DNA from: Candidatus Oxydemutatoraceae bacterium
GTDB lineage: Bacteria; Pseudomonadota; Gammaproteobacteria; Poriferisulfidales; Oxydemutatoraceae
Direction: 5' to 3'
Length of the DNA stretch: 64,000 nucleotides
Assembly: GCA_965220085.1 (NCBI GenBank)
Contig: CBDCOZ010000001.1
Span: forward strand, 64,001 to 128,000
The notes beneath the pieces were generated by a model that saw only the letters and a list, made by a program, of their open reading frames with translations, had not been told where the DNA came from and did no database searches. The position numbers and the translations under genes are program-made. This document shows positions 1 through 64,000 of the stretch, one piece after another. How positions within the stretch are numbered: the first letter of the stretch is position 1; each line of letters opens with the position of its first letter.

Positions 1-334
1 CCACTGCTACTCGCGCGCGCCCCGCCGCAGGTATTCGCTTTCAAACAGCGCTGCCTGCAACGGGGTATCCGCCACTGCTACGCCTATCCCCAATGCCCGA
101 AGATGAAGGCTCAAGGAACGCTTCCGCCGCGCGCCTTGAGAAGCGTTTGCGGAGTTTGAAGCGGGTTTGTTGACGACCGAATGTGCGCACATTCAATGAG
201 CGTCGGATAAAGTATCTGGGATGGTTTAACGCCAAAACACCACGAAGGGATTACACTATGGGCTGGAACTTCAAGCGCTTATGACACCCACAATATTTGC
301 CCCAGATGTCCGCTATGTCTTGGTATCAAACAAG

Positions 335-550
335 GTTTTGACTCCTCAATCAAGTCTGATATAATCCCGCACGATTTCTTCATAAGGGGGGTTTCAATAG
401 TTTTTGACGCCCCCCGATCAAGTCTGATATAATCACAATCACGGTTGATAAATATCGCCTAGAGTTTTGACCTCTCCTCGATCCTAGTCTGGTTCAATCC
501 AGTGAATGCGGTTCATAGCGCTAATGAGTTGCGGGGAAGTCTTAACTAAC
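335..550 (+). CRISPR. Degenerate type II-C mini-array (3 clear repeats plus a possible 4th)
   Basis: Repeats are 335-366 GTTTTGACTCCTCAATCAAGTCTGATATAATC, 400-434 GTTTTTGACGCCCCCCGATCAAGTCTGATATAATC and 464-499 GTTTTGACCTCTCCTCGATCCTAGTCTGGTTCAATC (36 nt). A weak 4th lies at 528-550. Period is 64-65 nt with unique 28-33 nt spacers, next to cas remnants and cas9. Confidence 0.85.
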
Positions 551-601
551 AAACCACCCAGGCGCTCCCTGCGAAAGCACATTGTCTCGGGTGGTTTTTT
601 T
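551..601 (+). terminator. Long hairpin plus U-tract ending the array transcript
   Basis: AAACCACCC...GGGTGGTTT stem with an inner TGC-GAAA-GCA tetraloop, followed by a T run. Confidence 0.65.
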
Positions 602-615
602 ATTAACTCGGGATT

Positions 616-810
616 TTATTCCCCAAAGATTGTCTGTCTGGGCACGATGAGTTTAGTCCGCTCGCTTCCGCAATCATAATCAGAACCCGTAACAGTTATT
701 CATCTAACAAAGCGTTCCGGAATTTTGTTGCTTGCTGTCGTTGCTTCTTGGTTAGCGCCGGCCAGTCAAACCATTCCGAGCGCCCATCCTGCTTTGAGGC
801 GTTTTAGTTC
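616..810 (-). pseudogene. cas2: cas2 remnant
   Basis: Manual translation across one frameshift gives GWALGM/FDWPALTKKQRQQATKFRNALLDE*. This matches the type II Cas2 N-terminal pattern W-x3-MFDLP-x2-TK-x2-R-x4-FR-x2-LL. There is a premature stop at 696-698. Confidence 0.75.
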
Positions 811-914
811 TTCGCGCTTTTTCTGCCCATCGGGCGATCCGCAAACCAAGAACCCTTTCTTTGCGGATGAGGGAATTGTGTCGGAGGATATGAACAGTGT
901 TGTGACTCGTTCAT
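811..914 (-). pseudogene. cas1: Probable cas1 5' remnant
   Basis: ATG overlaps the cas9 stop (ATGA). Frameshifted translation SHNTVHILRHNSLIRKE/GFLVCGSPDGQKKR resembles a type II Cas1 N-terminus, and it sits between cas9 and the cas2 stub. Confidence 0.45.
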
Positions 915-3900
915 GCTTTCGTCTTTCTTAGAACAAACCTCTTCTCTTTCCTATAGGGCTCTTCTTTCAGAAAGTGTTTCAAAGCGATTCTGCGCTTCTC
1001 ACCTTTCGCGGATGTCATTTCTATCTTGCCGGCAAATTCAATCGTGTTAAGCGTGTATATGCCGGCGCTTATTTCTTTCTGCTTTTCCATCAGTATGGTC
1101 TCCGTCACCTCTATGAGACACTTTGAATGGAAAAAGCCCAATACTTTTTGTATGCCCGGGTTGCTCTCTAATTCTTTTCCGATCGCATATCTTGACTCAA
1201 ACACCCTTACCGGTTTCACCCGCACTTTGTTTTTGCTGTCCAGATAAAGAAACTGTCCTTGGTCCGACTCTTTCCGAGTTTTAAATTGTCCGAATTGACC
1301 TCTGGAAATGTCTTTATAATTAGTGATATCTCCGTCTGCCACTCGGACTTTTTTCACTGCGGGGGTATCTTTGCTTAATTGGAAATTCTTGCAATATTTC
1401 CTCCATTGTTGCTCGGTCATTTTTTTCCGCCGATTAACCCATTTTTCCACTTTCTTGCGAATATCGGCATCGTATATCCTTGTAACATCCTTTTTTGTTT
1501 TCGCCAACCCGTCCCATTGGCCCTTTGAGGTGTCCCCCAAAGAGTCAAGAGGCACTCGATAAGTCGCTTGCTCTTCGCCGTTGGCAATGTTTCTCTTCCC
1601 GTAGACTGTCTCCCTGAAGATAGGCTTGTTAAAGCATATTTGGCGCGGCATGACGCGCTCAAGAACCGCGCCAAAGAATTTTTGCGGATCAGCCCTGAGC
1701 GCCTCCGCGGGAAGAGAAAAACAAAGCCGCCTGTCAGAACCTCTTGCCCAGTTTGGGATAAAAGACAATATCATCGCATCCAGCGCATGGCGCCGATTAT
1801 CATTTATGTTCTTTTCCGCATTCGCTCCTTCGTGCAGTAACTCAAGCAATTTATATTTTTGCGCAACCGCATTTGTCGCGCCCCTGCCGAGCACAGCGAC
1901 CTTTCTCTCCTCTCCGTCAAAATCCGCGTTCCAACCAAAATGTAAGCGCACGATCGCCTGCGTTAATTTTGCAATCCAAGCCGTTTGCCGGAGTCCGACG
2001 CGATGATTAACGGCCTTTGCGGCATCTTCCATGTTTGTCGCCGATAGCAGCGCGGCTTTAAATTTGGGGAATTTCTTTCCTCTCCCTTTCACCATCTCAT
2101 GGAGGCGCTCTATAAAGGCGCCCCATTTGCCTTCCCGCTTTAGCCAATCAGATGGCAAGCGGTCGCCTTGTTTGCGCTTACACTCTTTGCTGGCAAGCAC
2201 GAGATTCATGTAGGCGCACGGGCCGCCGTTGGAATCCGGAACGATAGGGGTTATCTCTGCCTCTTCAAAAAGTATCGCATCGGGCAAATCGTATGATTCG
2301 GACAGAGTGATCGGACGATCACAAAATATACAACGCTCCTCTTGCTCTTTCCAAAGTTGCCATTTCAGTAAGTTTTTCTGAGAAGGAGATATCCATTTTT
2401 CTTCCAGTTCTTTTTGCGCTTCCTTATCTCTTTGTTCGCGCTCCTCTTTATGTTTCTCGTAGTCGTTTTTTCTTTGTTCCGGTAACCAATCTTCTCTGAC
2501 AAACTCAATCGCCACTCTGTCGGGTGTGCCAAATTCCCTTTGCATATTTTTTATCTGCGAATAAAAAACCCCCAATCTATGGCGAACTATGGGGTCATTC
2601 TGGTCGGCAATCAGTTTTTGAATGGCCTTGGCTTGCTCGCCTTCTCCGCCTGCGGTTTTATATTCCGACAGCGTTTGATTGGGGATGTAAAGCCCGTCCC
2701 AACTATTGCCCATATGCTCCATAAAGGCCAAATCTTCTTTGACGAGCCCCTTTCTCTTATCAAAGTTTCCGGCAATCAGCCTCATTTCATTTTCCCTCAA
2801 GAAGTCTTGGGGCGATTTTCCGGAAAGAATCAGGTCTTTGACTATTCTCAGAGCCGGGCGCGAAAAGCGAGACCTTCCGAAAATTTTCGGAGCATCCACT
2901 TTGCCATTGTTCGGAGCCACACAATCTCCGCCATATTTATGAATATATTTTTCTAAGTCTTTTTTTGTCAGGCTTAGTTTCTTCGTAATCTTTTTTTCTA
3001 ATCTGTCTCGGACATTGGCATGAACCGCGTCCATGCGCTCATTGAATATGGCTCTGATCTCCTCGTATGCAAATGGTTTTGTCTCTTCGCCGGCTATAAA
3101 CCGGATGTTCTTTAGTTTCATCAAAAATGTTACCTGTGCGGAAAGGAGCGAGTCTTCCGAGATGTTGCCATGTGTGCCTTTGGGGGCGGCGCGGCACGCA
3201 TTGAAGCGAGGGATAAGAGCGCATTTATTCGGAGAGCGGTTATCAAATGTCGGTATCTTTTGTGCCAAAATTCCTTGCCAGTCGGTTTCCTTGCCTCTGA
3301 GCAACGCTTTCCTGCCCCCCGCTTTTTCGTATAGTTCGGGGTTGCCGCGCTCGGCATGATATGATGCATAGGCTTCGCCTGTGGGTCCATACAGCAGATA
3401 GTCTTCTTTTCCCGTGAGGGCGGGGTATTGCTTTTCCGCTTGCTTGAACATGCAACGCAGTTGCTTCTCTATCATGTGCCTGGGATACACGGCCATTGTG
3501 GGAGGCAACCACTTTGCGTCCTCTTTTGTTTTGCCTCCTTCTTTGTCTAATCTTTCTCTTGCTATCGGATCTTTCGTCTTGCCGACATGGGTGCTTTTGG
3601 CAGTATGGTCAATACGCAGTTTGCATGAGTCGGGTGATTTCGGATTCCATAAGCCCATGCGATACGCTTCCCAATAACACGGGTGGCGATGATTCGCATT
3701 TTTGCTTATTTTGCTTATGTTTTCTATTTCTTTCTGAATGCAGGCTGCGCGTTTGGCAGTCTCAGTTTTCTCCTTGTTTTCTTCTTTGCTCTTTGCATCA
3801 TCTTTATCGGCGAACAGCAGAGCGCTTTTCCATGGGGCATCCTTGTCAAACCCGCGTTTTTGAATCGCCGAATGAAACGCTTTGTACAATTGCCACTCTT

Positions 3901-4297
3901 CCAGTTTTTTGCCTTGCAAGAGCATAATCTGCAATAACGTCCCGCAGTACACTGTGTCATCGTCCTTTGCGGGAAATTCTCTTTCCAGTCTCTCGTCGCC
4001 GCTCTTAAGTTTTTCTTTTCCTTCGCTACTGACAATCTTCGCGCCGTTCAGCGTTTCCAGCCCCGCTTCTCGGAAAACTTTCCGCAGCCATTCCTCTCGT
4101 TTTTTGTGTGCCAATCTGCTTCTATAAGCGCGTCGCCGCTCCGCCGCAGACTTCGTTGACGCAAACTTATCGGGAATCAACAAAGAGTCAACTTTGTTAA
4201 ATTCAAACGGGTCGCCTTTGGCTCCGCGAACTGCGTATCCCAGTGAGCCGGTTCCAATATCAAATGACCAAATATGTTTTTGTTGATTGTTCGTCAT
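911..4297 (-). CDS. cas9: Type II-C Cas9 (1128 aa), HNH predicted inactive
   Basis: RuvC-I WSFDIG, Arg-rich bridge helix, IQKRGF, RuvC-II AIEFVRE, RuvC-III RHALDA. The HNH region reads EITPIVP...NLVL...CKRKQG. AGGAG RBS upstream. Confidence 0.95.
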   Translation of the reverse strand: MTNNQQKHIWSFDIGTGSLGYAVRGAKGDPFEFNKVDSLLIPDKFASTKSAAERRRAYRSRLAHKKREEWLRKVFREAGLETLNGAKIVSSEGKEKLKSGDERLEREFPAKDDDTVYCGTLLQIMLLQGKKLEEWQLYKAFHSAIQKRGFDKDAPWKSALLFADKDDAKSKEENKEKTETAKRAACIQKEIENISKISKNANHRHPCYWEAYRMGLWNPKSPDSCKLRIDHTAKSTHVGKTKDPIARERLDKEGGKTKEDAKWLPPTMAVYPRHMIEKQLRCMFKQAEKQYPALTGKEDYLLYGPTGEAYASYHAERGNPELYEKAGGRKALLRGKETDWQGILAQKIPTFDNRSPNKCALIPRFNACRAAPKGTHGNISEDSLLSAQVTFLMKLKNIRFIAGEETKPFAYEEIRAIFNERMDAVHANVRDRLEKKITKKLSLTKKDLEKYIHKYGGDCVAPNNGKVDAPKIFGRSRFSRPALRIVKDLILSGKSPQDFLRENEMRLIAGNFDKRKGLVKEDLAFMEHMGNSWDGLYIPNQTLSEYKTAGGEGEQAKAIQKLIADQNDPIVRHRLGVFYSQIKNMQREFGTPDRVAIEFVREDWLPEQRKNDYEKHKEEREQRDKEAQKELEEKWISPSQKNLLKWQLWKEQEERCIFCDRPITLSESYDLPDAILFEEAEITPIVPDSNGGPCAYMNLVLASKECKRKQGDRLPSDWLKREGKWGAFIERLHEMVKGRGKKFPKFKAALLSATNMEDAAKAVNHRVGLRQTAWIAKLTQAIVRLHFGWNADFDGEERKVAVLGRGATNAVAQKYKLLELLHEGANAEKNINDNRRHALDAMILSFIPNWARGSDRRLCFSLPAEALRADPQKFFGAVLERVMPRQICFNKPIFRETVYGKRNIANGEEQATYRVPLDSLGDTSKGQWDGLAKTKKDVTRIYDADIRKKVEKWVNRRKKMTEQQWRKYCKNFQLSKDTPAVKKVRVADGDITNYKDISRGQFGQFKTRKESDQGQFLYLDSKNKVRVKPVRVFESRYAIGKELESNPGIQKVLGFFHSKCLIEVTETILMEKQKEISAGIYTLNTIEFAGKIEMTSAKGEKRRIALKHFLKEEPYRKEKRFVLRKTKA

Positions 4298-4304
4298 GTT
4301 GTTT

Positions 4305-4352
4305 CTCCTGTTATTTTATAAGCATTATAGTATGAGGCGCCTGCGGAAGGCA
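4305..4352 (-). promoter_or_regulatory. Putative cas9 promoter (-10 TATAAT at 4324-4329) and RBS (4305-4309)
   Basis: Minus strand reads TACTATAAT...AACAGGAGAAACAACATG. The -35 is weak. Confidence 0.5.
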
Positions 4353-4381
4353 GGGGTGTTGAATACTCAACCAATCTATAT

Positions 4382-4481
4382 CGCAACTCAAATTATACCC
4401 GCAGAATGTCAAAGTAACCTAGCCATTGATGAATCTTGGGTTGCTACGCAATTCAGATTATGCCCGCGGAAGGTCAAAGTA
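4382..4481 (+). repeat. 35-nt direct repeat (4382-4416, 4447-4481) containing the anti-repeat
   Basis: 30/35 identical by manual alignment, separated by 30 nt. Confidence 0.85.
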
Positions 4482-4540
4482 GGGTATTGGATACCGCAAA
4501 TGCATATGCTGCCTTGTCCCGCGCCGGCGGGCGAACCGTT
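4447..4540 (+). ncRNA. Candidate tracrRNA
   Basis: CGCGGAAGGTCAAAGT (4465-4480) can pair with repeat 3 GTTTTGACCTCTCCTCG with 2 GU pairs, 1 bulge and 1 mismatch. It is followed by a nexus-like AG-GGTAT-TGG-ATACC-GCAA hairpin and a CCCGC-GCCG-GCGGG hairpin. It is divergent from cas9, as in II-C loci. Confidence 0.65.
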
Positions 4541-4639
4541 GTCTGACTATGTATAATCCCCTAAATAGTGATCCTTTTCGCACGGTGTATAGCCCATGAA
4601 TGGCACAGTCGAATCCTTCTGCAACAATAAAAAGCTAAA

Positions 4640-5893
4640 GTGGGGCCACACAAAATCCGGAGAGTCTCATGCTATGCGCTTTATGATGATGTTATGACCG
4701 CCTGCAACATAGATGATATAAGGCAATTGCTGGACGATGCATCCGGTCTGGATTTGAGTGCGCCGCAGTACAATCCCACATTCATGCAAATAGCGGGGCG
4801 CCCGCACCTTGAGGATGTTATCAGCAACACGCTGCGATTCTTTATGGACCCGAAGGAGCCCCATGAACTGGGAACCTTGTTCTTGGAAGCATTGTTGGAT
4901 GCGCGGAGCGAATCGGCAAAACAGAATTGCCCCGACATATCTTCCTCCCGCGATATAAAAGTTGAGCGTGAGCATAGCACAAAGGAGAGCGGGAGTGCGC
5001 CCAGGATAGATCTATGGGTTGAAAGCGACACACATATAATCGCCATAGAGAACAAGATATACGCCGCTTCTCACAATCCATTAAAAGATTATTACGCGCA
5101 TGCTAAAGACCAATCTAAAGGGGAGCCAATCTGTTGCTACTTATGCCTGAACAGACCTAAGTTGAGCAATCAGGAATTACACAACTTTGAGGCGATTGAG
5201 TACCGAAAATTTTTGGACAAGATAGAAGGAAGGCTGGGTAACCGACTTGCTCATTCGGATCAGCAACATTACACTCCCTTTGTCTTGGACTTTCTCAGAC
5301 AATTGAAATATCTATCGGAGGGCTGCCCCATGAATGAAAGTTTGATAAACCTGTTCAAGGAACACAAAGAGCACAAGGAAGTCGCTCCAAGCTTAGTGAA
5401 CAGCATTCGTGAAGACAGCGCGCGTGTGAAAGGCGAAGTGAAAAAGGTGAAAGGCGAAGTGGAAAAGGTGGCCAAGGGGCTAACAGGTGACGGAGGCGAA
5501 GAATGGAATATATGGGCATGGGATGTTTTGCTATTACATTGTGTCTTGGTTTGTGACTATGTAAAGAAGTTTAGTGGGTCAGAAACAAAAGACATGAAAA
5601 TAGCAATAGATGCCGTGTATTCCATAACGGGTGAATGGGACATTTTCGTTTTCTCTCGTCAAGAACGGGTCTCAGATAAGCACAAGGAATTTTGGGATTC
5701 ATTAAAGTTGAAAGATGGAGATACCAAAGGTACAGATATCCCGAGCGAATATAAAGAAAAGTGGGAAGATTGGGAGAAGGAAGAGAAAGGCGCCCCGCGT
5801 GTACGGGTAGCGCACTTTGAAGGTGGCACAGGTTCCGAGGTTGTTGTTGAGTGTCTAAAGAAAGTTTTAGAACAGATCACATCGCCCGGCTAA
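4640..5893 (+). CDS. PD-(D/E)XK nuclease superfamily protein (PDDEXK_4-like); start uncertain
   Basis: E-x3-S-x2-L-x3-DP-x3-H-x-LG motif, VEREH and RIDL-x9-IENKI. AT-richer than the core genes. Confidence 0.8.
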   Translation: MGPHKIRRVSCYALYDDVMTACNIDDIRQLLDDASGLDLSAPQYNPTFMQIAGRPHLEDVISNTLRFFMDPKEPHELGTLFLEALLDARSESAKQNCPDISSSRDIKVEREHSTKESGSAPRIDLWVESDTHIIAIENKIYAASHNPLKDYYAHAKDQSKGEPICCYLCLNRPKLSNQELHNFEAIEYRKFLDKIEGRLGNRLAHSDQQHYTPFVLDFLRQLKYLSEGCPMNESLINLFKEHKEHKEVAPSLVNSIREDSARVKGEVKKVKGEVEKVAKGLTGDGGEEWNIWAWDVLLLHCVLVCDYVKKFSGSETKDMKIAIDAVYSITGEWDIFVFSRQERVSDKHKEFWDSLKLKDGDTKGTDIPSEYKEKWEDWEKEEKGAPRVRVAHFEGGTGSEVVVECLKKVLEQITSPG

Positions 5894-6063
5894 AAATATT
5901 CGTTAAGCAGTTTTATGTTTCGCCGTTTGGAGTGCGGTAATGTCATACATCGTACTTTTTGAACCGTTCATCGGGATTTTGTAATTTTATCGATCACAAT
6001 TTTTAGTTGTCGATAGAAATCTATCTTCGCTTGTTCATTTTTATCTGCTATGGTAGGAGCCTT

Positions 6064-6411
6064 ATGTCGCAGATAACATTTGACAGTCATCGTTTTGTAA
6101 AGGGCGCGGTTGAAACGGGCTTTAGCGAAAAGCAAGCCGAGTTTCTGGCAGCTGCTCACAGATTTTTCACCGGGCATATTGCTACGAAGGAAGATATCTT
6201 TGGCTTGGGGAAAAGAATAGATGGCTTGGAGCAAAGAATAGATAGGTTAGAGCAAAGAGTAGATGGCTTGGAGCAAAGAATGGACAGGCTAGAACAGAGA
6301 ATGGATAGCTTGGAGCAGAGAGTGGATAGTCTAGAAAAAACGATGTGGCGTATTGCTGTTATGCAAATGGGTTTTATTTCTATCTTGTTTGCTTTAATAA
6401 AGATCCTCTAG
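6064..6411 (+). CDS. DUF1640/CCDC90-like coiled-coil protein with C-terminal TM
   Basis: FDSHRFV...GFSEKQAE...ATKED, six R(I/V/M)DxLE(Q/K) heptads, hydrophobic tail, AGGAG RBS. Confidence 0.75.
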   Translation: MSQITFDSHRFVKGAVETGFSEKQAEFLAAAHRFFTGHIATKEDIFGLGKRIDGLEQRIDRLEQRVDGLEQRMDRLEQRMDSLEQRVDSLEKTMWRIAVMQMGFISILFALIKIL

Positions 6412-6423
6412 TTAAAACCCGTA

Positions 6424-6576
6424 TCCCCCTCACCGGCTCGCTGCGTTTGCCGACTCTCCCGCGCAGGGAGAATGTTCCCCCTCACCGCTCGCTACGCTTG
6501 CCAGCTCTCCCGCGAGGGGAGAATGTTTCCCCTCACCGGCTCGCTACATCTGCCGACTCTCCCGCGCAGGGAGAGC
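6424..6576. repeat. Three tandem 51-52 bp REP-like palindromic units
   Basis: CCCCTCACC...CTCTCCCGCG(C)AGGG(G)AGA at 6426, 6478 and 6529. Confidence 0.8.
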
Positions 6577-6646
6577 GTCAGGAGTTGGTGCAGTTATAAT
6601 CTGCATGTGCGCGATAGAGCCGCCCCTTAATTAATCTGGAAACTAT

Positions 6647-8221
6647 ATGCAGTCAGAATCATCAAACCCGCTATTCCGCTCGGCTTTAGTATTTTCAGTT
6701 TTCACCACTTTCTCACGCGTGCTCGGTTACGCTCGCGACGCGGCTATCTTTATCGTCTTTGGCGCCGGTGTCGCAACCGATGCATTTCTGGTCGCTTTCA
6801 GGTTGCCGAATTTTCTCCGCCGCCTGTTTGGCGAAGGGGCGTTGTCGCAGGCTTTCGTGCCGGTGTTTCAGGAGTACCGCGACAAGAAAGGCCAAGCCGA
6901 AGCGCACGAGTTGGCAAACCGCACTGCCGGTACGCTGGGGGTTGCGGTGTCTGTCATCACTGTGGCGGGCATTCTCGCCGCGCCGATATTGATTGCTGTC
7001 TTCGCGCCGGGCTTCGTCGGCAAGGAAGAGTCTTTTGACTTGTCCGCCTACATGTTGCGGATCACTTTCCCGTATCTTTTATTCGTTTCACTGACCGCAT
7101 TGATTTCGGGCGTGGTCAATAGCTACGGCCGGTTCGGCCCGTCGGCTTTCGCGCCAGTGTTGCTCAACATCTCCCTCATCGCGGCGGCTTTGTGGCTCGC
7201 GCCATTGACTGACGAGCCGATTACCGCATTGGCGTGGGGCGTTTTGTTCGGGGGCATTATCCAACTCGCATTTCAATATGCTTTTCTCCGCCGCTTGGGC
7301 TTTAAGGCGCGCTTGCGCTTGGGCTTTGATCACCCCGGCGTGCGCCGCATCGCGCGGCTGATGACGCCGGCGGCGCTGAGCTCCGCGGTGATGCAAGTCA
7401 ATCTTCTCTTTGACACGATGATCGCCTCGTTTCTGGTCGCCGGCAGCATCAGTTGGTTGTACATTTCCGACCGCTTCGTTGAGCTTCCGCTGGCGCTGTT
7501 TGGCATTGCCATCAGCACCGTCATCCTGCCGCGCCTGTCGACTCATTATGTGCAAGAGGCGAGGAAGGAATTTCACGGCACGCTGGAGTGGGGCGTGCGC
7601 GCTTCGCTGCTGTTGGCATTGCCGTGCGTTGCCGGATTGGTGTTGCTGGCCGGGCCTATTTTCACATCGCTGGTGCAGTACCGCGAGTTCGGCGCGCACG
7701 ACACATCGATGGCAAGCATGAGCCTGATCGCATACTCGGCGGGTCTGCCCGCGTTCATGCTGGTCAAGATTCTGGCGGTCGGGTTCTACGCCTGTCAGAA
7801 CCCGGCACGCCCGATGAAGATCGCCGTCATTGCGATGCTGGCCAATGTTGTTCTGAATATCGCGCTGGTGCTCACGTGGACATATTTTGAGCGCCCGGGC
7901 GCACACGCAAGCCTGGCATTGGCGACGAGCATCGCCTCGTGGCTCAACTGTGCGTTGCTGTACCGCGCCCTCAAGCGCGAAGGGGTGTTTGTCGTGTCGC
8001 CCGACACACCGCTATTCCTCGCCAAAGTCATCGTTGCGACGCTTGTGATGAGCGCTGCGCTCTGGTGGTCGGCGCCGCCGTTGCAAGAGTGGGTCGCGCT
8101 CGGGGAATGGTGGCAGCGGATTTTGATGCTCGCAGGTTTTGTTATCTTCGGCGCGCTGATCTATCTCGCTACGCTGATACTCATGCGTGTTCGCCTGAGT
8201 GCGTTTTTGCAAACAGGCTAG
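6647..8221 (+). CDS. murJ: Lipid II flippase MurJ
   Basis: SRVLGYARD, AFRLPNFLRRLFGEGA, multiple TMs. Confidence 0.97.
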   Translation: MQSESSNPLFRSALVFSVFTTFSRVLGYARDAAIFIVFGAGVATDAFLVAFRLPNFLRRLFGEGALSQAFVPVFQEYRDKKGQAEAHELANRTAGTLGVAVSVITVAGILAAPILIAVFAPGFVGKEESFDLSAYMLRITFPYLLFVSLTALISGVVNSYGRFGPSAFAPVLLNISLIAAALWLAPLTDEPITALAWGVLFGGIIQLAFQYAFLRRLGFKARLRLGFDHPGVRRIARLMTPAALSSAVMQVNLLFDTMIASFLVAGSISWLYISDRFVELPLALFGIAISTVILPRLSTHYVQEARKEFHGTLEWGVRASLLLALPCVAGLVLLAGPIFTSLVQYREFGAHDTSMASMSLIAYSAGLPAFMLVKILAVGFYACQNPARPMKIAVIAMLANVVLNIALVLTWTYFERPGAHASLALATSIASWLNCALLYRALKREGVFVVSPDTPLFLAKVIVATLVMSAALWWSAPPLQEWVALGEWWQRILMLAGFVIFGALIYLATLILMRVRLSAFLQTG

Positions 8222-8245
8222 GCACAAACAACGGCATAGCGCCGC

Positions 8246-8443
8246 TTAACGAAACAGGTTGAAGACGATTGTCAGAATAATGCTGATGATGATGCAAGTC
8301 ACGATGGGAAAGACAAACGAGACATTTTCCGACTGGTGGAAAATGTCTCCTGGCAAGCGCCCGAACGGAAGTTTGCCGAGGCAGGGGTAGAGGATTCCGA
8401 TCAGGACGAGGACGATACCGGCGATGATGATGGCTTTTTGCAT
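8246..8443 (-). CDS. DUF2905 family small membrane protein
   Basis: GRLPGDI...FPIVTCIIISI motif. Confidence 0.8.
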   Translation of the reverse strand: MQKAIIIAGIVLVLIGILYPCLGKLPFGRLPGDIFHQSENVSFVFPIVTCIIISIILTIVFNLFR

Positions 8444-8447
8444 CGTA

Positions 8448-8645
8448 TCAAGCGGACGAGCGGGCAAGCAGTTCCTCGACCATGTTTCTAAACGCATCAT
8501 CCACTGTGAAGCAGCGCCCGTTTTCTTCGTGTAGCGAGGAGCCGTCGGCATGGAATCGCAGGATATGCCGATGGAAGGATCGCACATCCCTCACTTCGTA
8601 GTCAACACCGTTATTGTCTTTTATCGTTAATGGCTTCATCCGCAC
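8448..8645 (-). CDS. Small hypothetical protein
   Basis: 65-aa ORF collinear with the tRNAs and the DUF2905 gene; plausible composition. Confidence 0.45.
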   Translation of the reverse strand: MRMKPLTIKDNNGVDYEVRDVRSFHRHILRFHADGSSLHEENGRCFTVDDAFRNMVEELLARSSA

Positions 8646-8657
8646 CCCCTTGCAATA

Positions 8658-8734
8658 TGGCGCGCCCGAGAGGATTCGAACCCCTGACTTCTGCCTCCGG
8701 AGGGCAGCGCTCTATCCGGCTGAGCTACGGGCGC
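8658..8734 (-). tRNA. tRNA-Arg(CCG)
   Basis: GCGCCCGTAGCTCAG...CTGCC-CTCCGGA-GGCAG...GGTTCGAATCC...CCA, 77 nt. Confidence 0.97.
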
Positions 8735-8743
8735 ACGATGTGC

Positions 8744-8819
<76 letters not shown>

Positions 8820-8859
8820 CGACGCACAGGGTATCACTTTACTTCACCTGAGCCCTTTG

Positions 8860-9056
8860 CTCAATATGTCGCCCAATATGCCGCCTATATCCGGCATGCG
8901 GTGTGCGCTTGGAGCGCTTGTCGCAACGCAACTCCTCAATATGTCGCTCAATATGCCGCCCAATATGCGCCTATATCCGGCATGCGGTGTGCGCTCGGAG
9001 CGCTTGTCGCAGCGCAACTCCTCAATATGCCGCCTATATCCGATGTGCGGTGTGCG
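8860..9056. repeat. Imperfect tandem copies of the coq7 3' end
   Basis: AATATG(C)CGCCTATATCCG..TGCGGTGTGCG occurs three times (~8875, 8963, 9025). Confidence 0.85.
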
Positions 9057-9672
9057 TCATGATTTTGGCGGCAGAGCGCATCAGCAATTTAAGCGGCGGC
9101 GGCAGTTCCTGCGCGCTGTTGCGCCTCGCGCTCTCGGCGTGTCCCGCCTCGTCAACCTGTATCTGTTTGATAATCGCGATGGTGGCGACATCGTTTTGCG
9201 AAATCCTATCGATATGCGACTGCAAGTGCTCAACGACTTGCTCCTCGGTTTCCCGAACAAAGGCGTGGTTCCAACGATTGCCGAAGGCGCCGGCGACGAT
9301 CCCGATCAAAACCGAGTTGATGTACCAGAACGGGGAGAGCAGGCTTACGTGTCCGCCGAGTTGGTCTATGCGCGCGAGGCACCAGCGCAGGTGGTCGGAT
9401 TCTTCGTGCGCGTTTTGCAACATGTAATCGCGCGTTTTCTCATCGCGGGCGACGAAGGCCTGACCGTGGTAGAGCCCCTGTGCCGCTATCTCGCCGGCGT
9501 GATTGACCCGCATCAGGCGCGCCGAGTATGTTTTTTCCTCATCGCTGAGCCGCCCTTCTCGGATACCCGCAGCGGGATATTCGCGCCCGCTGCCCGCGGC
9601 GGCGCCGCTTAAGGTGCGCAAGACGGTATCCGCCTTTGCGATCAATCCGTCCAAAGGGCTGTGGCGAATCAT
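9034..9672 (-). CDS. coq7: Demethoxyubiquinone hydroxylase Coq7
   Basis: LMRVNHAGEIAAQGLY, EE-x2-HL and DEAGHA di-iron motifs. Confidence 0.93.
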   Translation of the reverse strand: MIRHSPLDGLIAKADTVLRTLSGAAAGSGREYPAAGIREGRLSDEEKTYSARLMRVNHAGEIAAQGLYHGQAFVARDEKTRDYMLQNAHEESDHLRWCLARIDQLGGHVSLLSPFWYINSVLIGIVAGAFGNRWNHAFVRETEEQVVEHLQSHIDRISQNDVATIAIIKQIQVDEAGHAESARRNSAQELPPPLKLLMRSAAKIMTHTAHRI

Positions 9673-10904
9673 GGCGTCGCCTCGCGCTCCGGCTTGTGTT
9701 GCTGGCAGAGCAGCACGATAGGGTGCATCACGGGAATGTCTGTGTCTTGCGCGCGCAACGCGCGGCGAAAGTGCATCGCACAACCGGTGTTAGACGTCAG
9801 CAGCATACGCGCGCCGCTTGCGCGCAAGTCCGCGACCTTTTCTCGTATCAGCATCTCGCCGGTCTCCAACGATTTCAGAACATGCGCGCCGCCGGCGCCG
9901 CAACAGCCGGTCTTATCGGGCAGCGCCGTGACTTTAAGCCGCGGAATCTGTCGCAGCAGGCGCAACGGCGCATCGGCTTGCTCAAGCGCCGCGCACGCGG
10001 TGCACGGAGTGTGCAAGGCGACGGTCGCATCGAGCGGCGCGAACGTCAAGCCGTCCTGTTGCAGCAGAAAATCGTGAATGTCACAGTGGCGGGCGCCCGC
10101 TTGTTGCCAATGCGCGCCGCAACCGGTTGCGACCGAGACGATGGTGTCATGACCGAATGCCGCAAAGTTCTTGCGCATGCATTGTTGTGCCGTCTCCGTA
10201 TCGCCGTTGTGCTGATAGAGCGCGCCGCAACAAGCCTGCCGCGAGGGTGTCTTGACGGCAAAGCCGCTGGCGCGAATGAGGCAGCGGGCGGCGGCCAAAG
10301 TCGGGCCTTCGCTGAGCCTGCCAACGCAACCGGCAAACAGGGACACTTCGCCCTTGTCGGCATTGCCGGACGCGCGATAGCGGCGTCGCGGCAGCGTTTG
10401 CGGGAGCATAGACTCAAGCGCTGCGAGACGGGTGTTGCGCCCGAGCAACCGCAACTTGCGCGCCGCTTTTTGCTTATGGCTGTATTGCCACAGCCAAACG
10501 CACCAACCGAGAAACTTCATCGCCCATGTATGTCGCACCGGATAATCCAGCCAGCGCGGCAAGGGCGGCAACGCTTGTTGCCGCCGCAACAACGCCTTGG
10601 CATCGTCTATCATCTGCGTATACGGAACATTGCTCGGGCACGCGCGTTCGCAACGACCGCAGTGAAGACACCGTTCAAGGTGCATGGTCAGCGTTTGATC
10701 CGCCGCAAGTTTGGCGGAGGCCAATGCCTGCATCAGCATGACCCGTCCGCGCGGCGAGTCGGTCTCGTTGCGGGTGACCGCATAGGTGGGGCATTCCTTC
10801 AGGCACAGGCCGCAAGCCACACAGCGGTCGGCGCCGAGGGTTAATCGCTGCGCGGTATCCGCGGGGATAGCGCTCTGGCTTGCATCGTTTGCAATACTCA
10901 TCAT
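9669..10904 (-). CDS. glcF: GlcF-like Fe-S/CCG-domain oxidoreductase subunit
   Basis: Two CxxCxxCxxxCP motifs, SPRGR and two CCG motifs. Confidence 0.8.
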   Translation of the reverse strand: MMSIANDASQSAIPADTAQRLTLGADRCVACGLCLKECPTYAVTRNETDSPRGRVMLMQALASAKLAADQTLTMHLERCLHCGRCERACPSNVPYTQMIDDAKALLRRQQALPPLPRWLDYPVRHTWAMKFLGWCVWLWQYSHKQKAARKLRLLGRNTRLAALESMLPQTLPRRRYRASGNADKGEVSLFAGCVGRLSEGPTLAAARCLIRASGFAVKTPSRQACCGALYQHNGDTETAQQCMRKNFAAFGHDTIVSVATGCGAHWQQAGARHCDIHDFLLQQDGLTFAPLDATVALHTPCTACAALEQADAPLRLLRQIPRLKVTALPDKTGCCGAGGAHVLKSLETGEMLIREKVADLRASGARMLLTSNTGCAMHFRRALRAQDTDIPVMHPIVLLCQQHKPEREATP

Positions 10905-10942
10905 AATGTCAGGATAGCACTTTTATGGGGATTTGTGATGCA

Positions 10943-11434
10943 ATGATAAAAATTACTGTACTGGCGACCGGCGGCACATTTGACAAAAACTACTGCGACG
11001 ATCTGAGCGATTATCGTATCGGAAAACCGCAGGTAACGGAAATCTTGCAACAGGCGAATGTCGGCTTTGAGACGGTTGTGGAGGCCATCATCGGCAAAGA
11101 CAGCCTTGATATGACCGCCGAAGATCGGCGTCTTTTGTATCAGCGGGTGGCCGAGGATACGAACTCAAGAGTCGTGATCACGCACGGCACCGACACCATG
11201 GTTGAAACGGCACAGGCGCTTGCGCCCATCAAAGACAAGACGATCGTGATCACCGGCGCTATGCAACCGGCGCGGTTTAGGAATACCGATGCGCACTTCA
11301 ACGCTGGCTTTGCCTTTGCCGCCGTGCGCCTGCTCCCAGCGGGGGTTTATATTGCCATGAACGGCCTGATTCTAAACCCAGAAGAGGCGGTCAAAAACCG
11401 CGCCCAAGCGCGCTTTGAACGGCGCAAGCCCTGA
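10943..11434 (+). CDS. Short asparaginase-domain protein
   Basis: ATGGTFDK and ITHGTDTM. Confidence 0.9.
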   Translation: MIKITVLATGGTFDKNYCDDLSDYRIGKPQVTEILQQANVGFETVVEAIIGKDSLDMTAEDRRLLYQRVAEDTNSRVVITHGTDTMVETAQALAPIKDKTIVITGAMQPARFRNTDAHFNAGFAFAAVRLLPAGVYIAMNGLILNPEEAVKNRAQARFERRKP

Positions 11435-11465
11435 TGCGCGGCTTGCGCGCGGCGCTTGTCTCGCC

Positions 11466-11491
11466 CTTGAAATTTTTCCGGCTGTCCCCAT
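11466..11491 (+). promoter_or_regulatory. Sigma-32 (RpoH) promoter
   Basis: CTTGAA-N14-CCCCAT upstream of hsp20. Confidence 0.85.
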
Positions 11492-11544
11492 CTGTATGCC
11501 TGTCAGCAGAGTTTAGACTGACAATCTGAAACGGAGGAAAAGCA

Positions 11545-11970
11545 ATGTATATGACAAACTACGATCCATTTTTCGGAGATGCGCTGAGAAAATTCTTTCT
11601 CAATCCGGTGTCAGCGGAAGCCGGCGAAGGCAATTACCTGACGCCTGCGGTTGACATCAAGGAAGACGAGTCAAAGTGGACTTTTCTGATCAATGTGCCG
11701 GGCGTCAAACCCGCCGACATCAATGTACACGTTGAAGACGGCGACCTTTTGGTGGAAGCACATCGCGAGGAAGAGCACAAAGAAGAAAAGGGCAAATACA
11801 CCCATGTTGAGCGCTGCGAGGGCGGCTATAAAAGACGCTTCTCCCTGCCGACTTCCGCCGATGCCAACGGCATTTCCGCCAAGGCGGACAACGGTGTCTT
11901 GAGCATCACAGTGCGGAAGAAAGAAGAAGTGCAACCGAAGAAGATAGCGGTGGACGTCGCCAACGGCTAA
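11545..11970 (+). CDS. Hsp20 small heat-shock protein
   Basis: PAVDIKE, VPGV, ERxxGxYKRRFSLP and NGVLSI. Confidence 0.95.
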   Translation: MYMTNYDPFFGDALRKFFLNPVSAEAGEGNYLTPAVDIKEDESKWTFLINVPGVKPADINVHVEDGDLLVEAHREEEHKEEKGKYTHVERCEGGYKRRFSLPTSADANGISAKADNGVLSITVRKKEEVQPKKIAVDVANG

Positions 11971-11983
11971 ACCGCCAAACTAT

Positions 11984-12023
11984 AAAGCGCCATGTCTTGT
12001 CCGAGGCGTGGCGCTTTTGTTTT
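11984..12023 (+). terminator. Intrinsic terminator
   Basis: AAAGCGCCATGTCTT-GTCC-GAGGCGTGGCGCTTT followed by a T run. Confidence 0.75.
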
Positions 12024-12072
12024 ATACTTTCCGAACCATTTCACCATCGCTTGCAAGCAAACTGATTAGACT

Positions 12073-13455
<1,383 letters not shown>

Positions 13456-13889
13456 GCGCCGCCCGCGGCAGGCAAGCGCCCGTCGCCTGTAACGCCCGCA
13501 AAGCCGACATCATCCTGTCGGTCAACCGCCGCCCGGTTTCCGACTTTGACGAAATGGAGACCGTCATAGAGCGCGACAAAGCGCTGTTGTTGCGCCTGCA
13601 ACGCGACGGCAAGGTCATCTTTTACGCCCTGCGCCCGTAGGCGCCGCCCGCGGCAGGCAAGCGCCCGTCGCCTGTAACGCCCGCAAAGACGACATCATCC
13701 TGTCGGTCAACCGCCGCCCGGTTTCCGACTTTGACGAAATGGAGGCCGTCATAGAGCGCGACAAAGCGCTGTTGTTGCGCCTGCAACGCGACGGCAAGGT
13801 CATCTTTTACGCCCTGCGCCCGTAGGCGCCGCCCGCGGCAGGCAAGCGCCCGTCGCCCGCTCAGCGCAACGATCTGCGCAAAGACGCGC

Positions 13890-14342
13890 CTATGCGGAGT
13901 ACGGCTTGGACGAATGGTGCGCCGCTATCCTGAGCCCGTCGCCGCTTTTCTCATACATAATGGTGTATTCCATCACCGCCATGTCGCCGTCGTTCGGCTG
14001 AAAATAGTACACCCCTCCGGCGATGGCGATGTCGTCTTTCAAAATGATAGCGGTATTGTCAAAACGTATATCGCGAAAACCGACCAGCGCAAAACCGGTG
14101 TCCTCGGGGTAGTCCGGATTGCCGCCGATGAAATACGAGACGAACCCGGCCTCGCTGTTGCGAAACGGAATCTTGGCCGCTCGCGTCGGTTTGAAAGACA
14201 ACTCATCGTTGTTATAAAGCGTCCTAAAAAACTCTTTTGCTTTTGCTTCCAGCGCGGCGCGGTCGTCTTTTAAGGGGCTCAAAGCCATTATAAATTCCTT
14301 CCACGCATTCTGCGCCGCCAAAACTTCTTCTGTTTGAATCAT
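13890..14342 (-). CDS. COG4337/NTF2-like protein, candidate iota carbonic anhydrase
   Basis: FKPT, SYFIGG, EDTGFAL, EYT and C-terminal HHSS motifs. AAGGAG RBS. Confidence 0.7.
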   Translation of the reverse strand: MIQTEEVLAAQNAWKEFIMALSPLKDDRAALEAKAKEFFRTLYNNDELSFKPTRAAKIPFRNSEAGFVSYFIGGNPDYPEDTGFALVGFRDIRFDNTAIILKDDIAIAGGVYYFQPNDGDMAVMEYTIMYEKSGDGLRIAAHHSSKPYSA

Positions 14343-14497
14343 GATGCTCTCCTTAATCTCGCTTGTAATAAGAAGCCCGAATGTCATCGGGGCGAATCGC
14401 CATTATAAAAGAATCCGCGCCTTCGGCTTCCCCGCGCACTCCGAACGGTGTCCGCGTCCGCCGTCCGCACCCGCCGCCGTCCGCAAACATCCTTGCA

Positions 14498-14731
14498 TTA
14501 TCCGCCGGTCACTGGCGGGAAGAATGCGACTTCATCGCCGTCGCGCACGGCTGTTTCGTCTTTGGCGTACTCATAGTTGACCGCGCACAGCGCGTCTTTG
14601 AAGGCGTCGCTGTCGATGCCCAGCGCGCGCCGGACATCGGCGACGGTTGCGATGCCGCCGTCATCCAGCGCGCATCCGTCGCACTTGAGTTCCTCGCGCA
14701 ACGATGCAAAGTATTTGATTGTTATTGCCAT
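14498..14731 (-). CDS. moaD: Molybdopterin synthase sulfur carrier
   Basis: YFASLRE...FFPPVTGG. Confidence 0.93.
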   Translation of the reverse strand: MAITIKYFASLREELKCDGCALDDGGIATVADVRRALGIDSDAFKDALCAVNYEYAKDETAVRDGDEVAFFPPVTGG

Positions 14732-14843
14732 ATCTTTTGACTGTGAATCGGCCGCATGATGCATCCATATTATGATTTTACCGCTTCATATCATAATATG
14801 GGTTTCCCTGCCGGCGCAGGGGCGATACATACAGAGAAAGAAG

Positions 14844-15338
14844 ATGACCGATTTCACTCATTTTGACAAGGGCGGCAAGGCGCGGATGGTCAATGTCGGG
14901 GCGAAGGACTTGACGCAACGTAGCGCGATTGCCGAGGGCCGCATCGCGATGGCGCAAAAGACGCTGGACGGCATTCGCGCGGGCGCGCACGGCAAGGGCG
15001 ATGTGCTCGCTGTCGCGCGGCTGGCGGGTATCATGGGCGCGAAGAAGACCGCCGATTTGATACCGCTGTGTCATCCGCTGAGCCTGAGCGGCATCACCGT
15101 TGATTTTGCAACGAGCGATGCGCCGCCGGCGGTGATGTGCCGGGCGCGTGTTGAGACCTGCGACCGCACGGGGGTCGAGATGGAAGCGCTGACCGCGGTG
15201 CAAGCGGCGCTGCTGACGATTTATGATATGTGCAAGTCGGCCGACCGCGGCATGACGATGGGCGGCATCGCGCTGATAGAAAAGCGCGGCGGCAAGTCGG
15301 GCACCTGGCGGCGCGGCGACGACGATACGCCGGCATGA
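14844..15338 (+). CDS. moaC: Cyclic pyranopterin monophosphate synthase
   Basis: LIPLCH and TGVEMEALT. Confidence 0.96.
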
Positions 15339-15384
15339 CGGGCTCGTTTTGCTGTTCGGCAAACAACAGACAGACTTTTTAACT

Positions 15385-16626
15385 ATGGCGATAGCGGGAA
15401 AACATATTTTGCTGGGTGTGTGCGGCAGTGTCGCGGCATACAAGGCGGCGCTCTTGTTGCGCGAGTTGCGGCGTCACGGCGCCGATGTGCGCGTTGTGAT
15501 GACGGCGGGTGCGAAAGAGTTTGTCACGCCGCTTACGTTTCAGGCCCTGTCGGGGCATCCGGTTGAGGAACACGCGTTTGACGGCGCCGGCGACGACGGG
15601 ATGAAGCACATCGCGCTGGCGCGCTGGGCGGATATGGTGTTGCTGGCGCCGGCGACTGCGAATGTGCTGGCGAAGCTGGCGCACGGCTTGGCGGATGATT
15701 TGCTGACGATGGTGTGTGTGGCGCAAGACACGCCGTTGGCGATAGCGCCGGCGATGAACCGGCAGATGTGGGAGCATCCGGCGACGCGCGACAATGCGAA
15801 GATATTGCAACAACGCGGGGCGAGGCTGTTAGGCCCGGCGCGCGGCGAGCAAGCGTGCGGCGATACCGGCGCCGGCAGGATGATGGAGCCCGCTGCGATA
15901 GCAGATGCGTTGATGAACTCGCCCGCCAGGGGGCGGCTTGCCGGACGGCGGCTTGTCATCACGGCCGGGCCTACGCACGAGGCGATCGATCCGGTTCGTT
16001 ACATCACGAACCGCAGTTCGGGCAAGATGGGTTTTGCGCTGGCGCGCGCTGCGGTCGCGCTGGATGCCGAGGTGGTGTTGGTGGCCGGGCCGGTGCGGTT
16101 GGCAACGCCCGCAAACGTGCGGCGCGCGGATGTGACGAGCGCCGATGAGATGGCGCGGGCGGCGTTGCGCGAGGCGCCGGGCGCCGATATTTTTATCGGT
16201 TGTGCCGCAGTCGGCGATTATCGCCCGGCACAGGTCAGTGACAAGAAGTTTAAGCGCGGCGACAGCGCCCTGTCCCTTGAGTTGGTTCCCGTCGCGGACA
16301 TACTCAAGGCGGTCGCCGCGCAGTCGCCGCATCCGTTTGTGGTCGGCTTTGCCGCCGAGACCGAGCGCCTTGCGGCGAATGCCAAACAGAAATTATTGGA
16401 GAAAAATCTGGATATCATCTTTGCCAATCGTGTCGGTTCGCGCCTTGACACCGGCTTTGACGGCGAGGACAACGAAGTGACGGCGTATTGGCGCGGCGGC
16501 GAGGCGGCGTTTGGCAAGGCGAGCAAGTCGGCGCTCGCCGGGCAGTTGATGGACTTGGTGGCCGAACATTTTTTGGCCCGGGTTGCGGACAATGGAGAAA
16601 CAAAAGGTACAACTCAAAATTCTTGA
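15385..16626 (+). CDS. coaBC: Phosphopantothenoylcysteine decarboxylase/ligase
   Basis: GSVAAYK, PAMN, ACGDTG and TNRSSGKMG. Confidence 0.96.
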
Positions 16627-17053
16627 CCCGCGCATCGGCAGCGAATTCCCGTTGCCGAGTTATGCGACCGACGGTTCCGCCGGTCTTGATTTGCGCGCGC
16701 TGCTTGACGATGCGCTGACCGTCGCGCCGGGCAAGACCGAGTTGATACCGACCGGCTTGGCCATTCATATCGGGACGCCGGCGCTGGCCGCGGTAATCCT
16801 GCCGCGCTCCGGACTCGGGCACAAACACGGGATCGTGCTCGGCAACCTGACCGGTTTGATCGACTCGGACTATCAGGGGCAGTTGTTTGTGTCGTGCTGG
16901 AATCGCGGCGACAAGGCGTATGCGGTGGAGCCCGGCGAGCGCATCGCGCAGATGATTTTCACTCCGATCGTCCGCGCCGACTTCGAAGTCGTCAAGGAAT
17001 TTAAGCAAAGCGCGCGCGGGGCGGGCGGTTTCGGACACTCCGGTCGCCGATGA
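16592..17053 (+). CDS. dut: dUTPase
   Basis: [15 protein letters not shown] and [10 protein letters not shown]. Confidence 0.97.
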
Positions 17054-18426
17054 ACGCCGCGATTGATCCCGCCATCTTCCGCGCCTACGACATTCGCGGC
17101 GTAGTTGACTCCCAGTTGAACGAGACGGTCATGCGCCTCATCGGCGCCGCGCTTGCGACGCGCTATCCGCAAGTCAAGCAAGTGGCGCTCGGTCGCGACG
17201 GGCGCTTATCCGGCGAGCGGCTGATGTGCGCGCTGAGCGAAGGCTTGCGGCAGTGCGGCGCGGATGTGCTGGATGTCGGCGAAGTGCCGACGCCGGCGCT
17301 CTATTACGCGGCGGCGGAACATTGCGACGGCTCCGGTTTGATGGTCACCGGCAGCCACAATCCGGCGCAATACAACGGCGTGAAGATGATGATGGCCGGG
17401 CATACGCTGGCGGGCGACGATGTGCGCGCCGTCTATGAGACGATGCGCGCCGGCGCATTCGCTGACGGCGACGGCTCGGCGCATACGCTGGATGTGCGCG
17501 ATGGCTATGTCGGGCGGATTGCCGCCGACATTACCGTTGCCCGCCCGTTGCGCATCGTGATCGATTGCGGCAACGGAGTCGCCGGGCCGGTTGCGATGCG
17601 GTTGTTCAAGGCGCTCGGTTGCGAGGCAGTCGGTTTGTATTGCGATGTGGACGGGCGTTTTCCCAACCATCACCCGAACCCGAGCGAGGTCAAAAATCTG
17701 CGCGACTTAATCGCCGCCGTGGCGGCGCAAGGCGCTGCGATCGGTTTTGCTTTTGACGGCGACGGCGACCGCCTCGGTGTGGTGGATGACAGCGGCAATG
17801 TCATCTGGGCCGACCGCCAGATGATGATCTATGCGCGTCACCTCCTGCGCGATCATGCCGGCGCGGGGGTGGTCTATGACGTCAAGTCGTCGTCCCGCCT
17901 GACCCGATTGATCAAGGCATGCGGCGGCAAACCGTATATGAGCCGCACCGGGCATTCCTACATCAAGGCGATGTTAAAAGAGACCGGCGCCAAACTCGCC
18001 GGCGAGATGAGCGGGCACATATTTTTCAGCGACCGCTGGTATGGTTTTGACGATGCGCTGTATGCGGCGGCGCGGATGCTTGAGATCATCGCCGCCGACG
18101 GGCGCGCGAGCAGCGATATATTTTCCGAGTTGCCGTCGTCTTGCAGCACGCCGGAGCTGACGATCGACTTTAGCGAGGAAGGGATGCAACACGATTTTAT
18201 CGAGCGCTTTGTCGCGCGCGCGAGTTTTGACGGCGCCGTGATCAACAAGACCGACGGCTTGCGCGCCGAGTTTGACAACGGCTGGGGTCTGGCGCGGGCG
18301 TCCAACACGACGCCGTGTTTGGTGTTGCGCTTTGAGGGCGATGACGAACAGGCGCTGTCGGCCATTCGCGACAAGTTTCGCGCGCAACTGCTCGCGACCG
18401 ACCCGTCGCTGGCGCTAGATTTCTGA
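17050..18426 (+). CDS. algC: Phosphomannomutase/phosphoglucomutase
   Basis: [20 protein letters not shown] and GEMSGH. Confidence 0.93.
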
Positions 18427-18635
18427 GCGATACGATGGACAGTCCGCGCCAAAGAGTCAAGTTTTTAAGCGAAGCCCTGCCGCACATACAGAAGTTTCGC
18501 GACAAGTTTCGCGCGCAACTGCTTGCGACCGACCCGTCGCTGGCGCTGAATTTCTAAGATACGATGGACAGTCCGCACCAAAGAGTCAAGTTTTTAAGCG
18601 AGGCGTTGCCGTACATACAGAAGTTTCGCGACAAG
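18365..18635 (+). repeat. Tandem duplication of the algC-argB junction (131/129 bp)
   Basis: Bounded by TTCGCGACAAG at 18365, 18496 and 18625. Confidence 0.92.
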
Positions 18636-19430
18636 GTCATCGTCGTCAAATACGGCGGCAGCGCGATGACAGATGACGCGCTCAAGCAACAATTCGCGCG
18701 CGATATCGTGTTGCTCAAAGCGGTCGGCATGCATCCGGTTGTGGCGCACGGCGGCGGCCCGCATATTTCAAAGAACCTCGCGCAGGCCGGCATAGAGGCG
18801 CGGTTTGTCAACGGCTTGCGCGTCACCTGTGCCGAGACGATGAAGGTCGTGGAGCGCACTTTGTCCGAAGTGAACCGCGGCATCGTTGCCGGAATCAATG
18901 CCGCCGGCGGCGAGGCGCTCGGCGTGACCGACCACATGATTCGCGCGCGGAAGTTGCCGCCGGTCGAAGAGAACGGCAAGCCGGTCGACCTCGGCTATGT
19001 CGGCGAAGTAGTCGGCATCGTGCCGCGGCTGCGGGAGATCGTCGCGCATCAAACACAGGTTGCGGTTATCTCGCCGGTTGCAAAAGGCTCCGACGGCGGC
19101 AGCTATAACGTCAACGGCGATATCGCGGCGAGCCATATCGCGATCAGCCTCGGCGCGGAGAAACTGATCATGCTGACGGATACCGCCGGCCTGTTGGACG
19201 AGCAAGGCCGCCTGATCAGCGAGGCAAGCCGGAACGAAGTCGCCGCCATGATCGGCAAAGGCATCATTCACGGCGGCATGCTGCCGAAAGTGCAATGTAT
19301 GTTTGACAGCGTGGATCAGGGAGTGCGCTTAGCGCACATCATAGACGGCCGCGTCGCACACGCCTTGTTGCTTGAATTGCTGACCGACGAGGGTGTCGGC
19401 ACCCTGATTCACAACCATCGCGCAACCTAA
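18564..19430 (+). CDS. argB: Acetylglutamate kinase
   Basis: VKYGGSAM, HGGGP, GLRVT and GGMLPK. Confidence 0.96.
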   Translation: MDSPHQRVKFLSEALPYIQKFRDKVIVVKYGGSAMTDDALKQQFARDIVLLKAVGMHPVVAHGGGPHISKNLAQAGIEARFVNGLRVTCAETMKVVERTLSEVNRGIVAGINAAGGEALGVTDHMIRARKLPPVEENGKPVDLGYVGEVVGIVPRLREIVAHQTQVAVISPVAKGSDGGSYNVNGDIAASHIAISLGAEKLIMLTDTAGLLDEQGRLISEASRNEVAAMIGKGIIHGGMLPKVQCMFDSVDQGVRLAHIIDGRVAHALLLELLTDEGVGTLIHNHRAT

Positions 19431-19548
19431 GCGCGGCATTCATCGCAAGCGACACATCGCTCGCCGCAACGTCTTTGGTCAGGCTACCGAGTGAGACAAA
19501 GTTGGCACCGTAGCGGGCAATATCCGCCGGGTTTGTAAAGTAAGCCTT

Positions 19549-19864
19549 TTAAATTCCCCGTGCGTCATCGTAGAGCGAGCTAAATTCAAGTTTGCGTACG
19601 CGGAATTTTGTCCCGTGATTGCGGACGCTGCCAGTGGGATTCGTCCTCGCGTCAAAGTCCACAAGCACGGCCCCGCGCACAATCCCCTCAAACAATTCGG
19701 ACGGGAGAAAATCCTTCAGAATCTTCATCTCCATGAATCGGACAATGTCGCCCTCCTTTTCGCCGCGCACATAAATGCAGTTCGGCAGTTTTTTGCTTGC
19801 TGTGCGGGACAGTTCATCTTTTGTCCAAACAATCGGATACTTCAATTGTCCGCCGCAACGCTCC
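19549..19864 (-). pseudogene. C-terminal fragment of a MvaI/BcnI-like restriction endonuclease
   Basis: W-x8-KKL...VDFDAR...RNHGTKFRV. The N-terminal part is replaced by 87-bp repeats. Adjacent to an MTase. Confidence 0.6.
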
Positions 19865-20057
19865 CGCACTTCCCGCGACCAAGCGGCGTGTTTCGGCGCG
19901 ACATTTTCGTGACTAACAGTCACCCGCGCCGCCGCCGCCGTCGCCAACGCCCGCGCTTCCCGCGACCAAGCGGCGCGTTTCGGCGTGACATCTTCGCGGC
20001 TAACAGTCACCCGCGCCGCCGCCGCCGTCGCCAACGCCCGCGCTTCCCCCAACCAAG
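19865..20057. repeat. 87-bp tandem repeat (~2.2 copies)
   Basis: CGC(A/G)CTTCCC at 19865, 19952 and 20039. Confidence 0.9.
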
Positions 20058-20097
20058 CGCGTGTTCGACGCCTTCCGGATTGAAAGTGACTTCCGCC

Positions 20098-20949
20098 TTA
20101 TTGCCCGTCGCCGTCACCCGCAATCCGCGCACGGTCGGTGCGCCGCCGATCGTTTTTCCAAGCGCGGATTCGGTCTCGCGCCATCCGGCAGTATTCGGCG
20201 GAGTTGTCAATGCCGACGTAATCGCGTCCCAATTCCAGCGCCGCCAGCGCGGTTGTCCCGCTTCCCACAAACGGGTCCAAAACGATTTGGGCGGCGGTCG
20301 CCTGTACGCAACGCCGCGCCAGCGCGAGCGGAAACGGCGCGGGGTGCGGGTTGTCGCCACTTTCCTGTCGCAAGTCCCAAACATCGCCCAGCGCGTTTGC
20401 TTTCGGCGCGAGGTTGAATTTCGGCTTGGCGATGAGATACACGCACTCGTAAGTCGGCAAGAAATAGCCGGGATTGAAATTGATTCCGCCCTTGCGCCGC
20501 CAGATAATCACCTGTCGCAGCGGAAACTCCGGCACGATGATTTCCATCGGGTCTTCTGCTAGCCCGGCTTGCGCTCTGGGCTTGTGATTGTAGAAGAGCG
20601 CGCCGGTAGGCTTGAGGACGCGCAGAATCGCCGCGATGCATTGCTGTTGCCAACGGACATACTCGGCGCGCGGCATACAATCGTTGTGGGCGTGATAGCC
20701 GTTGATGAGTTCGGTGCGCGGCCATTTGCCGCCGCTTCCGTTCTTCAGTCCGTTGCCGGTAGAGTTCTTAATATTGTAAGGCGGCGAGGTGACCGCGATG
20801 TCCGCCGACTCCGGCGGCATTTTCTCCAACACGCGGAGGCAATCGCCACAATGAATTTTGTTCAGCCAGCGAGAAAGATTTGCACACTCCGCCGCAACGG
20901 CAGGATTCACGGCGGAAAAAAATTCCATGCTGGAGTTTATCGCGCTCAT
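20098..20949 (-). CDS. N4-C/N6-A DNA methyltransferase (beta class)
   Basis: TSPPY precedes HPAPFP and VLDPFVGSGTT. Confidence 0.93.
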   Translation of the reverse strand: MSAINSSMEFFSAVNPAVAAECANLSRWLNKIHCGDCLRVLEKMPPESADIAVTSPPYNIKNSTGNGLKNGSGGKWPRTELINGYHAHNDCMPRAEYVRWQQQCIAAILRVLKPTGALFYNHKPRAQAGLAEDPMEIIVPEFPLRQVIIWRRKGGINFNPGYFLPTYECVYLIAKPKFNLAPKANALGDVWDLRQESGDNPHPAPFPLALARRCVQATAAQIVLDPFVGSGTTALAALELGRDYVGIDNSAEYCRMARDRIRAWKNDRRRTDRARIAGDGDGQ

Positions 20950-21078
20950 GGCTTTGCCATTCTCACATATCTCGTTGGAAAGTCAAACTTCAGAAGGTCA
21001 AACTTCACTACAGCGGACACTAGAGAGGGCAATCTGCCTGTGCGCTTGCGCCTTTTCCTGAAAGGCCCATTGCGGTAG
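20950..21078 (+). pseudogene. Orphan 3' tail of a FLEGPLR-family gene
   Basis: Ends PVRLRLFLKGPLR*. Followed by the same intergenic block as at 22658. No plausible gene body upstream. Confidence 0.6.
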
Positions 21079-21373
21079 TGCGCGTGACTGCGGCGGAGCA
21101 GGGGAGTATTATGGGGCGCACACGGGAGCGAGGCAGGATATGCAGGCATTTGCATGATTTGCATTTTGTGGTATAGTGCGACAGTTAACTAATTCACAAA
21201 CAGTTTATGGAACATAAACAATACTCAATTGTTTGTGCCTCATTAAAATGTTGTTTGTGTACATGATAAAAATCAGGAGGCATACTATGATTTGTAGCAG
21301 AGCACATAGCATTGAGGGCGCCAACACTCATGGCACAGCCGTGTTCACCGAACAATCCATGAGGAGTAATAGC

Positions 21374-22657
21374 ATGAAACGACAAGTTTTTAATACCCCC
21401 CCCCCCCCCCCCGCACAGTGGCGGGTAACACGAACCCGGCGTAGCCTTTGGGCGCTGTTTGTTGTCTGCGCTCAAGCGCAGGCGCCGACCAACACGACCG
21501 CTACCGGCGAACCGGCGGTGACGGCGGCGGACGGCGCCGACCTGACCATGGCGGGGCCGAATGCGAACAGCACGACCCTCGCACAGCGGGGAGCGACGAT
21601 GATACGGCGTAGCCTCTGGGCGCTGATGTTGCTCGCCTTGATTACCGTACGCGCTCAAGCACAAGCGCAGGACACCGCGCCGGACTTTGGCGATGCGTCG
21701 GTCACCGGTTCGGACCTGATTTGGCTGACCGACCGGGACCTCAATCTGGTCTTGCCCGCGGCCACCGGCGGCAATGGCACCATCACCTACAGCCTGTCGC
21801 CGACTCTGACGTCTGCCACAAGACTCAGATTTGATGCGGCCACCCGCACCATCAGTGGCCGACCGGCTTTTTCTGTCGGCACCAACAACTTCACGCTGAC
21901 GGCCACCGATGCCGATGGCGATACCGATACGCTGACATTCCGCACCAAAGCCGCCGCAGATGCAGTACCGGCCTTTGCCGCTGATGCGAACATAGCCGAC
22001 CAGATGCTGGTGCGCGACAATGCCGTCACCCTGACCCTGCCCGGGGGATCCGGGGGGAATACCCTCCGCACTTCCGATTTCTTGGCATTCTTGGTTCCGC
22101 TCACTTACACGCTGACCCCGGCGTTGCCTGCGGGGCTGACCTTTGATGCGGACGCTCGCACCATCAGCGGTACGCCGACAGCGGCTGCTGCCGAGGCGCA
22201 GTACACCTACAGGGTTGCCGATGGTGACAGCAATACCCTGTCCAGCGATGAATCTACCCTGACTTTCACCATCACCGTAACTTGCGCCAGCGGCGAAACA
22301 CACACCGCCACGGATCTGGCACCGGACTTTGGCAGCGCATCTGTTGAGGATCAGGCCTGGGAAGTGGGCACGGCCATCACCGACCTGACCCTGCCTGCGG
22401 CCTGCGGCGGCAATGGCACTCTCTCGTATGCACTGTCCCCGGCCCTGCCCGCCGGTCTGACCTTTGATGCCGCCAGTCGCACCATCAGCGGCACACCCAC
22501 GGCCGCCGCCCCTGCCGCCACTTACACATATACAGCGGGGGATGGCGACAGCAACACCGCAAGCGGCGATGCGGACACCCTGACCTTTAGCGTAACAGTG
22601 GCAAGTGTGGACATACGCCTGCGCCTGCGCCTGTTTCTTGAAGGCCCGCTGCGATAG
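21374..22657 (+). CDS. Secreted protein with three putative-Ig (He_PIG-like) repeats and a FLEGPLR C-terminus
   Basis: GAGGAG RBS, AQAQA signal-peptide-like ends and LPAGLTFDAxxRTISGTPT repeats. Alternative start at 21599. Confidence 0.85.
   Translation: MKRQVFNTPPPPPAQWRVTRTRRSLWALFVVCAQAQAPTNTTATGEPAVTAADGADLTMAGPNANSTTLAQRGATMIRRSLWALMLLALITVRAQAQAQDTAPDFGDASVTGSDLIWLTDRDLNLVLPAATGGNGTITYSLSPTLTSATRLRFDAATRTISGRPAFSVGTNNFTLTATDADGDTDTLTFRTKAAADAVPAFAADANIADQMLVRDNAVTLTLPGGSGGNTLRTSDFLAFLVPLTYTLTPALPAGLTFDADARTISGTPTAAAAEAQYTYRVADGDSNTLSSDESTLTFTITVTCASGETHTATDLAPDFGSASVEDQAWEVGTAITDLTLPAACGGNGTLSYALSPALPAGLTFDAASRTISGTPTAAAPAATYTYTAGDGDSNTASGDADTLTFSVTVASVDIRLRLRLFLEGPLR
21396..21412 (+). 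repeat. C17 homopolymer tract
   Basis: 17 consecutive C, 22 nt after the ATG at 21374, currently in frame. Confidence 0.9.
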
Positions 22658-22803
22658 CGCGAGCCACCACGGAGCAGGGGAGTATTATGGGGCGCACACG
22701 GGATGCGGCAAGATACAAAGACATTGCGGGATTCGCGTTTTGTGGTAGAGTATGTACTTACTTACAGAGTTTCTCCGGATACAGACTGTCAAGAGACATT
22801 AGT

Positions 22804-23929
22804 ATGGATTGCAAAACTTACGATACGACCCCCGCGCGGCGGGGAGCAACGATGATACGGCGCAACCTCTGCTCGCTGATGCTACCAGCGCTGTTTGTTG
22901 TCTGCGCTCAGGCGCAAGAGCAGATCAACACTGCCGCTGCTACCGGCGAACCGGCGGTGACGGCGGCGGACGGCGGCGGACGGCGCTAATCTGGCTACGG
23001 CGGGCCCCAATGTGAGCAGCACACTGACCGCAACCCGCGGCACCATAGCCGATGCCGATGGCATCACCGCTTTCACCGCCAGCTGGCAGTGGCAGGAGCT
23101 TGAAATTGCGACCGTCTCCACCGCCACTTTCACGGGCAGGACGAAGCGGCTGGACGATTATCTCCTGACCGTTAACTACGCGCCAGCCCCGGCCTATCCC
23201 GCCGCCTTGCGCTCGGCTTTGCACCGCTGGATTGGCGGCGACCCCGATTATTACGCCAACACCGACTTTGCCGGTTCCGAATCGGAAATAGTCAGCTTCT
23301 CCCCGCGCTTTCTGAGCGCGTTGCATCTGAACCCGGTCCTCTTTCCGGAGGATGCCGTTTTCCAATGCCAGCGAAACGCCGCCACAAACAGGGCGGTGCT
23401 TCACTGCTTTTATTCCGAAATTCCGCAGATGCCCAATGTCACCAATATCACCGGCGCCACCTCTGCGACTTTCACTCCCATGCAGGCGCAGGTGGGCAAA
23501 TTCCTCCGCGTCTGCGGCACCTTTGATGATGATGCCGGCAACAGCGAGACGCGTTGCTGGACTTCCGTTGCGAAGGTCAACGTTGCCGCCACCGGCGAAC
23601 CGGCGGTGAACGGCGTCCCAAGAGAGGACAGCCCACTGACCGCAGACATCGGCACGATAGAAGATGACAATGGCATCACTGACATCGCCCCCGCCTGGCA
23701 GTGGCAACAGGGCGACACAGCCGATGGCTCCTTCGCGAACATAGCAGGCGCTACCGCCGCCACCTTCACGCCCATGCAGGCGCATGTGGGCAAATTCCTC
23801 CGCGTCTGCGGCACCTTTGATGATGATGCCGGCAACAGCGAGACGCGTTGCTGGACTTCCGTTGCGGCGGTGCTCCAAGCCGACATACGCTTGCGCTTGC
23901 GCCTCTTCCTGGAAGGCCCGCTGCGATAG
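22804..23929 (+). pseudogene. Frameshifted secreted Ig-like repeat protein with a FLEGPLR C-terminus
   Basis: Removing one copy of the 10-bp duplication CGGCGGCGGA (22961-22980) joins the signal-peptide ORF to ORF 23012-23929. Contains two WQWQ...GAT..TFTP...LRVC...RC modules. Confidence 0.8.
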
Positions 23930-24070
23930 CGCGAGCAACCCGTAGCACTTGCGCGACACACCTCTTCTTGAAGGCTCGCTGCGATAGCGGGCGCCGACCT
24001 GCGTTTCTTTCTCGCGCCATTGCGGGACTCCCGCGCGGGTGTCGGCGCCGATTCGCAGCCATCGCGCGCC

Positions 24071-24997
24071 CTAAGCGCGGCGCTCGATCTCAAGCGACAT
24101 GTCGATCGCTGTGACATCTTTGGTCAGGCTGCCGAGCGAGACAAAGTCGGCGCCGCAGCGTGCGATATCCGCTAAATCGTGTTGCGCTAAGATTTTTTCC
24201 GTGCCCGATATTTCGGTCAAACAGCGCCCGTCAATCAAGGCGATGGCTTGCCGGACTTGCGGCAGGGAAAAGTTGTCAAGCATGATGATGTCCGCGCCGC
24301 TGTCACAGGCTTCGGCGACTTCTTCAAGCGTCTCGGTCTCCGCTTCAACGATGGCGTCGGGGCAGCGCGCGCGCGCCCGCGCGACCGCTTCTGTGATCGA
24401 GCCGCAGGCGCGGATGTGGTTGTCTTTGATCAGTATCATCTCGGACAGGTCAAAGCGGTGGTTGTGCCCGCCGCCGCAAGCGACCGCGTATTTCTGCGCG
24501 ATGCGAAGCCCGGGCAAGGTTTTGCGCGTGTCCAGCAGCAGCGCGGTCGCATCGTCGCCGTGCTCCAAGGCGGCTTTGGCGTCGCGGGTTTTGCTTGCGA
24601 CTCCCGACAAGGTTTGCAGGAAGTTCAGCGCACAGCGCTCGCCGCCGAGGATGGCGCGCAAGGGGCCGCTGATTACGCACAGCGCCTCGCCGGCGCGAAA
24701 TGCCTGTCCGTCTTTGCGGCGCCATGCCACGTCAACCGCCGGGTCGAGCTTGGCAAAGACGGCGTCCGCCCAGAAACATCCGGCGAGCACGCCGGCGGCG
24801 GAACCGGCAACGACGGAGGCGCGACCGATGCGGTCGGCGGCAATCAATGCCGAACTGATGTCGTCGCCTGCGGTATCTTCCGCCAGCGCCGCATCGACGT
24901 TGGCACGGACGGCGTGTGCCAGCCGGTCGGTGATGATGCCGGGTGCGAAGGTGCGGCTGATGATGTCGTGTTTGGCGGGCGGCGCGGGGCGTGTCAT
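24071..24997 (-). CDS. nadC: Quinolinate phosphoribosyltransferase
   Basis: DTRKTLPG, NHR, IKDNH and MLDNF. Confidence 0.95.
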   Translation of the reverse strand: MTRPAPPAKHDIISRTFAPGIITDRLAHAVRANVDAALAEDTAGDDISSALIAADRIGRASVVAGSAAGVLAGCFWADAVFAKLDPAVDVAWRRKDGQAFRAGEALCVISGPLRAILGGERCALNFLQTLSGVASKTRDAKAALEHGDDATALLLDTRKTLPGLRIAQKYAVACGGGHNHRFDLSEMILIKDNHIRACGSITEAVARARARCPDAIVEAETETLEEVAEACDSGADIIMLDNFSLPQVRQAIALIDGRCLTEISGTEKILAQHDLADIARCGADFVSLGSLTKDVTAIDMSLEIERRA

Positions 24998-25665
24998 CGG
25001 TTGTTTTCTCTTGCGAGTTGTTGCCTGAGCATGTTGAGCCGTTCAAGGGTGCCGACATCCATCCAGACGCCGCTGTGGAGTTCGCCGGTGACTACGTTCT
25101 GCGGTATTTTTTCTTTGAGCAGTTCGACCAGCGGCGCGCGCCCGGGCGAGGCGTTGTCAAAGAACGACGGCTTGTAGTAACTGATGCCGGAGAAGGTCAG
25201 CAACTTGCCGCTGTCGGCGGTGATGTGCTTGTCGTCCAAGTAGAAGTCGCCGCCGGGGTTGTGCTCGGGGTTGTCGACCATGACCAGATGCGCTTGGGCG
25301 TTTTCCAGTTGCAACGGGCGGATTGCATAGTCGGTGAAGATGTCGCCGTTGATGACGACGAACGGTTCGCCGCCGAGCCACTCCAAGGCGTTGATGATGC
25401 CGCCGCCGGTTTCCAGCGCGCCCGCCATCTCGTCCGAGTAGGTAATCTTTGCGTTGTAGTCGGAACCTTTGCCGAGTTTCTTGCGAATCATCTCGCCGAG
25501 ATGGCCGAGGTTGATGACGATGTCTTTGATGCCGGCCGCGCGCAGCCGTTTGAGGTGGTATTCGATCAGACACCGGGCGCCGGCCTTGAGCAATACTTTC
25601 GGCGTGTCGTTGGTCAGGGGCCTGAGTCGGGCGCCGCGTCCGGCTGCTAGGATCATCGCTTTCAT
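24994..25665 (-). CDS. murU: MurNAc-1-phosphate uridylyltransferase
   Basis: MKAMILAAGRG.RLRPLT and LETGGGI. Adjacent to amgK. Confidence 0.88.
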   Translation of the reverse strand: MKAMILAAGRGARLRPLTNDTPKVLLKAGARCLIEYHLKRLRAAGIKDIVINLGHLGEMIRKKLGKGSDYNAKITYSDEMAGALETGGGIINALEWLGGEPFVVINGDIFTDYAIRPLQLENAQAHLVMVDNPEHNPGGDFYLDDKHITADSGKLLTFSGISYYKPSFFDNASPGRAPLVELLKEKIPQNVVTGELHSGVWMDVGTLERLNMLRQQLARENNR

Positions 25666-26621
25666 CGTTTCGGCAGGGAGTTTAACAGACGTTGCAGGTT
25701 GCGCAGTATCGGGTCATCGCCGCTGTCCAGTTCGCCGATGTAGGACAAGGTGCGCGGGATGTCTTTGAGGTAGCCGTCTTTGTTGTCGCGGTGATGCAAA
25801 CGGGCGAATATGCCGGCGGCTTTCAGATGCCGTTGCGCGCCCATCAGGTCAAAGTAGCGGATGAATGTGTCGGCGTCCATGTCTGTTTCGGCGCGTTGTA
25901 AGTAGTATGTGACCCAGCCCAGATAGGTCTGCCGCGGCCATTTGACATAGCAGTCTTTGAGCAGGGAGACGAGGTCGTAACTCAGCGGGCCGGCCACCGC
26001 GTCTTGATAGTCTATCGTCGCCATGCGCTGCGCGTCGGCGCATATCAGGTTGCGCGAGTGGTAGTCGCGGTGGACGAAGACGCGCGGTTGCTCCAGAGCG
26101 GTGTCCGCCAGATAGTGATAGGCCTCGCTGAGTTGTCGCAGGTCGCTCTCGCGAAGGTCCGCTTGCAGGTGTTTGATGCAGTACCAGTCGGTGAATAGCT
26201 CGGCCTCTTGTATCAGGGCGCGCTTATCGTACGGCGGCAGTTGTTGCGCGGCGACGGATTGTATCGCGACCAGCATGTCGATCGCTTGGCGGTAGAGGCC
26301 GTCGGCGGTGTCGTCGTTGAGTTGGGTGCCGAGCAGATTATCGCCAAAATCGTCTATCAGCAGAAAGCCGTCGGCGGGCGCGTATGCGCGGATGTGCGGT
26401 ACCGCGATGTGAGCGGCTTCCAGCATCGCGGTGACGGCGACGAAGGCGGCGGGGTTTTCTTTGTCCGGCGGCATGTGTGCTGCGAGCAGGCGACAACCCT
26501 CGCGGGTGATTCTAAAATAGCGGCGGAAACCGGCGTCGCCCGGCAACGCTTGCAACGCGAAATCGTCGTCGCCCCAGGTTTGCCGGAGCCAGTTTTTTAG
26601 TGCATGTGGCGCTGAGTGCAT
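25662..26621 (-). CDS. amgK: Anomeric MurNAc/GlcNAc kinase
   Basis: GDAGFRRYFR, HRDYHSRNL, IDYQDA and QRHLKAAGIFARL. Confidence 0.88.
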   Translation of the reverse strand: MHSAPHALKNWLRQTWGDDDFALQALPGDAGFRRYFRITREGCRLLAAHMPPDKENPAAFVAVTAMLEAAHIAVPHIRAYAPADGFLLIDDFGDNLLGTQLNDDTADGLYRQAIDMLVAIQSVAAQQLPPYDKRALIQEAELFTDWYCIKHLQADLRESDLRQLSEAYHYLADTALEQPRVFVHRDYHSRNLICADAQRMATIDYQDAVAGPLSYDLVSLLKDCYVKWPRQTYLGWVTYYLQRAETDMDADTFIRYFDLMGAQRHLKAAGIFARLHHRDNKDGYLKDIPRTLSYIGELDSGDDPILRNLQRLLNSLPKR

Positions 26622-26682
26622 GGGTCGTATATGATATTGATATGACAGATTGTATTCACAAACCGGATTTGTAAAACATGCG

Positions 26683-28449
26683 ATGACAGAAGAGCGACAA
26701 AATACGGAGATTCGAGACATCGCCACGTTGTCGGACTTGTTCGTCCGCCGTGTCGCGCTGTCGGGCGGGCGGGTTGCGTATCGGCAGCATGACGGCGGCG
26801 AAAACACTTGGCGCGAGTGGCGCTGGGACGATGTGGCGACCGAAGTCGCCCGCTGGCAGCAGGCGCTGTTGGCCGAGGGGCTGGCGCGCGGCGCGCGGCT
26901 TGCCATCATGCTGCCGAACGGGGTGCCTTGGGTGGTGTGCGATCAGGCGGCGCTCGGTTTGGGACTGGCGGTGGTGCCGATTTTCAGCCACGACAATGCG
27001 GGCAATGTCGAATATATCTTGCGTGACTCCGGCAGTGAAATACTCGTTACCGACCGCGCGCGATTTTCTGTGATTGCCAACTTGGAGATAGTGCCGACAC
27101 TCAAGCGTATCGTAGTAATCGATGAAGCCGACAGTCCGGAGTTGCCTAACGCGGTTGCGTTAGATAGCTGGCTGGCGCATAAGCCCGATTCCGTTTTGAC
27201 CGGTGCCGCACCCGATGATATTGCCACACTGGTTTATACATCGGGGACGACCGGTGCGCCCAAGGGGGTTGTGTTGACGCACCATAACTTGCTGTCTAAT
27301 GCGGTTGCGGTGCAGAAGTCATTTCCGATAGGCGCGGATAATCTGTTTTTGTCTTTCTTGCCGCTATCACATATTTTTGAGCGCACCGCAGGCTATTACA
27401 TGACCATGTTGATTGGAGCGGAGGTGGCGTTTGCGCGTTCTATTCAACACCTCAAGGAGGATATGCTGATAATAAAGCCGACCGTGATGTTTGCGGTGCC
27501 GCGCATATTTGAGGGCATGTTGGAGAAGCTCAATGCATCGCTTAGCGGCGCATTGGCGCCTTTGCGCTGGTTGCTGGCGCGGGCGGCGGCGCGGCCGGCG
27601 CCGCGGCGCGGGCTGTGGTTCGGATTGGCGCGCATCGTCGTCGACAGACTCATCGGGCGGCGGTTTCGCAAGGCGTTCGGCGGGCGCATGCGGCATATGG
27701 TGAGCGGCGGCGCGGCGCTGTCGCCCGATGTGGCGCGGGCGTTTATCGCGCTTGGCGTGCCGGTGTATCAGGGCTATGGTTTGACCGAGACTGCGCCGGT
27801 GATTTCGGTAAACCGCCAGCACAGCAATGTGCCGGAAAGCATAGGCCCGCCGATTCACGGCGTGGAAGTCAAGCTCGGTGACGGCGATGAGTTGTTGACG
27901 CGCAGCGAATGTGTGATGCGGGGATATTGGAATTTGCCTGAGGTAACCGCGCAAGCGATAGATGCCGATGGCTGGTTTCATACCGGTGATAGGGCGCGCA
28001 TAGACGCGTATGGACGGTTGTATATCATCGGGCGGATTAAAGAAATTATCGTGATGTCTAACGGTGAGAAAGTGCCGCCGGTTGATATGGAAAATGCGTT
28101 GCTGGCGGATCCTTTGTTTGATCAGGCGATGGTGTGGGGAGAGGGCAAAGCGTTTCTGGTTGCGATATTGGTTTTGAATCCGGATGAGGCGGCAAGTTGC
28201 CCGGGAGACATGACGCCGCAGGCAGACGGTAGCGTGTTAGCGGATGATGCCTTCGGGAAAGAAGTGATGAAACGGGTTTCTTTGCGGTTGAAGGGTTTTC
28301 CATCCTACGCCAAGGTTCGTCGCGTAATTATTGCGCCCGAGCCGTGGACGGTTGAGAACGGTTTTCTGACGCCGACCTTAAAGCTCAAACGGCATAAGAT
28401 TCTTGAACGGTTGGGCAAGCAGATTGAAAGTGCGTATCTTTCAATCTAG
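26683..28449 (+). CDS. Long-chain acyl-CoA synthetase
   Basis: YTSGTTGAPKG, QGYGLTE, GWFHTGD and TPTLKLKR. Confidence 0.92.
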   Translation: MTEERQNTEIRDIATLSDLFVRRVALSGGRVAYRQHDGGENTWREWRWDDVATEVARWQQALLAEGLARGARLAIMLPNGVPWVVCDQAALGLGLAVVPIFSHDNAGNVEYILRDSGSEILVTDRARFSVIANLEIVPTLKRIVVIDEADSPELPNAVALDSWLAHKPDSVLTGAAPDDIATLVYTSGTTGAPKGVVLTHHNLLSNAVAVQKSFPIGADNLFLSFLPLSHIFERTAGYYMTMLIGAEVAFARSIQHLKEDMLIIKPTVMFAVPRIFEGMLEKLNASLSGALAPLRWLLARAAARPAPRRGLWFGLARIVVDRLIGRRFRKAFGGRMRHMVSGGAALSPDVARAFIALGVPVYQGYGLTETAPVISVNRQHSNVPESIGPPIHGVEVKLGDGDELLTRSECVMRGYWNLPEVTAQAIDADGWFHTGDRARIDAYGRLYIIGRIKEIIVMSNGEKVPPVDMENALLADPLFDQAMVWGEGKAFLVAILVLNPDEAASCPGDMTPQADGSVLADDAFGKEVMKRVSLRLKGFPSYAKVRRVIIAPEPWTVENGFLTPTLKLKRHKILERLGKQIESAYLSI

Positions 28450-28458
28450 GTATCCCGT

Positions 28459-29268
28459 TTAGAACTTATAGCCCATCAATTCGATTTCATCGGCAAAATT
28501 TGTTGCCACGAGATCCCTCACTTCCGGGGTATATAGGCTACGGTAGTCTTGCTCGCGGGGAGTTTGCGTCGCTTTGGCCTTTGGGTGTGTACGCCATGCG
28601 CTAAAAGGAATACCCAGCTTGTCGCATACTTGCTCAAACTCCTCGTCCAAATTTTCATATCTGATTATTTTATTGACCAGCGAGTTCCCATTGCGATCGC
28701 TATATAGTCGGTAATTATCTGTGTAATAGCTTTCAGTCCGGATATATCTTTCTACGTATTCTTCCCAGCTCAGTTCCAGACCCTTCTCCGCGCGCTTGTG
28801 CTGCGCCCAGAAATAAAAAGATATCAGTCTGTCCCAAGTGTTTCGCGCAACACAGAACACATGGTAGTCATCCCATATGTTCTTGCCGACCATATCCTTG
28901 ACCTCTCTTGCCGGTATATGGGAATAATCGTCTACGAGTTGGTATTTCCACGGCACGGGCTCATCGTTTTTCAGCAGCAACGGAAGGTCGGGGTTAAAAG
29001 TCGACATTCGCAGGCTGTGTTGCAACTGTAAGATGCCGGATTTTATCGCTCTCCTATCGGCTCGCAAAATTTCTCTCATGGCCGAGCGGCAACCGGTGGC
29101 AACTATGAATCGCTTCCAATTGCGCGCGTAATCCCAGTCATCTTCGTCAATCATGGGAATGATGATATCGCGCTTGCCGCAATGCTTGGACAGGTATAGC
29201 TCAATGCTACTACCGGCTGTTTTGTAAGTTTTGATAAAAATGAATTTATATTTGTGGGAAATGATCAC
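28459..29268 (-). CDS. Sulfotransferase family 2 protein
   Basis: IISHKYKFIFIKTYKTAGSS, RNxWDRxISxY and IRYENL. Confidence 0.85.
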   Translation of the reverse strand: MIISHKYKFIFIKTYKTAGSSIELYLSKHCGKRDIIIPMIDEDDWDYARNWKRFIVATGCRSAMREILRADRRAIKSGILQLQHSLRMSTFNPDLPLLLKNDEPVPWKYQLVDDYSHIPAREVKDMVGKNIWDDYHVFCVARNTWDRLISFYFWAQHKRAEKGLELSWEEYVERYIRTESYYTDNYRLYSDRNGNSLVNKIIRYENLDEEFEQVCDKLGIPFSAWRTHPKAKATQTPREQDYRSLYTPEVRDLVATNFADEIELMGYKF

Positions 29269-29441
29269 GGGCGGTCGGAGTCTCTGCGCTTCGTTATTGT
29301 AGGGGCAAATACGGGGATTGCAATACCGCAGGCTCTTGCGGAGCGGCGGCGGATGGCGGCAGCCGTCGGCTTTGGGCCGCCTGCCGCCTGCGGACAAATA
29401 AAAATGACGCGGCTGTGCGTGTCGTGCTAATATAGAACATC

Positions 29442-31319
29442 ATGAGCGCATCCCGACAGATTCTTGAAAAAGCAAAAGACGCAAGCGCCGGGCTTTATGA
29501 CGAGCTCACTCCCTTTGCCCGCTGGGTCGGCGAACTCAAAAGTCAATCGGTGCTCAAGTGCGATATCATCGCCGGCATTACGGTGGCTCTGGTTTTGATA
29601 CCGCAATCGATGGCCTATGCGCAACTGGCGGATTTGCCGCCCTACTACGGTCTCTACGCTTCGTTTTTGCCTGTCGCTGTGGCGGCGGTTTTCGGATCAT
29701 CCAGGCAACTTGCGACCGGGCCGGTCGCGATCGTGTCTTTGCTGACTGCTTCGGCGGTGGGGCCGCTGGTCGCAACTGCGGGCGGCGAAGCCTTCATCGC
29801 TTATGCGGTTCTGATTGCGTTGATGGTCGGGGTGATTCAGCTTGCGATGGGTCTCATGCGTCTTGGCGTGCTGGTCGATTTCATTTCGCACCCGGTTGTC
29901 ATCGGCTTTACCAACGCCGCGGCGATCATCATAGCGACTTCGCAGCTCGGACCGATTCTCGGAGTATCCGTTGAGAGGGCTCCCTACCATTACGAGACGA
30001 TTTGGAATATTATGCTGGCGACCGCTGATCAGGCGCATTGGCAGAGCCTCGGCATAGCGGCTTTGTCCCTCGCCATCATGCTTGCGGCGCGCCGGTTTGC
30101 GCCGAAGTGGCCGGATGTTTTGTTGGCGGTGGCGGTTGCCACCTTGTTGTCGTGGTGGCTCGGGTTCAAAGAAAATGGCGGCATGGTAGTCGGCGAGATA
30201 CCGCAGGGCTTGCCTGATTTTTCGGCGCCGACGGCCAACTTTGAGATGATTCGCGAGTTGTCGGGGGCGGCGATTGCCATCGCGTTGATCGGTTTTACCG
30301 AAGCGATCTCCGTCGCCAAAGTGATGGCCGCGAGCACCCGCCAGCGGCTCGATGCCAATCAGGAGTTAATCGGGCAGGGGCTCTCTAACATTGCCGCCAG
30401 TTTTTCACAAGGCTATGCGGTGTCGGGTTCTTTCTCCCGTTCGGCGGTTAATTTCTCGGCGCAAGCGGTGACCGGGTTTTCTTCGGTCGTGACCGCTGTC
30501 GTCGTCGGCTTTACGCTGTTGTTCTTAACGCCGCTGTTTTACCATTTGCCGCAGCCGGCCTTGGCGGCGGTCATCATTCTGGCGGTGGCCGGCTTGATAA
30601 AGGTCAAACCGTTTCTGCATATCTGGAAAGTGCAAAGACACGATGCGGTTGTTTCGCTCCTGACGTTTCTTTTGACCTTGGTCTTTGCGCCGCACCTTGA
30701 GAACGGCATCTTGATTGGCGCGGCGCTCTCCCTCGGCTTGTATGTCTATCGCACGATGCGCCCGTCGGTAGTCCTGCTGGCGCGGCACGAAGGCGGCGGC
30801 TTCCGGGATGCGACCAAAGGGATACTCAAGACCTGCCCTAAAATTGCGATATTGCGCTTCGGCGGCCCTTTGTTCTTTGCCAACACGGGTTATTTTGAAC
30901 ACAAGATATTGGATCGCGTGGCGAGCCAGCCGGAACTCCGGTTCATTATCATTGACGCGGTTTCCATGAATGAGATCGATGCCACCGGCGAAGCCATGCT
31001 GCACCAACTTGCGCGCCGGCTGGTGGAATTGCATATAGAGTTTCTCTTCGTTCGGGTGCCGGCGCCGGTGATGGAGACCCTTGAGCGCAGCGGGTTTGCC
31101 AGCGCCGAATGGGCCGATCACTTTTTTATGGATCGCAAAAATGCTTTGGCGTTTGCGTGGCGCAAGCTGGCCGAGCGCAAAGATACCGAGTGTTCGGTAT
31201 CCGCTTGTGATACCCGTGATCTGTCGAGTTGCGTGTTGCATTCCTCGCCGCGCACGGCCAATCCGTTTCTCAATACGGTGGCCGGACGGTTCAAAGGCCC
31301 GACGCATACAAAAGAGTAA
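29442..31319 (+). CDS. SulP/SLC26 anion transporter with STAS domain
   Basis: PQSMAYA, GSSRQLATGP, NQELIGQG and LFFAN. Confidence 0.93.
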   Translation: MSASRQILEKAKDASAGLYDELTPFARWVGELKSQSVLKCDIIAGITVALVLIPQSMAYAQLADLPPYYGLYASFLPVAVAAVFGSSRQLATGPVAIVSLLTASAVGPLVATAGGEAFIAYAVLIALMVGVIQLAMGLMRLGVLVDFISHPVVIGFTNAAAIIIATSQLGPILGVSVERAPYHYETIWNIMLATADQAHWQSLGIAALSLAIMLAARRFAPKWPDVLLAVAVATLLSWWLGFKENGGMVVGEIPQGLPDFSAPTANFEMIRELSGAAIAIALIGFTEAISVAKVMAASTRQRLDANQELIGQGLSNIAASFSQGYAVSGSFSRSAVNFSAQAVTGFSSVVTAVVVGFTLLFLTPLFYHLPQPALAAVIILAVAGLIKVKPFLHIWKVQRHDAVVSLLTFLLTLVFAPHLENGILIGAALSLGLYVYRTMRPSVVLLARHEGGGFRDATKGILKTCPKIAILRFGGPLFFANTGYFEHKILDRVASQPELRFIIIDAVSMNEIDATGEAMLHQLARRLVELHIEFLFVRVPAPVMETLERSGFASAEWADHFFMDRKNALAFAWRKLAERKDTECSVSACDTRDLSSCVLHSSPRTANPFLNTVAGRFKGPTHTKE

Positions 31320-31475
31320 CTGTCGGCCCGGCGGCCGTCTCAAGAGCGCAACTCGCACAAAAGAGTCGCTGTCGGCCCGGCAGCCGTTTCAAGAGCGCGG
31401 CTCGCACAAAAGAGTCGCTATCGGCCCGGCGGCCGTTTCAAGAGCGCAACTCGTACGCGAGAGTCGCTATCGGTC
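31309..31475. repeat. 49-bp tandem repeat spanning the convergent sulP/trmB stop codons
   Basis: Units at 31309, 31358, 31407 and 31456. Confidence 0.9.
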
Positions 31476-32112
31476 TGCCGGCCAGCAGCGCGCGCTTTTC
31501 AAAAATCGTTTGCGGACGCGCGATGTGTTCGCGCGGACAACGGCGATACCGCTTTGTGCTTTCCACCGCCGCGCGCATCTCTTGCGCATAAGGTTCTGAG
31601 TCGGTCGCCAGGCAGAGCAGGCCGCCGGGTTTCATCTTGGGGAGGAGTGCGGCGATGAACTCCGCTTTGACCAGCCGCCGTTTGTGGTGACGCTTTTTCG
31701 GCCACGGGTCGGGAAACATGATCATGACCCGGCTGAGACTGTCGTTCGGCATGCGCTCAAGGGCTTTGATCGCATCGTCGCAAATGATGCGCAGGTTATC
31801 GAGCGAGAGCGCCGCCGCCTTGCGCAAGAGCGAACCGACGCCGGAGCGGTACACTTCAATGCCGAGGAAGTTTTGTGCGGGATTGCCCGCCGCCATTTGC
31901 GTGATCAGATCGCCGTTGCCGCAGCCGATTTCAAGCACGACGGGCGCGGGTCGGGCAAATATCCGCGCCATGTCAAGGCGCGCGCCGCCGAGGTCTATGC
32001 CGAATTGCGCCCAGCGCTCGGTCAGGGCGCGGCGTTGTGCGGTTGTGAGACGATTGCGCGAGACATAGGAGCGGATGTGTGGCCGGCCTCTGGCGGCGGT
32101 TTCTGCGTTCAT
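31438..32112 (-). CDS. trmB: tRNA m7G46 methyltransferase
   Basis: LEIGCGNG and FPDPWPKKRHHKRR. Confidence 0.96.
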   Translation of the reverse strand: MNAETAARGRPHIRSYVSRNRLTTAQRRALTERWAQFGIDLGGARLDMARIFARPAPVVLEIGCGNGDLITQMAAGNPAQNFLGIEVYRSGVGSLLRKAAALSLDNLRIICDDAIKALERMPNDSLSRVMIMFPDPWPKKRHHKRRLVKAEFIAALLPKMKPGGLLCLATDSEPYAQEMRAAVESTKRYRRCPREHIARPQTIFEKRALLAGRPIATLAYELRS

Positions 32113-32115
32113 GGA

Positions 32116-32910
32116 TTAAAAGAACAAGTCCTCGTCCGGCGAGGAGGCGGATGCAAAGCGACGCTTTGGCATGCGCCCGGCAAGCCATGCTTCGCGCCCG
32201 GCTATGACAGCCTTCTTCATCGCGCTCGCCATCAGCGGCGGGTTTTGCGCTTGGGCGATGGCGGTGTTCATCAGCACGCCGTCGCAACCGAGTTCCATCG
32301 CGATGGCGGCGTCCGAAGCGGTGCCGACACCGGCGTCAACGATGACCGGCAACGATGCATTCTCAACGATCGTCGCGATGTTATAGGGGTTGCGAATCCC
32401 GAGCCCGGAACCGATCGGCGCGGCCAGCGGCATGATGGCGATACAGCCGATGTCTTCCAAGCGCCGCGCCGTAATCGGGTCGTCGTTGGTATAGACCATC
32501 ACGTCAAAGCCGTCGGCTGCCAACTCGGCGGCGGCGGCGAGGGTTTGTGATACATCGGGGAAGAGCGTTCTCTCATCGCCGAGGACTTCCAGCTTGACCA
32601 GCCGCTTGCCGTTTAACAACTCGCGCGCGAGGCGGCAAGTGCGTATCGCGTCGGCGGCGGTGTGGCAGCCGGCGGTGTTGGGAAGCACGACGCATTGCGG
32701 CGGCAGGATGTCGAGCATGTTCGGTTGCGTTGTGTCTTGGCCGAGATTGGCGCGACGTATGGCGACTGTGACGATTTCTGCGCCGGAATTTTTGATCGCG
32801 GCCTGCGCCAGTTCGGCATCGGCGTATTTGCCGGTGCCGACCAGCAGACGCGAGCGGAAGGTCTGTCCGGCGATGACAAGCGGCGCGTCGTTGCGTACTG
32901 TGTCGGCCAT
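32116..32910 (-). CDS. thiG: Thiazole synthase
   Basis: [21 protein letters not shown] and APIGSG. Confidence 0.97.
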
Positions 32911-32918
32911 CGCGATGC

Positions 32919-33119
32919 TCAGCCTCCGCCGACCGCTTCGATGATCTCTATGCGGTCGCCTTCCGCCAGCGGTGTGCAATGGCGTTTGCCCGCCGGAATG
33001 ATCTCAAGATTTACTTCAATCGCTATCTTGCGATCGGTCAGCGCAAGGCGCGCGATCAAGTCGGCGAGCGTCGTACCGCCGCCGAAGTCGCGTTGTTTGC
33101 CATTAACGATAATTTTCAC
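32919..33119 (-). CDS. thiS: Sulfur carrier ThiS
   Basis: 66 aa ending VGGG, upstream of thiG. Confidence 0.93.
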
Positions 33120-34398
33120 GGATGACCTCTTTTATCGCGCCGCATAATTGCGATAGTTGCGCATCGCTTATTGTATAAGGCGGCATGATATAAACAAGGT
33201 TTCTAAACGGTCGTATCCACACGCCGCGCGCAACGAAAGCATCGCAGAATGTCCGCGGCACGGGATCTGTCGTTTCCACTGCGCCGATCGCGCCTTTCAC
33301 CCGCACATCGCTTACGCCGGGCAGCGTCTTCAAGTCGCCGAGTTCGGTTTGCAGCCGCCGCTCGAGGGCTTTGATGCGCTTGCGCCAGCCGCTCGCCTTA
33401 AGCAGGTCAATGTTGGCGGCGGCGACCGCACAGGCGAGCGGGTTGCCCATGTAAGTGGGGCCGTGTGCGAGCAAACCCGGCTCGCCGCTGTCTATCGTGT
33501 CGGCGACCGCATCGCTTGTGATCGTCGCCGCCATGCTCATATAGCCTGCGGTCAGGGATTTGCCGACGCAGAGGATGTCCGGGATACAGCGCTGTGCGTG
33601 TTCAAAGGCGAACATCTCGCCGCTGCGTCCGAATCCTGTCGCGATCTCATCCAGAATCAGCAACACGTCATACTCATTACATAAGTCCTGTACGTAGTCC
33701 AGATACTGCGGCGCGTATATCCGCATCCCGCCGGCGCCCTGTACGACGGGTTCAAGGATGACTGCGGCGATGTGGTCGTGGTGTTCTGCCAAGCGCTGTT
33801 TGATGCTGTTGTGCGCCGCTTCATCCGCAGTGTCACCGCATTGCGGTGCGCGCACAAATAGCTGTTGCGGCAATGTGTCCTTGAACATATGGTGCATGCC
33901 ATTGACCGGGTCACAGAGTGACATGGCGGCGAAGGTGTCGCCGTGATAGCCGTACTCCAGCGCGACGAAGCGCTTGCGCTGCGCTTGTCCGCGCGCGAAC
34001 TGGTACTGCAGCGCCATCTTGACGGCGACCTCCACCGCGACCGATCCCGAGTCACAGTAGAAAATGCGTCTCAGCTTTTGCGGCAGCAAGGCGTGCAGTC
34101 TTTGCCCGAGCGCGACTGCCGGCGGGTGGGTCAGGCCGCCGAACATGACGTGTGCCATGCGTCCGGCTTGTTGCGTCAGCGCAGCGTTTAATACGGGGTG
34201 GTTGTAGCCGTGAATCGCCGCCCACCACGATGACATGCCATCAATCAATTGCCGTCCGTCCGCCAGCTCCAGCAGACAACCGGCGGCGGCGACTACCGGA
34301 TAAGTATTGCTGTTGTCGCGTGACGGGCTGTACGGGTGCCACAGGTAATCGTGGTCAAATGCCGCCATGGATGGGTCAAAAGGAACCTTGGACGACAT
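33103..34398 (-). CDS. bioA: DAPA aminotransferase
   Basis: LWHPY, DGMSSWW, SGSVAVEVAVKMA and DEIATGFGR. Confidence 0.95.
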   Translation of the reverse strand: MSSKVPFDPSMAAFDHDYLWHPYSPSRDNSNTYPVVAAAGCLLELADGRQLIDGMSSWWAAIHGYNHPVLNAALTQQAGRMAHVMFGGLTHPPAVALGQRLHALLPQKLRRIFYCDSGSVAVEVAVKMALQYQFARGQAQRKRFVALEYGYHGDTFAAMSLCDPVNGMHHMFKDTLPQQLFVRAPQCGDTADEAAHNSIKQRLAEHHDHIAAVILEPVVQGAGGMRIYAPQYLDYVQDLCNEYDVLLILDEIATGFGRSGEMFAFEHAQRCIPDILCVGKSLTAGYMSMAATITSDAVADTIDSGEPGLLAHGPTYMGNPLACAVAAANIDLLKASGWRKRIKALERRLQTELGDLKTLPGVSDVRVKGAIGAVETTDPVPRTFCDAFVARGVWIRPFRNLVYIMPPYTISDAQLSQLCGAIKEVIRENYR

Positions 34399-34407
34399 CT
34401 TCGGGTT

Positions 34408-34797
34408 TTATGAGTCGGAGAGTGGCGGGTGATAAATGATTTGTACCTGATTACCCGCGGGATCGCGGCAGTAGAAACTGCGGGCGCCGTCGCGGTGAGA
34501 TTTCGGGGCGACATCTATTGTCACTCCGTGTTGCGACAGGAAGGTATGCCAGCAGTCAACGTCTTCGGGTTGTTTGACGATAATGCCCAAGTGGTCTAAT
34601 GCGCCGTCTGCGCTGACTGTGTTTGCCCGGTGCAGGGCGAGGTTGTCGGAACCGGAGGTCAGATACAGATTGTCATCATCGGGGCGCCATTCAACCTTGA
34701 AGCCGAGCAGGTCGGCATAGAACTTTTCGCAACTCGCAAGGTCGACAACATTCAGCGCCACATGGTGCATGCCGAGCATGGCCGGGCGTTTATTCAT
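34408..34797 (-). CDS. VOC/glyoxalase family protein
   Basis: HHVAL, LDHLG and FYCRDPAGN. Confidence 0.88.
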   Translation of the reverse strand: MNKRPAMLGMHHVALNVVDLASCEKFYADLLGFKVEWRPDDDNLYLTSGSDNLALHRANTVSADGALDHLGIIVKQPEDVDCWHTFLSQHGVTIDVAPKSHRDGARSFYCRDPAGNQVQIIYHPPLSDS

Positions 34798-35209
34798 CGT
34801 TGATAATCTCGTAGTCCCACTCTATGACGGCGCTTTTTTCCAGCATCTTGGCAACCGATGACAGCTGTGTCGCCGACAAGGCTACGGCTTTGGCGACTGC
34901 GGCATCTTCTACATTGTGCCCGCTGACGATGAAGTGTCCCTTTATGTTTGTGAACACCGTCGGTGCGCTGTCAGCGCGGCTTGCTTGCAGTTTGAGTTCA
35001 ACGGAGCTTACTTCCTGTTTTGCATCCCGTAGCAATTTAACAATATCAAAGCTGCTGCAGCCGCCTAATCCGGCCAGTACCAGTTCCATCGGCCGCGGGG
35101 CCAGATTGCGTCCGCCCGCCTCCGGTGCGCCGTCCATTGTTATCGTGTGGCCGGAACCTGTCTCAGCATTGAAGGACATATTGCCGACCCATTTAATCTG
35201 TGCTTCCAT
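34790..35209 (-). CDS. OsmC/YhfA family protein
   Basis: GSGH...MDG and PRPMELVLAGLGGC. Confidence 0.88.
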   Translation of the reverse strand: MEAQIKWVGNMSFNAETGSGHTITMDGAPEAGGRNLAPRPMELVLAGLGGCSSFDIVKLLRDAKQEVSSVELKLQASRADSAPTVFTNIKGHFIVSGHNVEDAAVAKAVALSATQLSSVAKMLEKSAVIEWDYEIINDE

Positions 35210-35215
35210 ATCGTT

Positions 35216-36169
35216 TTATGCCGATACCGGTTTGATGTTGCGCAACTCGCGCGGTAGCGGAAAGGAAACATTCTCTTTTTCTCCATCCCACTCAATGACC
35301 TCGGATGCACCGAGCGTTTTCAGTTTTTCAATCATCGTTTTGACCAGCGCCTCGGGCGCCGAAGCGCCCGCCGACAAACCGATGTTTTTTTTGCCTTGAA
35401 GCCAGCGGGGGTTTATTTCGTCGGGGCCGTCTACCAGATATGCGTCAATGCCGAATTTTAGCGGAATCTCATACAGGCGGTTTGAGTTTGAGCTGTTGTG
35501 CGATCCGATGATGATAATCAGGTCACAAACTTTGACCAGTTGCTTGATGGCATTCTGCCTGTTTTGGGTGGCGTAGCAGATGTCGTCTTTGCGCGGTGCC
35601 CGAATGTGCGGGAAGCGTTGCAGCAACACGGCGACAATGTCTTTTGTGTCGTCAACAGACAGTGTCGTCTGCGTGACATATGCGATTCGTTGCGGGTCTT
35701 TAATCTCAATGTTGCGGGCATCGTCAACCGATTCGACCAGATATATTTTCCCTTTGCCATGCTCATCGTATTGTCCCATTGTGCCGTCAACTTCCGGGTG
35801 GCCGTGGTGACCGATGAGGATGGAGTCTATGCCTTCGCGGCTGTTTCTGGCGACTTCAATATGGACTTTTGTGACCAGCGGGCAGGTGGCATCGAGCACT
35901 TTGAGTTTGCGTTGTTCGGCTTCCTTGCGCACGCTTTGGGAGACGCCGTGGGCGCTGAAGATGACGATGCTGCCGTCGGGAACGTCTTCCAAGTCTTCAA
36001 TAAAAATAGCGCCCTTCTCTTTCAAACTATTGACGACATACACATTGTGGACCACTTCGTGGCGGACATAAATCGGCGGCGGAAACACTTCAAGCGCGTT
36101 TTCAACGACTGCGATTGCCCGGTCGACTCCGGCACAGAAACCGCGGGGATTGGCGAGCAGAACCTTCAT
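35216..36169 (-). CDS. ispH: HMBPP reductase
   Basis: [24 protein letters not shown] and SSNS. Confidence 0.97.
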
Positions 36170-36300
36170 AGGGTGATTATATAAGAAGCCGGGCGATGCG
36201 GTGTCGGCCGCAACAACTCATGACGGTTTTCACGTCGGGCGATGTCTTTTGGGGGGCGGGATATATAATGTTTCTCGGGATATGTCCCCAAGGGCGGAAG

Positions 36301-37134
36301 ATGCTATTTCTGGCAGACCATAATCATAAAGTCATCGTCGGGTGGAGCCGAAAATGCGGCTGTACCAATGTCAAATTACTGTTCAAGATATATGCGGGTA
36401 CTTTTACGCACCGGGCTGATATACACCTTGATGCCTCCCATGCCTTCCCGCCGCAAGCGATGAACTCCGGGGAATGGCGCAAAATATTGATTATCCGCGA
36501 CCCATACCAAAGAGTCGTATCGGGTTTTCTTGAGAGATATTGTTCCCCGAATCGGAATTTCGTAACTGCGATGCTCAGAGCAATGGCGACGGATTTCAGG
36601 TTGATTTTTAAGCAAGGTAAAAAAGCAAAAAAGAAACACCCTATGTTGCGAGCCCTTCGCTATGTAATCAGGGATGCATTTGATGCCGGCCCGATAGTGA
36701 AATCTATGACATTTGCCGAGTTTGTTGATTCGTTGTGCAAGGGAGAAGAAGCGGTGAACTATGCGAAGGATCATTTTGAACCTCAGATGGGCGGCAAGTG
36801 GCGGGCGGACATTCATTTTGACAAGATATTTGATGTCGGGGATATAGGCTATAATCTTTTGGAATTCTTAAACACGGTTTTTAACAAGAACCTGCGCCGG
36901 GAAGACATCAAATTTTTCTCCGGACACCACACGAACTATGGCAGCGCGAAGCGCTTCCCGGCGTGGAAATTGAGCAACAGGCAGTTGAGCAAGATGGAAA
37001 AATACCCGCACTATGGCGATTTTTTCTATCTCAACGAAGAGCTTGCCGGAAAAGTTCGCGAGTTCTACCGCAAGGATTTTGAATATTTCCGGGCGAATGG
37101 ATTTAATTACACTCTGGAAGGAATGCTGAAATGA
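36301..37134 (+). CDS. Sulfotransferase family 2-like protein
   Basis: KCGCT, IRDPYQRVVSGF, HFEPQ and YRKDF. Confidence 0.72.
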   Translation: MLFLADHNHKVIVGWSRKCGCTNVKLLFKIYAGTFTHRADIHLDASHAFPPQAMNSGEWRKILIIRDPYQRVVSGFLERYCSPNRNFVTAMLRAMATDFRLIFKQGKKAKKKHPMLRALRYVIRDAFDAGPIVKSMTFAEFVDSLCKGEEAVNYAKDHFEPQMGGKWRADIHFDKIFDVGDIGYNLLEFLNTVFNKNLRREDIKFFSGHHTNYGSAKRFPAWKLSNRQLSKMEKYPHYGDFFYLNEELAGKVREFYRKDFEYFRANGFNYTLEGMLK

Positions 37135-38228
37135 AAAGAAGACATTTTGTTGGTCAAGCGACAGCGGGCGTGTTGCTAGGAGGTGGCATGGTCGGCTGCG
37201 ACAATGCCCGACAGGAGTCATCCGCTGCTAAGTCGGATAATAAAAAATACCGCTGGAAAATGGTCACTTCATGGCCGAAGAACTTCCCCGGTTTGGGTAC
37301 CGGCGCCGAACGTCTTGCAAAGACTATTGAAACGCTGTCCGACGGCCGGTTGACTGTCAAGGTATACGGCGCCGGCGAGTTAGTCCCCGCCTTGGAGGTG
37401 TTTGATGCGGTGCACAGCGGGGCCGCACAGATGGGGCATTCGGCGGCGTATTACTGGCAAGGCAAGGACCCCGCTTTTAACTTCTTTACGACGATTCCTT
37501 TCGGCATGACCGTCATGGAAATGAACGCCTGGCTTTATCAGGGCGGCGGTTTGAAATTATGGCAGGAGTTGTACCGGCCGTTTGGAGTGATACCGTTTCC
37601 GGCGGGCAACACCGGTATGCAGATGGCGGGATGGTTTAACCGCGAAATTAAAAGTGTCGAAGATTTTAAGGGACTTAAAATGCGCATGCCGGGGCTTGGC
37701 GGCAAGGTGCTCGAGCGGATGGGAGGGGTGCCGGTCAATCTGCCGGGCGGCGAGTTGTTCATCGCGATGCAAACCGGCACGATCGATGCGACCGAATGGG
37801 CGACGCCGTATAACGATCTGGCGTTGGGTCTGTACAAAGTCGCGAAGCATTACTACTACCCGGGTTGGCACGAGCCCGGCCCGGCGCTCGAATGCTCGGT
37901 CAATCAAAAGGCGTTTGAAGGATTGCCGCCGGACTTGCAAGAAGTCGTGCGCGCGGCGTGCTATGTGGCCAATACCGAGATTGCGGCCGAGTATATCGCG
38001 AACAATTACGATGCGATGGAGGTTTTGGAGAAAGAGCACGGCGTCAATATATTGCCTTTGCCGGACGATGTGATTGAGAAACTGCGCGCGCTTTCGGCGG
38101 ATGTGGTGCGCGAAGCGGTCGCCGACAGCCCTTTCGGCCAACGGGCTTATGCCGCATATCTGGAGTTCCAGAAGAAAGTTGCGGCGTGGCATAAGGTGTC
38201 CGAAGGCAACTATTTCTCGCTAAGATAA
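37131..38228 (+). CDS. TRAP substrate-binding protein (TakP-like), Tat/lipoprotein-type leader
   Basis: KRRHF leader, WKMVTSWP, GNTGMQMAGWF and YYYPGWHEP. Confidence 0.92.
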   Translation: MKRRHFVGQATAGVLLGGGMVGCDNARQESSAAKSDNKKYRWKMVTSWPKNFPGLGTGAERLAKTIETLSDGRLTVKVYGAGELVPALEVFDAVHSGAAQMGHSAAYYWQGKDPAFNFFTTIPFGMTVMEMNAWLYQGGGLKLWQELYRPFGVIPFPAGNTGMQMAGWFNREIKSVEDFKGLKMRMPGLGGKVLERMGGVPVNLPGGELFIAMQTGTIDATEWATPYNDLALGLYKVAKHYYYPGWHEPGPALECSVNQKAFEGLPPDLQEVVRAACYVANTEIAAEYIANNYDAMEVLEKEHGVNILPLPDDVIEKLRALSADVVREAVADSPFGQRAYAAYLEFQKKVAAWHKVSEGNYFSLR

Positions 38229-38270
38229 TATCCGCCCGCAGCGTTGCCGCGCTTGCAACCGGGCGGGTAT
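38229..38270. terminator. Hairpin between convergent TRAP genes
   Basis: ATATCCGCCCG...CGGGCGGGTAT. Confidence 0.5.
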
Positions 38271-39629
38271 CTACTTCAGCAGCAACGACGGCAACCAGGT
38301 AACGAGTTGCGGCCAGACGCTTAAAATCAGCAGCGTGAACACCTGCAGGCCGATGAACGGAATGACTCCCTTGTATATCTGCCGGGTTGCGACGCTTGGC
38401 GGCGCCACTCCGCGCAGGTAAAACAGTGAAAACCCGAAGGGCGGCGTCAGGAACGATGTTTGCAGATTGATAGCGATCATGATCGCAAGCCAGAGCGGGT
38501 CCGCTCCCAGTATGATCAGGCTGGGGCCTACGATGGGCACGATGATGAAAGTGATCTCTATGAAATCAAGGATGAAGCCGAGCAAAAACATCATCAGCAT
38601 GACAAGCAACATCGCCGTGAGCAGGCCGCCGGGAAGGTTGGACAACATATCGTGAATCAAATCATCGCCGCCAAATCCTCTGAATACAAGCGAGAAGAAG
38701 CTCGCACCAATCAGTATCATGAATACCATGCAACTGATTTTGACAGTGGTGCGGCATACCTCGCCGATGATTGAGCGTGACGTTAATTTCTTGAGATAAG
38801 CCAGTAGCAGTGATCCCACCGCTCCCACGGCGGCGGCTTCTGTCGGTGTTGCAGCGCCGCTTAGTATGGAACCGAGCACACCGGTAATCAATAGCAACGG
38901 TGCTACCAGAGCGCTGAGAATTCTTTTGAGGTCTATCGGGCTTGCATTTTGATGGGGGGGAGCAAGCGAAGGTTTGAAATATGCCATGGCAAACAATAAT
39001 GCGATGTAAAGGCCGACCAGGATAAATCCCGGTATGATTGCGCCTGCAAAAAGATCTGCGACCGAAATGGTATCGGGGGCGAACAAGCCCTGCATCAGTT
39101 GCGCTTGTTGGTATGCCGAGGACATGACTTCGCCGAGCAATACCAATACGATGGAAGGGGGGATGATCTGTCCGAGCGTGCCCGAAGCGCAGATCGTTCC
39201 GCAGGTGAGCGCGGGGTCGTAGTTGCGTTTGATCATCGCCGGCAAAGACAACAGCCCCATCGTGGTTACGGTCGCGCCGACAATACCCGTGCTCGCCGCC
39301 AGTATCGCGCCGATGACGACGACCGAGATGGCGAGACCGCCGCGCACTTTCTTCAGCAAGTCGGCGCCGGCCAGAAGCAATTCGTCGGCGATATGGGTCT
39401 TTTGCAATACCACTCCCATAAAGATAAACAACGGCACGGCGATCAACGTGCCGTTGATGAGAATGCCGTGGATGCGCGCGGGCAAAGCGTAGAGCAAACT
39501 GAACTCAAGGGCGCCGGTTGCGACCCCCGCCAGCGCAAACAATAACGAGACCCCGGCCAAGGTAAAAGCGACCGGATAGCCGGCCATGATCACGATGACG
39601 ATTGTCAGAAACAGCAGAATGGCCGTCAT
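38271..39629 (-). CDS. TRAP large permease DctM
   Basis: GTLGQIIPPS and QTSFLTPPFG. Confidence 0.93.
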   Translation of the reverse strand: MTAILLFLTIVIVIMAGYPVAFTLAGVSLLFALAGVATGALEFSLLYALPARIHGILINGTLIAVPLFIFMGVVLQKTHIADELLLAGADLLKKVRGGLAISVVVIGAILAASTGIVGATVTTMGLLSLPAMIKRNYDPALTCGTICASGTLGQIIPPSIVLVLLGEVMSSAYQQAQLMQGLFAPDTISVADLFAGAIIPGFILVGLYIALLFAMAYFKPSLAPPHQNASPIDLKRILSALVAPLLLITGVLGSILSGAATPTEAAAVGAVGSLLLAYLKKLTSRSIIGEVCRTTVKISCMVFMILIGASFFSLVFRGFGGDDLIHDMLSNLPGGLLTAMLLVMLMMFLLGFILDFIEITFIIVPIVGPSLIILGADPLWLAIMIAINLQTSFLTPPFGFSLFYLRGVAPPSVATRQIYKGVIPFIGLQVFTLLILSVWPQLVTWLPSLLLK

Positions 39630-40120
39630 TTTTTCATGTCGCGCAGTTTGAGCAGACAGCGAACGCTGTCGGATATGCCATGGATTATCAGCAACAGCGC
39701 CATCGCCAACGGCAGCGATTTGATGACGAACACAAACGGCAGCCCGCCTGTTTCCGCCGACTTCTCCAATACCTGCCATGAGATGAACGCGTAATCCCAA
39801 CTGGCAATCAGGATCGCAAGGCACACCGGAATCAGAAACAGCCAGTGTCCGACGAGGTTTATCCATGTCCGTCGCCGCTCGCCAAAGCCCTGATAAAAAA
39901 TATCGACGCGCACATGTTCGTCGTGTTTCATCGTATAACCCATGCACAGGGTCAGGATGATGACATGCAGATAGGTCGTTACTTCCTGAATATCGACTCG
40001 GCCGTAATTGAAAACATACCGCAGCACTACGACCGCAAATGTGGCGAATACCATCGCCACCATCAACCGCGATACGGCGCGGCCGAGCCGTTCGTTAATC
40101 TGTTTCAGGTGTCGTAGCAT
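39626..40120 (-). CDS. TRAP small permease DctQ
   Basis: RYVF, HVRVDIFY, 4 TMs. Confidence 0.9.
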   Translation of the reverse strand: MLRHLKQINERLGRAVSRLMVAMVFATFAVVVLRYVFNYGRVDIQEVTTYLHVIILTLCMGYTMKHDEHVRVDIFYQGFGERRRTWINLVGHWLFLIPVCLAILIASWDYAFISWQVLEKSAETGGLPFVFVIKSLPLAMALLLIIHGISDSVRCLLKLRDMKK

Positions 40121-41081
40121 GCAATTTTACAAACAGCGGCGGGTTGTGTCGGCAGTCGCGCAGGATGTGTTTGAATGTGTCGGGGTCTTTGCAGGCGGCA
40201 ATCTGCTCTTTGCCGGGGGCGAAGCGGTAATGCAGGCGCAGCACCCAGAAGCGCAACGCCGTGCGGCGCATGACATCTTGCCACATATCGCATTCGTTTT
40301 GAGCGAAGGGCCGGCGCTCGCGGTAGCCCTCAAGCAGCGCGTCCTGGCGCTCGCCGTTGATCGAGAGGTCGTCGTTTCTGCACCAGTCGTTGACGGCGAC
40401 CGCCACATCGCAGAGCAGCGTGCCGTAGCAGGCGTAGTAGAAGTCTATCACCCCGCTCAAGGTGTCTCCGGCAAACAGCGCGTTGTCGCGAAACAAGTCG
40501 CCGTGGATGGTGCCGTGAGGCAGGACACTCAAGTCGCATTGCTTTTGGTAATCTATTTCCGACAGCAACAGTTCTTGATCCGCCGCGCTCAGCGTTGAGA
40601 GCATCATGTTCGCTTGCCGCCGACACCATTCAATGCTGTTGCTGTTGGCCCGCCGCGGTTCAAACGTACGCGTTGCGTTGTGTATCGAGGCGAGCGTCTC
40701 GCCGACGTGACGGCACTGCTTGGCATTGGGCCTGGCGGCATGGATCGTTTTGCCGTCCAAGCAGGTGATCAATGCGACCGGCTTATCGGCGTATTGGCCG
40801 AGGCGCTCGCCTTTGCGGTTGGCGATGGGGCGGGGGCACGGGATGCCGGCCCGCTCCAGGTGCGCCATCAGGTCAAGATAATACGGCAACTCCGCCCGTT
40901 GCAGCGATTCAAACACGGTCAGCACATAGCGTCCGTCATTGGGCCCGCCATCGGTGTTGACGAAGTAATTGGTGTTTTCCACCCCTTCGCTGGTGGCGGC
41001 AAAAGAAAGCAACCGCCCGGTCGGGTATGGTTCAAGCAAGCGGATGAGGTCTTGTTTGGGAATGGCGGTGTAAACGGACAT
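40095..41081 (-). CDS. thrB: Homoserine kinase type II
   Basis: MSVYT, GVENTNY, HGDLFRDN and IDFY. Confidence 0.93.
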   Translation of the reverse strand: MSVYTAIPKQDLIRLLEPYPTGRLLSFAATSEGVENTNYFVNTDGGPNDGRYVLTVFESLQRAELPYYLDLMAHLERAGIPCPRPIANRKGERLGQYADKPVALITCLDGKTIHAARPNAKQCRHVGETLASIHNATRTFEPRRANSNSIEWCRRQANMMLSTLSAADQELLLSEIDYQKQCDLSVLPHGTIHGDLFRDNALFAGDTLSGVIDFYYACYGTLLCDVAVAVNDWCRNDDLSINGERQDALLEGYRERRPFAQNECDMWQDVMRRTALRFWVLRLHYRFAPGKEQIAACKDPDTFKHILRDCRHNPPLFVKLHATTPETD

Positions 41082-41294
41082 GATTCGGAGTTCGCAGATT
41101 GCGCAAATATTATATAAGAAAATGCGAGGGCGCGTCTTGGCTGTGCGGCGTGAGCCAAGGTTCGTATCGTTTTATCTGCGATAAACCGTTATAAATGTAT
41201 TGCATTCATGCGGTTTGGGTGGCTGGGCTATAATGAACCGCTCTATGGTTCGCTACTGTTGAGCGCACATGATCGGTAACACTGTTTTTCATCT

Positions 41295-41690
41295 ATGTTT
41301 GGTTTCAAAAGACAACGCATAACCCGCGAACTGTTGTTGCGCATCATGGCGTGCTTTGCGCCGGTGCAAGATGCGATAGGCAATGTTCCGGTTGCGATAC
41401 AGAGCGATGTGCGGGTGCTGGCGGCGCTGTATGCGGTGATTTACTCATCGCTTGCGGCAGAAGGTATCGATGCCGAATCCGACCGGCGGATTGTAACCGA
41501 CCGCATATTTGACGAGATTTTCCGTCGCGAAGCGACCGCTGTTCTCAAGCGTTGCGATCGATTGCTGGCCGAGAAGGACGGCGACTTTCGCCGCGTCTTT
41601 GAAACGAACTGCTCCAACCAGAGCGCGCTTGACGAACTCGCGAGCTATGTCGATCAGAATTATGAGAGGCAGGAATATCGCGACCTGTAA
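41295..41690 (+). CDS. Hypothetical protein
   Basis: 131-aa ORF upstream of and collinear with polA. Confidence 0.55.
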   Translation: MFGFKRQRITRELLLRIMACFAPVQDAIGNVPVAIQSDVRVLAALYAVIYSSLAAEGIDAESDRRIVTDRIFDEIFRREATAVLKRCDRLLAEKDGDFRRVFETNCSNQSALDELASYVDQNYERQEYRDL

Positions 41691-41722
41691 CCGGTGCGCG
41701 GGGAGAAGGCAGTTTTTCGGAC

Positions 41723-44413
41723 ATGTCACAGCAACTTGTCTTGGTCGATGGTTCGTCGTATCTGCACAGAGCCTATCACGCGCTTGATTTAACCGGCCCC
41801 GAAGGCCGGCCGACCGGCGCGATCTATGGCGTGATCAATATGTTGCGCGCGCTGACCAAAACGTACGAGCCGGATTACTTTGCGGTGGTCTTCGATGCGC
41901 CCGGCAAAACGTTTCGTCACGAAATCTATCCCGGCTACAAAGCGCACCGCCCTCCGACGCCCGAAGACTTAAAACGTCAGTTTGAAATCACGCGCGACAT
42001 CATTGCGGCTTTGGGCTATCCGTTGTTGCAATACCAGGGGGTGGAAGCCGATGACGTCATCGGCACTTTGGCGCGGCAGGCTGTGGCGCAGGGGCTGAGC
42101 GTGCTCATCTCTACCGGCGACAAAGACATGGCGCAACTGGTCGACGACAAGACGCGCCTGATAGACACGATGAAGAAGAAGCAAGAAGAAGCCCTGACCG
42201 ACAGCGCCGCTAAGGTGAAGAAAAAATTCGGCGTGTTGCCGGAGCAGATAGCGGACTATCTCGCTCTGGTCGGCGATGCGTCCGACGGCATCCCCGGGGT
42301 TGCCGGGGTCGGGCCGAAGACCGCGGCGCAGTGGCTCAACGCGTGGGGTGATCTCGCCGGCGTGACGGAGCATATCGATGAGGTCAAGGGTGAGAAGACG
42401 AAGGAGGCGCTGCGAGAGACATTGCCGATGTTGGAGGTTTACCGAGATTTGACAACGATCAAATGCGCGCTGGAACTCAACGATGATCCGTTGTCTTTGA
42501 CCGTCGCCGACCCCGATATTGAAGCGTTGCGTCGCCTGTATCGGGATTGCGGATTTCGGCGCTGGCTTGAGGCGCTGGGCGATGACGGGGCGGCGGACGC
42601 TGCGCCCGACGACGGACCCGAGGTCGCGTATCGCCTGATACTGACCCAAGCGTCTTTGCAGGACTATTTGCGCCGCATACGCAAAGCCAAGCGCTTTGCT
42701 TTTGATATCGCGCTGTCCGGCGACCGCGCTGTTGACGCGCAGATCGTCGGCATCGCTTTGGCAATGGGGGAAGACGATGCCGTGTATATTCCGCTTGCGC
42801 ACAGCTACCCGGGCGCGCCGCAACAACTCGATCGCGAGCGCTGTCTGCGCCAACTCGCGCCGGTATTTGAGGATGCCGATTGCGCCAAGTCGGCGCACGA
42901 TGCAAAGCGCATGATACACGCCCTCGCCGCTTGCGACATCGCGTTGCGCGGCGTGAGCGATGACAGCATGCTCGCCTCTTATGTCTGTGACTCGGTCGCA
43001 AGCGATCACAGCATCGTCAAGGCGGCGCGCAAGTATCTCGCCATTGACACGATAGAACTCGAGACGATTGCGGGCAAAGGCGCGAAGCGGATCGCCTTCC
43101 CGCAGTTGGCGGTTAAAACGACCGGGGATTATCTGGCGCAGCGCGCGGATATGAGTCTGCGTTTGCAAGAATGCATCAAGCCGCGCCTCGCGCAAGACGG
43201 TTTGACGCGGGTGTATGAAGAGATTGAGATGCCCTTGCTGCCGGTGTTGGCGGCGATGGAGCGCAAGGGGGTTTTGCTCGATGCCGAGATACTCGCGCAA
43301 CAAAGCGCCGAACTCGAGCAGCGCGCGTCGGAGATCGAGCGCAAAGCGTTTGCGCAGGCCGGCAGCGAATTTAATATGAACTCGCCCAAGCAGATAGAAA
43401 CCATTCTCTATGATCAGATCGGTTTGCAACCCGAGAAAAAGACCAAAGGCGGCCAGCGCTCCACCGCCGAAGATGTTTTGAAGCAACTGGCGAACGAGCA
43501 CGAATTGCCGGAGTTGATCTTGCGGCATCGCGCTTTGAACAAACTCAAAACCTACGCCGATAGATTGCCGCTGATGGTCCATCCGCATAGCGGGCGCATC
43601 CACACGTCGTATCATCAGGCGGTGACGGCAACCGGACGGCTGTCGTCATCGGATCCCAACTTGCAGAACATCCCCATCAGGACCGAGGAGGGGCGCAGGA
43701 TCAGGCAAGCCTTCATCGCCCCGCCGGGCTGCCGCTTGCTGGCGATAGATTATTCGCAGATTGAGATGCGAATCATGGCGCACATGTCGGATGACGCCGC
43801 TTTGCTCAAGCGTTTTGCCGCCGGCGATGACATTCATTCGGCGACCGCCGCCGAGGTGTTCGGGTGCGCGCCGGCGCAGGTCGACAGAGACCAACGGCGC
43901 ATCGCGAAGGCGATCAACTTCGGCTTGATTTACGGCATGTCGGCATTCGGTCTGGCCAAGCAGCTCGGCATTGCGCGCAGCGAAGCGGTGCGCTACGTGG
44001 AGAAATACTTTGAGCATTATCCCGCGGTCAAGGATTATATGGAGCGCACACGCGCCCTCGCGCACGCGCAGGGTTTTGTCGAAACCATCAGCGGGCGGCG
44101 GTTGTATCTGCCCGATCTCAAATCACGCAACGCGCCGCTGAAACGTTATGCGGAGCGCACCGCCATCAACGCGCCGATGCAGGGTTCGGCGGCGGACATC
44201 ATCAAGCAAGCGATGATAGACATTCGCAAGGATTTGCCCGACGATGTGTTCATCATCATGCAGGTACACGACGAGCTCGTGCTGGAGGCGCCGCAAGACA
44301 AGGCGGCGGAAGTGCGCGAACAATGCTGTGACAAGATGTGCAAGGTGATGCCGTTCAAGGCGCCGTTGACGGTCGATGCGGGCGACGGCGCTAATTGGGA
44401 CGAAGCGCACTGA
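41723..44413 (+). CDS. polA: DNA polymerase I
   Basis: 5' nuclease EADD/DKD, TGRLSSSDPNLQNIP, DYSQIE, KAINFGLIYG and QVHDEL. Confidence 0.98.
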   Translation: MSQQLVLVDGSSYLHRAYHALDLTGPEGRPTGAIYGVINMLRALTKTYEPDYFAVVFDAPGKTFRHEIYPGYKAHRPPTPEDLKRQFEITRDIIAALGYPLLQYQGVEADDVIGTLARQAVAQGLSVLISTGDKDMAQLVDDKTRLIDTMKKKQEEALTDSAAKVKKKFGVLPEQIADYLALVGDASDGIPGVAGVGPKTAAQWLNAWGDLAGVTEHIDEVKGEKTKEALRETLPMLEVYRDLTTIKCALELNDDPLSLTVADPDIEALRRLYRDCGFRRWLEALGDDGAADAAPDDGPEVAYRLILTQASLQDYLRRIRKAKRFAFDIALSGDRAVDAQIVGIALAMGEDDAVYIPLAHSYPGAPQQLDRERCLRQLAPVFEDADCAKSAHDAKRMIHALAACDIALRGVSDDSMLASYVCDSVASDHSIVKAARKYLAIDTIELETIAGKGAKRIAFPQLAVKTTGDYLAQRADMSLRLQECIKPRLAQDGLTRVYEEIEMPLLPVLAAMERKGVLLDAEILAQQSAELEQRASEIERKAFAQAGSEFNMNSPKQIETILYDQIGLQPEKKTKGGQRSTAEDVLKQLANEHELPELILRHRALNKLKTYADRLPLMVHPHSGRIHTSYHQAVTATGRLSSSDPNLQNIPIRTEEGRRIRQAFIAPPGCRLLAIDYSQIEMRIMAHMSDDAALLKRFAAGDDIHSATAAEVFGCAPAQVDRDQRRIAKAINFGLIYGMSAFGLAKQLGIARSEAVRYVEKYFEHYPAVKDYMERTRALAHAQGFVETISGRRLYLPDLKSRNAPLKRYAERTAINAPMQGSAADIIKQAMIDIRKDLPDDVFIIMQVHDELVLEAPQDKAAEVREQCCDKMCKVMPFKAPLTVDAGDGANWDEAH

Positions 44414-44715
44414 GCCGCGCCCGCGCCGCTGAAACGTTATGCGGAGCGCACCGCCATCAACGCGCCGATGCAGGGTTCGGCGGCGGACATCATCAAGCAA
44501 GCGATGATAGACATTCGCAAGGATTTGCCCGACGATGTGTTCATCATCATGCAGGTATACGACGAGCTCGTGCTGGAGGCGCCGCAAGACAAGGCGGCGG
44601 AAGTGCGCGAACAATGCTGTGACAAGATGTGCAAGGTGATGCCGCTCAAGGCGCCGTTGACGGTCGATGCGGGCGACGGCGCTAATTGGGACGAAGCGCA
44701 CTGAGCCGCGCCCGC
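44131..44715 (+). repeat. 291-bp tandem duplication of the polA 3' end
   Basis: Units at 44131 and 44422. Copy 2 has VHDE>VYDE and F>L changes. Confidence 0.95.
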
Positions 44716-44721
44716 CGCGCC

Positions 44722-45324
44722 TTACAACATCAGATAATCGCCGATTTTGCGCCGCGCCTCGCCTGCGCCTCTGCCTTTGTGGGCGGAAAATATTTGCGCG
44801 CCGATCGCGCTCCGCAGCATGCGCTCCAGTTGCGCCATCGTATCGCGCAGCGTTTGCGCGCCCGCGCTCCGCGACAACTTGTCGCTTTTTGTCAGCAATA
44901 TATGCAGCGGCAACTCGGGGCGGAGGGCGATGATCCAATCGATCACTTCCATATCCGGTGTGCCGAGCGCGCGCCGAATATCTGCGATTAAAAAGACGCA
45001 ACGAAGACTCTGCCGGTTTGAAAAATAATCGTTGAGTACCGCATCCCACTGCTGTCGGGTTTTTTCATTGACATTTGAATAACCGTAGCCGGGCAGATCC
45101 ACCAGCCGTTTTTCCGCGCTGACGGCAAAGAAGTTTATCGTCTGCGTGCGCCCGGGGGTCTTGCCGGTCTTGGCGATCTTTTGCTTGCAGATGGCATTGA
45201 TAGCGCTTGACTTGCCGGCGTTAGAACGGCCGATGAAGGCGAGTTCCGCGCCGCTGTCCGGCAAAAACTCTTGCGCCCGCATGGCGCTTTTGACGAAGCT
45301 GGTGTTAGCCAGGGGATTCTTCAT
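44722..45324 (-). CDS. engB: Ribosome biogenesis GTPase YihA/EngB
   Basis: GRSNAGKSS, DLPGYGY and TKSDK. Confidence 0.95.
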   Translation of the reverse strand: MKNPLANTSFVKSAMRAQEFLPDSGAELAFIGRSNAGKSSAINAICKQKIAKTGKTPGRTQTINFFAVSAEKRLVDLPGYGYSNVNEKTRQQWDAVLNDYFSNRQSLRCVFLIADIRRALGTPDMEVIDWIIALRPELPLHILLTKSDKLSRSAGAQTLRDTMAQLERMLRSAIGAQIFSAHKGRGAGEARRKIGDYLML

Positions 45325-45340
45325 CGTCTCGCGCTGTCGG

Positions 45341-46462
45341 TCAATTGATCCGGCAGTAAAACCCGCCGCCGCCGCTGCTGACGTAGTTTTCCAACTCCAA
45401 CATCAGCAACATGGAGGCGACTTCTTCAATCGGCGTGTCGGTGCGCTCCGCCAGCGTGTCGGCGGTGACAGGGTCATAACCCATTTGCTCAAGTAACCGC
45501 AAATGCGACGCATCCAGCGCGCCCGCCTTGGCCGCGCCGGCGGCGGTGTCATCGTCTTCGCCGGCAGGCGACAGCGCTTCCAAGTCGACACAGGATCTGA
45601 TGCCGGCCAACACATCCGGAACGCTCTCGGCCAGTGTCGCGCCGCTGCGTATCAGATGGTGGCAACCTTTGCTCAGCGGGTTGTGGACGGAGCCGGGTAT
45701 CGCAAACACTTCGCGCCCTTGTTCGTTGGCGAGGCGCGCGGTGATCAGCGAGCCGCTTCGCATGCTCGCTTCCACGACGATAACGCCCAGCGACAGACCG
45801 CTGATGATGCGGTTGCGTTGCGGGAAGTTGCTCGGAATCGGCGGCGTGCCGCACGGGAACTCGGAGACGATCGCCCCGTTGCGCGCAATCGTCTGGGCCA
45901 GTTCTTTGTTCTGCGCCGGGTAGATGATATCGGGCCCGGTGGCGATGACCGCGACAGTCGGCGCCTTGGCATCCAACGCGCCGTGATGGGCGCGGCTGTC
46001 TATGCCGTATGCGAGACCGCTGGTGATGAGGATGCCCGCCTTGGCCAACTCGTTTGCAAAGTCATAAGCGATCTTTCTTCCGCCGACAGTCGGACTGCGC
46101 GAACCGACAATTGCAATTTGCGGATCGCGAAGCAGCGACCGATCGCCTTTGACAAACAGCGCCGGCGGCGCATCCGGCAAGGCGCTCAGACGTTCGGGAT
46201 AGTTTTGATCGAACAGACTGATGATCGTGTGCGCGGGGTCCCGCAACCACGCGAGGTCTTTCTCTATCAGGCTGCGGTCCGGGTTGCGCAGAAAGCCGAT
46301 CGCCTTGGCGGGCAAACCGGCCTTTGCCAGTTGATCGCGTTTTGCGCGGAGCACATCGGCGGGCGCGCCAAAGCGCTCGAGCAGCGCGCGGAAATGCTTG
46401 GCCCCGACACCCGGCGCGCGGTTTAATATCAGCAAGCTTTCCGAATTTGCGGTATCTGTCAT
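45341..46462 (-). CDS. dprA: DNA-processing protein DprA
   Basis: AIVGSR, SGLAYGID and FPQRNRIISGLS. Confidence 0.96.
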   Translation of the reverse strand: MTDTANSESLLILNRAPGVGAKHFRALLERFGAPADVLRAKRDQLAKAGLPAKAIGFLRNPDRSLIEKDLAWLRDPAHTIISLFDQNYPERLSALPDAPPALFVKGDRSLLRDPQIAIVGSRSPTVGGRKIAYDFANELAKAGILITSGLAYGIDSRAHHGALDAKAPTVAVIATGPDIIYPAQNKELAQTIARNGAIVSEFPCGTPPIPSNFPQRNRIISGLSLGVIVVEASMRSGSLITARLANEQGREVFAIPGSVHNPLSKGCHHLIRSGATLAESVPDVLAGIRSCVDLEALSPAGEDDDTAAGAAKAGALDASHLRLLEQMGYDPVTADTLAERTDTPIEEVASMLLMLELENYVSSGGGGFYCRIN

Positions 46463-46620
46463 GATTCTATCGCGGTTTTGACCGTCATCGGGCTATATTA
46501 TTACCTGTTGCGGACTTCTGCCATAATGCGAGGCATGAAACGACCATATTTTCCGACACGTTGCACGAAAGTACGCCGAGGGCGTAGAATAAGCGCGATA
46601 TCAGGAGGCTGGAAATTGAT

Positions 46621-47154
46621 ATGAAAGAGATACTCAGATACCCGGACCCCAGGTTGCGCCACAAGGCCGAGCCGGTAACAGACTTCGACTCCGAAGTCGC
46701 GCGGATTGCGGACGAGCTGTTGGAGACGATGTATGCCGAGAACGGTATCGGTCTGGCGGCGACTCAGGTCAATATTCAAAAATCCATTCTGGTCGTCGAT
46801 GTGTCGGAGAAGCGCGACACCCCGATGCGTCTGGTCAATGCGCAGATTACGCGCCGAGAGGGCGAGGAAGTGATGCAAGAGGGTTGCTTATCGGTGCCCG
46901 GTATTTTTGCCGAGGTCAAGCGCGCCGAACGGATTCGGGTAAAAGCCTGCACGCCCGCGGGCGAAGCGCTGGACATTGAAGCCGACGGGATACTCGCTGT
47001 TTGCATTCAACACGAGATGGATCACCTTCGCGGCAAACTGTTCGTCGATTATCTGTCGCCGGAAAAACGCCGCCGCGTGCTGGAGCAACTGAGAAAGTTG
47101 CGCCCCGGAGAAAAGCCGCCGCCGCGGGAGAACGTCCCTTACGAACTGGTTTGA
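46621..47154 (+). CDS. def: Peptide deformylase
   Basis: [13 protein letters not shown] and QHEMDH. Confidence 0.97.
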
Positions 47155-47174
47155 GCGCGTCCGCTAACTGAGAA

Positions 47175-48122
47175 ATGCGTATTGTTTTTGCCGGCACTCC
47201 CGATTTCGTTTTGCCGACTCTTGAGCGGCTCATCTGCTCGCCGCACCGAGTGGTTGCCGTTTACACCGCGCCCGATCGTCGCGCCGGTCGCGGCTTGAAG
47301 TTGCGGCAAAGCGCGGTCAAGGAATGCGCGCTCGCGCATCATCTGCCGCTTGAGCAGGCAACAAGTTTTGACGAAGCCGCTTGCCGAACGCTTGCCGCTT
47401 ACGAAGCGGATGTAATCGTCGTGATGGCGTACGGCTTGATATTGCCCGCGGCGGCGTTGCGCAGCGCCAAGCTTGCTTGTGTCAATGCGCATCTGTCATT
47501 GTTGCCGCGCTGGCGCGGAGCGGCGCCGGCCGTGCGCGCGATTGAAGCGGGCGACGAATACAGCGGGGTCTGCCTGATCAAGATGACAGAGGCGTTGGAT
47601 GCCGGGCCGATAATCGCTTCGCAAGCGTGCCGTCTGCTGGCGGATGATACGAGCGACAGCCTGTTGCGCCGGCTGGGCGGGATGGTTCCCGATGTGCTGC
47701 GACGCTTTATGGACAATCCCCAAGCGATGCTCGCCGCCGCGGCGGCACAAACGGCGCAAGGCGTGTGCTATGCGTCCAAGGCGCGCAAAGACGAGGCGTG
47801 GCTAGATTGGACGCAGCCTGCGGCAACGCTTGATTGCAAGATTCGCGCCTTGAACCCGTGGCCTGTTGCGCAGACGCAGCTCAATGATCGCGTCTTGAGG
47901 ATATGGCGCGCAAGCCCGTGTGCCGGGGAAGGCGAGCCCGGGCGGTTTATCGGCGACGGGCGGCCTGCGGTCGTCGTCGCTTGCGGCGACGGCGCGCTGG
48001 AGTTGCGGCAGGTGCAGATGCAGAATGGAAAGAAGATGTCCGCCGGCGAGTTTGCCAACGGGCGGGCGCTTGCGGGGCAATGCTTGGATTCGTTGGTTTC
48101 CGATGCGGCGGGCGCGAAATGA
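47175..48122 (+). CDS. fmt: Methionyl-tRNA formyltransferase
   Basis: FAGTPDF and HxSLLPRWRGAAP. Confidence 0.96.
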   Translation: MRIVFAGTPDFVLPTLERLICSPHRVVAVYTAPDRRAGRGLKLRQSAVKECALAHHLPLEQATSFDEAACRTLAAYEADVIVVMAYGLILPAAALRSAKLACVNAHLSLLPRWRGAAPAVRAIEAGDEYSGVCLIKMTEALDAGPIIASQACRLLADDTSDSLLRRLGGMVPDVLRRFMDNPQAMLAAAAAQTAQGVCYASKARKDEAWLDWTQPAATLDCKIRALNPWPVAQTQLNDRVLRIWRASPCAGEGEPGRFIGDGRPAVVVACGDGALELRQVQMQNGKKMSAGEFANGRALAGQCLDSLVSDAAGAK

Positions 48123-49777
48123 AGACGATGATCAGACTGTTTTTAATCTGCATACTGGCGGCGGCTCCGTTCGTTGCCGTTGCGAACGGATATGCGATTG
48201 CAACGGCGCATCCGCTGGCAACCCAAGCGGGAGAGAAGATCCTCGCCGACGGCGGCAACGCATTCGATGCGGCGGTGACGGTCAGCGCGGTGTTGGGAGT
48301 GGTCGAGCCGTCCGGCTCCGGTTTTGGCGGCGGCGGTTTCTGGTTGCTGCACGAGAGCAAGACCGGCAAAGACATCATGGTGGACGGGCGCGAAGTCGCG
48401 CCGTCTGCCGCCCACGCCAAGTTGTATCAAGATGAGAACGGCGACGTCATCGCCGGCTTGTCGGCGGATGGCGCATTGGCCGCGGGCATACCCGGCATGC
48501 CGGCGGCATTGGCGCATATCGCCGAGCGTTACGGCAGTTTGCCGTTAGCGCACTTGCTGGCGCCGGCTGTGCGTCATGCCGAAGAAGGTTTTGCGGCGGA
48601 TGCGCGGCTTGTCCGCTATGCGAAGTCGCGCCTTGACGCATTGCGGGCACAGCCGCAAGATAGCATGCCCTTTCTTATCGGCAACGATGCGCCGAAGGTC
48701 GGCGATCGCATCCGGCAACGGGCTTTGGCAAACACGATCGGCAAGATAGCACAGCACGGCAAAGACGGCTTTTACCGCGGCGCCATCGCACAAGAGTTGG
48801 TCGCTTCGGTGCGGCGCGCGGGCGGCATCTGGCGGCTCAATGATTTGGCCGAGTACAAAGTGGTTGAGAGGCAGCCGATACGCATCACGTATAAAGGCGC
48901 CGATATCATCAGCGCGTCTCCGCCGTCGTCGGGGGGAATCGTGATAGCCGAGATACTCAACATCCTGTCCGAGTTTGACCTGCAAGGGATGTCGCCGCTG
49001 CAAAGGAAGCATCACATCATTGAGGCGATGCGCAGAGCATACAAAGACCGTTCAATGTGGCTGGGCGATCCGGATTTTGTCGAGATACCGCGCTACCTGA
49101 CGGACAAGAAATATGCCGCCACACTGGCGCGCGGCATCGATGCGACTGCCGCGACACCGAGCGGCGACTCCGCCGCCCCGCGCGAAGGCGAGAACACGAC
49201 GCATTTTTCTATCATCGATGCCGAAGGCAATCGGGTGGCGGCAACCTTGTCAATCAATTACCCGTTCGGTTGCGGTCTGATTGCCGGTACCACCGGCGTG
49301 TTGCTAAATAATGAGATGGACGATTTTGCCGCCGCGCCGGGCGCGGCCAACCTCTATGGTTTGACCGGCAGCGAGGCGAATTCCATCGCCGCCGGCAAGC
49401 GCATGTTGTCCAGCATGTCGCCGACCTTTGTGGAAGACGACGAACGCCTTGCGGCGCTCGGCACGCCCGGCGGCAGTCGCATCATCACGATGGTTCTGCT
49501 CGGCATCATGCGTTTCCTTGACGGCGACAGCGCCGGCGACATCGTCGCAGCGCCGCGCTTTCATCACCAGTATCTGCCCGATGTCGTGACCTTTGAGAGC
49601 GGCGCGCTGAGTGTCGGGATGCAGCGCGGCCTGCAAAAGCTCGGTCACAGCCTGAAACAACGACAGCGCCCCTACGGCAACATGCAGATCGTCATCCAAG
49701 ATAAGCGCAACGGAGCCTTGTCCGCGGCTTCCGATTCGCGCGGCATCGGCGCCGCAGCGGCAGGCATATTGCGTTGA
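48119..49777 (+). CDS. ggt: Gamma-glutamyltransferase
   Basis: GGNAFDAA, TTHFS, NNEMDDF, LSSM and GTPGGSRI. Confidence 0.95.
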   Translation: MKTMIRLFLICILAAAPFVAVANGYAIATAHPLATQAGEKILADGGNAFDAAVTVSAVLGVVEPSGSGFGGGGFWLLHESKTGKDIMVDGREVAPSAAHAKLYQDENGDVIAGLSADGALAAGIPGMPAALAHIAERYGSLPLAHLLAPAVRHAEEGFAADARLVRYAKSRLDALRAQPQDSMPFLIGNDAPKVGDRIRQRALANTIGKIAQHGKDGFYRGAIAQELVASVRRAGGIWRLNDLAEYKVVERQPIRITYKGADIISASPPSSGGIVIAEILNILSEFDLQGMSPLQRKHHIIEAMRRAYKDRSMWLGDPDFVEIPRYLTDKKYAATLARGIDATAATPSGDSAAPREGENTTHFSIIDAEGNRVAATLSINYPFGCGLIAGTTGVLLNNEMDDFAAAPGAANLYGLTGSEANSIAAGKRMLSSMSPTFVEDDERLAALGTPGGSRIITMVLLGIMRFLDGDSAGDIVAAPRFHHQYLPDVVTFESGALSVGMQRGLQKLGHSLKQRQRPYGNMQIVIQDKRNGALSAASDSRGIGAAAAGILR

Positions 49778-50006
49778 TGGCCATCCGAAATGCGCGCAAA
49801 GTTGCCATACTCCGCTTGCGGCTTGCAAAAGCTCGGTCACAGCCTGAAACAACGACAGCGCGCCTGCGGCAACATGCAGATCGTCATCCAAGATAAGCGC
49901 AACGGAGCCTTGTCCGCGGCTTCCGATTCGCGCGGCATCGGCGCCGCAGCGGCAGGCGCATTGCGTTGATGGCCATCCGAAATGCGCGTAAAGTTGCTAT
50001 ACTCCG
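49626..50006 (+). repeat. 192-bp tandem duplication of the ggt/DUF4390 junction
   Basis: Units at 49626 and 49818, with several substitutions. Confidence 0.93.
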
Positions 50007-50625
50007 TTTTATGTATCTCATGAGCAATCGGTTAGCGGTCGGCGCGGTCGGCATTTTGGCGGTGTGGTGTGTTGTCACAACTCCGGTTGTCGGTCAAAAC
50101 GCGCATCAACAACCCGGCACGACGACCCACGGTCAAAGCGGAGACATCATCACGATAGAGTTCGGCGAGCCGGCGGTGCGCGACGGTGTCATTTCCTTGA
50201 ACGCGCAAGCGTCGTTTGAGTTGCCCGCCATGTTGGTGACCGCGCTGAACAAAGGAGTGAATCTGATTTTTGTCGGCGAGGCGGTGGTGTTGCAAGAGAG
50301 AGAGATGTGGCCGGACAAAGAGATTGTCAACATCCGCTTGCCCAGACGTTTGCGTTTCCACGCTCTGACGCGCAAATACATCGTGGATGACTTGGCGACA
50401 TCCGCTCAGGAAGCCTTTGACTCGTTAAACGCCGCGCTGCGCTACCTCGGCCGCTATGAGGATATAGTCCTGATCAAATCGTCGCTGGCTGCGGCGTCAC
50501 AAGCGACCCACGTGCGCATGCGCATGCGCCTTCAGCGCAACAATCTGGCCTTGCCGTTGCGTCTGCAAACCTATTTTTCCGCGCCATGGCCCATGTCTTC
50601 GGACTGGCGTCAATGGGCCCTCTGA
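49969..50625 (+). CDS. DUF4390 family protein
   Basis: AL-x2-G, HALTRKY, LPLRL and SSDW. Canonical position upstream of the ntrY-like kinase. Confidence 0.75.
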   Translation: MAIRNARKVAILRFMYLMSNRLAVGAVGILAVWCVVTTPVVGQNAHQQPGTTTHGQSGDIITIEFGEPAVRDGVISLNAQASFELPAMLVTALNKGVNLIFVGEAVVLQEREMWPDKEIVNIRLPRRLRFHALTRKYIVDDLATSAQEAFDSLNAALRYLGRYEDIVLIKSSLAAASQATHVRMRMRLQRNNLALPLRLQTYFSAPWPMSSDWRQWAL

Positions 50626-50666
50626 GCGCGGCGGCGCGGTAATCATGTCTGCGCGAGGTATCCGGC

Positions 50667-52892
50667 ATGGCAGATGACAAGGGACTGGTCTCCGGCTTCT
50701 CCCGGTTGCGCGGCGCCGGCGCAGACAAGAGCATCTGGCTGGTCTCGGGATTGTTTTTCCTGCTGGTGCTGTCGCTCACGGTCAGCCGCGCCCTGATAGA
50801 AAACTCGCAGTTATTCGGTCAGTACCGCATCTGGCTGGTCGCTTTTATCTTTTTGATACTGGCGATGTTCGTGTTGCTTATCGTCATCAATGTCGCGCGC
50901 CTGATCGCCTCGTATGTTGCCAAACGGCCGGGTTCCAAGCTGACCCTGCGCCTGACCAAAGCCTTTGTCGTGCTGATGCTGATTCCGGCTCTGACGGTCT
51001 ATTGGTTTTCAAGTTGGCTGGTTGAGAAGGGCATGGACAGCTGGTTTGACGCCGACATTGAACTCGCGCTGCAAAACTCTATTGACCTCAGCCGCTGGTC
51101 CTTGGAATCGCGCAAACGCAGTCTGCAAGGTCGGGTCGAAGCGATCGCGTTGGAGTTGTCGGGCTCCTCGGACGAAATCGCGTCGTTGCAACTTGAATCT
51201 TTTCTTGAAGCCGACGACAGCATCGGCGAGTTGACCTTGTTGCACAGCAGCCGCGAGGTGATAGCGACGGCGAGCAGAGAGGCCGTCGGCGCGTTGATGG
51301 CGCTGCCCCCCGAAGCCGTGTTGCGCGAAGTGGGGCGCAGCGACGAGCCTTATGCGGGGGTCGATCTGGTCGGAGAAAACTTATACACCCGGCTTGTGTT
51401 TCCGGTCATATCCGACGAAGTGCTCGGCGATGCGCGCTTTTTGCAAGTGCTCTATCCGATGCCCCAGCGCGTCGGCGCTTGGGCGTCGTCCGTTGAGAAC
51501 GCGTTTACTCAGTATAACCAGTTGGTGTTCCTGCGCGACTCCCTGAAGCAGAGTTTTATTTTGACGCTGACACTGGTGCTGTTTTTGGGCGTCGTCTATG
51601 CCGGCTGGGCGGCGTTATATTTTGCCCGTCGGCTGGCGCAACCGATTGCGATTCTGGACGAGGGCACGCAAGCGGTGGCGGCGGGCAAACTGGACACGCG
51701 CTTGGAGCGCGTTTCGGATGATGAGTTCGGTTCGCTGGTCGAGTCGTTCAATGAGATGACCCGCCGTTTGGCCGCGGCACAGAATGTCGCGGAGATCAAC
51801 CGCTTTCAACTTGAGCGGCAGCGCAGTTACTTGCAGACCGTATTGGAACATGTGTCATCGGGTGTCATCAGTCTGGATGAAGACATGCAATTGAAAACGG
51901 CCAACACCGCCGCTTCGGAAATACTGCTATTCCGGCTGGACGAATGGATCAACAAGCCCTTGCGCGAGATTGCGGGCGATTCGGAAGTCGGCGAATTTCT
52001 TGCCAGCCTGTCGCGCGAGATTACAAGCGCGAAGAAAGAATGGCAAAAACGCTTTGAGTATGTGCGCGACGGGCGGTGGCGCATATTGGTCTGTCGCGGA
52101 ACGTGCGTGCCCGAAGGGGGGTATGTCATCGTCATCAACGATGTGACCGATCTGGTACAGGCACAGCGCCATCAGACCTGGGGCGAGATCGCGCAGCGCA
52201 TGGCGCACGAATTCAAGAACCCCCTGACACCGATACAACTCTCCGCCGAGCGGCTGAAGAACAAACTGAGCATGGAATTGGGCGATGAGGGCAAGGCTTT
52301 GTTGGGACGCTCAACGACGGTCATCACCCAGCAGGTGGAAGCGATGAAACGGATCGTCGACGACTTCAGTCAGTTTGCGCGATCGGCGCCGATGGATGTG
52401 CGCGAAGCGGACATCAAACAACTGATCGAAGACGTAGTCGAACTGTATCTGTCCGACAGCGACGGCGTGCGCATTGAGTATCGGCCCAGCGCTGCGATGC
52501 CTTTGGTCTGCGATGCCGGACGCATCCGCCAACTTTTGCATAACCTCCTGACGAATGCGACCGAAGCGCTCGCGGGCGCCGGCGCGCCGTTGATTACGAT
52601 CACGACCGAAAGCCCCAAGGACGATACGGTCGAGATACAAATACGCGACAACGGGCCGGGCTTTGCCGAGGAGATAAAAGAAAAAGCGTTTGAGCCGTAC
52701 GTGACGAACAAGGCGGGCGGAACCGGCTTGGGGCTTGCGATAGTCAAGCGCATAGCGGAGGAACACAACGGTTATATCCGCATTGACAATACCGCCGCCG
52801 GCGCGCTCGTCAAGGTGACGCTGCGCAGCGTCTCGGCGGGACAGTATGAGGGACAATACGAGCGCGATGACAGGACGGAGGCGGGACGGTGA
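50667..52892 (+). CDS. NtrY-like HAMP/PAS histidine kinase
   Basis: AQRMAHEFKNPLTPIQLSAERL, DNGPG and GTGLGL. Confidence 0.92.
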   Translation: MADDKGLVSGFSRLRGAGADKSIWLVSGLFFLLVLSLTVSRALIENSQLFGQYRIWLVAFIFLILAMFVLLIVINVARLIASYVAKRPGSKLTLRLTKAFVVLMLIPALTVYWFSSWLVEKGMDSWFDADIELALQNSIDLSRWSLESRKRSLQGRVEAIALELSGSSDEIASLQLESFLEADDSIGELTLLHSSREVIATASREAVGALMALPPEAVLREVGRSDEPYAGVDLVGENLYTRLVFPVISDEVLGDARFLQVLYPMPQRVGAWASSVENAFTQYNQLVFLRDSLKQSFILTLTLVLFLGVVYAGWAALYFARRLAQPIAILDEGTQAVAAGKLDTRLERVSDDEFGSLVESFNEMTRRLAAAQNVAEINRFQLERQRSYLQTVLEHVSSGVISLDEDMQLKTANTAASEILLFRLDEWINKPLREIAGDSEVGEFLASLSREITSAKKEWQKRFEYVRDGRWRILVCRGTCVPEGGYVIVINDVTDLVQAQRHQTWGEIAQRMAHEFKNPLTPIQLSAERLKNKLSMELGDEGKALLGRSTTVITQQVEAMKRIVDDFSQFARSAPMDVREADIKQLIEDVVELYLSDSDGVRIEYRPSAAMPLVCDAGRIRQLLHNLLTNATEALAGAGAPLITITTESPKDDTVEIQIRDNGPGFAEEIKEKAFEPYVTNKAGGTGLGLAIVKRIAEEHNGYIRIDNTAAGALVKVTLRSVSAGQYEGQYERDDRTEAGR

Positions 52893-54151
52893 AAAAGTTT
52901 CATATTCTGGTTGTCGATGATGAGACGGACATCTGCGAGTTGGTCAAGGACATTCTCGAAGACGAAGGTTTTGAAGTGAGCGTCGCCGGCAGCGGAACGG
53001 TCGCCCGCGAACGGGCAAGCAAAACCGATCCCGATCTCGTGTTGTTGGATATTTGGATGCCCGATGAGGACGGGATCAGTTTGCTCAGACACTGGCGGCG
53101 CGGCGGCGAGTTGCCCTTTCCGGTTATCGTCATGTCCGGACACGGCACGATCGACAGCGCGGTGGAGGCGACCCGTCTGGGCGCCAGCATCTTTATTGAA
53201 AAGCCGCTGACGACAGCCAAGTTGTTGCAGGCGATCAATCACACATTGCCCGGCGCGCGCATGACGGATGCGCCGGTGCGCATACCGGCGGGCACCGGCA
53301 AGGTCGCGCAATCGTTGCGCGAACAGGCAAAAGCCATGTCACACAGCGCCGAGCCGCTGATGATTCACGGGCCGACGGGTATCGGCAAGACCGATTTTGC
53401 ATTCTATGTGCATACGATGAGCGCGTATGCCAAGAAGAACTTCGTCGTGATCGATGAGAGGCACGTCGTTGCCGACCTGCCCCCGCCCAATCGCTGGGGG
53501 ACGCTGTTGATAAAGAATATCGGCATGCACGGCGAGGCGAACCAATACGAATTGGCGGCGGCGTTGAACAAGCACAAAGGAGATCGCATCGGCTTTCGCC
53601 TGATGTGTTCGGACGAAAGAGAGTTGGACTTGTTGACCAAGCAAAGAGTCGTCTGCCCGCCGCTGGCCGAACGGCTTGCCGGAAAGTCGGCATATCTGCC
53701 GCCGCTGACCGAGCGCAGCGGCGACATCCCCGATCTGATAGGCGCGTGCGTGGACTATCACTGCCAGACGAGTTCGCTGCCCTACCGGCGCTTTTCCATC
53801 GCGGCGCAGAATTTCCTCTTGCACCACTCGTGGCCGGGCAATATGCGCGAGTTGGATTCTCTGGTCGAGCGTCTGCTGAAAAGGGGCGACAACAATCAAA
53901 TCACTTTGGAAGAGGCGCGTGTCGTGATGCGCGAGGCGGGCAACGAAAGCGCCGATTTGGGTCACATGATGCAGATGCCGCTGCGCGAGGCGCGCGAGGA
54001 GTTTGAGCGCAGGTACTTGGAGTGCCGCTTGCGCGAGGTAGGCGGCAATGTGACCCATCTTGCGTTGCGCGTTGGCATCGAGAGAACACACCTGTATCGC
54101 AAACTGAAATCTCTGGGGATAAACTTCAGGGAGGGCAAGGGGTCGCAATGA
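52889..54151 (+). CDS. NtrX-like response regulator (REC, degenerate AAA+, HTH)
   Basis: LLDIWMP, WPGNMREL and ERTHLYRKLK. Confidence 0.88.
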   Translation: MKKFHILVVDDETDICELVKDILEDEGFEVSVAGSGTVARERASKTDPDLVLLDIWMPDEDGISLLRHWRRGGELPFPVIVMSGHGTIDSAVEATRLGASIFIEKPLTTAKLLQAINHTLPGARMTDAPVRIPAGTGKVAQSLREQAKAMSHSAEPLMIHGPTGIGKTDFAFYVHTMSAYAKKNFVVIDERHVVADLPPPNRWGTLLIKNIGMHGEANQYELAAALNKHKGDRIGFRLMCSDERELDLLTKQRVVCPPLAERLAGKSAYLPPLTERSGDIPDLIGACVDYHCQTSSLPYRRFSIAAQNFLLHHSWPGNMRELDSLVERLLKRGDNNQITLEEARVVMREAGNESADLGHMMQMPLREAREEFERRYLECRLREVGGNVTHLALRVGIERTHLYRKLKSLGINFREGKGSQ

Positions 54152-55527
54152 AAATTATCATTTTGGGAGCCGATGCCGTCGGGGTTGCTTTGGCGCGCAG
54201 CATGACCGAAGAAGGCAACGATGTGACGCTGATCGACGAGCGCCCCGAGCGGTTGCGCGACTTGCAACACCTGTTTGACATGAATGTGCTCGTCGGTCGC
54301 GGTTCGCATCCGCAAGTGTTGCGGCAAGCGGACATCGAAGACGCGGATATGTTGGTCGCTCTGACCAAACAAGACGAAGTGAATATCATCGGTTGCCGCG
54401 TCGCGCACACGCTGTTTAACGTGCCGACTAAAATCGCCGTGGTCAGAACCCGCGCCTACCTCGAAGAGAGCGACAAGTTGTTCGGCGACGGCCTGATTCC
54501 AATCGACGCGCTGCTCAATCCCGACCGGATTATTTCCAACCAGATATGCGGCCTCATTCGCTATCCTGGCACGCTGCAATTCGCCGAGTTTGGCGACGGC
54601 TGCCTGCTGCTGGTCTGTGTTGTCGCGCGGGAAGGCGGCAGTTTGATCGACCGCCCCCTGCGAGAATGTCGGCAGATGCTGACCGGAGTCGTGCGCATCG
54701 CCGCGGCATATCGCGATGACAAAGCCATCATACCCGACGGCGACACGCGCATCTATCCGGGAGATGAGATATTTTTCTTTGCCCCGCCGGAGCAGGTGGC
54801 GGAGTTGAACGCGGCGCTCGGCAAGCGGATTGATCCTTTCAAGCGGATCATCATTGCCGGCGGCAATGACATCGGGATTCATCTGGCCGAAGCCTTGCAG
54901 CACAAATACCGCGTCAAGTTGATCGAGCGCGACAAGGAACGCGCGCAGTTGTGCGACAGAAACTTGGACGGCATCGTGGTTTTGCACGGCGACCCCACGA
55001 ACAAGAATATGCTATCGGAAGAGAACATCCATCAAACCGACATATTCTGCGCCGTCACCGACGACGACGAGGACAACATCCTGTCCGCGTTGATAGCGAA
55101 GCATCTGGGCGCGCGCAAGGCGCTGGCGCTTGTCAACGACACCAACTACATAGAATTGATTCGGCGCGACCACATAGACATAGACATCGCCCTATCCATG
55201 CAGCAAATCACACTGAGCGAGTTGCTGTGCCATGTGCGCCACGGCGACACGGTCGCCGCCTATTCGCTGCGGCGCGGCAACACCGAAGCGCTGGAGATAG
55301 TCGTTCACGGCGACACCCGCACCTCAAAGATCGTCGGGCGTCCGGTGTCGCGCCTGCATCTGCCGCCGGGGTGCATGGTCTGCGGAATCATTCGCGGCGG
55401 GCGGGCGATTCCGGTCGAATCGGAGCGCGTCATCGAGTCGGGCGACCGCTTGATCTTTTTCGTCATTGACAAGAAGCACATCCCCGACATTGAGAAAGTC
55501 TTTCAAGTAAACGCGACCTTTCTATGA
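54148..55527 (+). CDS. trkA: Trk potassium uptake protein TrkA
   Basis: Two RCK pairs, SLRRG.EALE, upstream of trkH. Confidence 0.93.
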   Translation: MKIIILGADAVGVALARSMTEEGNDVTLIDERPERLRDLQHLFDMNVLVGRGSHPQVLRQADIEDADMLVALTKQDEVNIIGCRVAHTLFNVPTKIAVVRTRAYLEESDKLFGDGLIPIDALLNPDRIISNQICGLIRYPGTLQFAEFGDGCLLLVCVVAREGGSLIDRPLRECRQMLTGVVRIAAAYRDDKAIIPDGDTRIYPGDEIFFFAPPEQVAELNAALGKRIDPFKRIIIAGGNDIGIHLAEALQHKYRVKLIERDKERAQLCDRNLDGIVVLHGDPTNKNMLSEENIHQTDIFCAVTDDDEDNILSALIAKHLGARKALALVNDTNYIELIRRDHIDIDIALSMQQITLSELLCHVRHGDTVAAYSLRRGNTEALEIVVHGDTRTSKIVGRPVSRLHLPPGCMVCGIIRGGRAIPVESERVIESGDRLIFFVIDKKHIPDIEKVFQVNATFL

Positions 55528-56966
55528 GCCACTTCTTGTCCATCCAGCGGGTGCTGGGCATGCTCCTGATGATGTTCAGTTTTACGATGCTGGCGCCGGT
55601 CATGGTCGGCATCTGGCACGGAGAAAACACCGTGCCGTTTGCGCGCTCGTTTCTGATTATCTTCTCGGTCGGCGCGGCGGCGTGGTTTGTCGCGCGCAAC
55701 CATCGCGTCAATCTGCGCCTGAAGGAAGCGTTTTTAATCGTCGTGTTTGCCTGGAGCGTCATCAGCGCCGCCGGCGCCATGCCCCTGTACATGCTGGAAG
55801 TTCCGCAACTGGCTTTGCACGAAGCGGTCTTTGAATCCATCGCCGGTCTGACCACGACGGGCGCGACCGCGATCACGGGTCTGGATTCGCTGCCCCGCGC
55901 GGTGTTGCTGTATCGTCACCTCTTGCAATGGTTCGGCGGACTCGGCATCATCCTGATCGCGATAGCGATCACCCCGATTCTCGGCATCGGCGGGATGCAG
56001 CTGTACCGCACCGAGATGTTGTCTGCCAGCATGAGCGCCAGAATTCTGCCGCGCATTCGCGAGATGACGATGTTGCTGTGGCGCATCTACATGTCTTTGA
56101 CGGTCGCATGCGCGCTGGCGTACCGGCTTGCCGGCATGTCGTGGTTTGATGCGATATGCCACAGCTTTTCAACCATCGCCATCGGCGGCTTCTCAACCCA
56201 CGATGCGAGTTTCGGCTATTTTGCCGACAAACCGGCGGTGCTGGCGGTGGCGATCGTGTTTATGATTCTCGCGGCGACCAGTTTCAGTCTGCATTTTTTC
56301 GCCTGGCGCAAACACTCGCTGCTGGCATATTTCAAAGATGCGGAATTCAAAGTTTTTATCTCCCTGCTGGCCGTCGTCACAGTATTGACGCTCGCGGCGC
56401 TGGCCAACGCCGGCGCCTATGACGATTTAATCGCGGGGGTATTCCACGCCATTTCCATCACGACGACGACCGGATTTGTCGCCGCCTCTGCCGAGAGTTG
56501 GCCGCATGTGATTCCGATGCTCTTGTTGTTCGCCAGTTTTGTCGGCGGCTGCGTCGGTTCCACCGCCGGCGGGATGAAAGTCATCCGCTTTTGGTTGCTG
56601 TTAAAGCAAGGCTTTTTGGAGATGCGGCAACTGATCCATCCCGATGCGGTGACGCACCTGAAGGTCGGGCGCAAGGTGCTGGACAACAGCACGATTCAAT
56701 CGGTGTGGGGTTTTTTCTCCGCCTATGTGGGGTCGCTGATACTGATTACCTTGTTGCTGATGGCGAGCGGACTGAATCAAGAAAGCGCGTTTTCGGCGGC
56801 GGCGGCGGCGATTAACAACCTCGGTCCCGGGCTCGGAGATGTCGCCGAGAACTATGCGACGGTCAATCAATTCGGCAAGTGGGTCCTGTGTTTTTCCATG
56901 CTGCTTGGGCGTTTGGAGGTGTTTGCGCTGCTGATTGTCTTCTCGCCGGTGTTCTGGCGCAAGTAA
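55524..56966 (+). CDS. trkH: Trk potassium permease TrkH
   Basis: TTTGAT, GGFS, STAGGMK, NLGPG and GRLE. Confidence 0.95.
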   Translation: MSHFLSIQRVLGMLLMMFSFTMLAPVMVGIWHGENTVPFARSFLIIFSVGAAAWFVARNHRVNLRLKEAFLIVVFAWSVISAAGAMPLYMLEVPQLALHEAVFESIAGLTTTGATAITGLDSLPRAVLLYRHLLQWFGGLGIILIAIAITPILGIGGMQLYRTEMLSASMSARILPRIREMTMLLWRIYMSLTVACALAYRLAGMSWFDAICHSFSTIAIGGFSTHDASFGYFADKPAVLAVAIVFMILAATSFSLHFFAWRKHSLLAYFKDAEFKVFISLLAVVTVLTLAALANAGAYDDLIAGVFHAISITTTTGFVAASAESWPHVIPMLLLFASFVGGCVGSTAGGMKVIRFWLLLKQGFLEMRQLIHPDAVTHLKVGRKVLDNSTIQSVWGFFSAYVGSLILITLLLMASGLNQESAFSAAAAAINNLGPGLGDVAENYATVNQFGKWVLCFSMLLGRLEVFALLIVFSPVFWRK

Positions 56967-57044
56967 AGGGTGTATAATGCCGTTTCAGATATTCCCGTAT
57001 CTCGCTAATTTGACCTATCCGACTATTTGTAATAAATTGAAAAC

Positions 57045-58247
57045 ATGCTATTTGACCTGTTAACTGGAAAAGGGTTGTTGCAACCGGAGTGGTGGGCGCT
57101 TGTCCTGCTGGCTCTGGGGATGACCCACCTGACGATAATCTCCGTAACGCTTTACCTGCACCGTTGCCAAGCGCATTGCAGCCTGGCCTTGCACCCGATC
57201 GCGTCGCATCTGATGCGGCTGTGGCTGTGGCTGTCGACCGGGCTTGTGACCGCCCAGTGGGTCGCCGTGCACCGCAAGCATCACGCAAAAGTGGAAACCG
57301 CCGACGACCCGCACAGCCCCGCTATTTACGGCATTAACGAAGTGCTGTATCGCGGCGCGGAACTCTACCGCGACGAAGCCGTCAAAGAGGAGGTGGTCAA
57401 AGCCTACGGTCACCACCTGCTGCCGCGAGATTGGCTGGAAAGAAACCTATACGGCGCCCATCCCTCGTTCGGAATCGCCGCGATGTTGTTGATTCAATTC
57501 GCACTGTTCGGGTTCTTCGGGATCATGATTTGGGCCGTGCAAATGGCGTGGATACCGTTCTTTGCCGCCGGTGTCATCAACGGCTTGGGGCATTTCACGG
57601 GCTACCGCAATTTTGCGACAGATGACAATTCCACCAATATCGTCAATTTCGGAGCGCTCGTAGGCGGCGAGGAGTTGCACAACAACCACCACGCGTATCC
57701 GTCTTCGGCAAAGTTCTCCATGCGGTGGTGGGAGTTTGATATCGGTTGGTTCTACATCAAGTTGCTCAGCGCCTTCGGCTTGGCGCGCGTATTGCGCCGC
57801 GCTCCGGTGCCGAAAGATGATGCCAACGAGTTGACGGAAGTGACCCCGTCCACGCTAAAGGCTCTGATTCAAGGCCGCCCGCACGTGTTGTTGGAATATG
57901 CGACCGATGTCGTCAAACCCATTTTTAAGGCCGAACTGGCCGGCGCCGACAAATCGCGCCGCAAGTTGTTGGCCAAGGTAAAAAACGCATTGTTCCTGCA
58001 CCAGCGTCACATTACCGAGCAAGACATCAGCGCGTTAAAGGAAGCCGCCCTGAACAGTCGGCAGTTGCAAGTGATATACGAGTTCAAGCACACGCTTGAA
58101 GACCTGTTGCACAACTGCCGCGATCAGAATCAATTGCTAAAGTCTCTGCAGGATTGGTGCCGCAAGGCGGAAGAGAGCGGGATACAGGCGTTGTCGCAGT
58201 TTTCGGAGCGCATCTGCAATTATTCGTTGCATTCGCAACGCACTTGA
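57045..58247 (+). CDS. desA: Delta-9 fatty acid desaturase (DesA-like)
   Basis: His boxes HRCQAH, HRKHH and HNNHH. Confidence 0.88.
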   Translation: MLFDLLTGKGLLQPEWWALVLLALGMTHLTIISVTLYLHRCQAHCSLALHPIASHLMRLWLWLSTGLVTAQWVAVHRKHHAKVETADDPHSPAIYGINEVLYRGAELYRDEAVKEEVVKAYGHHLLPRDWLERNLYGAHPSFGIAAMLLIQFALFGFFGIMIWAVQMAWIPFFAAGVINGLGHFTGYRNFATDDNSTNIVNFGALVGGEELHNNHHAYPSSAKFSMRWWEFDIGWFYIKLLSAFGLARVLRRAPVPKDDANELTEVTPSTLKALIQGRPHVLLEYATDVVKPIFKAELAGADKSRRKLLAKVKNALFLHQRHITEQDISALKEAALNSRQLQVIYEFKHTLEDLLHNCRDQNQLLKSLQDWCRKAEESGIQALSQFSERICNYSLHSQRT

Positions 58248-58317
58248 GAAAGGCCCCGCTCGCGCGAGGCGCGCGGATGGCGCGACAGAAGGAGGGCGCC
58301 GATTACATCGGCGCGCC

Positions 58318-58485
58318 TTACTTTGATATTTTGCTTTCTTTGTAGATGACGTGTTTGCGGACAACCGGATCGTACTTTTTCAATTCCAGTTTGGGCGCGT
58401 CGGCGCGCTTGCTTTTCACCGCGGTATAGTAATGACCGGTCTTGGCGCCGGAGACGAGTTTGATTTTCTCCTTCTTGCCGGCCAT
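58318..58485 (-). CDS. rpmG: 50S ribosomal protein L33 (not in ORF track)
   Basis: [21 protein letters not shown]...[14 protein letters not shown], 55 aa. Confidence 0.95.
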
Positions 58486-58721
58486 TAAACTTTCTCCCCG
58501 CGGTTGCGCAAGTCGTTTGCCACGCGCTCAATTCCTTTCTTCTCGATAATCCTAAGCCCCTTGCGCGACACCCTCAGCTTGATCCAACGGTTTTCTTTCG
58601 GATGCCAAAAGCGATGGGTGTGAAGGTTGGGCAAAAAGCGGCGGCGCGTTTTGTTATGCGCGTGCGAAACATTGTTGCCGCTCATGGGCCCCTTGTGCGT
58701 TATTTGACAAATTCTGGACAT
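58485..58721 (-). CDS. rpmB: 50S ribosomal protein L28
   Basis: MSRICQIT...[19 protein letters not shown]. Confidence 0.97.
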
Positions 58722-59438
58722 CGGTTTTTGTGGTTGCTCAATGAAACAAGGGACAGATTGTACCACAAGCCGCCCCATCGCCGCAGGCAACTCGCATTAC
58801 CGCAGGGGCCCTTCCAGGAAAAGGCGCAAGCGCAACAGCAGAGTCGGTTCCTGATCCGGTTCCTGCTGTTGGAGAATGCATTCCGTCGCGCCGTCCAGAT
58901 TCGCGCCTGCCGGAGACATGCCCGCCCCGCAGTTGAAAACATACGGTTCCATCGGCGGAATCCTCTCAAACGCCGCCGTGACTGCCGCGATTTCTTTCGC
59001 AGTAGTGTCCAGTGTGCCCAGCGACGGAAAGGGAATCCCGTTGTTCTTAAATGTTTGAATCAAAACGAATCCGAAGGAGGGGAAAGAGACTCTCAATTGG
59101 TCGAGGCTGGTTTGGGTGATGGCTTCGTTAATATAGTCCGGCTCGCCGTTGTATCGCCCCAAAACCGCGTCCGCATAAGCCAGCGCCACCGGGCCAACAT
59201 TGCCGCTAAGTCGGGTGTTTATCAACCGAAAGTCGTCAGTGAGCTTTTGCACCCGCGGCGGAATGACCGCATTGCCGCTCATGGGGCCTTTGTTGGTTAT
59301 TTGGCAAATTCTAGACATCGGTTTTTGTGGTTGCTCAATGAAACAAGGGACAGATTGTGCCACAAGCCGCCCCATCGCCGCAGGGGACTCGCATTACCGC
59401 AGGGGCCCTTCCAGGAAAAGGCGCAAGCGCAACAGCAG
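58675..59438. repeat. ~167-bp direct repeat (58675-58841, 59272-59438) of FLEGPLR tail + rpmB upstream region + rpmB 5' end
   Basis: Offset 597 bp, with a few substitutions. Confidence 0.92.
58797..59318 (-). CDS. Chimeric ORF: L28 N-terminus + unknown domain + FLEGPLR tail
   Basis: Starts [16 protein letters not shown], ends LLLRLRLFLEGPLR; 173 aa open. Confidence 0.65.
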   Translation of the reverse strand: MSRICQITNKGPMSGNAVIPPRVQKLTDDFRLINTRLSGNVGPVALAYADAVLGRYNGEPDYINEAITQTSLDQLRVSFPSFGFVLIQTFKNNGIPFPSLGTLDTTAKEIAAVTAAFERIPPMEPYVFNCGAGMSPAGANLDGATECILQQQEPDQEPTLLLRLRLFLEGPLR

Positions 59439-60275
59439 GTTCTCTACGACTATGATGTTGCCGTCGGTGCATCGCGTCTCGTTAGCGGGAGTGGCATGCT
59501 GATCCATGAAAGAGGCGCAGACGCGGACGTATGTCCCCGCATGTGCCTGCCGGGGGGTAAAGGTGGCGGCGGTCGCGCCGTCGATGTCTTCGTATGCATC
59601 GGCGGCCGGGATGCCGCTGGCCGGGGCCGCGGCCGATTGCCATTGCCAGCGCAGGGTGCCGGTGTTTATGATGTTGTTGTCGGCTATAGTGCCGATGGCG
59701 GCGGTGATGGGCACATCCTTGTTCCAGGCGGTGCCTGTGTCGGCGGATACGACGGGGGCGCCGGTGGCGGCCTCTTGGGTGGGGTTGAACAGGCGGATGG
59801 TCATGGTGCCCTTTGCGTTGCCGAGGCTTCCTGCGGTGAGGACATAGAAAAAGAATGTGGCGTAGTTGCGCGTCTGTGCCTGGCCCGTGGGCGGATGGTA
59901 GCTGATGGTGGATATGGCGTTTGCGGTCACAACAACTCTGGTTCCAAAAGTCGTGCCGGTGACGGCGGAGGAGCCCGCCCGCAGAGTGCCCCTTGTGGGT
60001 TTCGATAATCCCACACTGACGAGGGCATCATCTTCCGCATCGGTGAAGCGGAAGTCGGATAGCTTGAAGTGGTACGGGGATGCGGCGGTGGCGTCTATGG
60101 ACACATCAACGCTGGACGGCTGTGCCTGAGGGTCGAAGTTTTGCGCCTGGGCCTGGCCGCAGACGGCAATCAGGGCCGGCAGAATAAGCGACCGGAGGTT
60201 GCGTCGGGTCATTGCCGAGTCAATCCCCTTGCTTACAAAACTGCGCGGGCGCGTATCAAAAGTTTGTCGTTTCAT
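59394..60275 (-). CDS. Secreted Ig/cadherin-like protein with a FLEGPLR C-terminus
   Basis: MKRQTFDTRPRS leader, QAQA cleavage-like site, DFxFTDAEDD and a WQWQ...RVC...RC module. Confidence 0.82.
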   Translation of the reverse strand: MKRQTFDTRPRSFVSKGIDSAMTRRNLRSLILPALIAVCGQAQAQNFDPQAQPSSVDVSIDATAASPYHFKLSDFRFTDAEDDALVSVGLSKPTRGTLRAGSSAVTGTTFGTRVVVTANAISTISYHPPTGQAQTRNYATFFFYVLTAGSLGNAKGTMTIRLFNPTQEAATGAPVVSADTGTAWNKDVPITAAIGTIADNNIINTGTLRWQWQSAAAPASGIPAADAYEDIDGATAATFTPRQAHAGTYVRVCASFMDQHATPANETRCTDGNIIVVENLLLRLRLFLEGPLR

Positions 60276-60318
60276 AATTCTGCTCCCGATGTGGTTTGCG
60301 CATACAGTGCGTTTCCTA

Positions 60319-62173
60319 TTAGCGCAACGGGCCTTCCAGGAAGAGGCGCAGGCGCAGTAGCAGACTTGAGCTGGCAACCGCAGGAAGGCCAAGGCTGCAT
60401 CGCTCCTCGTCTGCCGGTGTGGTGGGGTGCTGGTCCTTGAAGGAGGCGCATACGCGAATGTATTTGCCGATATGGGCGGCGCGAGGCGTGAAGCGGGAGG
60501 TGCTGCCCGTTGTCGCGGTGTCTTCTATATCGTCGTAGGCGCCGATTACAAAGGTGGGGCTGGAGGGGGCATCGGCTTCTTGCCACTTCCAACTCAGGGT
60601 GTTTGTATCAACGCCATTTTGATCGGCCACGCCATAGATGGAAGCTGTCAGCGGCGCATTGGCGGCATATGAAGCGCCCATGCCGCCCGTCACCGTGGGC
60701 GCCCCCCCGGCGACCTGTTGCGTGGTTTCTCCCAGAACCAGATTGATGGTGACAGTGCCATGCGAACTGATGGCGGTGGTATCACTCAGAGAGTAGCCGC
60801 GATAAGTGAAACTGGTAAAGCCGGGGGTGATGGAAATGGCCTCGGGGGGAGGTATCCAGAACAGATTTTGCGTAGCGTTGGCGGCAAAGTCGCTGGGGAT
60901 GACTGAGCTCGTATCCTCATTGCCGCGGAGAATGGTTCCGTTCCTCCTGACCAATCTGCCACGGTCAGGCACAGTGATTATTTCCACAATAAAATTGCTT
61001 CTGGTGACGGCGTTGCCATCCGCATCCTTGAAGGCAAAGTCGTTTAGCTGAAAGAGATAGCGATCGCTCCCAACCCCGACATCAACGCTGGTATCCTGGG
61101 CGGCGGGGATGCCGCTTGTCTGGGACGTACCGGCCACAGGAGCGCCGATGTTGCATCGCTCCTCGTCTGCCGGCGCGGGGTGCTGGTCCTTGAAGGAGGC
61201 GCAGACGCGAATGTATTTGCCGACATGGGCGGCGCGCGGCGTGAAGCCGGAGGTGAGGCCGCCCGTTGTCGCGGCGCCCGCTATATCGCTGTAGGCATCA
61301 TCACTGACTGCAGAGGAGCCGCTGGAGGGGATATCGGCCTGTTGCCACTGCCCAGGCAAGGGTGCTTGTATCAATGCCATTTCGATCCTCCACGCCATAG
61401 ATGGAAGCTGTCAGCGGCGCATTGGTGGCATATGAAGCGCCCATGCCGCCCGTCACCGTGGGCGCCCCCCCGGCGACCTGTTGCGTGGTTTCTCCCAGAA
61501 CCAGATTGATGGTGACAGTGCCATGCGAACTGATGGCGGTGGTATCACTCAGAGAGTAGCCGCGATAAGTGAAGCTGGCAAAGCCGGGGGTGATGGAAAT
61601 GGCCTCGGGGGGAGGTATCCAGAACAGATTTTGCGAAGAGTTGGCGGCAAAGTCGCCGGGGATGACTGAGCTCGTATCCTCATTGCCGCGGAGAATGGTT
61701 CCGTTCCTCCTGACCAATCTGCCACGGTCAGGCACAGTGATTATTTCCACAGCAAAATTGCTTCTGGTGACGGCGTTGCCATCCGCATCCTTGAAGGCAA
61801 AGTCGTTTAGCTGAAAGAGATAGCGATCGCTCGCAACCCCGACATCAATGCTGGTATCCTGGGCGGCGGGGATGCCGCTTGTCTGGGCCGAGGCGCAGGT
61901 CGCGCTTAATGCCAGGGACAGGGCCAGCAGGCAACGCGCGGCGGCTCCGGTCATAGCCCGGCGGGCGGTGCCCGCCACTCGCACAGACATCAGGCGCACT
62001 GCAACAGACCACAGCGACAGCATCAACCCACGCACCGCCGGGGGGCGAGACCGCTTTGCGGACTGCGGATATGCGGGTGATAAAAAACGGGTGAGAAGGC
62101 GATACGGCGAAACGCCGACAATCCTCTTATTGACAAGACTGCGCGGGCGTGTATCAAAAGTTTGTCGTTTCAT
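60319..62173 (-). pseudogene. Frameshifted secreted protein with two ~254-aa repeats and a FLEGPLR C-terminus
   Basis: ORFs 61301-62200 and 60319-61398 join if one G is removed from TGGGCAG (61351-61353). Repeat offset is 763 = 762+1. Confidence 0.82.
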
Positions 62174-62215
62174 AATTCTGCTCCCGATGTGGTTGTTCAT
62201 AAAATGTGTTTCTCA

Positions 62216-63439
62216 TTACCGCAAGGGGCCTTCCAGGAAAAGGCGCAAGCGCAAGCGCACGGCAGTCAAACCTATGGTGAGGGTGGCCTCGTTGCTGTCG
62301 GCATCGCCATCGCTGAGGGTGAAGCCAAGGGTGGCGCTTACAAGGGGGGCGCTTGACGAATTGTCGTCGATTACGGTCAAGGTCAGGTCGCCGCCGCTGA
62401 AGTCGCCGTTTGTTATGGCCAGGGTCTGATCCTCCGTCACTGCTTCGTTGTTGAAGTTGAGGGTGAGGCCCGCCTGCGGGGGCAAGGCAGTGATGGTGAC
62501 CGATGCCAACTCATCGCCATCGTCATCGTCATATGCGCCTATGAAGACGCTGGCGGGTATGGTGATGGGCGCACTGTCACCAGCGGAGCGGGAGGCCTGG
62601 TATCTGGCATCGGCAGCCTTCGGCGCGAACTTCACCGTGATGGTGAAAGTGTAATCGGCAGACACGGCAGGGCTGGCAGAATCCGTCACCGTCAGAGTGT
62701 AGGTGGTGGTGGGCATGGCTTCCGTCGGGGTGCCGGAAAACAGATACCAGTAATCAAGAAGGGGATGGTTTCCACCGCTCATACCGGCGGGCAAGGCGGG
62801 TGAAATGCTGAATGTCAGGGGCCTGACGCCGCCGCCGGGGTTGATTGCATAATCAGCTGGCAAAGCCTCGCCAACTATCCAAACCTGATCAGTGCCTCCC
62901 CTATCCAGAGCGGCTTGCAAAGTGGTTAATACGCCGGAAAGACGCGGATGCCATGTGGGCCCCTGCAACACTTCAATGGTGAAGGTATCGCTCACCGTGT
63001 CGCCGTCTGCGTTGGTGGCCGTGTATGTGTAAGTGGTTTCGGCCTTGGCGGCTGTGGGGTTGCCCGCAAGCGCCCTGGTGGAGGCTGTGAATGTCAGACC
63101 CGCAGGCAGGGCGGGTGTGAGCGTATAGGTGTAGGTGCCGTCCGGCAGAGCATTGGGCAACGCGAAGTTTAGCGCGCCCCCATTTGTAGCATACAGCCGA
63201 TCGTGCAAGGCGGCATTGAAGCTGAGCGTCTGCGCGAACGCGGGGGAGGCCGCAACCGACAGCAGCAATATCGCAACCGACAGCCCGGCCACAGCTGGGC
63301 AACGCAACCGCACTGCGGTGCATGGCGAGTATATGAGGGATGGCGGCAGAAAGAGGGCGGCGAGGCGATGAAGCCAGGCGGCCGCAATCCCCTTATTTAA
63401 AAGACTGCGCAGGCGCGTATCAAAAATTTTTCGTTTCAT
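62216..63439 (-). CDS. Secreted protein with two He_PIG-like repeats, a cadherin-like domain and a FLEGPLR C-terminus
   Basis: MKRKIFDTRLRS leader, AFA cleavage-like site, LPAGLTF and DDDGDEL. Confidence 0.85.
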   Translation of the reverse strand: MKRKIFDTRLRSLLNKGIAAAWLHRLAALFLPPSLIYSPCTAVRLRCPAVAGLSVAILLLSVAASPAFAQTLSFNAALHDRLYATNGGALNFALPNALPDGTYTYTLTPALPAGLTFTASTRALAGNPTAAKAETTYTYTATNADGDTVSDTFTIEVLQGPTWHPRLSGVLTTLQAALDRGGTDQVWIVGEALPADYAINPGGGVRPLTFSISPALPAGMSGGNHPLLDYWYLFSGTPTEAMPTTTYTLTVTDSASPAVSADYTFTITVKFAPKAADARYQASRSAGDSAPITIPASVFIGAYDDDDGDELASVTITALPPQAGLTLNFNNEAVTEDQTLAITNGDFSGGDLTLTVIDDNSSSAPLVSATLGFTLSDGDADSNEATLTIGLTAVRLRLRLFLEGPLR

Positions 63440-63481
63440 AGTTCTACTCCCGATGTGGTTTGTATATAAAATGTGTTTCCA

Positions 63482-64000
63482 TTACCGTAGCGGGCCTTCG
63501 AGGAAAAGGCGCAGGCGCAGTAGCAGACTTGAGCCGGATGACGCACCTTCCACAGGAAGGCTAAAGCTGCATCGCTCCTCGGATACCGGCGTGGAGTGCT
63601 GGTCCTTGAAGGAGGCGCATACGCGAAGGTATTTGCCGGCATGCTCGGCGCGCGGCGTGAAGCCGGAGGTGAGGCCGCCCGTTGTCGCGGTGTCCGCTAT
63701 ATCGCTGTAGTCCTCCTCACTGACTACAGAGGTGCCGCTGGAGGGGGCAGCGGCCTCTTGCCACTGCCAGCCCAGGGTGCTTGTATCAATGCCATTTACA
63801 TCAGACACGCCATAGACGGAAGCTGTCAGCGGCGTATTGACGGCATATGAACCGCCCGTGCCGCCCGTCACCGTGGGCGCGCCCTTGGCGGCTGCCTGCG
63901 TGGTTGATGCCACCATGTTGATGGTGACGGTGCCATGCGAACTGAAGGTGCTGATATCATTGTAACTGTAGCCGCGATAAATGAAACTGGTATAGCCGGG
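63482..64000 (-). CDS. Partial FLEGPLR-family protein (5' end beyond window)
   Basis: Frame is open to the window edge. Paralogous to the 60319-62173 repeat unit. Confidence 0.85.
   Translation of the reverse strand, partial: PGYTSFIYRGYSYNDISTFSSHGTVTINMVASTTQAAAKGAPTVTGGTGGSYAVNTPLTASVYGVSDVNGIDTSTLGWQWQEAAAPSSGTSVVSEEDYSDIADTATTGGLTSGFTPRAEHAGKYLRVCASFKDQHSTPVSEERCSFSLPVEGASSGSSLLLRLRLFLEGPLR

Follow-up and report, generated by a model that had tools for sequence, protein, structure and literature searches.

The window analysed here, a stretch of 64,000 nucleotides whose own positions are used throughout, carries an intact cas9 gene whose product has lost the catalytic residues of its HNH nuclease and kept those of RuvC. 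Downstream of cas9 lie a cas1 stub, a cas2 stub and three degenerate repeats. A second type II locus, on another contig of the same genome, is complete, with cas9, cas1, cas2 and 66 identical repeats. Given this intact sister in the same genome, the window locus is, on sequence grounds, a run-down paralogue of the genome's own complete type II CRISPR-Cas locus. The features of the window locus and its surroundings are as follows.

49..333, + strand: truncated 3' end of an insertion sequence, stopping one base ahead of the first repeat
335..366, + strand: degenerate repeat R1, 32 nt, containing TTGACT-16-TATAAT preceded by TG
367..399, + strand: spacer S1, 33 nt
400..434, + strand: degenerate repeat R2, 35 nt, containing TTGACG-18-TATAAT preceded by TG
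435..463, + strand: spacer S2, 29 nt
464..499, + strand: degenerate terminal repeat R3, its 5' GTTTTGAC kept and its -10 box lost
500..601, + strand: tracrRNA-like scaffold, co-oriented with the array, 87.9% identical to the sister locus from 530 on
619..790, - strand: two-piece cas2 remnant covering residues 31-54 and 103-131 of the sister ORF, from tblastn and nucleotide alignment
801..910, - strand: cas1 remnant, first 37 codons, with 20 mismatches in 109 nt and 3 gap columns against the sister
911..4297, - strand: intact cas9 paralogue, a single ORF of 1128 aa without internal stop
4305..4329, - strand: likely cas9 promoter -10 box TATAAT (4324-4329) and putative ribosome-binding site AGGAG (4305-4309)
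4382-4416 and 4447-4481, no strand assigned: two 35-nt direct repeats, 65 nt apart and 86% alike
4640..5893, + strand: PD-(D/E)XK nuclease-family gene, PADLOC defence candidate PDC-S26, in the same low-GC island

The window locus and its sister

The two loci align at 78-84% DNA identity (C2:224140-227737 in the sister against window 801-4350), and their Cas9 proteins are 73% identical. The sister Cas1 has 301 aa and a Pfam score of 100.3 bits, the sister Cas2 a Pfam score of 67.1 bits, and the 66 repeats of the sister array have a period of 66. A type V-A system is also present, so that the genome holds two other CRISPR systems with large arrays besides the window locus. The sequence of the window locus recurs in the Logan contigs of run X1, which is possibly the source sample, with 30 of 30 bins covered and zero differences.

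Used as a tblastn query, the sister Cas1 finds its residues 2-37 at window 802-907, in two frames, and the sister Cas2 finds residues 31-54 at 699-770 and residues 103-131 at 619-705, the latter with a stop. Nucleotide alignment resolves the lesions: in cas1 the start ATG has become ACG, and a 2-nt deletion is joined by a deletion of ~800 nt that removes the remainder of the gene; cas2 has gained 1 nt and lost 151 nt internally, the deletion introducing a stop. The cas2 remnant further differs from the sister gene by 15 mismatches in 155 nt (9.7%), 12 of them nonsynonymous and 3 synonymous. Five disabling lesions, three of them small, thus fall within ~290 nt of remnant and none inside cas9, which bears out the contrast drawn in the initial annotation between a whole cas9 and decaying cas1, cas2 and array. 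The same annotation had described cas9 as free of stops and frameshifts; its 1128-aa frame is indeed open, and a 1-nt insertion relative to the sister gene, five codons ahead of the stop, alters the last residues only.

The repeats, said in that annotation to differ widely from each other, are three repeat-like units that are mutually unlike, all of them homologues of the repeat that the sister array carries in 66 copies. The insertion-sequence fragment beside R1 resembles more than 40 other stretches in the genome, and in an alignment of 8 copies the full ones extend upstream into a transposase-like frame into which the window copy does not reach, showing at the level of sequence that the fragment marks the leader-side break of the array. 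R1 and R2 hold the two best promoter-like sites within 5 kb (338-365 and 404-433, each with 11 of 12 consensus matches), in a region where such sites overall occur at chance frequency (6 observed against 5.0 expected).

An element divergent from cas9, upstream of it, had been proposed as the tracrRNA. A better candidate, and the best that we find, lies just past the array at ~500-601 on the + strand, where the sequence is homologous to the presumptive tracrRNA of the sister. It comprises an anti-repeat core, GGGGAAGTCTTAAC, at 533-546, a terminator hairpin with stem 554-559 / 589-594, and a T-run at 595-601. The two loci have the same anti-repeat core, and all 27 predicted pairs are preserved between them; the fold z-score is -2.2 for the window region and -5.8 for the sister locus. 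In conservation the window region does not exceed the dead cas2 remnant, with 12.2% mismatch against 9.7%. The 5' part of R3 is predicted to pair in cis with the anti-repeat, and S2, R3 and the scaffold together would form a natural single-guide RNA, in which the S2 guide would be ~23 nt long if transcription starts ~7 nt past the R2 -10 box.

The two direct repeats upstream of cas9 are accompanied by a weaker third unit at ~4317-4351, and the units are CRISPR-repeat-like on the minus strand, which makes them anti-repeat-like on the plus strand. They occur at no other place in the genome, the sister locus included, although the cas9 promoter stretch is homologous to that locus up to ~4350-4370. 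One upstream element, D3b(+), gives a duplex energy of -25.0 kcal/mol with R3 (z -2.5).

GC content is 41-51% across 501 to 6500, against 54-64% beyond. The neighbouring ORFs encode a 465-aa protein without a Pfam match, the PDC-S26 candidate (PF14281, PDDEXK_4, 65.7 bits; PDLC04975, E 3e-55) and a coiled-coil protein, followed by housekeeping genes. A transposon-borne nuclease-dead effector was considered and set aside, as the neighbouring ORFs scanned include no Tn7-like transposition genes.

Nuclease sites and fold of the window Cas9

The window protein matches the NCBIfam model NF049971, 'Cas9d', at 790 bits (cut-off 375) and the Cas9 model TIGR01865 at 169.2 bits (cut-off 100); a Pfam search gave zero matches at E up to 0.1. 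We read its catalytic columns in an alignment of 120 listed relatives, the window protein included. The HNH catalytic column is His in 119 of the 120 and Pro solely in the window Cas9 (H684P), and the HNH metal-binding column is Asn in 119 of 120 and Lys, again, solely in the window Cas9 (N707K). The RuvC residues are kept: E598, H837 and D840 in all 120, and D13 as Asp in 117, the remaining 3 being gapped. The initial annotation had called this Cas9 HNH-dead, and these residues confirm it as far as sequence can, with the RuvC residues retained. Further changes in the HNH region are a zinc Cys to Ser and, beside it in the alignment, G to R and N to K.

The window copy alone deviates at six near-invariant columns, as T60S, H684P, N707K, G805R, R831I and H836R, and three of these (G805R, R831I and H836R) are radical changes at otherwise invariant RuvC-III positions. 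When deviations common to P0002/P0003 are counted as well, the protein departs from 11 of 123 near-invariant columns, tied for the highest number among the 120 relatives, and 9 of these 11 lie in the nuclease domains, home of 61 of the 123 columns (P=0.025). Its nearest relatives, 75% and 73% identical, both retain the HNH His and Asn; the window Cas9 is itself a singleton, no orthologue sharing the HNH-dead state was found among its relatives, and 18 other genomes of the family yielded zero homologues.

In an AlphaFold2 model (mean pLDDT 81.9) the Cas9 architecture is complete, including the beta-beta-alpha elements of HNH. The best Foldseek matches of the model are St1Cas9, SaCas9, ThermoCas9 and Nme1Cas9 (lowest E 7.8e-25, TM 0.45/0.48).

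Selection on cas9 and its possible roles

Between window and sister cas9 the NG86 dN/dS is 0.25 (dS 0.61, dN 0.155), and it reaches at most 0.45 in any 100-codon window. Far from the value near 1 that the initial annotation associated with early decay, the ratio shows, for the sequences compared, that the two genes evolved under purifying selection. In HNH it is 0.32-0.36, only slightly raised, which fits recent loss as well as a retained structural role. Along the gene dS varies from 0.26 to 1.4, which points to recombination between the loci and so weakens clock arguments. The window copy has 190 residues of its own; of the 61 changes that could be polarised, 37 are derived in the window copy and 24 lie on the sister stem, so there is no runaway acceleration in the window copy.

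When neutral substitution was simulated, the cas9 frame was still open in 441 of 2000 runs at d=0.01 and in 27 of 2000 at d=0.03, and none of the 2000 at d=0.05 kept it open, so that the lowest divergence leaves room for a short neutral period. The alignments show that cas9 stayed intact while the adjoining cas2 remnant drifted by ~10%. Since all simulated frames were broken at 5%, cas9 would therefore have been under selection after the adaptation genes died. Such selection would also fit a nuclease that was then active and lost its HNH only recently.

We give about an even chance to the reading that the window Cas9 is a selected non-cleaving effector, a binder or a non-target-strand nickase, possibly using the crRNAs of the sister array. 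It would still bind the crRNA:tracrRNA scaffold, given a bridge-helix region that has hardly changed and an anti-repeat core that matches the sister's exactly. It would then find PAM-flanked DNA and leave the target strand uncut, acting as a DNA binder or, if RuvC works, as a nickase of the non-target strand. Guides might come from its own two spacers, expressed from the boxes in R1 and R2, the last joined to the tracr scaffold as a single guide. The route that we judge more likely would draw on the intact sister array with its 65 crRNAs; the repeat of that array pairs with the window tracr (-26.4 kcal/mol, z -3.6) better than do the window's own decayed repeats (-17.1 to -21.2 kcal/mol, z above -1.5, not above shuffled controls). 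The benefit could lie in silencing targets that are left uncut, in modulating the sister system or in helping to choose spacers. The fuller proposal of a two-effector type II system, in which an active Cas9 and an HNH-dead paralogue have a common tracr scaffold and crRNA pool and are kept by selection, we regard as unlikely.

Simple decay has a substantial chance of being the right account, albeit a lower than even one: the copy would be redundant, would have lost its adaptation genes and array before HNH was hit recently, and would have no present function. On this account the intact sister locus and the type V-A system, both with large arrays, supply the redundancy, and the frame is open because too little time has passed. 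The state of the locus agrees, in that its other parts are broken, the insertion-sequence fragment abuts the array and the window repeats pair poorly with the tracr, as do the negative searches for orthologues and spacer targets. The last codons of cas9 are already altered by the 1-nt insertion, its 11 deviations from near-invariant columns are tied for the highest number, and G805R, R831I and H836R could be the onset of general decay; yet the copy-specific radical changes cluster in the nuclease domains and spare the RNA-binding parts, and no stretch of the gene has a dN/dS above 0.45. The 441 open frames at d=0.01 would accommodate a brief neutral phase, whereas the several changes in the HNH core, within a 3.4-kb frame that is otherwise clean, suggest that some time has elapsed since HNH was first hit, and 9.7% drift in cas2 with three small lesions in ~290 nt would predict many lesions in cas9.

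The initial annotation favoured a few fixed guides acting on host genes, for which we find no support: S1 and S2 have no above-chance match in the genome, in the locus or in a phage collection. In the related reading, the HNH-dead Cas9 represses host or cas promoters, guided by the two fixed spacers or by the upstream repeat-like units. The boxes retained in R1 and R2, the predicted single-guide fold and the position of the repeat-like units right beside the cas9 promoter would suit it, and such regulators are described in type II loci in the source available to us (PMC10120712). We nonetheless think it very improbable, as 12-nt PAM-proximal seeds with <=1 mismatch found 20 non-self matches genome-wide for S1 and 3 for S2, against an estimated chance of ~11, and zero inside either CRISPR locus. 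Nor was any seed match of at least 8 nt found upstream of cas9 in either locus, or any target for the sequences between the upstream units.

Nuclease-dead and single-site Cas9 proteins are a mainstay of genome engineering, and we know of no described natural Cas9 in which HNH catalysis is lost and the gene kept; a literature search for one found none. The one case mentioned in an excerpt of the 2025 classification (PMC12669027) is the reverse, a phage Cas9 whose RuvC site is dead. If the window Cas9 is functional, type II effectors, like some of type V, can evolve into non-cutting RNA-guided DNA binders or nickases, and the genome offers a natural paralogue pair for asking how two Cas9s share guides. 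Were the two-effector proposal true, a single immune memory would direct one Cas9 to cut and the other to bind, silence or nick one strand, and evolution would have produced its own version of the laboratory Cas9 nickase or dCas9. If the locus is merely in decay, it still records cleanly how a redundant type II locus collapses, the effector outlasting the array and the adaptation genes.

Comparison with known systems

The layout had been assigned to the Neisseria/Campylobacter type II-C arrangement, an assignment that stands in part: the gene arrangement is compatible with it, and the protein is named Cas9d by NCBIfam. In the sister locus, as in type II-C, cas9 is followed by cas1, cas2 and an array that converges on cas9, and likewise no csn2 or cas4 turned up, cas4 having been sought by its Pfam family. 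In an account of type II-C, promoters inside the repeats drive crRNAs (PMC5965381), and the repeats here carry an extended -10-like box. By both profile and fold the nearest solved structures are the mid-size Nme1, Geo/ThermoCas9, St1 and Sa proteins. Unlike type II-C, the window copy has cas1 and cas2 stubs only, three unlike repeats and a dead HNH, its tracr immediately follows the final repeat, in the orientation of that repeat, and its protein bears the Cas9d name.

For type II-D (Cas9d) the likeness is the NF049971 match, well clear of its cut-off at 790 bits. A 736-aa solved chain, 9k32, which we take to be a compact Cas9d, matches the window Cas9 in the HNH region only (E 3.4e-13), far below the mid-size Cas9s. 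The window protein, at 1128 aa, is not compact. Type II-D loci are described as having cas1, cas2 and cas4 in common (excerpt of PMC12669027); in contrast, this genome, 99% complete, has zero Pfam matches to cas4 (PF01930).

The opposite loss to that seen here occurs in the phage variant II-C2, whose Cas9 is described there as having an inactivated RuvC and an apparently active HNH (PMC12669027). It too is a natural Cas9 minus one nuclease site; unlike it, the window Cas9 has lost HNH, is chromosomal, lies in a genome with an active paralogue and is a single instance. P0241, a full-length metagenomic Cas9 homologue of 1152 aa, also has Pro in place of the HNH His, and in a wider set of diverse representatives with a residue in that column His is present in 129 of 131. 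P0241 is 33% identical to the window Cas9 and also lacks two RuvC residues (D to T and D to N), so it would be fully dead; it is a singleton whose nearest relative, 44% identical, has an HNH Pfam match.

In the engineered Cas9 H840A the HNH general-base His is removed and the RuvC residues are kept, giving a non-target-strand nickase. The window Cas9 shows the same loss of His with RuvC residues kept, as set against H840A and dCas9; unlike them it is natural and has further substitutions, namely Asn to Lys, the zinc Cys to Ser and three beside the RuvC site. Francisella scaRNA and the S. pyogenes long tracrRNA are described as regulators in type II loci that turn Cas9 into a non-cutting repressor (in the source available to us, PMC10120712). 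For S1, S2, the stretch before the anti-repeat and the sequences between the upstream units, no partially complementary target was found above chance. Those regulators are repeat-like RNAs, and the predicted natural single-guide arrangement of the window locus resembles them; they rely on short complementarity with an active nuclease, whereas the window Cas9 has its nuclease itself disabled.

A Cas9 paralogue with an altered HNH site

The host genome (2.49 Mb on three contigs, C1 to C3, with the window at C1:64001-128000) contains a complete type II CRISPR-Cas locus on C2 that the initial annotation, made from the window alone, missed. The Cas9 of this sister locus (P0003, 1145 aa) has the HNH His and Asn and aligns with the window Cas9 at 73% identity, its cas1 (301 aa) and cas2 are both confirmed by Pfam, and its array comprises 66 essentially identical 36-nt repeats with a period of 66, separating 65 unique spacers. 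Nucleotide identity between the two loci is 78-84% over cas9 together with 53 nt 5' of its start codon, 88-91% over the cas2 remnants, and 88% over the stretch after the array. Given this piecewise alignment with an intact sister locus and the lack of orthologues, we consider the window locus a degraded paralogue and a singleton. The annotation's observation, an intact HNH-dead Cas9 beside decaying CRISPR parts, is confirmed.

Features of the cas9 locus (window positions)
49-333: insertion-sequence fragment, a 3' end truncated at the 5' side, abutting R1 on the left
335-366: R1, repeat-like unit past the cas1/cas2 stubs
400-434: R2, repeat-like unit past the cas1/cas2 stubs
464-499: R3, repeat-like unit past the cas1/cas2 stubs
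533-546, plus strand: anti-repeat core GGGGAAGTCTTAAC, its GGGAAGTCTTAAC part identical in both loci
554-559 and 589-594, plus strand: terminator stem of the predicted fold
595-601, plus strand: T-run following the terminator stem
699-770 and 619-705: cas2 remnant, Cas2 residues 31-54 and 103-131, respectively (tblastn with sister Cas2)
802-907: cas1 remnant, Cas1 residues 2-37 in two frames (tblastn with sister Cas1)
911-4297, minus strand: cas9, a single open frame of 1128 codons
4640-5893: PD-(D/E)XK gene, oriented divergently to cas9 and likewise in the low-GC island (matches the PADLOC candidate defence family PDC-S26, E 3e-55)

No Cas9 homologue was detected in the 18 other genomes of the family, and protein-pattern scans of metagenome and genome contigs returned no relative. 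A 19-nt stretch of the window repeat matches metagenome contigs 9 times and genome contigs 5 times, always singly, which is about the number estimated for chance, and none of the matching contigs encodes a relative of the window Cas9. Among 5.8 billion proteins, the one further close relative is P0002, with 75% identity and an intact HNH motif.

Against the NCBIfam Cas9d model, which has a cut-off of 375, the window Cas9 scores 790 bits, and against the general Cas9 model 169 bits. Its AlphaFold2 model (68 relatives in the alignment, mean pLDDT 81.9) matches full-length structures of St1, Sa, Thermo/Geo, and Nme1 Cas9 at E-values down to 7.8e-25. Among the 120 listed relatives aligned, the general-base position of HNH is His in 119 and the metal-binding position is Asn in 119; Pro and Lys, respectively, occur solely in the window protein, confirming the original call of an HNH-dead Cas9. 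The same alignment shows that none of the RuvC residues (Asp, Glu, His, and Asp) has been lost. The idea of a substitute catalytic residue was rejected, as the aligned HNH motif stretch contains no His. P0002 and P0003 have a four-Cys pattern flanking the HNH motif, in which the window Cas9 has Ser for the third Cys, with Arg and Lys adjoining. The window Cas9 has no match in Pfam, which hints that its HNH motif is off.

Residues ~415-445 of P0003 form a 15-residue tandem duplication (two KLKEIFDECMQDVNN-like copies) that is absent from the window Cas9 and P0002. Upstream of the sister cas9 (C2:227696-229059) are a 72-aa and a 382-aa ORF, which by eye we take for a shortened PIN-like protein and a peptidase of the antitoxin type. 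A type V-A system at C3:1907098-1916955 includes a Cas1, an array of ~60 repeats with a period of 62, and a 1297-aa protein, presumably Cas12a judging from its N-terminal sequence and the repeat. A tandem repeat (period 50, 14.9 copies) at C3:1901649-1902394 adjoins genes for secreted-looking proteins.

Decay around cas9 and the candidate guide RNA scaffold

Nucleotide alignment against the sister locus reveals five lesions in the adaptation gene remnants. In cas1, the start ATG has become ACG, 2 nt are deleted, and ~800 nt of the gene are gone; in cas2, there is a 1-nt insertion and a 151-nt deletion that brings in a stop. Set against the open 1128-codon frame of cas9, these lesions bear out the proposed coexistence of an intact cas9 with decayed adaptation genes and array. 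The array is reduced to two spacers (S1 and S2) between the three repeat-like units, and because an insertion-sequence 3' end lies directly left of R1, its leader side is gone. This insertion-sequence family has more than 40 matches, either copies or 3'-end fragments, in the 2.5-Mb genome (e.g., C3:1301434-1301706, C3:917058-917328, and C1:22171-22429). Another end of the same element abuts an orphan partial sister-type repeat (19 nt exact) at C3:42690 on the minus strand; neither cas genes nor additional repeats flank this repeat. The arrangement suggests that the element inserted into the array or that the array was rearranged.

GC content is 41-51% between ~500 and 6500 of the window and 54-64% beyond, and this low-GC stretch is a small defence island amid housekeeping genes. 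A transposon-borne system was rejected, as Tn7-like transposition genes were not found among the neighbouring ORFs scanned. Two tRNA genes (8661-8819, minus strand; Rfam, 65 and 73 bits) lie ~2 kb past the island's end and are the only features of the window at or above the Rfam gathering score. Assembled sequencing contigs confirm the DNA of the locus; none of the Hi-C raw reads fall on this stretch.

At the sister locus, the last repeat is immediately followed by sequence complementary to two of the repeat's segments, then by a strong terminator hairpin and T-run, and this scaffold folds far better than shuffled sequence (z -5.8). The window retains a homologous stretch (~500-601). Because it is homologous and foldable, we place the candidate tracrRNA there, after the array on the plus strand, rather than upstream of and divergent from cas9, where the initial annotation had put it. 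S2, R3, and this stretch together have a predicted single-guide-like fold (z -2.2). None of 27 predicted pairs is broken between the two scaffolds, which is weak evidence since the structure was predicted from these same two sequences, and the tracrRNA stretch, with 12.2% mismatch, has been preserved no better than the remnant of the dead cas2 at 9.7%. R1 and R2 contain the two top-scoring sigma-70-like matches of the first 5 kb (11/12, with TG); overall, such sites occur there at chance frequency. Promoters borne by repeats are a known trait of some type II systems (PMC5965381).

The element that the initial annotation noted upstream of cas9 does exist, as repeat-like 35-nt units on the minus strand: two copies 65 nt apart and a third, weaker one overlapping the likely -10 box of cas9. 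They have no other copy in the genome and are absent from the sister locus. A mini-array was rejected as an explanation, as no targets were found.

Selection, guides, and possible roles

A dN/dS near 1 across all domains had been named as the mark of simple decay. Computed by the Nei-Gojobori method against the sister paralogue, the ratio is 0.25 (dS 0.61), with no 100-codon window above 0.45 and values of 0.32-0.36 in HNH. In a maximum-likelihood tree, the window Cas9 branch is 0.21 long, vs 0.065 and 0.089 for the other two close relatives. Polarisation with outgroups accounts for part of this difference: among 61 decidable changes, 37 arose in the window Cas9 and 24 on the stem of P0002/P0003, so that its rate is not far from theirs. 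Between the cas2 remnant and its sister gene there are 15 mismatches in 155 nt (9.7%; 12 nonsynonymous and 3 synonymous changes), a pattern that reads as neutral drift, and the cas1/cas2 remnants have gathered three small lesions in ~290 nt. Simulations of neutral substitution on cas9, 2000 per divergence level, preserved the open frame 27 times at 3% and never at 5%. Together, these results argue that selection maintained cas9 beyond the death of the adaptation genes, a conclusion that is well supported by these comparisons and upholds the earlier proposal. It has limits: the tracrRNA stretch, as noted, is about as poorly preserved as the cas2 remnant, and clocks are rough here. dS between the paralogues (911-4297 vs C2:224251-227685) rises from ~0.26 at the 5' end of cas9 to 1.0-1.4 at the 3' end, and the cas2-tracrRNA stretch is ~10-12% diverged, much less than that 3' end, a mosaic suggestive of recombination between the loci.

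At 123 columns near-invariant in the other 119 proteins, the window Cas9 departs at 11, tied for the most, and 9 of these 11 fall in the nuclease domains, which contain 61 of the 123 columns (P=0.025). The window Cas9 alone has T60S, H684P, N707K, G805R, R831I, and H836R. The last three adjoin the RuvC-III catalytic His, and the equivalent positions in SpCas9 line the non-target-strand groove; the bridge-helix region is almost unchanged. Such damage fits a protein that still binds RNA and DNA but whose nuclease function is relaxed or altered. H840A is the Cas9 nickase, and RuvC cutting in Cas9 depends on HNH docking. A present non-cutting role is plausible for the protein of this one genome, and we give it an even chance. 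The same damage would be compatible with the onset of general decay as well, and a recent HNH inactivation on the way there is a strong alternative, if a less likely one. Selection does not date the loss of HNH, since a then-active nuclease without its own cas1/cas2 would also have been selected.

The initial annotation had gone further, proposing a non-adaptive role with a few fixed guides, for example as a repressor. Selection after the loss of adaptation favours the first part; the fixed guides find no backing. No targets were found for S1 and S2 in the host genome, within the CRISPR loci themselves, or, with 335-612 of the window as query, in the phage collection. Repression by an HNH-dead Cas9 directed by these two spacers is thus very unlikely. 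For the 65 spacers of the sister array, the genome offers only 15-19-nt matches at chance level and the phage collection none, so that a PAM could not be derived. Predicted pairing of the window tracrRNA with its own repeats (-17.1 to -21.2 kcal/mol, z above -1.5) is no better than in shuffled controls; with the sister repeat it reaches -26.4 kcal/mol (z -3.6), close to the -28.1 of the sister tracrRNA's own pairing. If the window Cas9 works, we infer that crRNAs from the sister array would be at least as likely a guide source as S1 and S2.

Subtype and comparison with known Cas9 proteins

The assignment to II-C agrees with the gene layout and with the nearest solved proteins, which are mid-size II-A/II-C Cas9s, but the curated NCBIfam model labels the protein Cas9d. 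Type II-D loci share cas1, cas2, and cas4, according to the 2025 classification (PMC12669027); the host genome differs in having no Cas4 match. The finding itself holds under either subtype.

A scan of 1.84 billion cluster representatives recovered 1341 relatives (E up to 0.001). In an alignment of 152 sequences, composed of 147 representatives from the best 150 of the 1341 and 5 further proteins, the HNH His column is covered in 131, and 129 of these have His. The exceptions are the window Cas9 and P0241, a full-length metagenomic homologue (1152 aa, 33% identical to the window Cas9) in which four catalytic positions have changed (RuvC: D to T and D to N; HNH: H to P and N to C). P0241 is itself a singleton; the closest protein to it (44% identity) does match HNH in Pfam. 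In another protein, P0258 (1179 aa), the RuvC-I Asp is replaced by Asn. Intact Cas9 genes with dead sites thus appear to be rare and sporadic. Our literature search found no description of a natural HNH-dead Cas9. The only case we found in PMC12669027 is the opposite one, a phage Cas9 in which the RuvC site is dead; in the window Cas9, it is the HNH site that is dead, and the RuvC residues are kept.

Follow-up and report, generated by a model that had tools for sequence, protein, structure and literature searches.

A degenerate CRISPR mini-array with a tracrRNA in cis beside an HNH-dead Cas9 in a second type II locus

In the window, by which we mean the whole 64,000-nucleotide stretch of Candidatus Oxydemutatoraceae DNA analysed here, three degenerate repeats and two spacers make up a mini-array. 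It belongs to a second type II CRISPR-Cas locus, from which the adaptation genes are gone and which has its tracrRNA in cis and encodes a Cas9 with a dead HNH site. The locus may be a hard-wired RNA-guided DNA binder or nickase, or it may be plain decay. Our main reading, to which we give a probability of roughly 0.42, is that the mini-array belongs to a paralog of the complete type II locus on contig C2 of the same genome and is its array in shrunken form, and that the HNH-dead Cas9 beside it works in a non-adaptive manner with fixed guides. The features on which the argument turns are as follows (window positions unless stated otherwise).

49-334, + strand: copy of a dispersed repeat element, about 280 nt, ending exactly where R1 starts, which is the left boundary of the mini-array
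335-366, + strand: R1, degenerate repeat, 32 nt, with a promoter-like TTGACT / 16 nt / TATAAT and a TG extension
367-399, + strand: S1, spacer, 33 nt, whose 3' end (GGGGGGTTTCAA) base-pairs in cis with the start of R2
400-434, + strand: R2, degenerate repeat, 35 nt, with a promoter-like TTGACG / 18 nt / TATAAT and a TG extension
435-463, + strand: S2, spacer, 29 nt, with a predicted transcription start at about A441, which would leave a guide of about 23 nt
464-499, + strand: R3, degenerate repeat, 36 nt, with the 5' tracr-pairing part retained and the -10 box degraded to TTCAAT
500-601, + strand: tracrRNA-like RNA directly 3' of R3, with a diverged 5' part that contains an internal hairpin
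533-546, + strand: anti-repeat strand of the lower stem, complementary to the repeat 5' ends by cofolding
551-594 and 595-601, + strand: terminator hairpin and T run, from fold and sequence
616-789, minus strand: cas2 remnants, two blocks on either side of an internal deletion of about 150 bp, by BLAST to the C2 cas2
801-914, minus strand: remnant of the cas1 5' end, 82% identical to the 5' end of the C2 cas1
911-4297, minus strand: cas9 paralog encoding P0001 (1128 aa) with a destroyed HNH site, by its NCBIfam Cas9d match and alignments
G000:C2:218560-227685: complete sister locus (L007) with cas9, cas1, cas2, tracr and array

Direct reading and a repeat finder both recovered the repeats of 32, 35 and 36 nt that an initial annotation of this DNA had recognised by their TTTTGAC and AGTCTG motifs. 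Each of R1-R3 begins GTTTT(T)GAC and contains AGTCTG, and the combination of the two motifs separated by 10-22 nt occurs three times in the whole 2.49-Mb genome, all three in the mini-array. The two spacer sequences had been quoted correctly as well. The same annotation had placed the array at 335-550, which stands as far as 499, the remaining 51 nt being the 5' half of the tracrRNA-like RNA; its extended -10 box is retained in R1 and R2, both of which end in TGATATAATC, and is lost from R3, where the corresponding sequence (TGGTTCAATC) has no good -10 box.

Alignment showed R1-R3 to be homologous to the repeat of a true CRISPR array, 36 nt long and present in 66 copies on contig C2, and this homology is far more than chance would give. 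In the C2 locus, cas9, cas1 (TIGR03639) and cas2 (TIGR01573) lie on the minus strand and are followed by a conserved non-coding stretch of about 100 nt and then by the + strand array, in which 63 of the 66 repeats are identical and the 65 unique spacers are mostly 30 nt long. The canonical repeat begins GTTTTGAC, continues through a C7 tract and ends AATCAAGCCTGATATAATC. As in CRISPR arrays generally, where direct repeats of about 23-50 nt alternate with unique spacers of like length, the mini-array has both elements, in three degenerate units only, and cas9 lies 411 nt away. The homology to the C2 repeat and the adjoining Cas9 thus bear out its earlier description as a degenerate mini CRISPR array, and identify it as type II. 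In an alignment read by eye, roughly 6 of 36 positions in each of R1 and R2, and roughly 12 of 36 in R3, depart from the canonical sequence.

The sequence itself agrees with three sequencing runs, none of them an RNA run, and these show no strain variation. Short-read contigs of one of them, run X1, cover window positions 94-2166 and 2141-3269 with no differences. All three runs belong to the one study in which the stretch was found, and the window may have been assembled from the sample of run X1, so this is not independent support.

The element that abuts R1 is dispersed through the genome. A BLAST search with window positions 1-340 returned about 70 further matches with 73-96% identity over 27-285 nt; 27 copies reach the end of the element and each is then followed by different sequence. 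This intergenic element ends ...ATGGCATCA(A/T)ACA, and several of the 27 inspected copies lie just upstream of promoter-like sequences. One copy on the minus strand of contig C3 (G000:C3:42690-42904) is fused to the 3' two-thirds of the canonical CRISPR repeat, including TGATATAAT, and lies about 50 nt upstream of an open reading frame that, read by eye, resembles a DNA methyltransferase; this may be a solitary repeat-derived promoter that possibly drives a gene.

To the right of the mini-array, three BLAST blocks place the window locus against its sister. Positions 530-701 are 88% identical to the C2 stretch just past the last repeat plus the 3' end of cas2, positions 700-789 are 91% identical to the middle of the C2 cas2, and positions 801-930 are 82% identical to the end of the C2 cas9 plus the first codons of cas1, the ATG of the cas1 remnant overlapping the cas9 stop codon. 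Between the blocks the window locus lacks about 150 bp in one place and about 810 bp in the other when set against its sister, which shows that cas1 and cas2 have been deleted from the window locus. Only fragments of the two genes are left there, and the only type II cas1 in the genome is the C2 copy.

The subtype may be II-C or II-D: the NCBIfam model that fits this Cas9 best says Cas9d, yet the sister locus has cas1 and cas2 without the cas4 that, in PMC12669027, completes the adaptation module of subtype II-D. The sole genome match above the cas4 cut-off is on contig C3, beside another cas1, and a second, weaker match is also on C3. That contig carries a third CRISPR-Cas module with cas4 next to cas1 (G000:C3:1911659-1913037), with a series of repeat-like k-mers near C3:1907097.

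We then compared the RNA that follows the last repeat at the two loci. At both, an anti-repeat piece, an internal hairpin, a long terminator hairpin and a T run follow the last repeat on the same strand, and the C2 tracr gene directly abuts that repeat. The canonical repeat and the C2 tracrRNA cofolded into two stems, lower and upper, for a gain of -17.8 kcal/mol. With the window RNA the upper stem is lost and the lower stem is kept, with gains of -12.7 (R1), -12.8 (R2) and -14.9 kcal/mol (R3), and the canonical repeat also pairs with the window tracrRNA, with a gain of -18.5 kcal/mol; the energies for R3 and for the canonical repeat are approximate, as the sequences cofolded in these two cases were shifted by one base. 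The repeat 5' ends had earlier been taken for the tracr-pairing part, and their pairing with the anti-repeat at 533-546 agrees with this. The tracrRNA with an anti-repeat that is expected of a type II locus is therefore present in silico, with a homolog at the sister locus.

When the last spacer, the last repeat and the tracr sequence were folded as one RNA, the same architecture was obtained at the window (441-602) and at its C2 equivalent: the guide stays free, repeat and anti-repeat form a stem that branches at its top, and a linker and the terminator follow. The fold of the C2 RNA is more stable than that of shuffled sequences (z = -5.4); the window RNA is only weakly better than its shuffles (z = -2.0, with 7 of 200 shuffles folding equally well). 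RNAalifold, which with two sequences gives weak evidence, found 38 consensus pairs and retained all 10 lower-stem pairs, one of them by a one-sided change. An Rfam scan of window positions 1-12000 at E values up to 1 matched two tRNAs and otherwise gave chance hits, with neither a tracrRNA nor a CRISPR family among them.

The strand of the system is fixed by the terminator and by the repeat and anti-repeat, which form an inverted repeat on one strand. Because the anti-repeat and the T-run terminator are both on the + strand, crRNA and tracrRNA are both + strand RNAs, and a minus-strand reading of the array was ruled out on the same grounds. An open reading frame at 506-679 (+ strand, 57 aa) was treated as spurious, as it has no family hit and overlaps the tracr sequence and the cas2 remnant.

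The effector encoded beside the mini-array is a Cas9. The NCBIfam Cas9d model NF049971 (cut-off 375) gave P0001 a score of 790 bits and TIGR01865, the general Cas9 model (cut-off 100), one of 169 bits; PADLOC likewise identified it as Cas9. A PDB sequence search returned 8 hits, all of them distant ordinary Cas9 chains and none named Cas9d. A Pfam scan found no domain in P0001, HNH included; an HNH hit is present in its two closest relatives. Alignment of 120 proteins revealed the reason for calling the site destroyed: Pro684 stands in the column of the catalytic HNH histidine and Lys707 in that of the second HNH asparagine, columns that hold His and Asn in 119 of 119 homologs, so that both replacements are unique to P0001 and the active HNH site of a type II effector is absent. 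The RuvC residues D13, E598, H837 and D840 are all present in the sequence of P0001, in columns where the homologs have D in 113 of 119 (6 gaps) and E, H and D in 119 of 119 each. We presume throughout that these alignment columns correspond to the catalytic residues of well-studied Cas9 enzymes.

P0001 shares 72% protein identity with its C2 paralog. The dN/dS ratio between the two is 0.25 at a dS of 0.61, rises to 0.42 in the HNH region and is under 0.5 in each stretch of 100 codons. Over such a distance, a frame of 1128 codons (3.4 kb) would hardly be expected to stay open in a dead gene. Judged by these ratios, full-length P0001 is under purifying selection. Its lineage nevertheless evolves 1.3-2.0 times faster than P0002 and P0003, with 47-64 unique changes against 30-39 in the compared protein (chi-square 1.6-10.0), and P0001 alone is altered at 7 of the 197 columns conserved to 90% or more, among them H836R beside the RuvC histidine. 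The faster evolution and the altered columns would fit relaxed constraint. P0002, whose gene lies on a contig of 5.4 kb, shares 85% identity with the C2 protein and 74% with P0001, which makes P0001 the outlying lineage.

The divergence between the two cas9 genes is uneven: codons 1-100 have a dS of 0.26, and the C-terminal part (codons 901-1128) is the most diverged, with a dN of 0.22 and a dS greater than 1. This mosaic, set against the 82-91% identity of the adjacent gene remnants and tracr sequence, suggests past recombination between the window locus and the C2 locus. Divergent from cas9 is a + strand gene (4640-5893) for a PD-(D/E)XK nuclease family protein (PF14281), which PADLOC lists as candidate defence family PDC-S26 (E = 3e-55). 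Elsewhere in the window, tandem repeats with periods of 21, 51, 87 and 49 nt occupy 6184-6330, 6436-6589, 19863-20036 and 31287-31482, the first two just upstream of murJ (6647-8221), and in the region 8661-8819 (minus strand) and 8860-9056 two tRNA genes are followed by a cluster of 26-66-nt direct repeats.

Both R1 and R2 carry promoter-like sequences that are close to the sigma-70 consensus. The promoter scan found the boxes given in the feature list, in each case with TG before the -10 hexamer. Genome-wide, 32 sites have at least 11 of 12 matches at a spacing of 16-18 nt; three of these also have the TG, and R1 and R2 are two of the three. The host uses sigma-70-type promoters: regions upstream of its tRNA genes reach at least 9 of 12 matches in 14 of 45 cases, compared with 88 of 2000 random windows, and at least 10 of 12 in 7 of 45, compared with 6 of 2000. 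The -10 part is a feature of the repeat family, since the TGnTATAAT box (TGATATAAT) is retained in 65 of the 66 C2 repeats. The canonical repeat separates its two boxes by 20 nt, a spacing at which the extended -10 alone can act. An exact 15-nt copy of the R1/R2 promoter part (AAGTCTGATATAAT plus one flanking base) lies outside the window at an unrelated intergenic site (G000:C1:29896-29910, minus strand), where a BLAST E value of 0.04 makes chance possible.

Repeat-internal promoters, to which the initial annotation had appealed, are indeed documented for type II-C arrays: passages of PMC5965381 and PMC12080349 describe a promoter in every repeat in Neisseria meningitidis and Campylobacter jejuni. 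By analogy, we propose that each repeat of these loci carries its own promoter. In the mini-array, indels in the C tract would set the TTGAC box 16 nt (R1) and 18 nt (R2) from the TGnTATAAT box instead of the canonical 20 nt, and the promoters of R1 and R2 would be expected to fire, with transcription starting about 6-8 nt into each spacer (predicted starts near 371-373 and 441) and running to the terminator at 551-601. At the sister locus, the promoter of the last canonical repeat would similarly drive the C2 tracrRNA. An RNase III gene is present in the genome. As the promoter of R3 is degraded, free tracrRNA may be scarce at the window locus. The C-tract indels are also the slippage mutations that would be expected of such a tract, and the better spacing of the promoter boxes may have come about by accident.

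Transcription from the R2 promoter would yield an RNA of 160 nt (about 441-601) in which roughly 23 nt of spacer 2 are joined to R3 and to the scaffold with the anti-repeat, and this S2-R3-tracr RNA would constitute a natural single guide. Spacer 1 is probably masked. A hairpin at 385-416 (inverted repeat I22 of the repeat finder), formed by the 3' end of S1 and the first 16 nt of R2, has a predicted energy of -19.7 kcal/mol and would bury the seed as well as the tracr-pairing part. It speaks against spacer 1 as a usable guide; hairpins of this type have been proposed to silence unwanted crRNAs in II-C systems (PMC12080349). If any guide is used, S2 is the candidate. The guide would load the HNH-dead Cas9, which would then allow only DNA binding or nicking of the non-target strand, so that P0001, as far as its residues tell, would be expected to bind or nick DNA and the window locus would be a non-adaptive, fixed-guide binder or nickase and not a double-strand cutter. 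Expression of fixed guides from the mini-array is plausible but unproven. A bolder form of this proposal, in which selection maintains the HNH-dead nickase or binder and a hard-wired S2-R3-tracr single guide under repeat-derived consensus promoters programs it, as a Cas9 counterpart of the binding-only Cas12 effectors, we consider doubtful.

A second explanation, which we hold to be a serious though tentative possibility, is that the locus is a dying duplicate of the C2 locus, its mini-array being what deletions and the insertion of the repeat element left behind, with no useful guide and with a cas9 that no stop or frameshift has yet hit. The reduction of cas1 and cas2 to fragments, the destroyed HNH site together with six other conserved positions changed in P0001 alone, and the dispersed element abutting R1 would all be expected of such a remnant, as would the degeneracy of the repeats, R3 most of all. 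The initial annotation had argued that the conservation pattern of the repeats favours fixed guides over random decay. Comparison with the flanking DNA does not set the two apart: the mini-array repeats are more diverged from the C2 array than are the flanking cas pseudogene remnants (82-91% identity), which means that the repeats are not better kept than presumably neutral DNA, and their divergence would fit decay as much as selection. Similar type III mini-arrays were judged to be degraded repeats in bioRxiv 10.1101/2023.03.03.530964.

The comparison of the spacers with the host genome and with phage records, along the lines that the initial annotation had suggested, gave no match beyond chance in either. 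Matches of S1 and S2 to their own genome were no better than those of shuffled spacers, and a BLAST search of the genome with both mini-array spacers and all 65 C2 spacers gave no match longer than chance. Among 50,697 phage records, the C2 array spacers had no match and the mini-array spacers had only chance hits (E at least 2); no PAM emerged from these comparisons. Conservation of the locus was likewise not seen: this Cas9 was found in none of 60 relatives and none of 400 genomes of the phylum, and no related locus was found by protein or repeat pattern in genome-contig and metagenome-contig collections.

Other features are harder to reconcile with decay alone. The long cas9 frame has stayed open with the low dN/dS ratios described above, all four RuvC residues are retained, the tracr scaffold is 88% conserved with its stems kept, and two of the three genome sites that combine at least 11 of 12 promoter matches with a TG are located in the mini-array.

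A third explanation keeps P0001 functional and dispenses with the guides of the mini-array. The HNH-dead Cas9 would be fed mainly by crRNAs of the C2 array, with its own or the C2 tracrRNA, and the mini-array would be irrelevant except as a source of promoters for the tracr-like RNA. The canonical repeat pairs with the window tracrRNA as well as with its own (the two approximate cofolding gains given above), the two scaffolds are 88% identical, and R1 and R2 lie upstream of the tracr sequence on the same strand with no intervening terminator. The two Cas9 proteins, however, are 72% identical and most diverged in the C-terminal part, which makes cross-use of guides and PAMs uncertain, and we consider this explanation improbable.

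The least probable explanation, which we regard as very unlikely, is a regulator of the scaRNA or tracr-L kind, in which spacer 1 or 2 would direct Cas9 to a partly complementary host promoter for repression without cutting; type II regulatory guides provide a precedent (the tracr-L preprint and bioRxiv 10.1101/2023.03.03.530964) and a nuclease-impaired Cas9 would suit repression, but the 3' 12 or 13 nt of either spacer match only the array itself in the genome, the 3' 11 nt of S1 occur at two further sites (about chance level) and those of S2 at none, and the longest exact spacer run near either cas locus is 9 nt, so that the partial complementarity to a host or cas promoter by which regulatory mini-arrays, scaRNA and tracr-L are known was not found.

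The fixed-guide reading can be placed among known systems. According to the II-C papers cited above, II-C arrays share with these two loci a cas9-cas1-cas2 operon, reduced to cas9 and remnants at the window locus, an extended -10 at the repeat 3' end and a promoter-bearing array end that faces the cas genes; crRNA starts lie inside the spacers there, as the predicted starts do here. The loci differ from II-C in that P0001 fits the Cas9d model far better than the general one, in that R1 and R2 add a well-spaced -35 box, and perhaps in that the tracrRNA comes straight after the last repeat, with both on one strand. In the tracr-L of the Streptococcus pyogenes type II-A system, a natural single guide targets the cas9 promoter through 11 bp; like the proposed R2 transcript, it joins a short guide, a repeat-like part and the tracr scaffold in one RNA that folds back and programs Cas9 without cutting. 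In contrast to tracr-L, the window locus has no 11-bp match to the cas9 promoter, the fusion would arise from the last array unit reading into the tracr sequence, and the Cas9 is itself catalytically impaired. The regulatory mini-arrays and scaRNA of Shmakov et al. (bioRxiv 10.1101/2023.03.03.530964) are similarly built of two or three diverged repeats and one or two spacers beside cas genes and outside the normal array. They were recognised by conservation among related loci and by partial promoter matches; for the window mini-array, the searches described above found no related locus and no such match.

Derived versions that do not cut are known for Cas12 and class 1 effectors. The proposed role of P0001 resembles that of IsrB, Cas12k, Cas12m and Cas12c, RNA-guided members of the same superfamily that nick or only bind since a nuclease site is missing: IsrB, an IscB relative without HNH, is a nickase, and the V-C and V-M effectors act by binding only (PMC12669027). 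Unlike in IsrB and the nuclease-dead class 2 effectors, the HNH domain of P0001 is present with its catalytic residues replaced, and P0001 is a single protein in a single genome and not a family. A phage Cas9 variant with a dead RuvC and a live HNH, the one such case mentioned in the 2025 classification paper (PMC12669027), is the reverse arrangement. Full-text literature searches turned up no account of a Cas9 in nature whose HNH site is dead and whose RuvC residues are live.

If the locus is only decaying, it would offer a clean snapshot of the death of a type II locus, from the adaptation genes to the array to the nuclease sites. If P0001 works, it would be a natural Cas9 nickase with a natural single-guide design, in which CRISPR repeats also serve as strong promoters, with a homopolymer tract tuning how strong they are, and it would show a type II system drifting from adaptive immunity to a fixed-guide device.

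Follow-up and report, generated by a model that had tools for sequence, protein, structure and literature searches.

The window, that is, the whole stretch of 64,000 nucleotides that was analysed, carries near its beginning a cas9 gene on the minus strand, lying between the remains of a CRISPR locus and a divergently oriented nuclease gene. The features considered in this work are as follows (+ and - give the strand):

335-500 (+): remnant CRISPR array of three degenerate repeats (335-366, 400-434 and 464-500) and two spacers, aligning to the final three repeats in the complete array of the paralogous locus, L009
501-603 (+): tracrRNA-like gene directly after the last repeat, with the lower-stem anti-repeat and the terminator hairpin kept and the upper anti-repeat eroded
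619-797 (-): cas2 fragments (amino acids 100-131 and 31-54 of the paralog Cas2) in different frames and with stops, seen by blastn and tblastn
799-910 (-): cas1 fragment, the first ~38 codons, frameshifted
911-4297 (-): cas9 paralog coding for P0001, 1128 aa, recognized by its open reading frame, NF049971, TIGR01865, AlphaFold2 and Foldseek
1778-1807 (-): RuvC-III motif, residues 831-840, with R831I and H836R and with H837 and D840 kept (R, H, H and D each in 119/119 listed homologs)
1883-1885 (-): G805R, at an invariant Gly between HNH and RuvC-III (G in 119/119 listed homologs)
2165-2257 (-): HNH beta-beta-alpha core, residues 681-711, from alignment column counts, codons and the model
2504-2506 (-): RuvC-II Glu E598 (IEF), kept (E in 119/119 listed homologs)
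4259-4261 (-): RuvC-I Asp D13 (FDIG), kept (D in 116/119 listed homologs, with 3 gaps)
4298-4560 (no strand): cas9 upstream region with the Shine-Dalgarno kept, a TATAAT and two direct repeats, from sequence, repeats and homology to L009 15640-15804
4640-5893 (divergent from cas9): PD-(D/E)XK nuclease gene, across a 343-bp intergenic region and in the same low-G+C stretch

The reading frame of the window cas9 is intact, and P0001 scores 790 bits against the NCBIfam Cas9d model NF049971, above its curated cut-off of 375, and 169 bits against TIGR01865. Its AlphaFold2 model has a pLDDT of 83.7 and, having an alignment of active homologs as input, cannot show activity; when it was searched with Foldseek, the best matches were solved Cas9 chains (E 5e-24, probability 1.0), and a profile search of solved structures placed the type II-C chains 8hnt, 6jdq and 6kc8 on top, with E about 1e-28. 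The Arg-rich bridge helix retains R54-R56, R59, R61 and R67, T60S being its sole change, and the HNH domain sits between RuvC-II and RuvC-III in the family alignment. A paralog, P0003, is encoded on another contig of the same genome (G000:C2:224257-227685), being 73% identical to P0001 and possessing the HNH His and Asn intact. The Shine-Dalgarno and start region of the window gene are conserved, and the 35-nt direct repeats at 4382-4416 and 4447-4481 are tandem copies of the segment immediately upstream of the window cas9; Tandem Repeats Finder returned no row for 4250-4650.

The original prediction placed several HNH substitutions at 2160-2260, and the peptide concerned, EITPIVPDSNGGPCAYMNLVLASKECKRKQG (residues 681-711, DNA 2165-2257), does lie in this span. 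P0001 has there T683, P684 instead of the His, the kept N698, S703 instead of a Cys, K707 instead of an Asn, and Q710, with the codons CCT (P684, 2246-2248), AGC (S703, 2189-2191) and AAG (K707, 2177-2179) given by plus-strand position. These positions were compared in a MAFFT alignment of P0001 with 119 homologs (120 of the 265 matches being listed, query included) and in a further set of 145 family representatives (150 of 1341 matches listed). The column of the general-base His, a Pro in P0001, holds H in all 119 listed homologs, and of the further listed representatives 124 have a residue there, which is H in 123; the last metal-binding Asn, a Lys in P0001, is N in 119/119 and 120/124, respectively, and the middle Asn is retained as N698. 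The column of the Asp preceding the His is more varied among the listed homologs (D in 89, E in 28, A and T in one each), the T being that of the paralog P0003 and the A that of P0002, and the Lys column holds K in 117 and Q in two, both Q being those of P0002 and P0003. As T683 and Q710 are common to HNH-intact relatives, they are not specific to P0001. Thus, all four of the HNH changes originally described are present, but by alignment those at the Asp and the Lys characterize a subclade of three members (P0001, P0002 and P0003), and only the His and last-Asn losses are unique to P0001 among the aligned listed homologs. In addition, P0002 and P0003 retain a CxxC...CxxC pair whose third Cys is lost from P0001 through C703S. 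Window-specific changes are not enriched across the HNH domain as a whole, with 12/65 in HNH and 178/1057 elsewhere (p 0.73).

The catalytic His and the metal-binding Asp and Asn by which a Cas9 HNH site is recognized are replaced in P0001 by P684, T683 and K707, and the Pfam HNH models, which match P0002 and P0003, do not match this protein. A substitute His, named beforehand as the observation that would speak against inactivation, was not found in residues 617-732. The loss of HNH catalysis, as it had been proposed, is well supported by the sequence, and because the key HNH residues are lost, P0001 probably only binds or nicks DNA. The alignment and structure prediction that had been suggested as checks gave, respectively, the His and Asn loss and a beta-beta-alpha element that is still modelled (strand 680-684, strand 699-703 and helix 704-710; pLDDT 79-94). 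This preserved fold, together with the apparently active paralog that likewise lacks the Asp, would agree with an enzyme still cutting both strands through other residues in or near the site, such as E681. That is very unlikely indeed, given the absence of any His in the region, the invariance of His and Asn in every listed homolog, the Pro that takes the place of the His where the first strand ends, and the loss of the zinc Cys.

Concerning the RuvC domain, the four catalytic residues D13, E598, H837 and D840 are all present, in agreement with the original prediction; its description of RuvC as intact holds for this tetrad but not for its surroundings, as G805R, R831I and H836R lie beside RuvC-III in columns that are invariant in 119/119 listed homologs, and the Pfam RuvC_III match is lost, unlike in P0002 and P0003, as are all other Pfam matches. 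Of the 64 columns that show no variation among 117 distant homologs and are also retained by P0002 and P0003, P0001 alters five. All five are in the nuclease domains, to which 32 of these columns belong (hypergeometric p 0.026, with domain borders set after seeing the changes), and none of the 32 columns outside these domains is altered. Radical changes at family-invariant positions number five in P0001 and zero in P0002, with zero to one, conservative, in P0003. The first 120 residues of P0001 carry 11 window-specific changes in 120 columns.

That such changes could come from sequencing or assembly is extremely unlikely, and nothing was found in support of it. As had been argued from their number, the changes affect five separate codons, each by a clean substitution, and contigs from the run X1, with a depth of about 64, match positions 300-3269 without a single difference, a match that is not independent since X1 may be the source sample. 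Raw reads from the run X3 covered only one short spot, with loose ends. Variant letters seen in X1 at 3245-4286 were considered as alleles and rejected; they occur in short contigs where the paralog is about 90% identical and are read as the paralog.

The paralogous locus comprises cas9, cas1 (TIGR03639, type II), cas2, a tracrRNA-like gene and 66 repeats, without csn2 or cas4, and the flank of the window cas9 aligns to it through the last three repeats, the tracrRNA, and pieces of cas2 and cas1. From this alignment, the window locus is a decayed duplicate of the type II layout of the paralog, whose complete locus apparently works. The cas1 and cas2 genes that stand beside cas9 in a complete type II locus are present in the window only as the fragments at 619-910: those of cas2 are 85/98 and 87/97 nt identical to the paralog locus, with about 150 bp missing, and that of cas1 is 90/110 nt identical, with about 800 bp missing. 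The window tracrRNA-like gene resembles that of the paralog more in its 3' part (62/70 identical) than in its 5' part (22/32), and its predicted fold has -43.9 kcal/mol (z -2.5). Its predicted duplex with the paralog's repeat reaches -26.4 kcal/mol, against -17.1, -17.4 and -21.2 kcal/mol with its own repeats. The third repeat and the window anti-repeat were inspected for compensatory changes and no clear one was seen, the residual pairing being that of the conserved lower stem. Rfam gave no match on L009 or on window positions 1-6000.

Because the locus around the window cas9 is a decayed duplicate of a complete one, a retained function has a serious rival in a relic at the beginning of decay, and we regard the latter as plausible, although with a probability below even. 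In such a relic, cas9 would have lost its function after the adaptation genes and most of the array, being at an early stage of pseudogenisation, with no stop or frameshift yet and doing nothing useful. The cas1 and cas2 deletions, the degenerate repeats and the eroded anti-repeat would be expected from this course, and so would the five radical changes compared with P0002 and P0003 and the loss of every Pfam match, RuvC_III included. Two further CRISPR systems, of type II and type V-A, are complete in this genome and make the window copy redundant. Furthermore, in a tree of 17 of the 120 sequences, picked by hand, the branch of P0001 is 0.21, compared to 0.12-0.14 for two relatives, that is, 1.5 to 1.8 times longer.

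Other observations are at odds with simple decay. All 1128 codons are open, both operon deletions spared the largest gene of the operon, cas9, and the invariant columns outside the nuclease domains are untouched. Over 1122 codons, comparing the window cas9 with the paralog gives a dS of 0.61 and a dN/dS of 0.25, the latter being a pairwise value that spans both lineages. Along the gene, dS varies between 0.25 and 1.4, and the pseudogene flanks are 82-90% identical; as the dN/dS is pairwise and the divergence mosaic, arguments on timing are rough. In a neutral simulation limited to substitutions and ignoring indels, an open frame had a probability of 0.058 at t 0.02 and 0.007 at t 0.033, and at least five invariant changes 0.130 and 0.484, so that the joint probability of both was never above about 0.008. 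Additionally, the distant family member P0241, described below, has a still fuller nuclease loss and is yet full length, contrary to what a relic would suggest.

Orthologs sharing the substitutions of P0001 had been proposed as a further check, and none was found among the 119 and 145 family members listed. Scans of genome_contigs, metagenome_contigs and viral_contigs with P0001 and its family alignment A1 revealed no relative, nor did a scan of viral_contigs with P0241 return anything, and the substitution set of P0001 is known from one genome only. P0241, from a public assembly, is a protein of 1152 aa with a full-length frame, about 33% identical to P0001. Here too a Pro stands instead of the His, the last Asn is gone, and next to RuvC-III both the Arg and the first His differ; these are four of the five positions altered in P0001 (p 0.02). 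It additionally lacks the RuvC-I Asp and the RuvC-III Asp, and is consequently expected to be fully nuclease-dead; its nearest relative is HNH-positive. From these comparisons, P0241 is no ortholog of P0001 but a distant member of the family that was inactivated independently, in parallel and to a greater extent. It is the only similar case among the 145 further representatives listed; eight other distant members overlap with the changed positions of P0001 at zero or one position.

Comparing P0001 with known systems, its overall fold agrees with that of type II-C Cas9, and the paralog locus likewise has cas9-cas1-cas2 and an array without csn2 and cas4. The window copy differs from type II-C in lacking the adaptation genes and in having three degenerate repeats and a putatively dead HNH, and its NCBIfam label is Cas9d and not II-C. 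Engineered Cas9 nickases with H840A, and dCas9, have the same general-base His replaced as in P0001; the latter is natural and also has the Asn, the Cys and three residues beside RuvC-III changed. IsrB is an OMEGA nickase that has no HNH domain and uses a large omega RNA. If the RuvC of P0001 works, a similar chemistry would be expected, with only the non-target strand cut, but P0001 keeps the HNH domain, with its site destroyed, where IsrB has none. Natural effectors without cutting also include Cas12k, Cas12m and type IV, which have taken on new jobs in transposition and silencing.

With Cas9d of subtype II-D, P0001 shares the 790-bit family match, and P0002 and P0003 carry within HNH the CxxC...CxxC pair, a feature described for Cas9d in Aliaga Goltsman 2022 (PMC9755519). 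On the other hand, P0001, at 1128 aa, is not compact, and the solved 736-aa chain 9k32 is a far poorer match to the family profile (2.4e-12) than ordinary Cas9 chains are. The II-D adaptation module is given in Makarova 2025 (PMC12669027) as cas1, cas2 and cas4; compared with that description, the paralog locus has cas1 and cas2 without cas4, and the window has none of them intact. The phage-encoded II-C2 Cas9 have, according to Altae-Tran 2023 (PMC10910872) and Makarova 2025 (PMC12669027), an inactivated RuvC and an active HNH. They resemble P0001 in having one lobe inactivated, no working array of their own, a tracrRNA nearby and a proposed use of crRNAs from another system; in P0001 the opposite lobe is the presumed dead one, and the window gene is chromosomal, within a defence island. 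The literature search found natural RuvC-inactivated Cas9 and none that is HNH-inactivated with the RuvC catalytic residues kept, although the supplements of PMC12669027, PMC10910872 and PMC9755519 may list some.

Considering this evidence together, the reading that we favour, at about an even chance, is that P0001 is a retained, nuclease-attenuated RNA-guided binder or nickase, which may borrow the guides of its paralog. The HNH domain would be unable to cut the target strand, and selection would keep the protein as an RNA-guided DNA binder, nicking the non-target strand at most. P0001 would be loaded with guide RNAs of the intact paralog, as suggested by the nearly identical N-terminal part with RuvC-I and the bridge helix and by the tracrRNA remnant, which pairs better with the paralog repeat, and its divergent C-terminal part may confer another PAM. 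As a more doubtful extension, Cas9 proteins of this family would repeatedly evolve to nuclease-dead RNA-guided binders: P0001 would be an intermediate, with a dead HNH and altered RuvC surroundings, kept through the guides of the sister system and silencing or nicking targets, perhaps with another PAM, and P0241 would be an end point.

The divergent neighbour gives rise to a further explanation, in which an HNH-dead Cas9 partners with the PD-(D/E)XK nuclease, the latter making the target-strand cut. The two genes do adjoin across the intergenic region and share the low-G+C stretch. Nevertheless, we find this association very unlikely, because the neighbour matches PADLOC PDC-S26 with 186 bits, an entry for a single-gene defence candidate, the entire neighbourhood is a defence island (with McrBC, HsdR, a C5 methylase and a restriction-enzyme-like ATPase), another gene, coding for an IrrE/HTH protein, adjoins the paralog locus, and the pairing is known from a single locus.

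If P0001 is expressed and binds DNA, an HNH-dead Cas9 beside an intact sister system of the same repeat family would offer a test case for guide sharing, and the parallel changes in P0241 would point to an Arg and a first His beside RuvC-III that are seemingly important only in an enzyme that still cuts. Should P0001 be no more than a relic, the locus is an ordinary snapshot of CRISPR decay.

Regarding the spacers, the two of the window, the 65 of the complete array and the 30-nt segment that separates the upstream repeats were searched against the genome for self-targeting; the longest matches, of 13-22 nt with E of 0.008 or higher, are taken as chance. Old spacers common to both arrays were not significant, as the best score was reached by 27/200 shuffles. 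The repeats end in a TG-extended -10, similar to the repeat-borne promoters described for Neisseria. The -10 of the third window repeat is eroded; within bases 1-4700, the two sigma-70-like sites that match best lie in repeats 1 and 2, with 11/12 hexamer matches and a TG before the -10.

The loss of the HNH site in the window Cas9 (P0001) is real and unusual. This 1128-aa protein is the product of a single long minus-strand open reading frame, 911..4297, which contains positions 2160-2260, where the original prediction had placed a Cas9 with a mutated HNH and an intact RuvC. It scores 790 bits against the NCBIfam Cas9d model NF049971 (cut-off 375) and 169 bits against the general Cas9 model TIGR01865, and Pfam gave it no match, even at E 1. 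Its AlphaFold2 model, with 120 family sequences as input, has a mean pLDDT of 83.7 and a pTM of 0.69, and its top Foldseek matches are the solved St1, Sa, Thermo and Nme1 Cas9 chains (E down to 5e-24, probability 1.0). Among solved structures, the family profile finds its best matches in ordinary Cas9 chains of 1055-1092 aa (E ~1e-28), and a solved compact chain of 736 aa matches far more weakly.

Column counts were taken over an alignment of the window protein with 119 other homologs, the 120 being the best of 265 matches. All four HNH changes originally claimed, in the peptide at residues 681-711 (DNA 2165-2257), are present, but only two are unique to this protein. The general-base His, found in 119/119 listed homologs, is Pro (CCT), and the last Asn, equally invariant (119/119), is Lys; the middle Asn is retained. 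The Asp preceding the His is D in 89 listed homologs, E in 28, A in one and T in one, and the Lys is K in 117 and Q in two, the exceptions at both columns being P0002 and P0003 (a paralog in the same genome), which are 74% and ~72-73% identical to the window protein and its nearest relatives among the listed homologs. In the sequences compared, the Asp and Lys changes are thus traits of a three-member subclade, while the His and Asn losses are specific to the window protein. At residue 683 (window 2249-2251), that Asp position, P0001, P0002 and P0003 carry T, A and T, against D/E in 117/119. Furthermore, a CxxC...CxxC pair that is intact in P0002 and P0003 has lost its third Cys here (C703S), and the Pfam HNH models match both relatives and not the window protein. 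The strand-strand-helix element at 680-710 is preserved in the structural model, which is built on the alignment of active homologs and is silent on activity. Because residues 617-732 hold no other His, the refutation originally proposed, an alternative catalytic His, does not apply and the HNH loss stands. A sequencing error is likewise not the cause, as had been argued, since five separate codons are altered, each through a clean substitution, and contigs of the public run X1 cover window 300-3269 with zero differences at a depth of ~64; as X1 possibly comes from the source sample itself, the match demonstrates consistency rather than independence.

The RuvC tetrad D13, E598, H837 and D840 is fully retained. 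However, G805R, R831I and H836R (the last at the earlier of the two His in RHHALDA) alter positions invariant in 119/119 listed homologs, and the Pfam RuvC_III match seen in P0002 and P0003 is gone, so the description of RuvC as intact is true of the catalytic tetrad only. The earlier interpretation as a nickase or dCas9-like protein is partly supported, in its HNH part and, for RuvC, as regards the tetrad. Without the His, the last Asn and the zinc Cys, the HNH domain would be unable to cut the target strand; the protein would nick the non-target strand if RuvC still fires, or would only bind if the changes beside RuvC-III disable RuvC too.

A reference set was made of the 64 columns that do not vary among 117 distant homologs and are retained in P0002 and P0003; the window protein changes five of them, P0002 and P0003 none. 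When 1.84 billion cluster representatives were searched (1341 matches, the best 150 listed, 145 of those new), the His column was His in 123 and Pro in one of the 124 new listed proteins with a residue there. Among the listed matches there is no ortholog with identical substitutions and one similar case that is not an ortholog, P0241, a distant family member of 1152 aa, ~33% identical to the window protein, a singleton on a 14.9-kb public contig, whose nearest relative (44% identical) has a Pfam HNH match. P0241 has His replaced by Pro and the last Asn by Cys in HNH, Arg by Leu and the first His by Arg beside RuvC-III, and also Asp by Thr in RuvC-I and Asp by Asn in RuvC-III; these losses would make it a naturally occurring Cas9 devoid of all nuclease activity. 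It changes 18/64 columns, including 4/5 of those changed in the window protein (hypergeometric p 0.02); in eight further distant members, between 2 and 12 columns are changed and the overlap with the five is 0 or 1. Because of this sharing, the same set of positions is, at the level of sequence, given up twice independently by full-length proteins. The parallel is suggestive: the Arg and first His beside RuvC-III may matter only while the enzyme cuts, and the window protein may be partway toward a nuclease-dead binder.

The genome to which the window belongs (2.49 Mb, 3 contigs, 99% complete) carries a second cas9 copy at C2:224257-227685, encoding P0003, and the loci relevant to its comparison with the window are as follows.

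Features of the window locus, its paralogous locus and other defence loci of the genome
L009 (G000:C2:212000-230214) 6559-15686: complete type II locus, with cas9, cas1, cas2 and 66 repeats
L009 12249-15686, minus strand: paralog cas9, 1145 aa, HNH His and Asn retained
L009: cas1 (TIGR03639, type II) and cas2
L009: array of 66 near-identical 36-nt repeats, spacers ~30 nt
L009:10853-10996: tracrRNA-like gene, directly after the last repeat, same strand
Window 335-500: three degenerate copies of the L009 repeat
Window 501-603: tracrRNA-like gene
Window 604-797: two cas2 pieces, ~150 bp lost between them
Window 801-910: first cas1 codons, ~800 bp lost
Window 4640-5893, plus strand: PD-(D/E)XK protein, divergent from cas9 (Pfam PDDEXK_4; PADLOC PDC-S26, 186 bits)
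L010 (G000:C1:52001-66000), immediately preceding the window: type I HsdR, C5 DNA methylase beside a restriction-enzyme-like HATPase protein, McrBC
L011 (G000:C3:1902000-1921000): complete type V-A system (Cas12a, Cas4, Cas1) whose array has at least 64 repeats

In L009, the tracrRNA-like gene has two anti-repeat halves that flank an inserted hairpin and pair with the repeat, a strong terminator hairpin comes next, and the fold (-53.7 kcal/mol, z -5.7) is equalled in stability by 0/200 shuffles. As this gene lies on the repeats' own strand, directly behind the last of them, read-through transcription would yield an RNA predicted to fold like a natural single guide, in which an 11-nt loop connects the repeat to an anti-repeat that contains a side hairpin. 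Every repeat ends in a TG-extended -10, and that of the last one is predicted to drive the tracrRNA. An IrrE/HTH gene lies upstream, and the Cas9 of this complete, apparently active system also lacks the HNH Asp preceding the His.

The window locus is, from its sequence, a decayed duplicate of such a complete type II locus, because its flank aligns to the L009 layout of repeats, tracrRNA, cas2 and cas1, the cas1 and cas2 pieces contain stops and frameshifts, and the tracrRNA and the third -10 are eroded. The 3' part of the tracrRNA is identical to that of the paralog at 62/70 positions and the 5' anti-repeat part at just 22/32, with the upper stem gone. Repeats 1 and 2 still hold the two best promoter-like sites within bases 1-4700 (11/12 hexamer matches plus TG).

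Several observations favour retention of the window cas9 under selection: its 1128 codons are open, its Shine-Dalgarno is conserved, and comparison with the paralog gives a Nei-Gojobori dN/dS of 0.25 (dS 0.61, dN 0.155, 1122 codons), reaching 0.45 within HNH residues 640-730. In a maximum-likelihood tree built on a selection of 17 of the 120 sequences, it forms one clade with P0002 and P0003 (100/100 support), and its branch of 0.21, against relatives' paths of 0.12 and 0.14, is 1.5- to 1.8-fold faster, far from free drift. All five changed invariant columns fall in the nuclease domains, which hold 32/64 (p 0.026), as do 5/6 at a 95% threshold, where these domains hold 68/163 (p 0.046), a clustering test weakened because the borders (residues 1-45, 585-905) were drawn after the changes were known. 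In a neutral simulation with substitutions only, at 0.02 and 0.033 substitutions per site, an open frame has a chance of 0.058 and 0.007, at least five changes among the 64 columns have one of 0.130 and 0.484, and the product stays at ~0.008 or lower, which indels would reduce further. Other observations favour a relic decaying along with its locus: all its surroundings are in decay, two further full CRISPR systems are present in the genome (the L011 Cas12a, of 1297 aa, matches TIGR04330 at 1226 bits), and HNH diverges no faster than the rest (12/65 against 178/1057 window-specific changes). Besides, divergence between window 911-4297 and L009 12249-15686 is mosaic, with 90-92% nucleotide identity and dS 0.25 over the first 150 codons, 70-77% and dS 1.0-1.4 over codons 354-453 and 907-1106, and dead flanks 82-90% identical; this pattern speaks for exchange between both loci by recombination or gene conversion, so that any clock is blurred.

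Regarding guides, the window's own array would give two crRNAs at most. The tracrRNA remnant is predicted to pair at -26.4 kcal/mol with the paralog repeat and at -17.1, -17.4 and -21.2 with its own three, compared to -28.1 for the paralog's own pair, and the N-terminal 120 residues (RuvC-I, bridge helix) have just 11 window-specific positions; for these reasons it is plausible that the window protein loads the paralog's guides. The last 110 residues hold the most window-specific changes (17/60 and 20/48 columns), which would fit a different PAM.

The paralog system resembles subtype II-C in its cas9-cas1-cas2 architecture, without cas4 or csn2, and in its promoter-like repeat ends. The NCBI model names its protein family, shared with the window protein, Cas9d; however, the system does not fit II-D, which has cas4 in its adaptation module (PMC12669027), nor does the family fit the compact Cas9d proteins (PMC9755519). 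Of the natural analogues known, the nearest is the II-C2 Cas9 carried by phages, a mirror image in which RuvC is dead and HNH live, and for which hijacking of host crRNAs has been proposed (PMC10910872, PMC12669027), while IsrB (PMC9581776) is a natural non-target-strand nickase whose HNH domain is wholly absent. Among the main texts searched, largely outside the subscription journals, there was no example of a natural Cas9 whose HNH is inactivated and whose RuvC residues are kept, a result that falls short of proving absence. The window protein is a single instance of this combination, in a decaying locus, with a function predicted from sequence.

The locus lies within a defence island comprising HsdR, the C5 methylase and restriction-enzyme-like ATPase, McrBC and the PDC-S26 PD-(D/E)XK protein; a 495-aa open reading frame in L010 gave zero family matches. 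Upstream of cas9, window 4382-4481 holds a pair of 35-nt direct repeats with a spacing of 65 bp; these are additional tandem copies of the stretch found immediately upstream of cas9 in both loci. A small coiled-coil open reading frame (6007-6411) contains six 21-nt tandem units (6184-6330), and three 51-nt direct repeats (6436-6589) immediately precede murJ (6647-8221). Further short tandem or direct repeat families occur at 8860-9056 (26-66 nt), 19863-20036 (87 nt) and 31287-31482 (49-nt units).

What the first reader, a model, noticed from the sequence alone, without database searches (positions are those of the whole stretch)
21040..63523. Near-invariant C-terminal tag (R/L)LRLRLFLEGPLR-stop on diverse secreted proteins: candidate new sorting/assembly signal
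Seen: exact copies end ORFs at 22657, 23929, 58797, 59394, 60319, 62216 and 63482. There is a variant (FLKGPLR) at 21078 and a decayed copy at 23962-23987. Codons vary synonymously while the peptide is fixed, indicating protein-level selection. Passenger domains differ (He_PIG-like, cadherin-like, Cys-paired Ig-like, unknown). The tag has no TM helix, unlike PEP-CTERM, GlyGly-CTERM or LPXTG, and no terminal aromatic residue, unlike the BAM beta-signal. Inference: the alternating R/L pattern is an amphipathic beta-strand used for export or for strand-complementation docking onto a surface scaffold. A similar (V/L)FLEGP strand is recalled as an internal motif in some Bacteroidota surface proteins (unverified).
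Basis: partly seen in the sequence, partly recalled or inferred. Interest (0 to 1): 0.87.

Follow-up and report, generated by a model that had tools for sequence, protein, structure and literature searches.

The report
Short tail that replaced autotransporter barrels
About 200 exported surface-type proteins of this small, probably sponge-associated bacterium end in the same 13-residue arginine/leucine peptide, which sits exactly where near-identical proteins of a close relative carry a whole autotransporter outer-membrane barrel, so it looks like a new kind of export or display signal whose partner is still unknown.

Summary
All eight window copies are real. Genome-wide, 220 ORFs end in (x)LRLR[LIV]FLEGPLR-stop. 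These ORFs hold about 20% of all coded residues in the 2.49 Mb genome. The 220 copies use 199 different DNA spellings, and 859 codon departures are synonymous against 99 non-synonymous. This shows selection on the peptide and on the stop position.

The tag matches no Pfam or NCBIfam sorting model. AlphaFold leaves it outside the preceding Ig-like fold.

The key new result comes from nine database proteins from assemblies of a near relative. They are classical autotransporters (PF03797). Three have passengers 84-87% identical to tagged proteins here. Homology stops at the passenger's last domain. The relative then continues into linker and barrel (about 400 aa), while this genome has 2-6 residues, the tag and a stop. 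Barrel relics survive here, one directly after a tag's stop.

The tag's RLRxRL core resembles the last barrel strand of those autotransporters. Variants ending in Q or R occur on distant proteins, three of them labelled Candidatus Oxydemutatoraceae.

The receptor remains unknown. The genome holds BAM, a type II secretion system and TolC, but no type V barrel.

The scan had already noted this tail on another piece of the same genome (e1-778911).

The parts
21040..21078 (+). Orphan variant tag remnant (PVRLRLFLKGPLR-stop). The ORF that carries it overlaps a methylase gene on the other strand.
   Evidence: The downstream sequence is shared with the copy at 22657.
21233..22657 (+). Tagged gene with signal-peptide-like N-terminus and three He_PIG domains. 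The tag is at 22616-22654 and the stop at 22655-22657.
23012..23929 (+). Tagged gene with two Cys-paired Ig-like domains. The tag is at 23888-23926.
23946..23987 (+). Decayed second copy of the tag (HLRDTPLLEGSLR-stop), 16 nt after the previous stop.
58797..59375 (-). Tagged ORF whose start is a duplicated 5' end of rpmB (first 18 codons of L28). It has no signal peptide and is probably a junction-duplication chimera. The tag is at 58800-58838.
59394..60392 (-). Tagged gene (signal peptide, N-domain, Ig-like domain). The tag is at 59397-59435.
60319..62200 (-). Tagged gene split by a frameshift into ORFs 61301-62200 (signal peptide and front part) and 60319-61398. The tag is at 60322-60360.
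62216..63439 (-). Tagged gene with two He_PIG domains. The tag is at 62219-62257.
63482..64000 (-). 3' part of a tagged gene that runs off the window: Ig-like domain, Gly/Ser linker, then the tag at 63485-63523. This stretch was modelled with AlphaFold.

Best explanation
The tag is a portable C-terminal export or surface-display signal. In this lineage it took over the job of the autotransporter (type Va) beta-domain.

Shown:
- About 167-220 proteins end in it. Many of them have Sec-type signal peptides.
- Both the peptide and the position of its free C-terminus are under strong purifying selection.
- It lies outside the folded passenger.
- In three ortholog pairs with a near relative (84-87% identity), the relative has a linker plus a 12-strand barrel where this genome has the tag.
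- Barrel remnants survive here, one directly behind a tag's stop codon.
- The genome has no intact type V barrel, TpsB, YadA anchor or Slam.

Inferred: After Sec export, the ten residues LRLRLRLFLE form an amphipathic beta-strand with five Leu on one face and Arg-Arg-Arg-Phe-Glu on the other. The GPLR-COOH end forms a turn with a recognised free carboxylate. The strand pairs by beta-augmentation with one shared outer-membrane machine. In this way some 200 passengers use one translocator or anchor in trans, and none needs its own 400-residue barrel.

My first choice for that machine is BAM, meaning BamA strand 1 and/or BamD (about 0.3). The tag sits where the barrel sat, and it keeps the RLRxRL core of that barrel's last strand, its beta-signal. 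The type II secretion system is second (about 0.2). A factor not yet recognised is about as likely as either.

The tag spread among paralogues by recombination at domain boundaries, followed by deletion of the barrel DNA.

The confidence given (0.55) is for the general claim that the tag is an export or display signal that replaced the barrel. It is not for the BAM sub-claim.
For: Copy number and selection:
- 220 terminal copies, 199 distinct spellings, all three stop codons.
- 859 synonymous against 99 non-synonymous codon departures.
- 167 of 2,520 called ORFs are tagged. They hold 153,185 of 773,822 residues.

Export signals: a crude regex finds signal-peptide-like N-termini in 81 of 164 tagged ORFs against 253 of 1,437 untagged ORFs (examples).

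Tag outside the fold: AlphaFold pLDDT is above 90 for the domain, below 50 for the linker and 57-63 for the tag. The linker has variable length in 24 paralogues.

Barrel-for-tag swap:
- Nine database proteins carry PF03797. The best match of each in this genome is a tagged protein, 9 of 9.
- Three are near-orthologues: P0134 at 87% over 572 aa, P0149 at 84% over 479 aa, P0152 at 87% over 644 aa.
- In all 5 pairs aligned, homology ends at the last strand of a passenger domain. The autotransporter then continues for 400 residues or more, while this genome has 2-6 residues plus the tag. A sixth pair, P0155 at 86%, continues into He_PIG domains.

Relics: barrel remnants lie at C3:835582-836031 (64-74% identity to eight of the nine barrels, 51% to the ninth, over about 140-156 aa) and at C3:1518535-1518755. 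The second starts 12 nt after a tag's stop.

No other type V machinery in this genome: PF03797 0, ShlB 0, YadA_anchor 0, Omp85 1.

Resemblance to the beta-signal: 7 of 9 autotransporters end in ..RL[RQ]ARL.W. RL[RQ]xRL occurs only 12 times in 620,637 untagged residues, and in the last 12 residues of only 1 of 2,353 untagged ORFs.

Conservation across distance: foreign tagged proteins are only 25-49% identical in the passenger but keep 11-13 of the 13 tag residues.
Against: - There is no direct evidence of localisation and no partner has been identified.
- The tag lacks the terminal aromatic residue that defines a BAM beta-signal, and it carries six further invariant residues.
- A single strand has no known way to open a path for a passenger.
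- BamA here shows no obvious lineage-specific feature against 19 relatives.
- Similarity between the tag DNA and the 3' end of the barrel relics is not significant (shuffle fractions 0.13 and 0.045). Descent of the tag from the barrel's last strand therefore rests only on the peptide pattern.
- Nine tagged proteins exceed 2,000 residues, the largest 15,193. With a C-terminal signal they would have to wait in the periplasm.
- Three proteins carry the motif near the N-terminus followed by GGSS. This fits a free-C-terminus signal only if they are cleaved.
- I could not see whether the autotransporter-bearing relative also has tags, or what machinery the other tag-bearing organisms share.
Confidence: 0.55

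Rival explanations
1. The tag is a linear targeting signal for the type II secretion system. Tagged proteins fold in the periplasm, and a periplasmic T2SS component (GspC, GspL/M, the GspD N-domains or the pseudopilus tip) reads the strand plus the free GPLR carboxylate.
For: - A complete gsp operon (C, D, A, B, E, F, pseudopilins, J, K, L, M) lies at C3:452100-466000.
- Apart from PilQ, TolC and BamA, it is the only outer-membrane portal found.
- Tagged proteins have Sec signals and Cys-paired Ig-like domains that could fold in the periplasm.
- The genome already runs a T2SS-linked C-terminal sorting system: a rhombosortase scoring 93.7 bits, and a PPC protein with a GlyGly-CTERM-like tail that is paralogous to two of the proteins with an N-terminal copy of the tag.
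- GspM here has an alternating acidic strand (MEFDMEVFD) where six relatives have K/Q/G.
Against: - GspD is present in 18 of 18 tagless family relatives, so the machine is not specific to tagged genomes.
- A 71%-identical GspM of unknown tag status already has most of the acidic strand, so co-evolution is not shown.
- GspC's C-terminal part matches no PDZ model.
- Proteins of 4,000-15,193 residues are far outside known T2SS cargo sizes (my own knowledge).
- This reading does not explain the resemblance to the barrel's last strand.
Confidence: 0.2
2. The tag is a retention anchor and not an export signal. After export by some other route, the strand holds the protein on the cell surface. It could bind lipopolysaccharide phosphates and acyl chains, add onto the edge or seam of an abundant outer-membrane barrel, or pair with other tags.
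For: - The strand has a perfect alternation of Arg and Leu over ten residues, the length of a membrane-spanning beta-strand (sequence).
- As a last strand running outside-to-inside, it would leave the passenger outside. This is the topology of an autotransporter's final strand (inference).
- A very acidic small barrel-like protein with E-x-E-x-E strands exists at C3:1155685-1156575, net charge -55.
Against: - That acidic protein family is present in 13 of 18 tagless relatives, and five of the seven homologues examined are also strongly acidic.
- No barrel lacking a strand was found.
- This reading leaves open how passengers cross the membrane once the barrels are gone.
Confidence: 0.15
3. The tag has no export role. 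It could be a recognition site for a periplasmic protease or quality-control factor. It could also be a neutral gene end spread by gene conversion among paralogues during decay of the autotransporter family.
For: - Tag-bearing gene ends are involved in tandem junction duplications and leave orphan copies. 29 of 220 copies sit in ORFs under 80 aa. Arrays lie at C3:908940-909461 and C3:513726-514211. There is a chimera with rpmB.
- One protein with an N-terminal copy of the tag looks like an S1 serine protease by motif only (TAYHC, DYALLL, GSSGG).
- Arg residues would suit a trypsin-like enzyme.
Against: - Neutral spread is excluded by the 859:99 synonymous excess, by stops of all three kinds held at one position, and by conservation of the tag on proteins only 25-49% identical in other organisms.
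- Passengers remain open for up to 15,193 codons.
- A fifth of the coding capacity would be an odd investment in proteins marked for degradation.
- The protease-like protein matches no Pfam family.
Confidence: 0.08
4. The tag is simply the last beta-strand of the preceding Ig-like or cadherin-like fold.
For: In many copies it follows directly on a ...TITINL-type strand.
Against: - The AlphaFold model leaves it unstructured behind a confident domain.
- Linkers of variable length, rich in Gly/Ser, precede it.
- It follows at least eight unrelated kinds of domain end.
- Orthologous domains in the relative's autotransporters end at the same residue and continue with unrelated sequence.
Confidence: 0.02

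Closest known systems
Type Va autotransporter beta-domain and its C-terminal beta-signal (Pfam PF03797)
   Same: It occupies the same place at the end of the same passengers, with orthologues 84-87% identical. It is an alternating Arg/hydrophobic strand with the RLRxRL core of that family's last barrel strand. The proteins have Sec-dependent N-termini.
   Different: It has 13 residues against about 400. There is no barrel and no linker helix. It has no terminal aromatic residue and instead an invariant LEGPLR (or LEGPLQ) end. It must act in trans on a shared machine.
T9SS C-terminal domain (CTD) of Bacteroidota cargo
   Same: A C-terminal signal without a TM helix, on many Sec-exported, Ig-rich surface proteins. 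It serves one shared outer-membrane translocon.
   Different: The CTD is a folded beta-sandwich of about 70-100 residues (my own knowledge). This tag is 13 residues and unstructured in the model. The organism is a gammaproteobacterium. No T9SS search was made.
Tripartite C-terminal sorting signals: LPXTG/sortase, PEP-CTERM/exosortase, GlyGly-CTERM/rhombosortase
   Same: A short conserved C-terminal tag shared by many secreted proteins of one genome and restricted to certain lineages.
   Different: There is no hydrophobic helix and no basic tail after a motif. No sortase or exosortase is present. The rhombosortase that is present has its own GlyGly-type substrate.
Donor-strand complementation in chaperone-usher pili
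   Same: A terminal strand with five alternating hydrophobic residues that could fill a groove in a partner.
   Different: Pilin donor strands are N-terminal and complete an incomplete Ig fold of the next subunit (my own knowledge). Here the folds are complete, and no usher or chaperone was looked for.

Membership tests
BAM beta-signal / autotransporter beta-domain | A 12-strand barrel matching PF03797 at the C-terminus | tested here: not met
   PF03797 gave 0 matches in the genome. The tagged proteins end 2-6 residues plus 13 after the passenger.
BAM beta-signal / autotransporter beta-domain | Last residue aromatic (F/W/Y), with alternating hydrophobic residues before it | tested here: not met
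   The last residue is R in 219 of 220 copies and Q or R in foreign copies. The alternation itself is present.
LPXTG / sortase | LPXTG motif, hydrophobic helix, basic tail; a sortase gene | tested here: not met
   The sequence has no such helix. PF04203 gave 0 matches.
PEP-CTERM / exosortase | PEP motif, TM helix, Arg-rich tail; an exosortase gene | tested here: not met
   No NCBIfam model reached its cut-off on 7 window proteins. PF09721 gave 0 matches.
GlyGly-CTERM / rhombosortase | Gly-Gly motif, TM helix, Arg tail; a rhombosortase gene | tested here: not met
   A rhombosortase is present (TIGR03902, 93.7 bits), but the tag has no GG motif and no helix. A separate protein, C3:1167979-1169079, carries a GlyGly-type tail.
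T9SS CTD | A folded C-terminal beta-sandwich of about 70-100 residues | tested here: not met
   The tag is 13 residues with pLDDT 57-63 and no strand assigned. No Pfam CTD family hit 7 proteins.
Type I secretion C-terminal signal | No N-terminal Sec signal; secretion through an ABC/MFP/TolC system | tested here: not met
   Signal-peptide-like N-termini are seen on many tagged proteins. The autotransporter orthologues are Sec-dependent by family. One TolC is present.
Type II secretion cargo | Sec or Tat signal plus a T2SS in the genome; no linear signal is defined | tested here: inconclusive
   Both features are present. Nothing ties the tag to the T2SS.

The most novel reading that the evidence does not exclude
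A new secretion or display route in Gram-negative bacteria, which could be called barrel-less autotransporters. A 13-residue C-terminal strand (LRLR[LIV]FLEGPL[RQ]-COOH) is enough to hand hundreds of Sec-exported passengers to one shared outer-membrane machine, possibly BAM itself. It would replace the cis-encoded type V barrel, save about 400 codons per gene, and be shared by several sponge-associated gammaproteobacterial lineages.
Probability: 0.4. Interest if true: 0.93.

Novelty: categorically new. Interest (0 to 1): 0.88.

Why it matters
Autotransporters are defined by carrying their own translocator. Here evolution appears to have run the deletion experiment: the same passengers, at up to 87% identity, exist with a barrel in one organism and with only a 13-residue tail in another. 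The tailed versions make up a fifth of the coding capacity.

If the tail is an export or display signal, two things follow. It would be the shortest known outer-membrane targeting signal. It would also give a direct handle on what part of a beta-domain is really needed for passenger translocation, which is a long-standing question for type V secretion and for BAM.

There are practical uses too. It would be a compact tag for surface display. It would also serve as a marker peptide (LFLEGPLR after trypsin) for finding symbiont surface proteins in sponge metaproteomes.

Tried and rejected
- **BamA with the tag.** Complex prediction of BamA residues 345-765 (alignment A5) with the 30-residue tag tails (A3) gave no verdict (score 0.00, controls not run). 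This is neither support nor evidence against.
- **GspM acidic strand as receptor.** Searches were inconclusive. The only closer homologue (71% identity) has most of the strand, and its tag status is unknown.
- **Acidic barrel-like protein C3:1155685-1156575 as acceptor.** Homologues occur in 13 of 18 tagless relatives, and five of the seven examined are also strongly acidic. The protein is not specific to this genome.
- **Descent of the tag DNA from the barrel's 3' end.** The local alignment to the two relics is not significant.
- **Searches for the tag elsewhere by DNA pattern.**
  - Genome contigs: 0 hits, then 8 single hits in scattered phyla, which I take to be chance (my own rough estimate for that pattern was about 17).
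  - JGI metagenomes: 0 and 0.
  - 40 relatives, the whole order of 53 genomes, and 400 genomes drawn evenly from the class: only this genome matched.
  - The two genome contigs patterns required a final Arg and would have missed the Q variant. All patterns but one assumed CGN arginine codons.
- **Word search with one C-terminal region.** It returned only this genome's own protein.
- **Literature.** A full-text search for the strings FLEGPL, LFLEGP and RLRLFLEG found one unrelated duck-liver proteomics paper (listing only). A search for Oxydemutator found one paper; I read one passage of it, which names Oxydemutator thiolithooxidans among the dominant symbionts of a Stylissa sponge (PMC11685487).
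- **Sequencing runs.** No RNA holder was listed. Three runs of one study hold the DNA.
- **The listing of cluster members.** The sources of the foreign proteins are therefore known only from the listing.
- **Fold search of the Ig-like domain.** It gave only generic Ig-like matches with TM about 0.45.
- **Earlier-findings look-ups by words and by sequence.** Nothing was returned.


Full report
**Observation.** The window (G000:C1:64001-128000) holds eight copies of the peptide. A six-frame scan finds ...LRLRLFLEGPLR followed at once by a stop in the ORFs ending at 22657 and 23929 (+) and at 58797, 59394, 60319, 62216 and 63482 (-). The variant ...RLRLFLKGPLR-stop ends at 21078. The DNA shows different synonymous codons in each copy, and a decayed extra copy (HLRDTPLLEGSLR-stop) at 23946-23987.
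- The 21078 copy closes an ORF that overlaps a real methylase gene on the other strand. It is an orphan remnant.
- The gene ending at 60319 is split by a frameshift.
- The ORF 58797-59375 begins with a duplicated 5' end of rpmB. The true rpmB lies just downstream.

**Scale.** In the whole 2.49 Mb genome (3 contigs, GC 0.556) the motif occurs 226 times, and in 220 of these the next codon is a stop. The six exceptions are:
- three proteins with the motif near the N-terminus;
- one copy whose stop has become Gln;
- one copy whose stop has become Trp;
- one unrelated hit.

The 220 copies use 199 distinct 42-mers and all three stop codons. Over the 12 core codons, 859 departures from the modal codon are synonymous and 99 are not. 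Of the 99, 63 are the tolerated L/I/V position. Thirty per cent synonymous is expected for single random steps. Selection therefore acts on the peptide and on termination directly after it.

A greedy gene call gives 2,520 ORFs. Of these, 167 are tagged, and they hold 19.8% of all coded residues. Their median length is 455 residues, nine exceed 2,000, and the longest has 15,193. Twenty-nine of the 220 copies sit in ORFs under 80 aa.

**What the tagged proteins are.** 163 of the 167 fall into one single-linkage BLAST superfamily built from shuffled modules. Only 26 untagged ORFs have a tagged paralogue, and several of those carry decayed tags. Domains seen are He_PIG and, from precomputed annotations, Cadherin_3/4/5, Big_9, SCAB-Ig-like and PPC. 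Many start with Sec-type signal peptides ending in ...AQAQA. A crude regex finds such N-termini in 81 of 164 tagged ORFs against 253 of 1,437 untagged ORFs. This is an underestimate of unknown size, because the ORF starts are not curated.

**The tag is not part of the preceding fold.** Twenty-four paralogous C-terminal regions were aligned. The Cys-paired Ig-like domain is about 50% conserved, the following linker varies in length and is often Gly/Ser-rich, and the last ten tag columns (R, F-L-E-G-P-L-R and two of the Leu positions) are invariant. AlphaFold2 on this alignment gives pLDDT above 90 for the domain, below 50 for residues 118-122, and 57-63 with no secondary structure for the tag. 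A fold search returns only generic Ig-like matches. Across the genome the tag follows at least eight unrelated kinds of domain end.

**Comparison with known signals.**
- No Pfam family covers the tag, and no NCBIfam model reaches its cut-off on the seven window proteins.
- The peptide has no hydrophobic helix.
- The genome has no sortase and no exosortase.
- It does have a rhombosortase, with its own GlyGly-type substrate.
- No paper in the searched library holds the motif strings.

**Distribution.** DNA patterns for the tag found nothing convincing in any collection searched:
- 185,579 species genomes gave 0 hits, then 8 single hits in scattered phyla, about what I had roughly estimated for chance.
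- JGI metagenomes gave 0 and 0.
- In 40 relatives, in all 53 genomes of the order, and in 400 genomes drawn evenly from the class, only this genome matched.

A profile of 27 tag tails searched against 1.84 billion proteins gave 82 hits at E <= 0.001. Seventy-three are this genome's own. Six are foreign proteins ending in ...LRLRLRVFLEGPLQ or ...LLRLRLFLEGPLQ. Three lack the motif.

A word-indexed search added four more foreign proteins. Their ends are ...LRLKVFLEGPLQ...RLRLRVFLEGPLR...MRLRVFLEGPLR, and ...RLRLFLEGPLQ followed by five more residues. Three of the Q-type proteins are labelled by their source as FN3 proteins of a Candidatus Oxydemutatoraceae MAG. This is a gammaproteobacterial family. 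One species of its genus Oxydemutator is described as a dominant sponge symbiont (one passage of PMC11685487).

The foreign tagged proteins that match at all are only 25-49% identical to anything here, yet they keep 11-13 of the 13 tag residues. The tag is therefore rare but not confined to one genome, and it is conserved far beyond its passengers.

**The decisive result.** The same word search returned nine proteins from other assemblies that carry the autotransporter beta-domain PF03797. For each of the nine, the best match in this genome is a tagged protein. Three are near-orthologues:
- P0134 is 87% identical over 572 aa to C3:582804-584732.
- P0149 is 84% identical over 479 aa to C3:1674966-1676516.
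- P0152 is 87% identical over 644 aa to C3:1516402-1518381.

In all five pairs aligned, homology ends at the last strand of a passenger domain (...TITINL...HMSINL). The autotransporter continues into a further domain or into the linker and barrel, 400 or more residues ending in ...YRLRARLRW. This genome's protein has 2-6 residues, the tag and a stop. A sixth pair is P0155, 86% identical to a gene of the array that starts in the window. There the relative continues into He_PIG domains.

This genome has no intact PF03797 barrel, and neither do its 18 family relatives. Two relics remain:
- About 140-156 residues of barrel at C3:835582-836031.
- A frameshifted last 70-odd residues at C3:1518535-1518755, beginning 12 nt after the stop of a tagged gene.

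The direction of change here was therefore barrel to tag, probably by recombination between paralogues at domain boundaries followed by deletion.

**What machinery is available.**
- One Omp85 protein, BamA, is present. It shows nothing unusual against 19 relatives.
- No TpsB, no YadA anchor and no Slam were found. The Slam control rang nowhere, so that blank is weak.
- One TolC is present.
- PilQ and a complete type II secretion operon are present. GspD also occurs in all 18 tagless relatives.

**How it most likely works.** It is shown that the tag sits where a translocator domain sat, that it is selected as a free C-terminal peptide, and that it lies outside the fold. The rest is inferred. 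LRLRLRLFLE forms a ten-residue amphipathic strand, with five Leu on one face and R, R, R, F, E on the other. The invariant GPLR-COOH is a turn plus a recognised terminus. The strand adds onto a shared outer-membrane machine, which exports and/or holds the passenger.

The strand keeps the RLRxRL core of the last barrel strand of the related autotransporters (7 of 9). That pattern occurs only 12 times in 620,637 untagged residues, and in the last 12 residues of only 1 of 2,353 untagged ORFs. This makes BAM, which reads that strand in autotransporters (established knowledge of the pathway), my first candidate at about 0.3. The type II system follows at about 0.2. An unrecognised factor is about as likely as either.

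Against BAM:
- There is no terminal aromatic residue.
- There are six extra invariant residues.
- No mechanism is known for a single strand.
- DNA-level descent from the barrel end is not significant.

A co-folding job of BamA with the tag gave no verdict and counts neither way.

**Leads that did not hold.** An acidic strand in GspM and a very acidic barrel-like protein both looked complementary to the Arg face. The first is largely present in a 71% homologue of unknown tag status. The second occurs in most tagless relatives, and most of the homologues examined are also strongly acidic.

**The three N-terminal copies.** Three proteins carry the tag N-terminally, after a shared signal peptide and followed by GGSS. 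Two have PPC repeats. One is S1-protease-like by motifs only and matches no Pfam family. The two on contig C1 lie in an 18-kb island of uneven GC, bounded by mnmG and a duplicated mnmG 5' end. They fit a free-C-terminus signal only if they are cut after ...GPLR. This is untested.

**Verdict.** The feature is real, strongly selected and rare, and it matches no known sorting system. The barrel-for-tag swap in near-orthologues is natural evidence that it acts in export or display. The partner and the localisation remain to be found. The same tail was noted before by this scan on giant adhesins of another piece of this genome (e1-778911). The 6,024- and 13,236-residue proteins of note e1-778910 are among the tagged ORFs listed.

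Noticed in passing
window 58440-59375 (-): The 5' end of rpmB (upstream region plus the first 18 codons of L28) is duplicated. The upstream copy is fused to a tagged ORF that lacks a signal peptide. The true rpmB follows at about 58470-58720.
   Followed up: partly
window 60319-62200 (-): A tagged gene is split into two overlapping ORFs (61301-62200 and 60319-61398) by a frameshift. It is either a pseudogene or an assembly error.
   Followed up: no
G000:C1:21000-39460 (outside the window): An island of about 18 kb with uneven GC (0.38-0.65), bounded by full-length mnmG and a duplicated mnmG 5' fragment. It holds two Fic genes, a HicB-like gene, a low-GC tagged gene, and two of the three genes with an N-terminal copy of the tag.
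   Followed up: partly
G000:C3:1167979-1169079 and C3:475041-475553: A PPC-domain protein ends in a poly-Gly, hydrophobic helix and Arg-rich tail (GlyGly-CTERM-like). A rhombosortase scoring above its cut-off is also present. This is a second, conventional C-terminal sorting system in the same genome.
   Followed up: partly
G000:C3:1155685-1156575 (-): A 296-residue signal-peptide protein with no Pfam match, net charge -55 and several E-x-E-x-E strands, ending in a beta-signal-like ...INLEYAF. Homologues occur in 13 of 18 family relatives, most of those examined also strongly acidic.
   Followed up: yes
G000:C3:908940-909461 and C3:513726-514211: Tandem arrays of four tag-bearing gene ends, at 168-bp and 156-bp spacing. 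Each copy keeps the tag and its stop.
   Followed up: no
G000:C3:464749-465246 (GspM): The GspM periplasmic domain has an alternating acidic strand (MEFDMEVFD) where six family relatives have K/Q/G at those positions.
   Followed up: partly
many tagged genes, e.g. window 21233-21400 and G000:C3:109363 region: The leader regions before the signal peptide often contain a run of 5-10 prolines (..NTTPPPPPP..) and a shared MKRQTFDTRPRSL-type start. This suggests an extended N-terminal leader common to the family.
   Followed up: no
G000:C3:629434 and C3:1859544: In two copies the stop after the tag has changed to Gln or Trp. The reading frame therefore runs on, in one case for 159 codons into a ferredoxin-like gene.
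   Followed up: no
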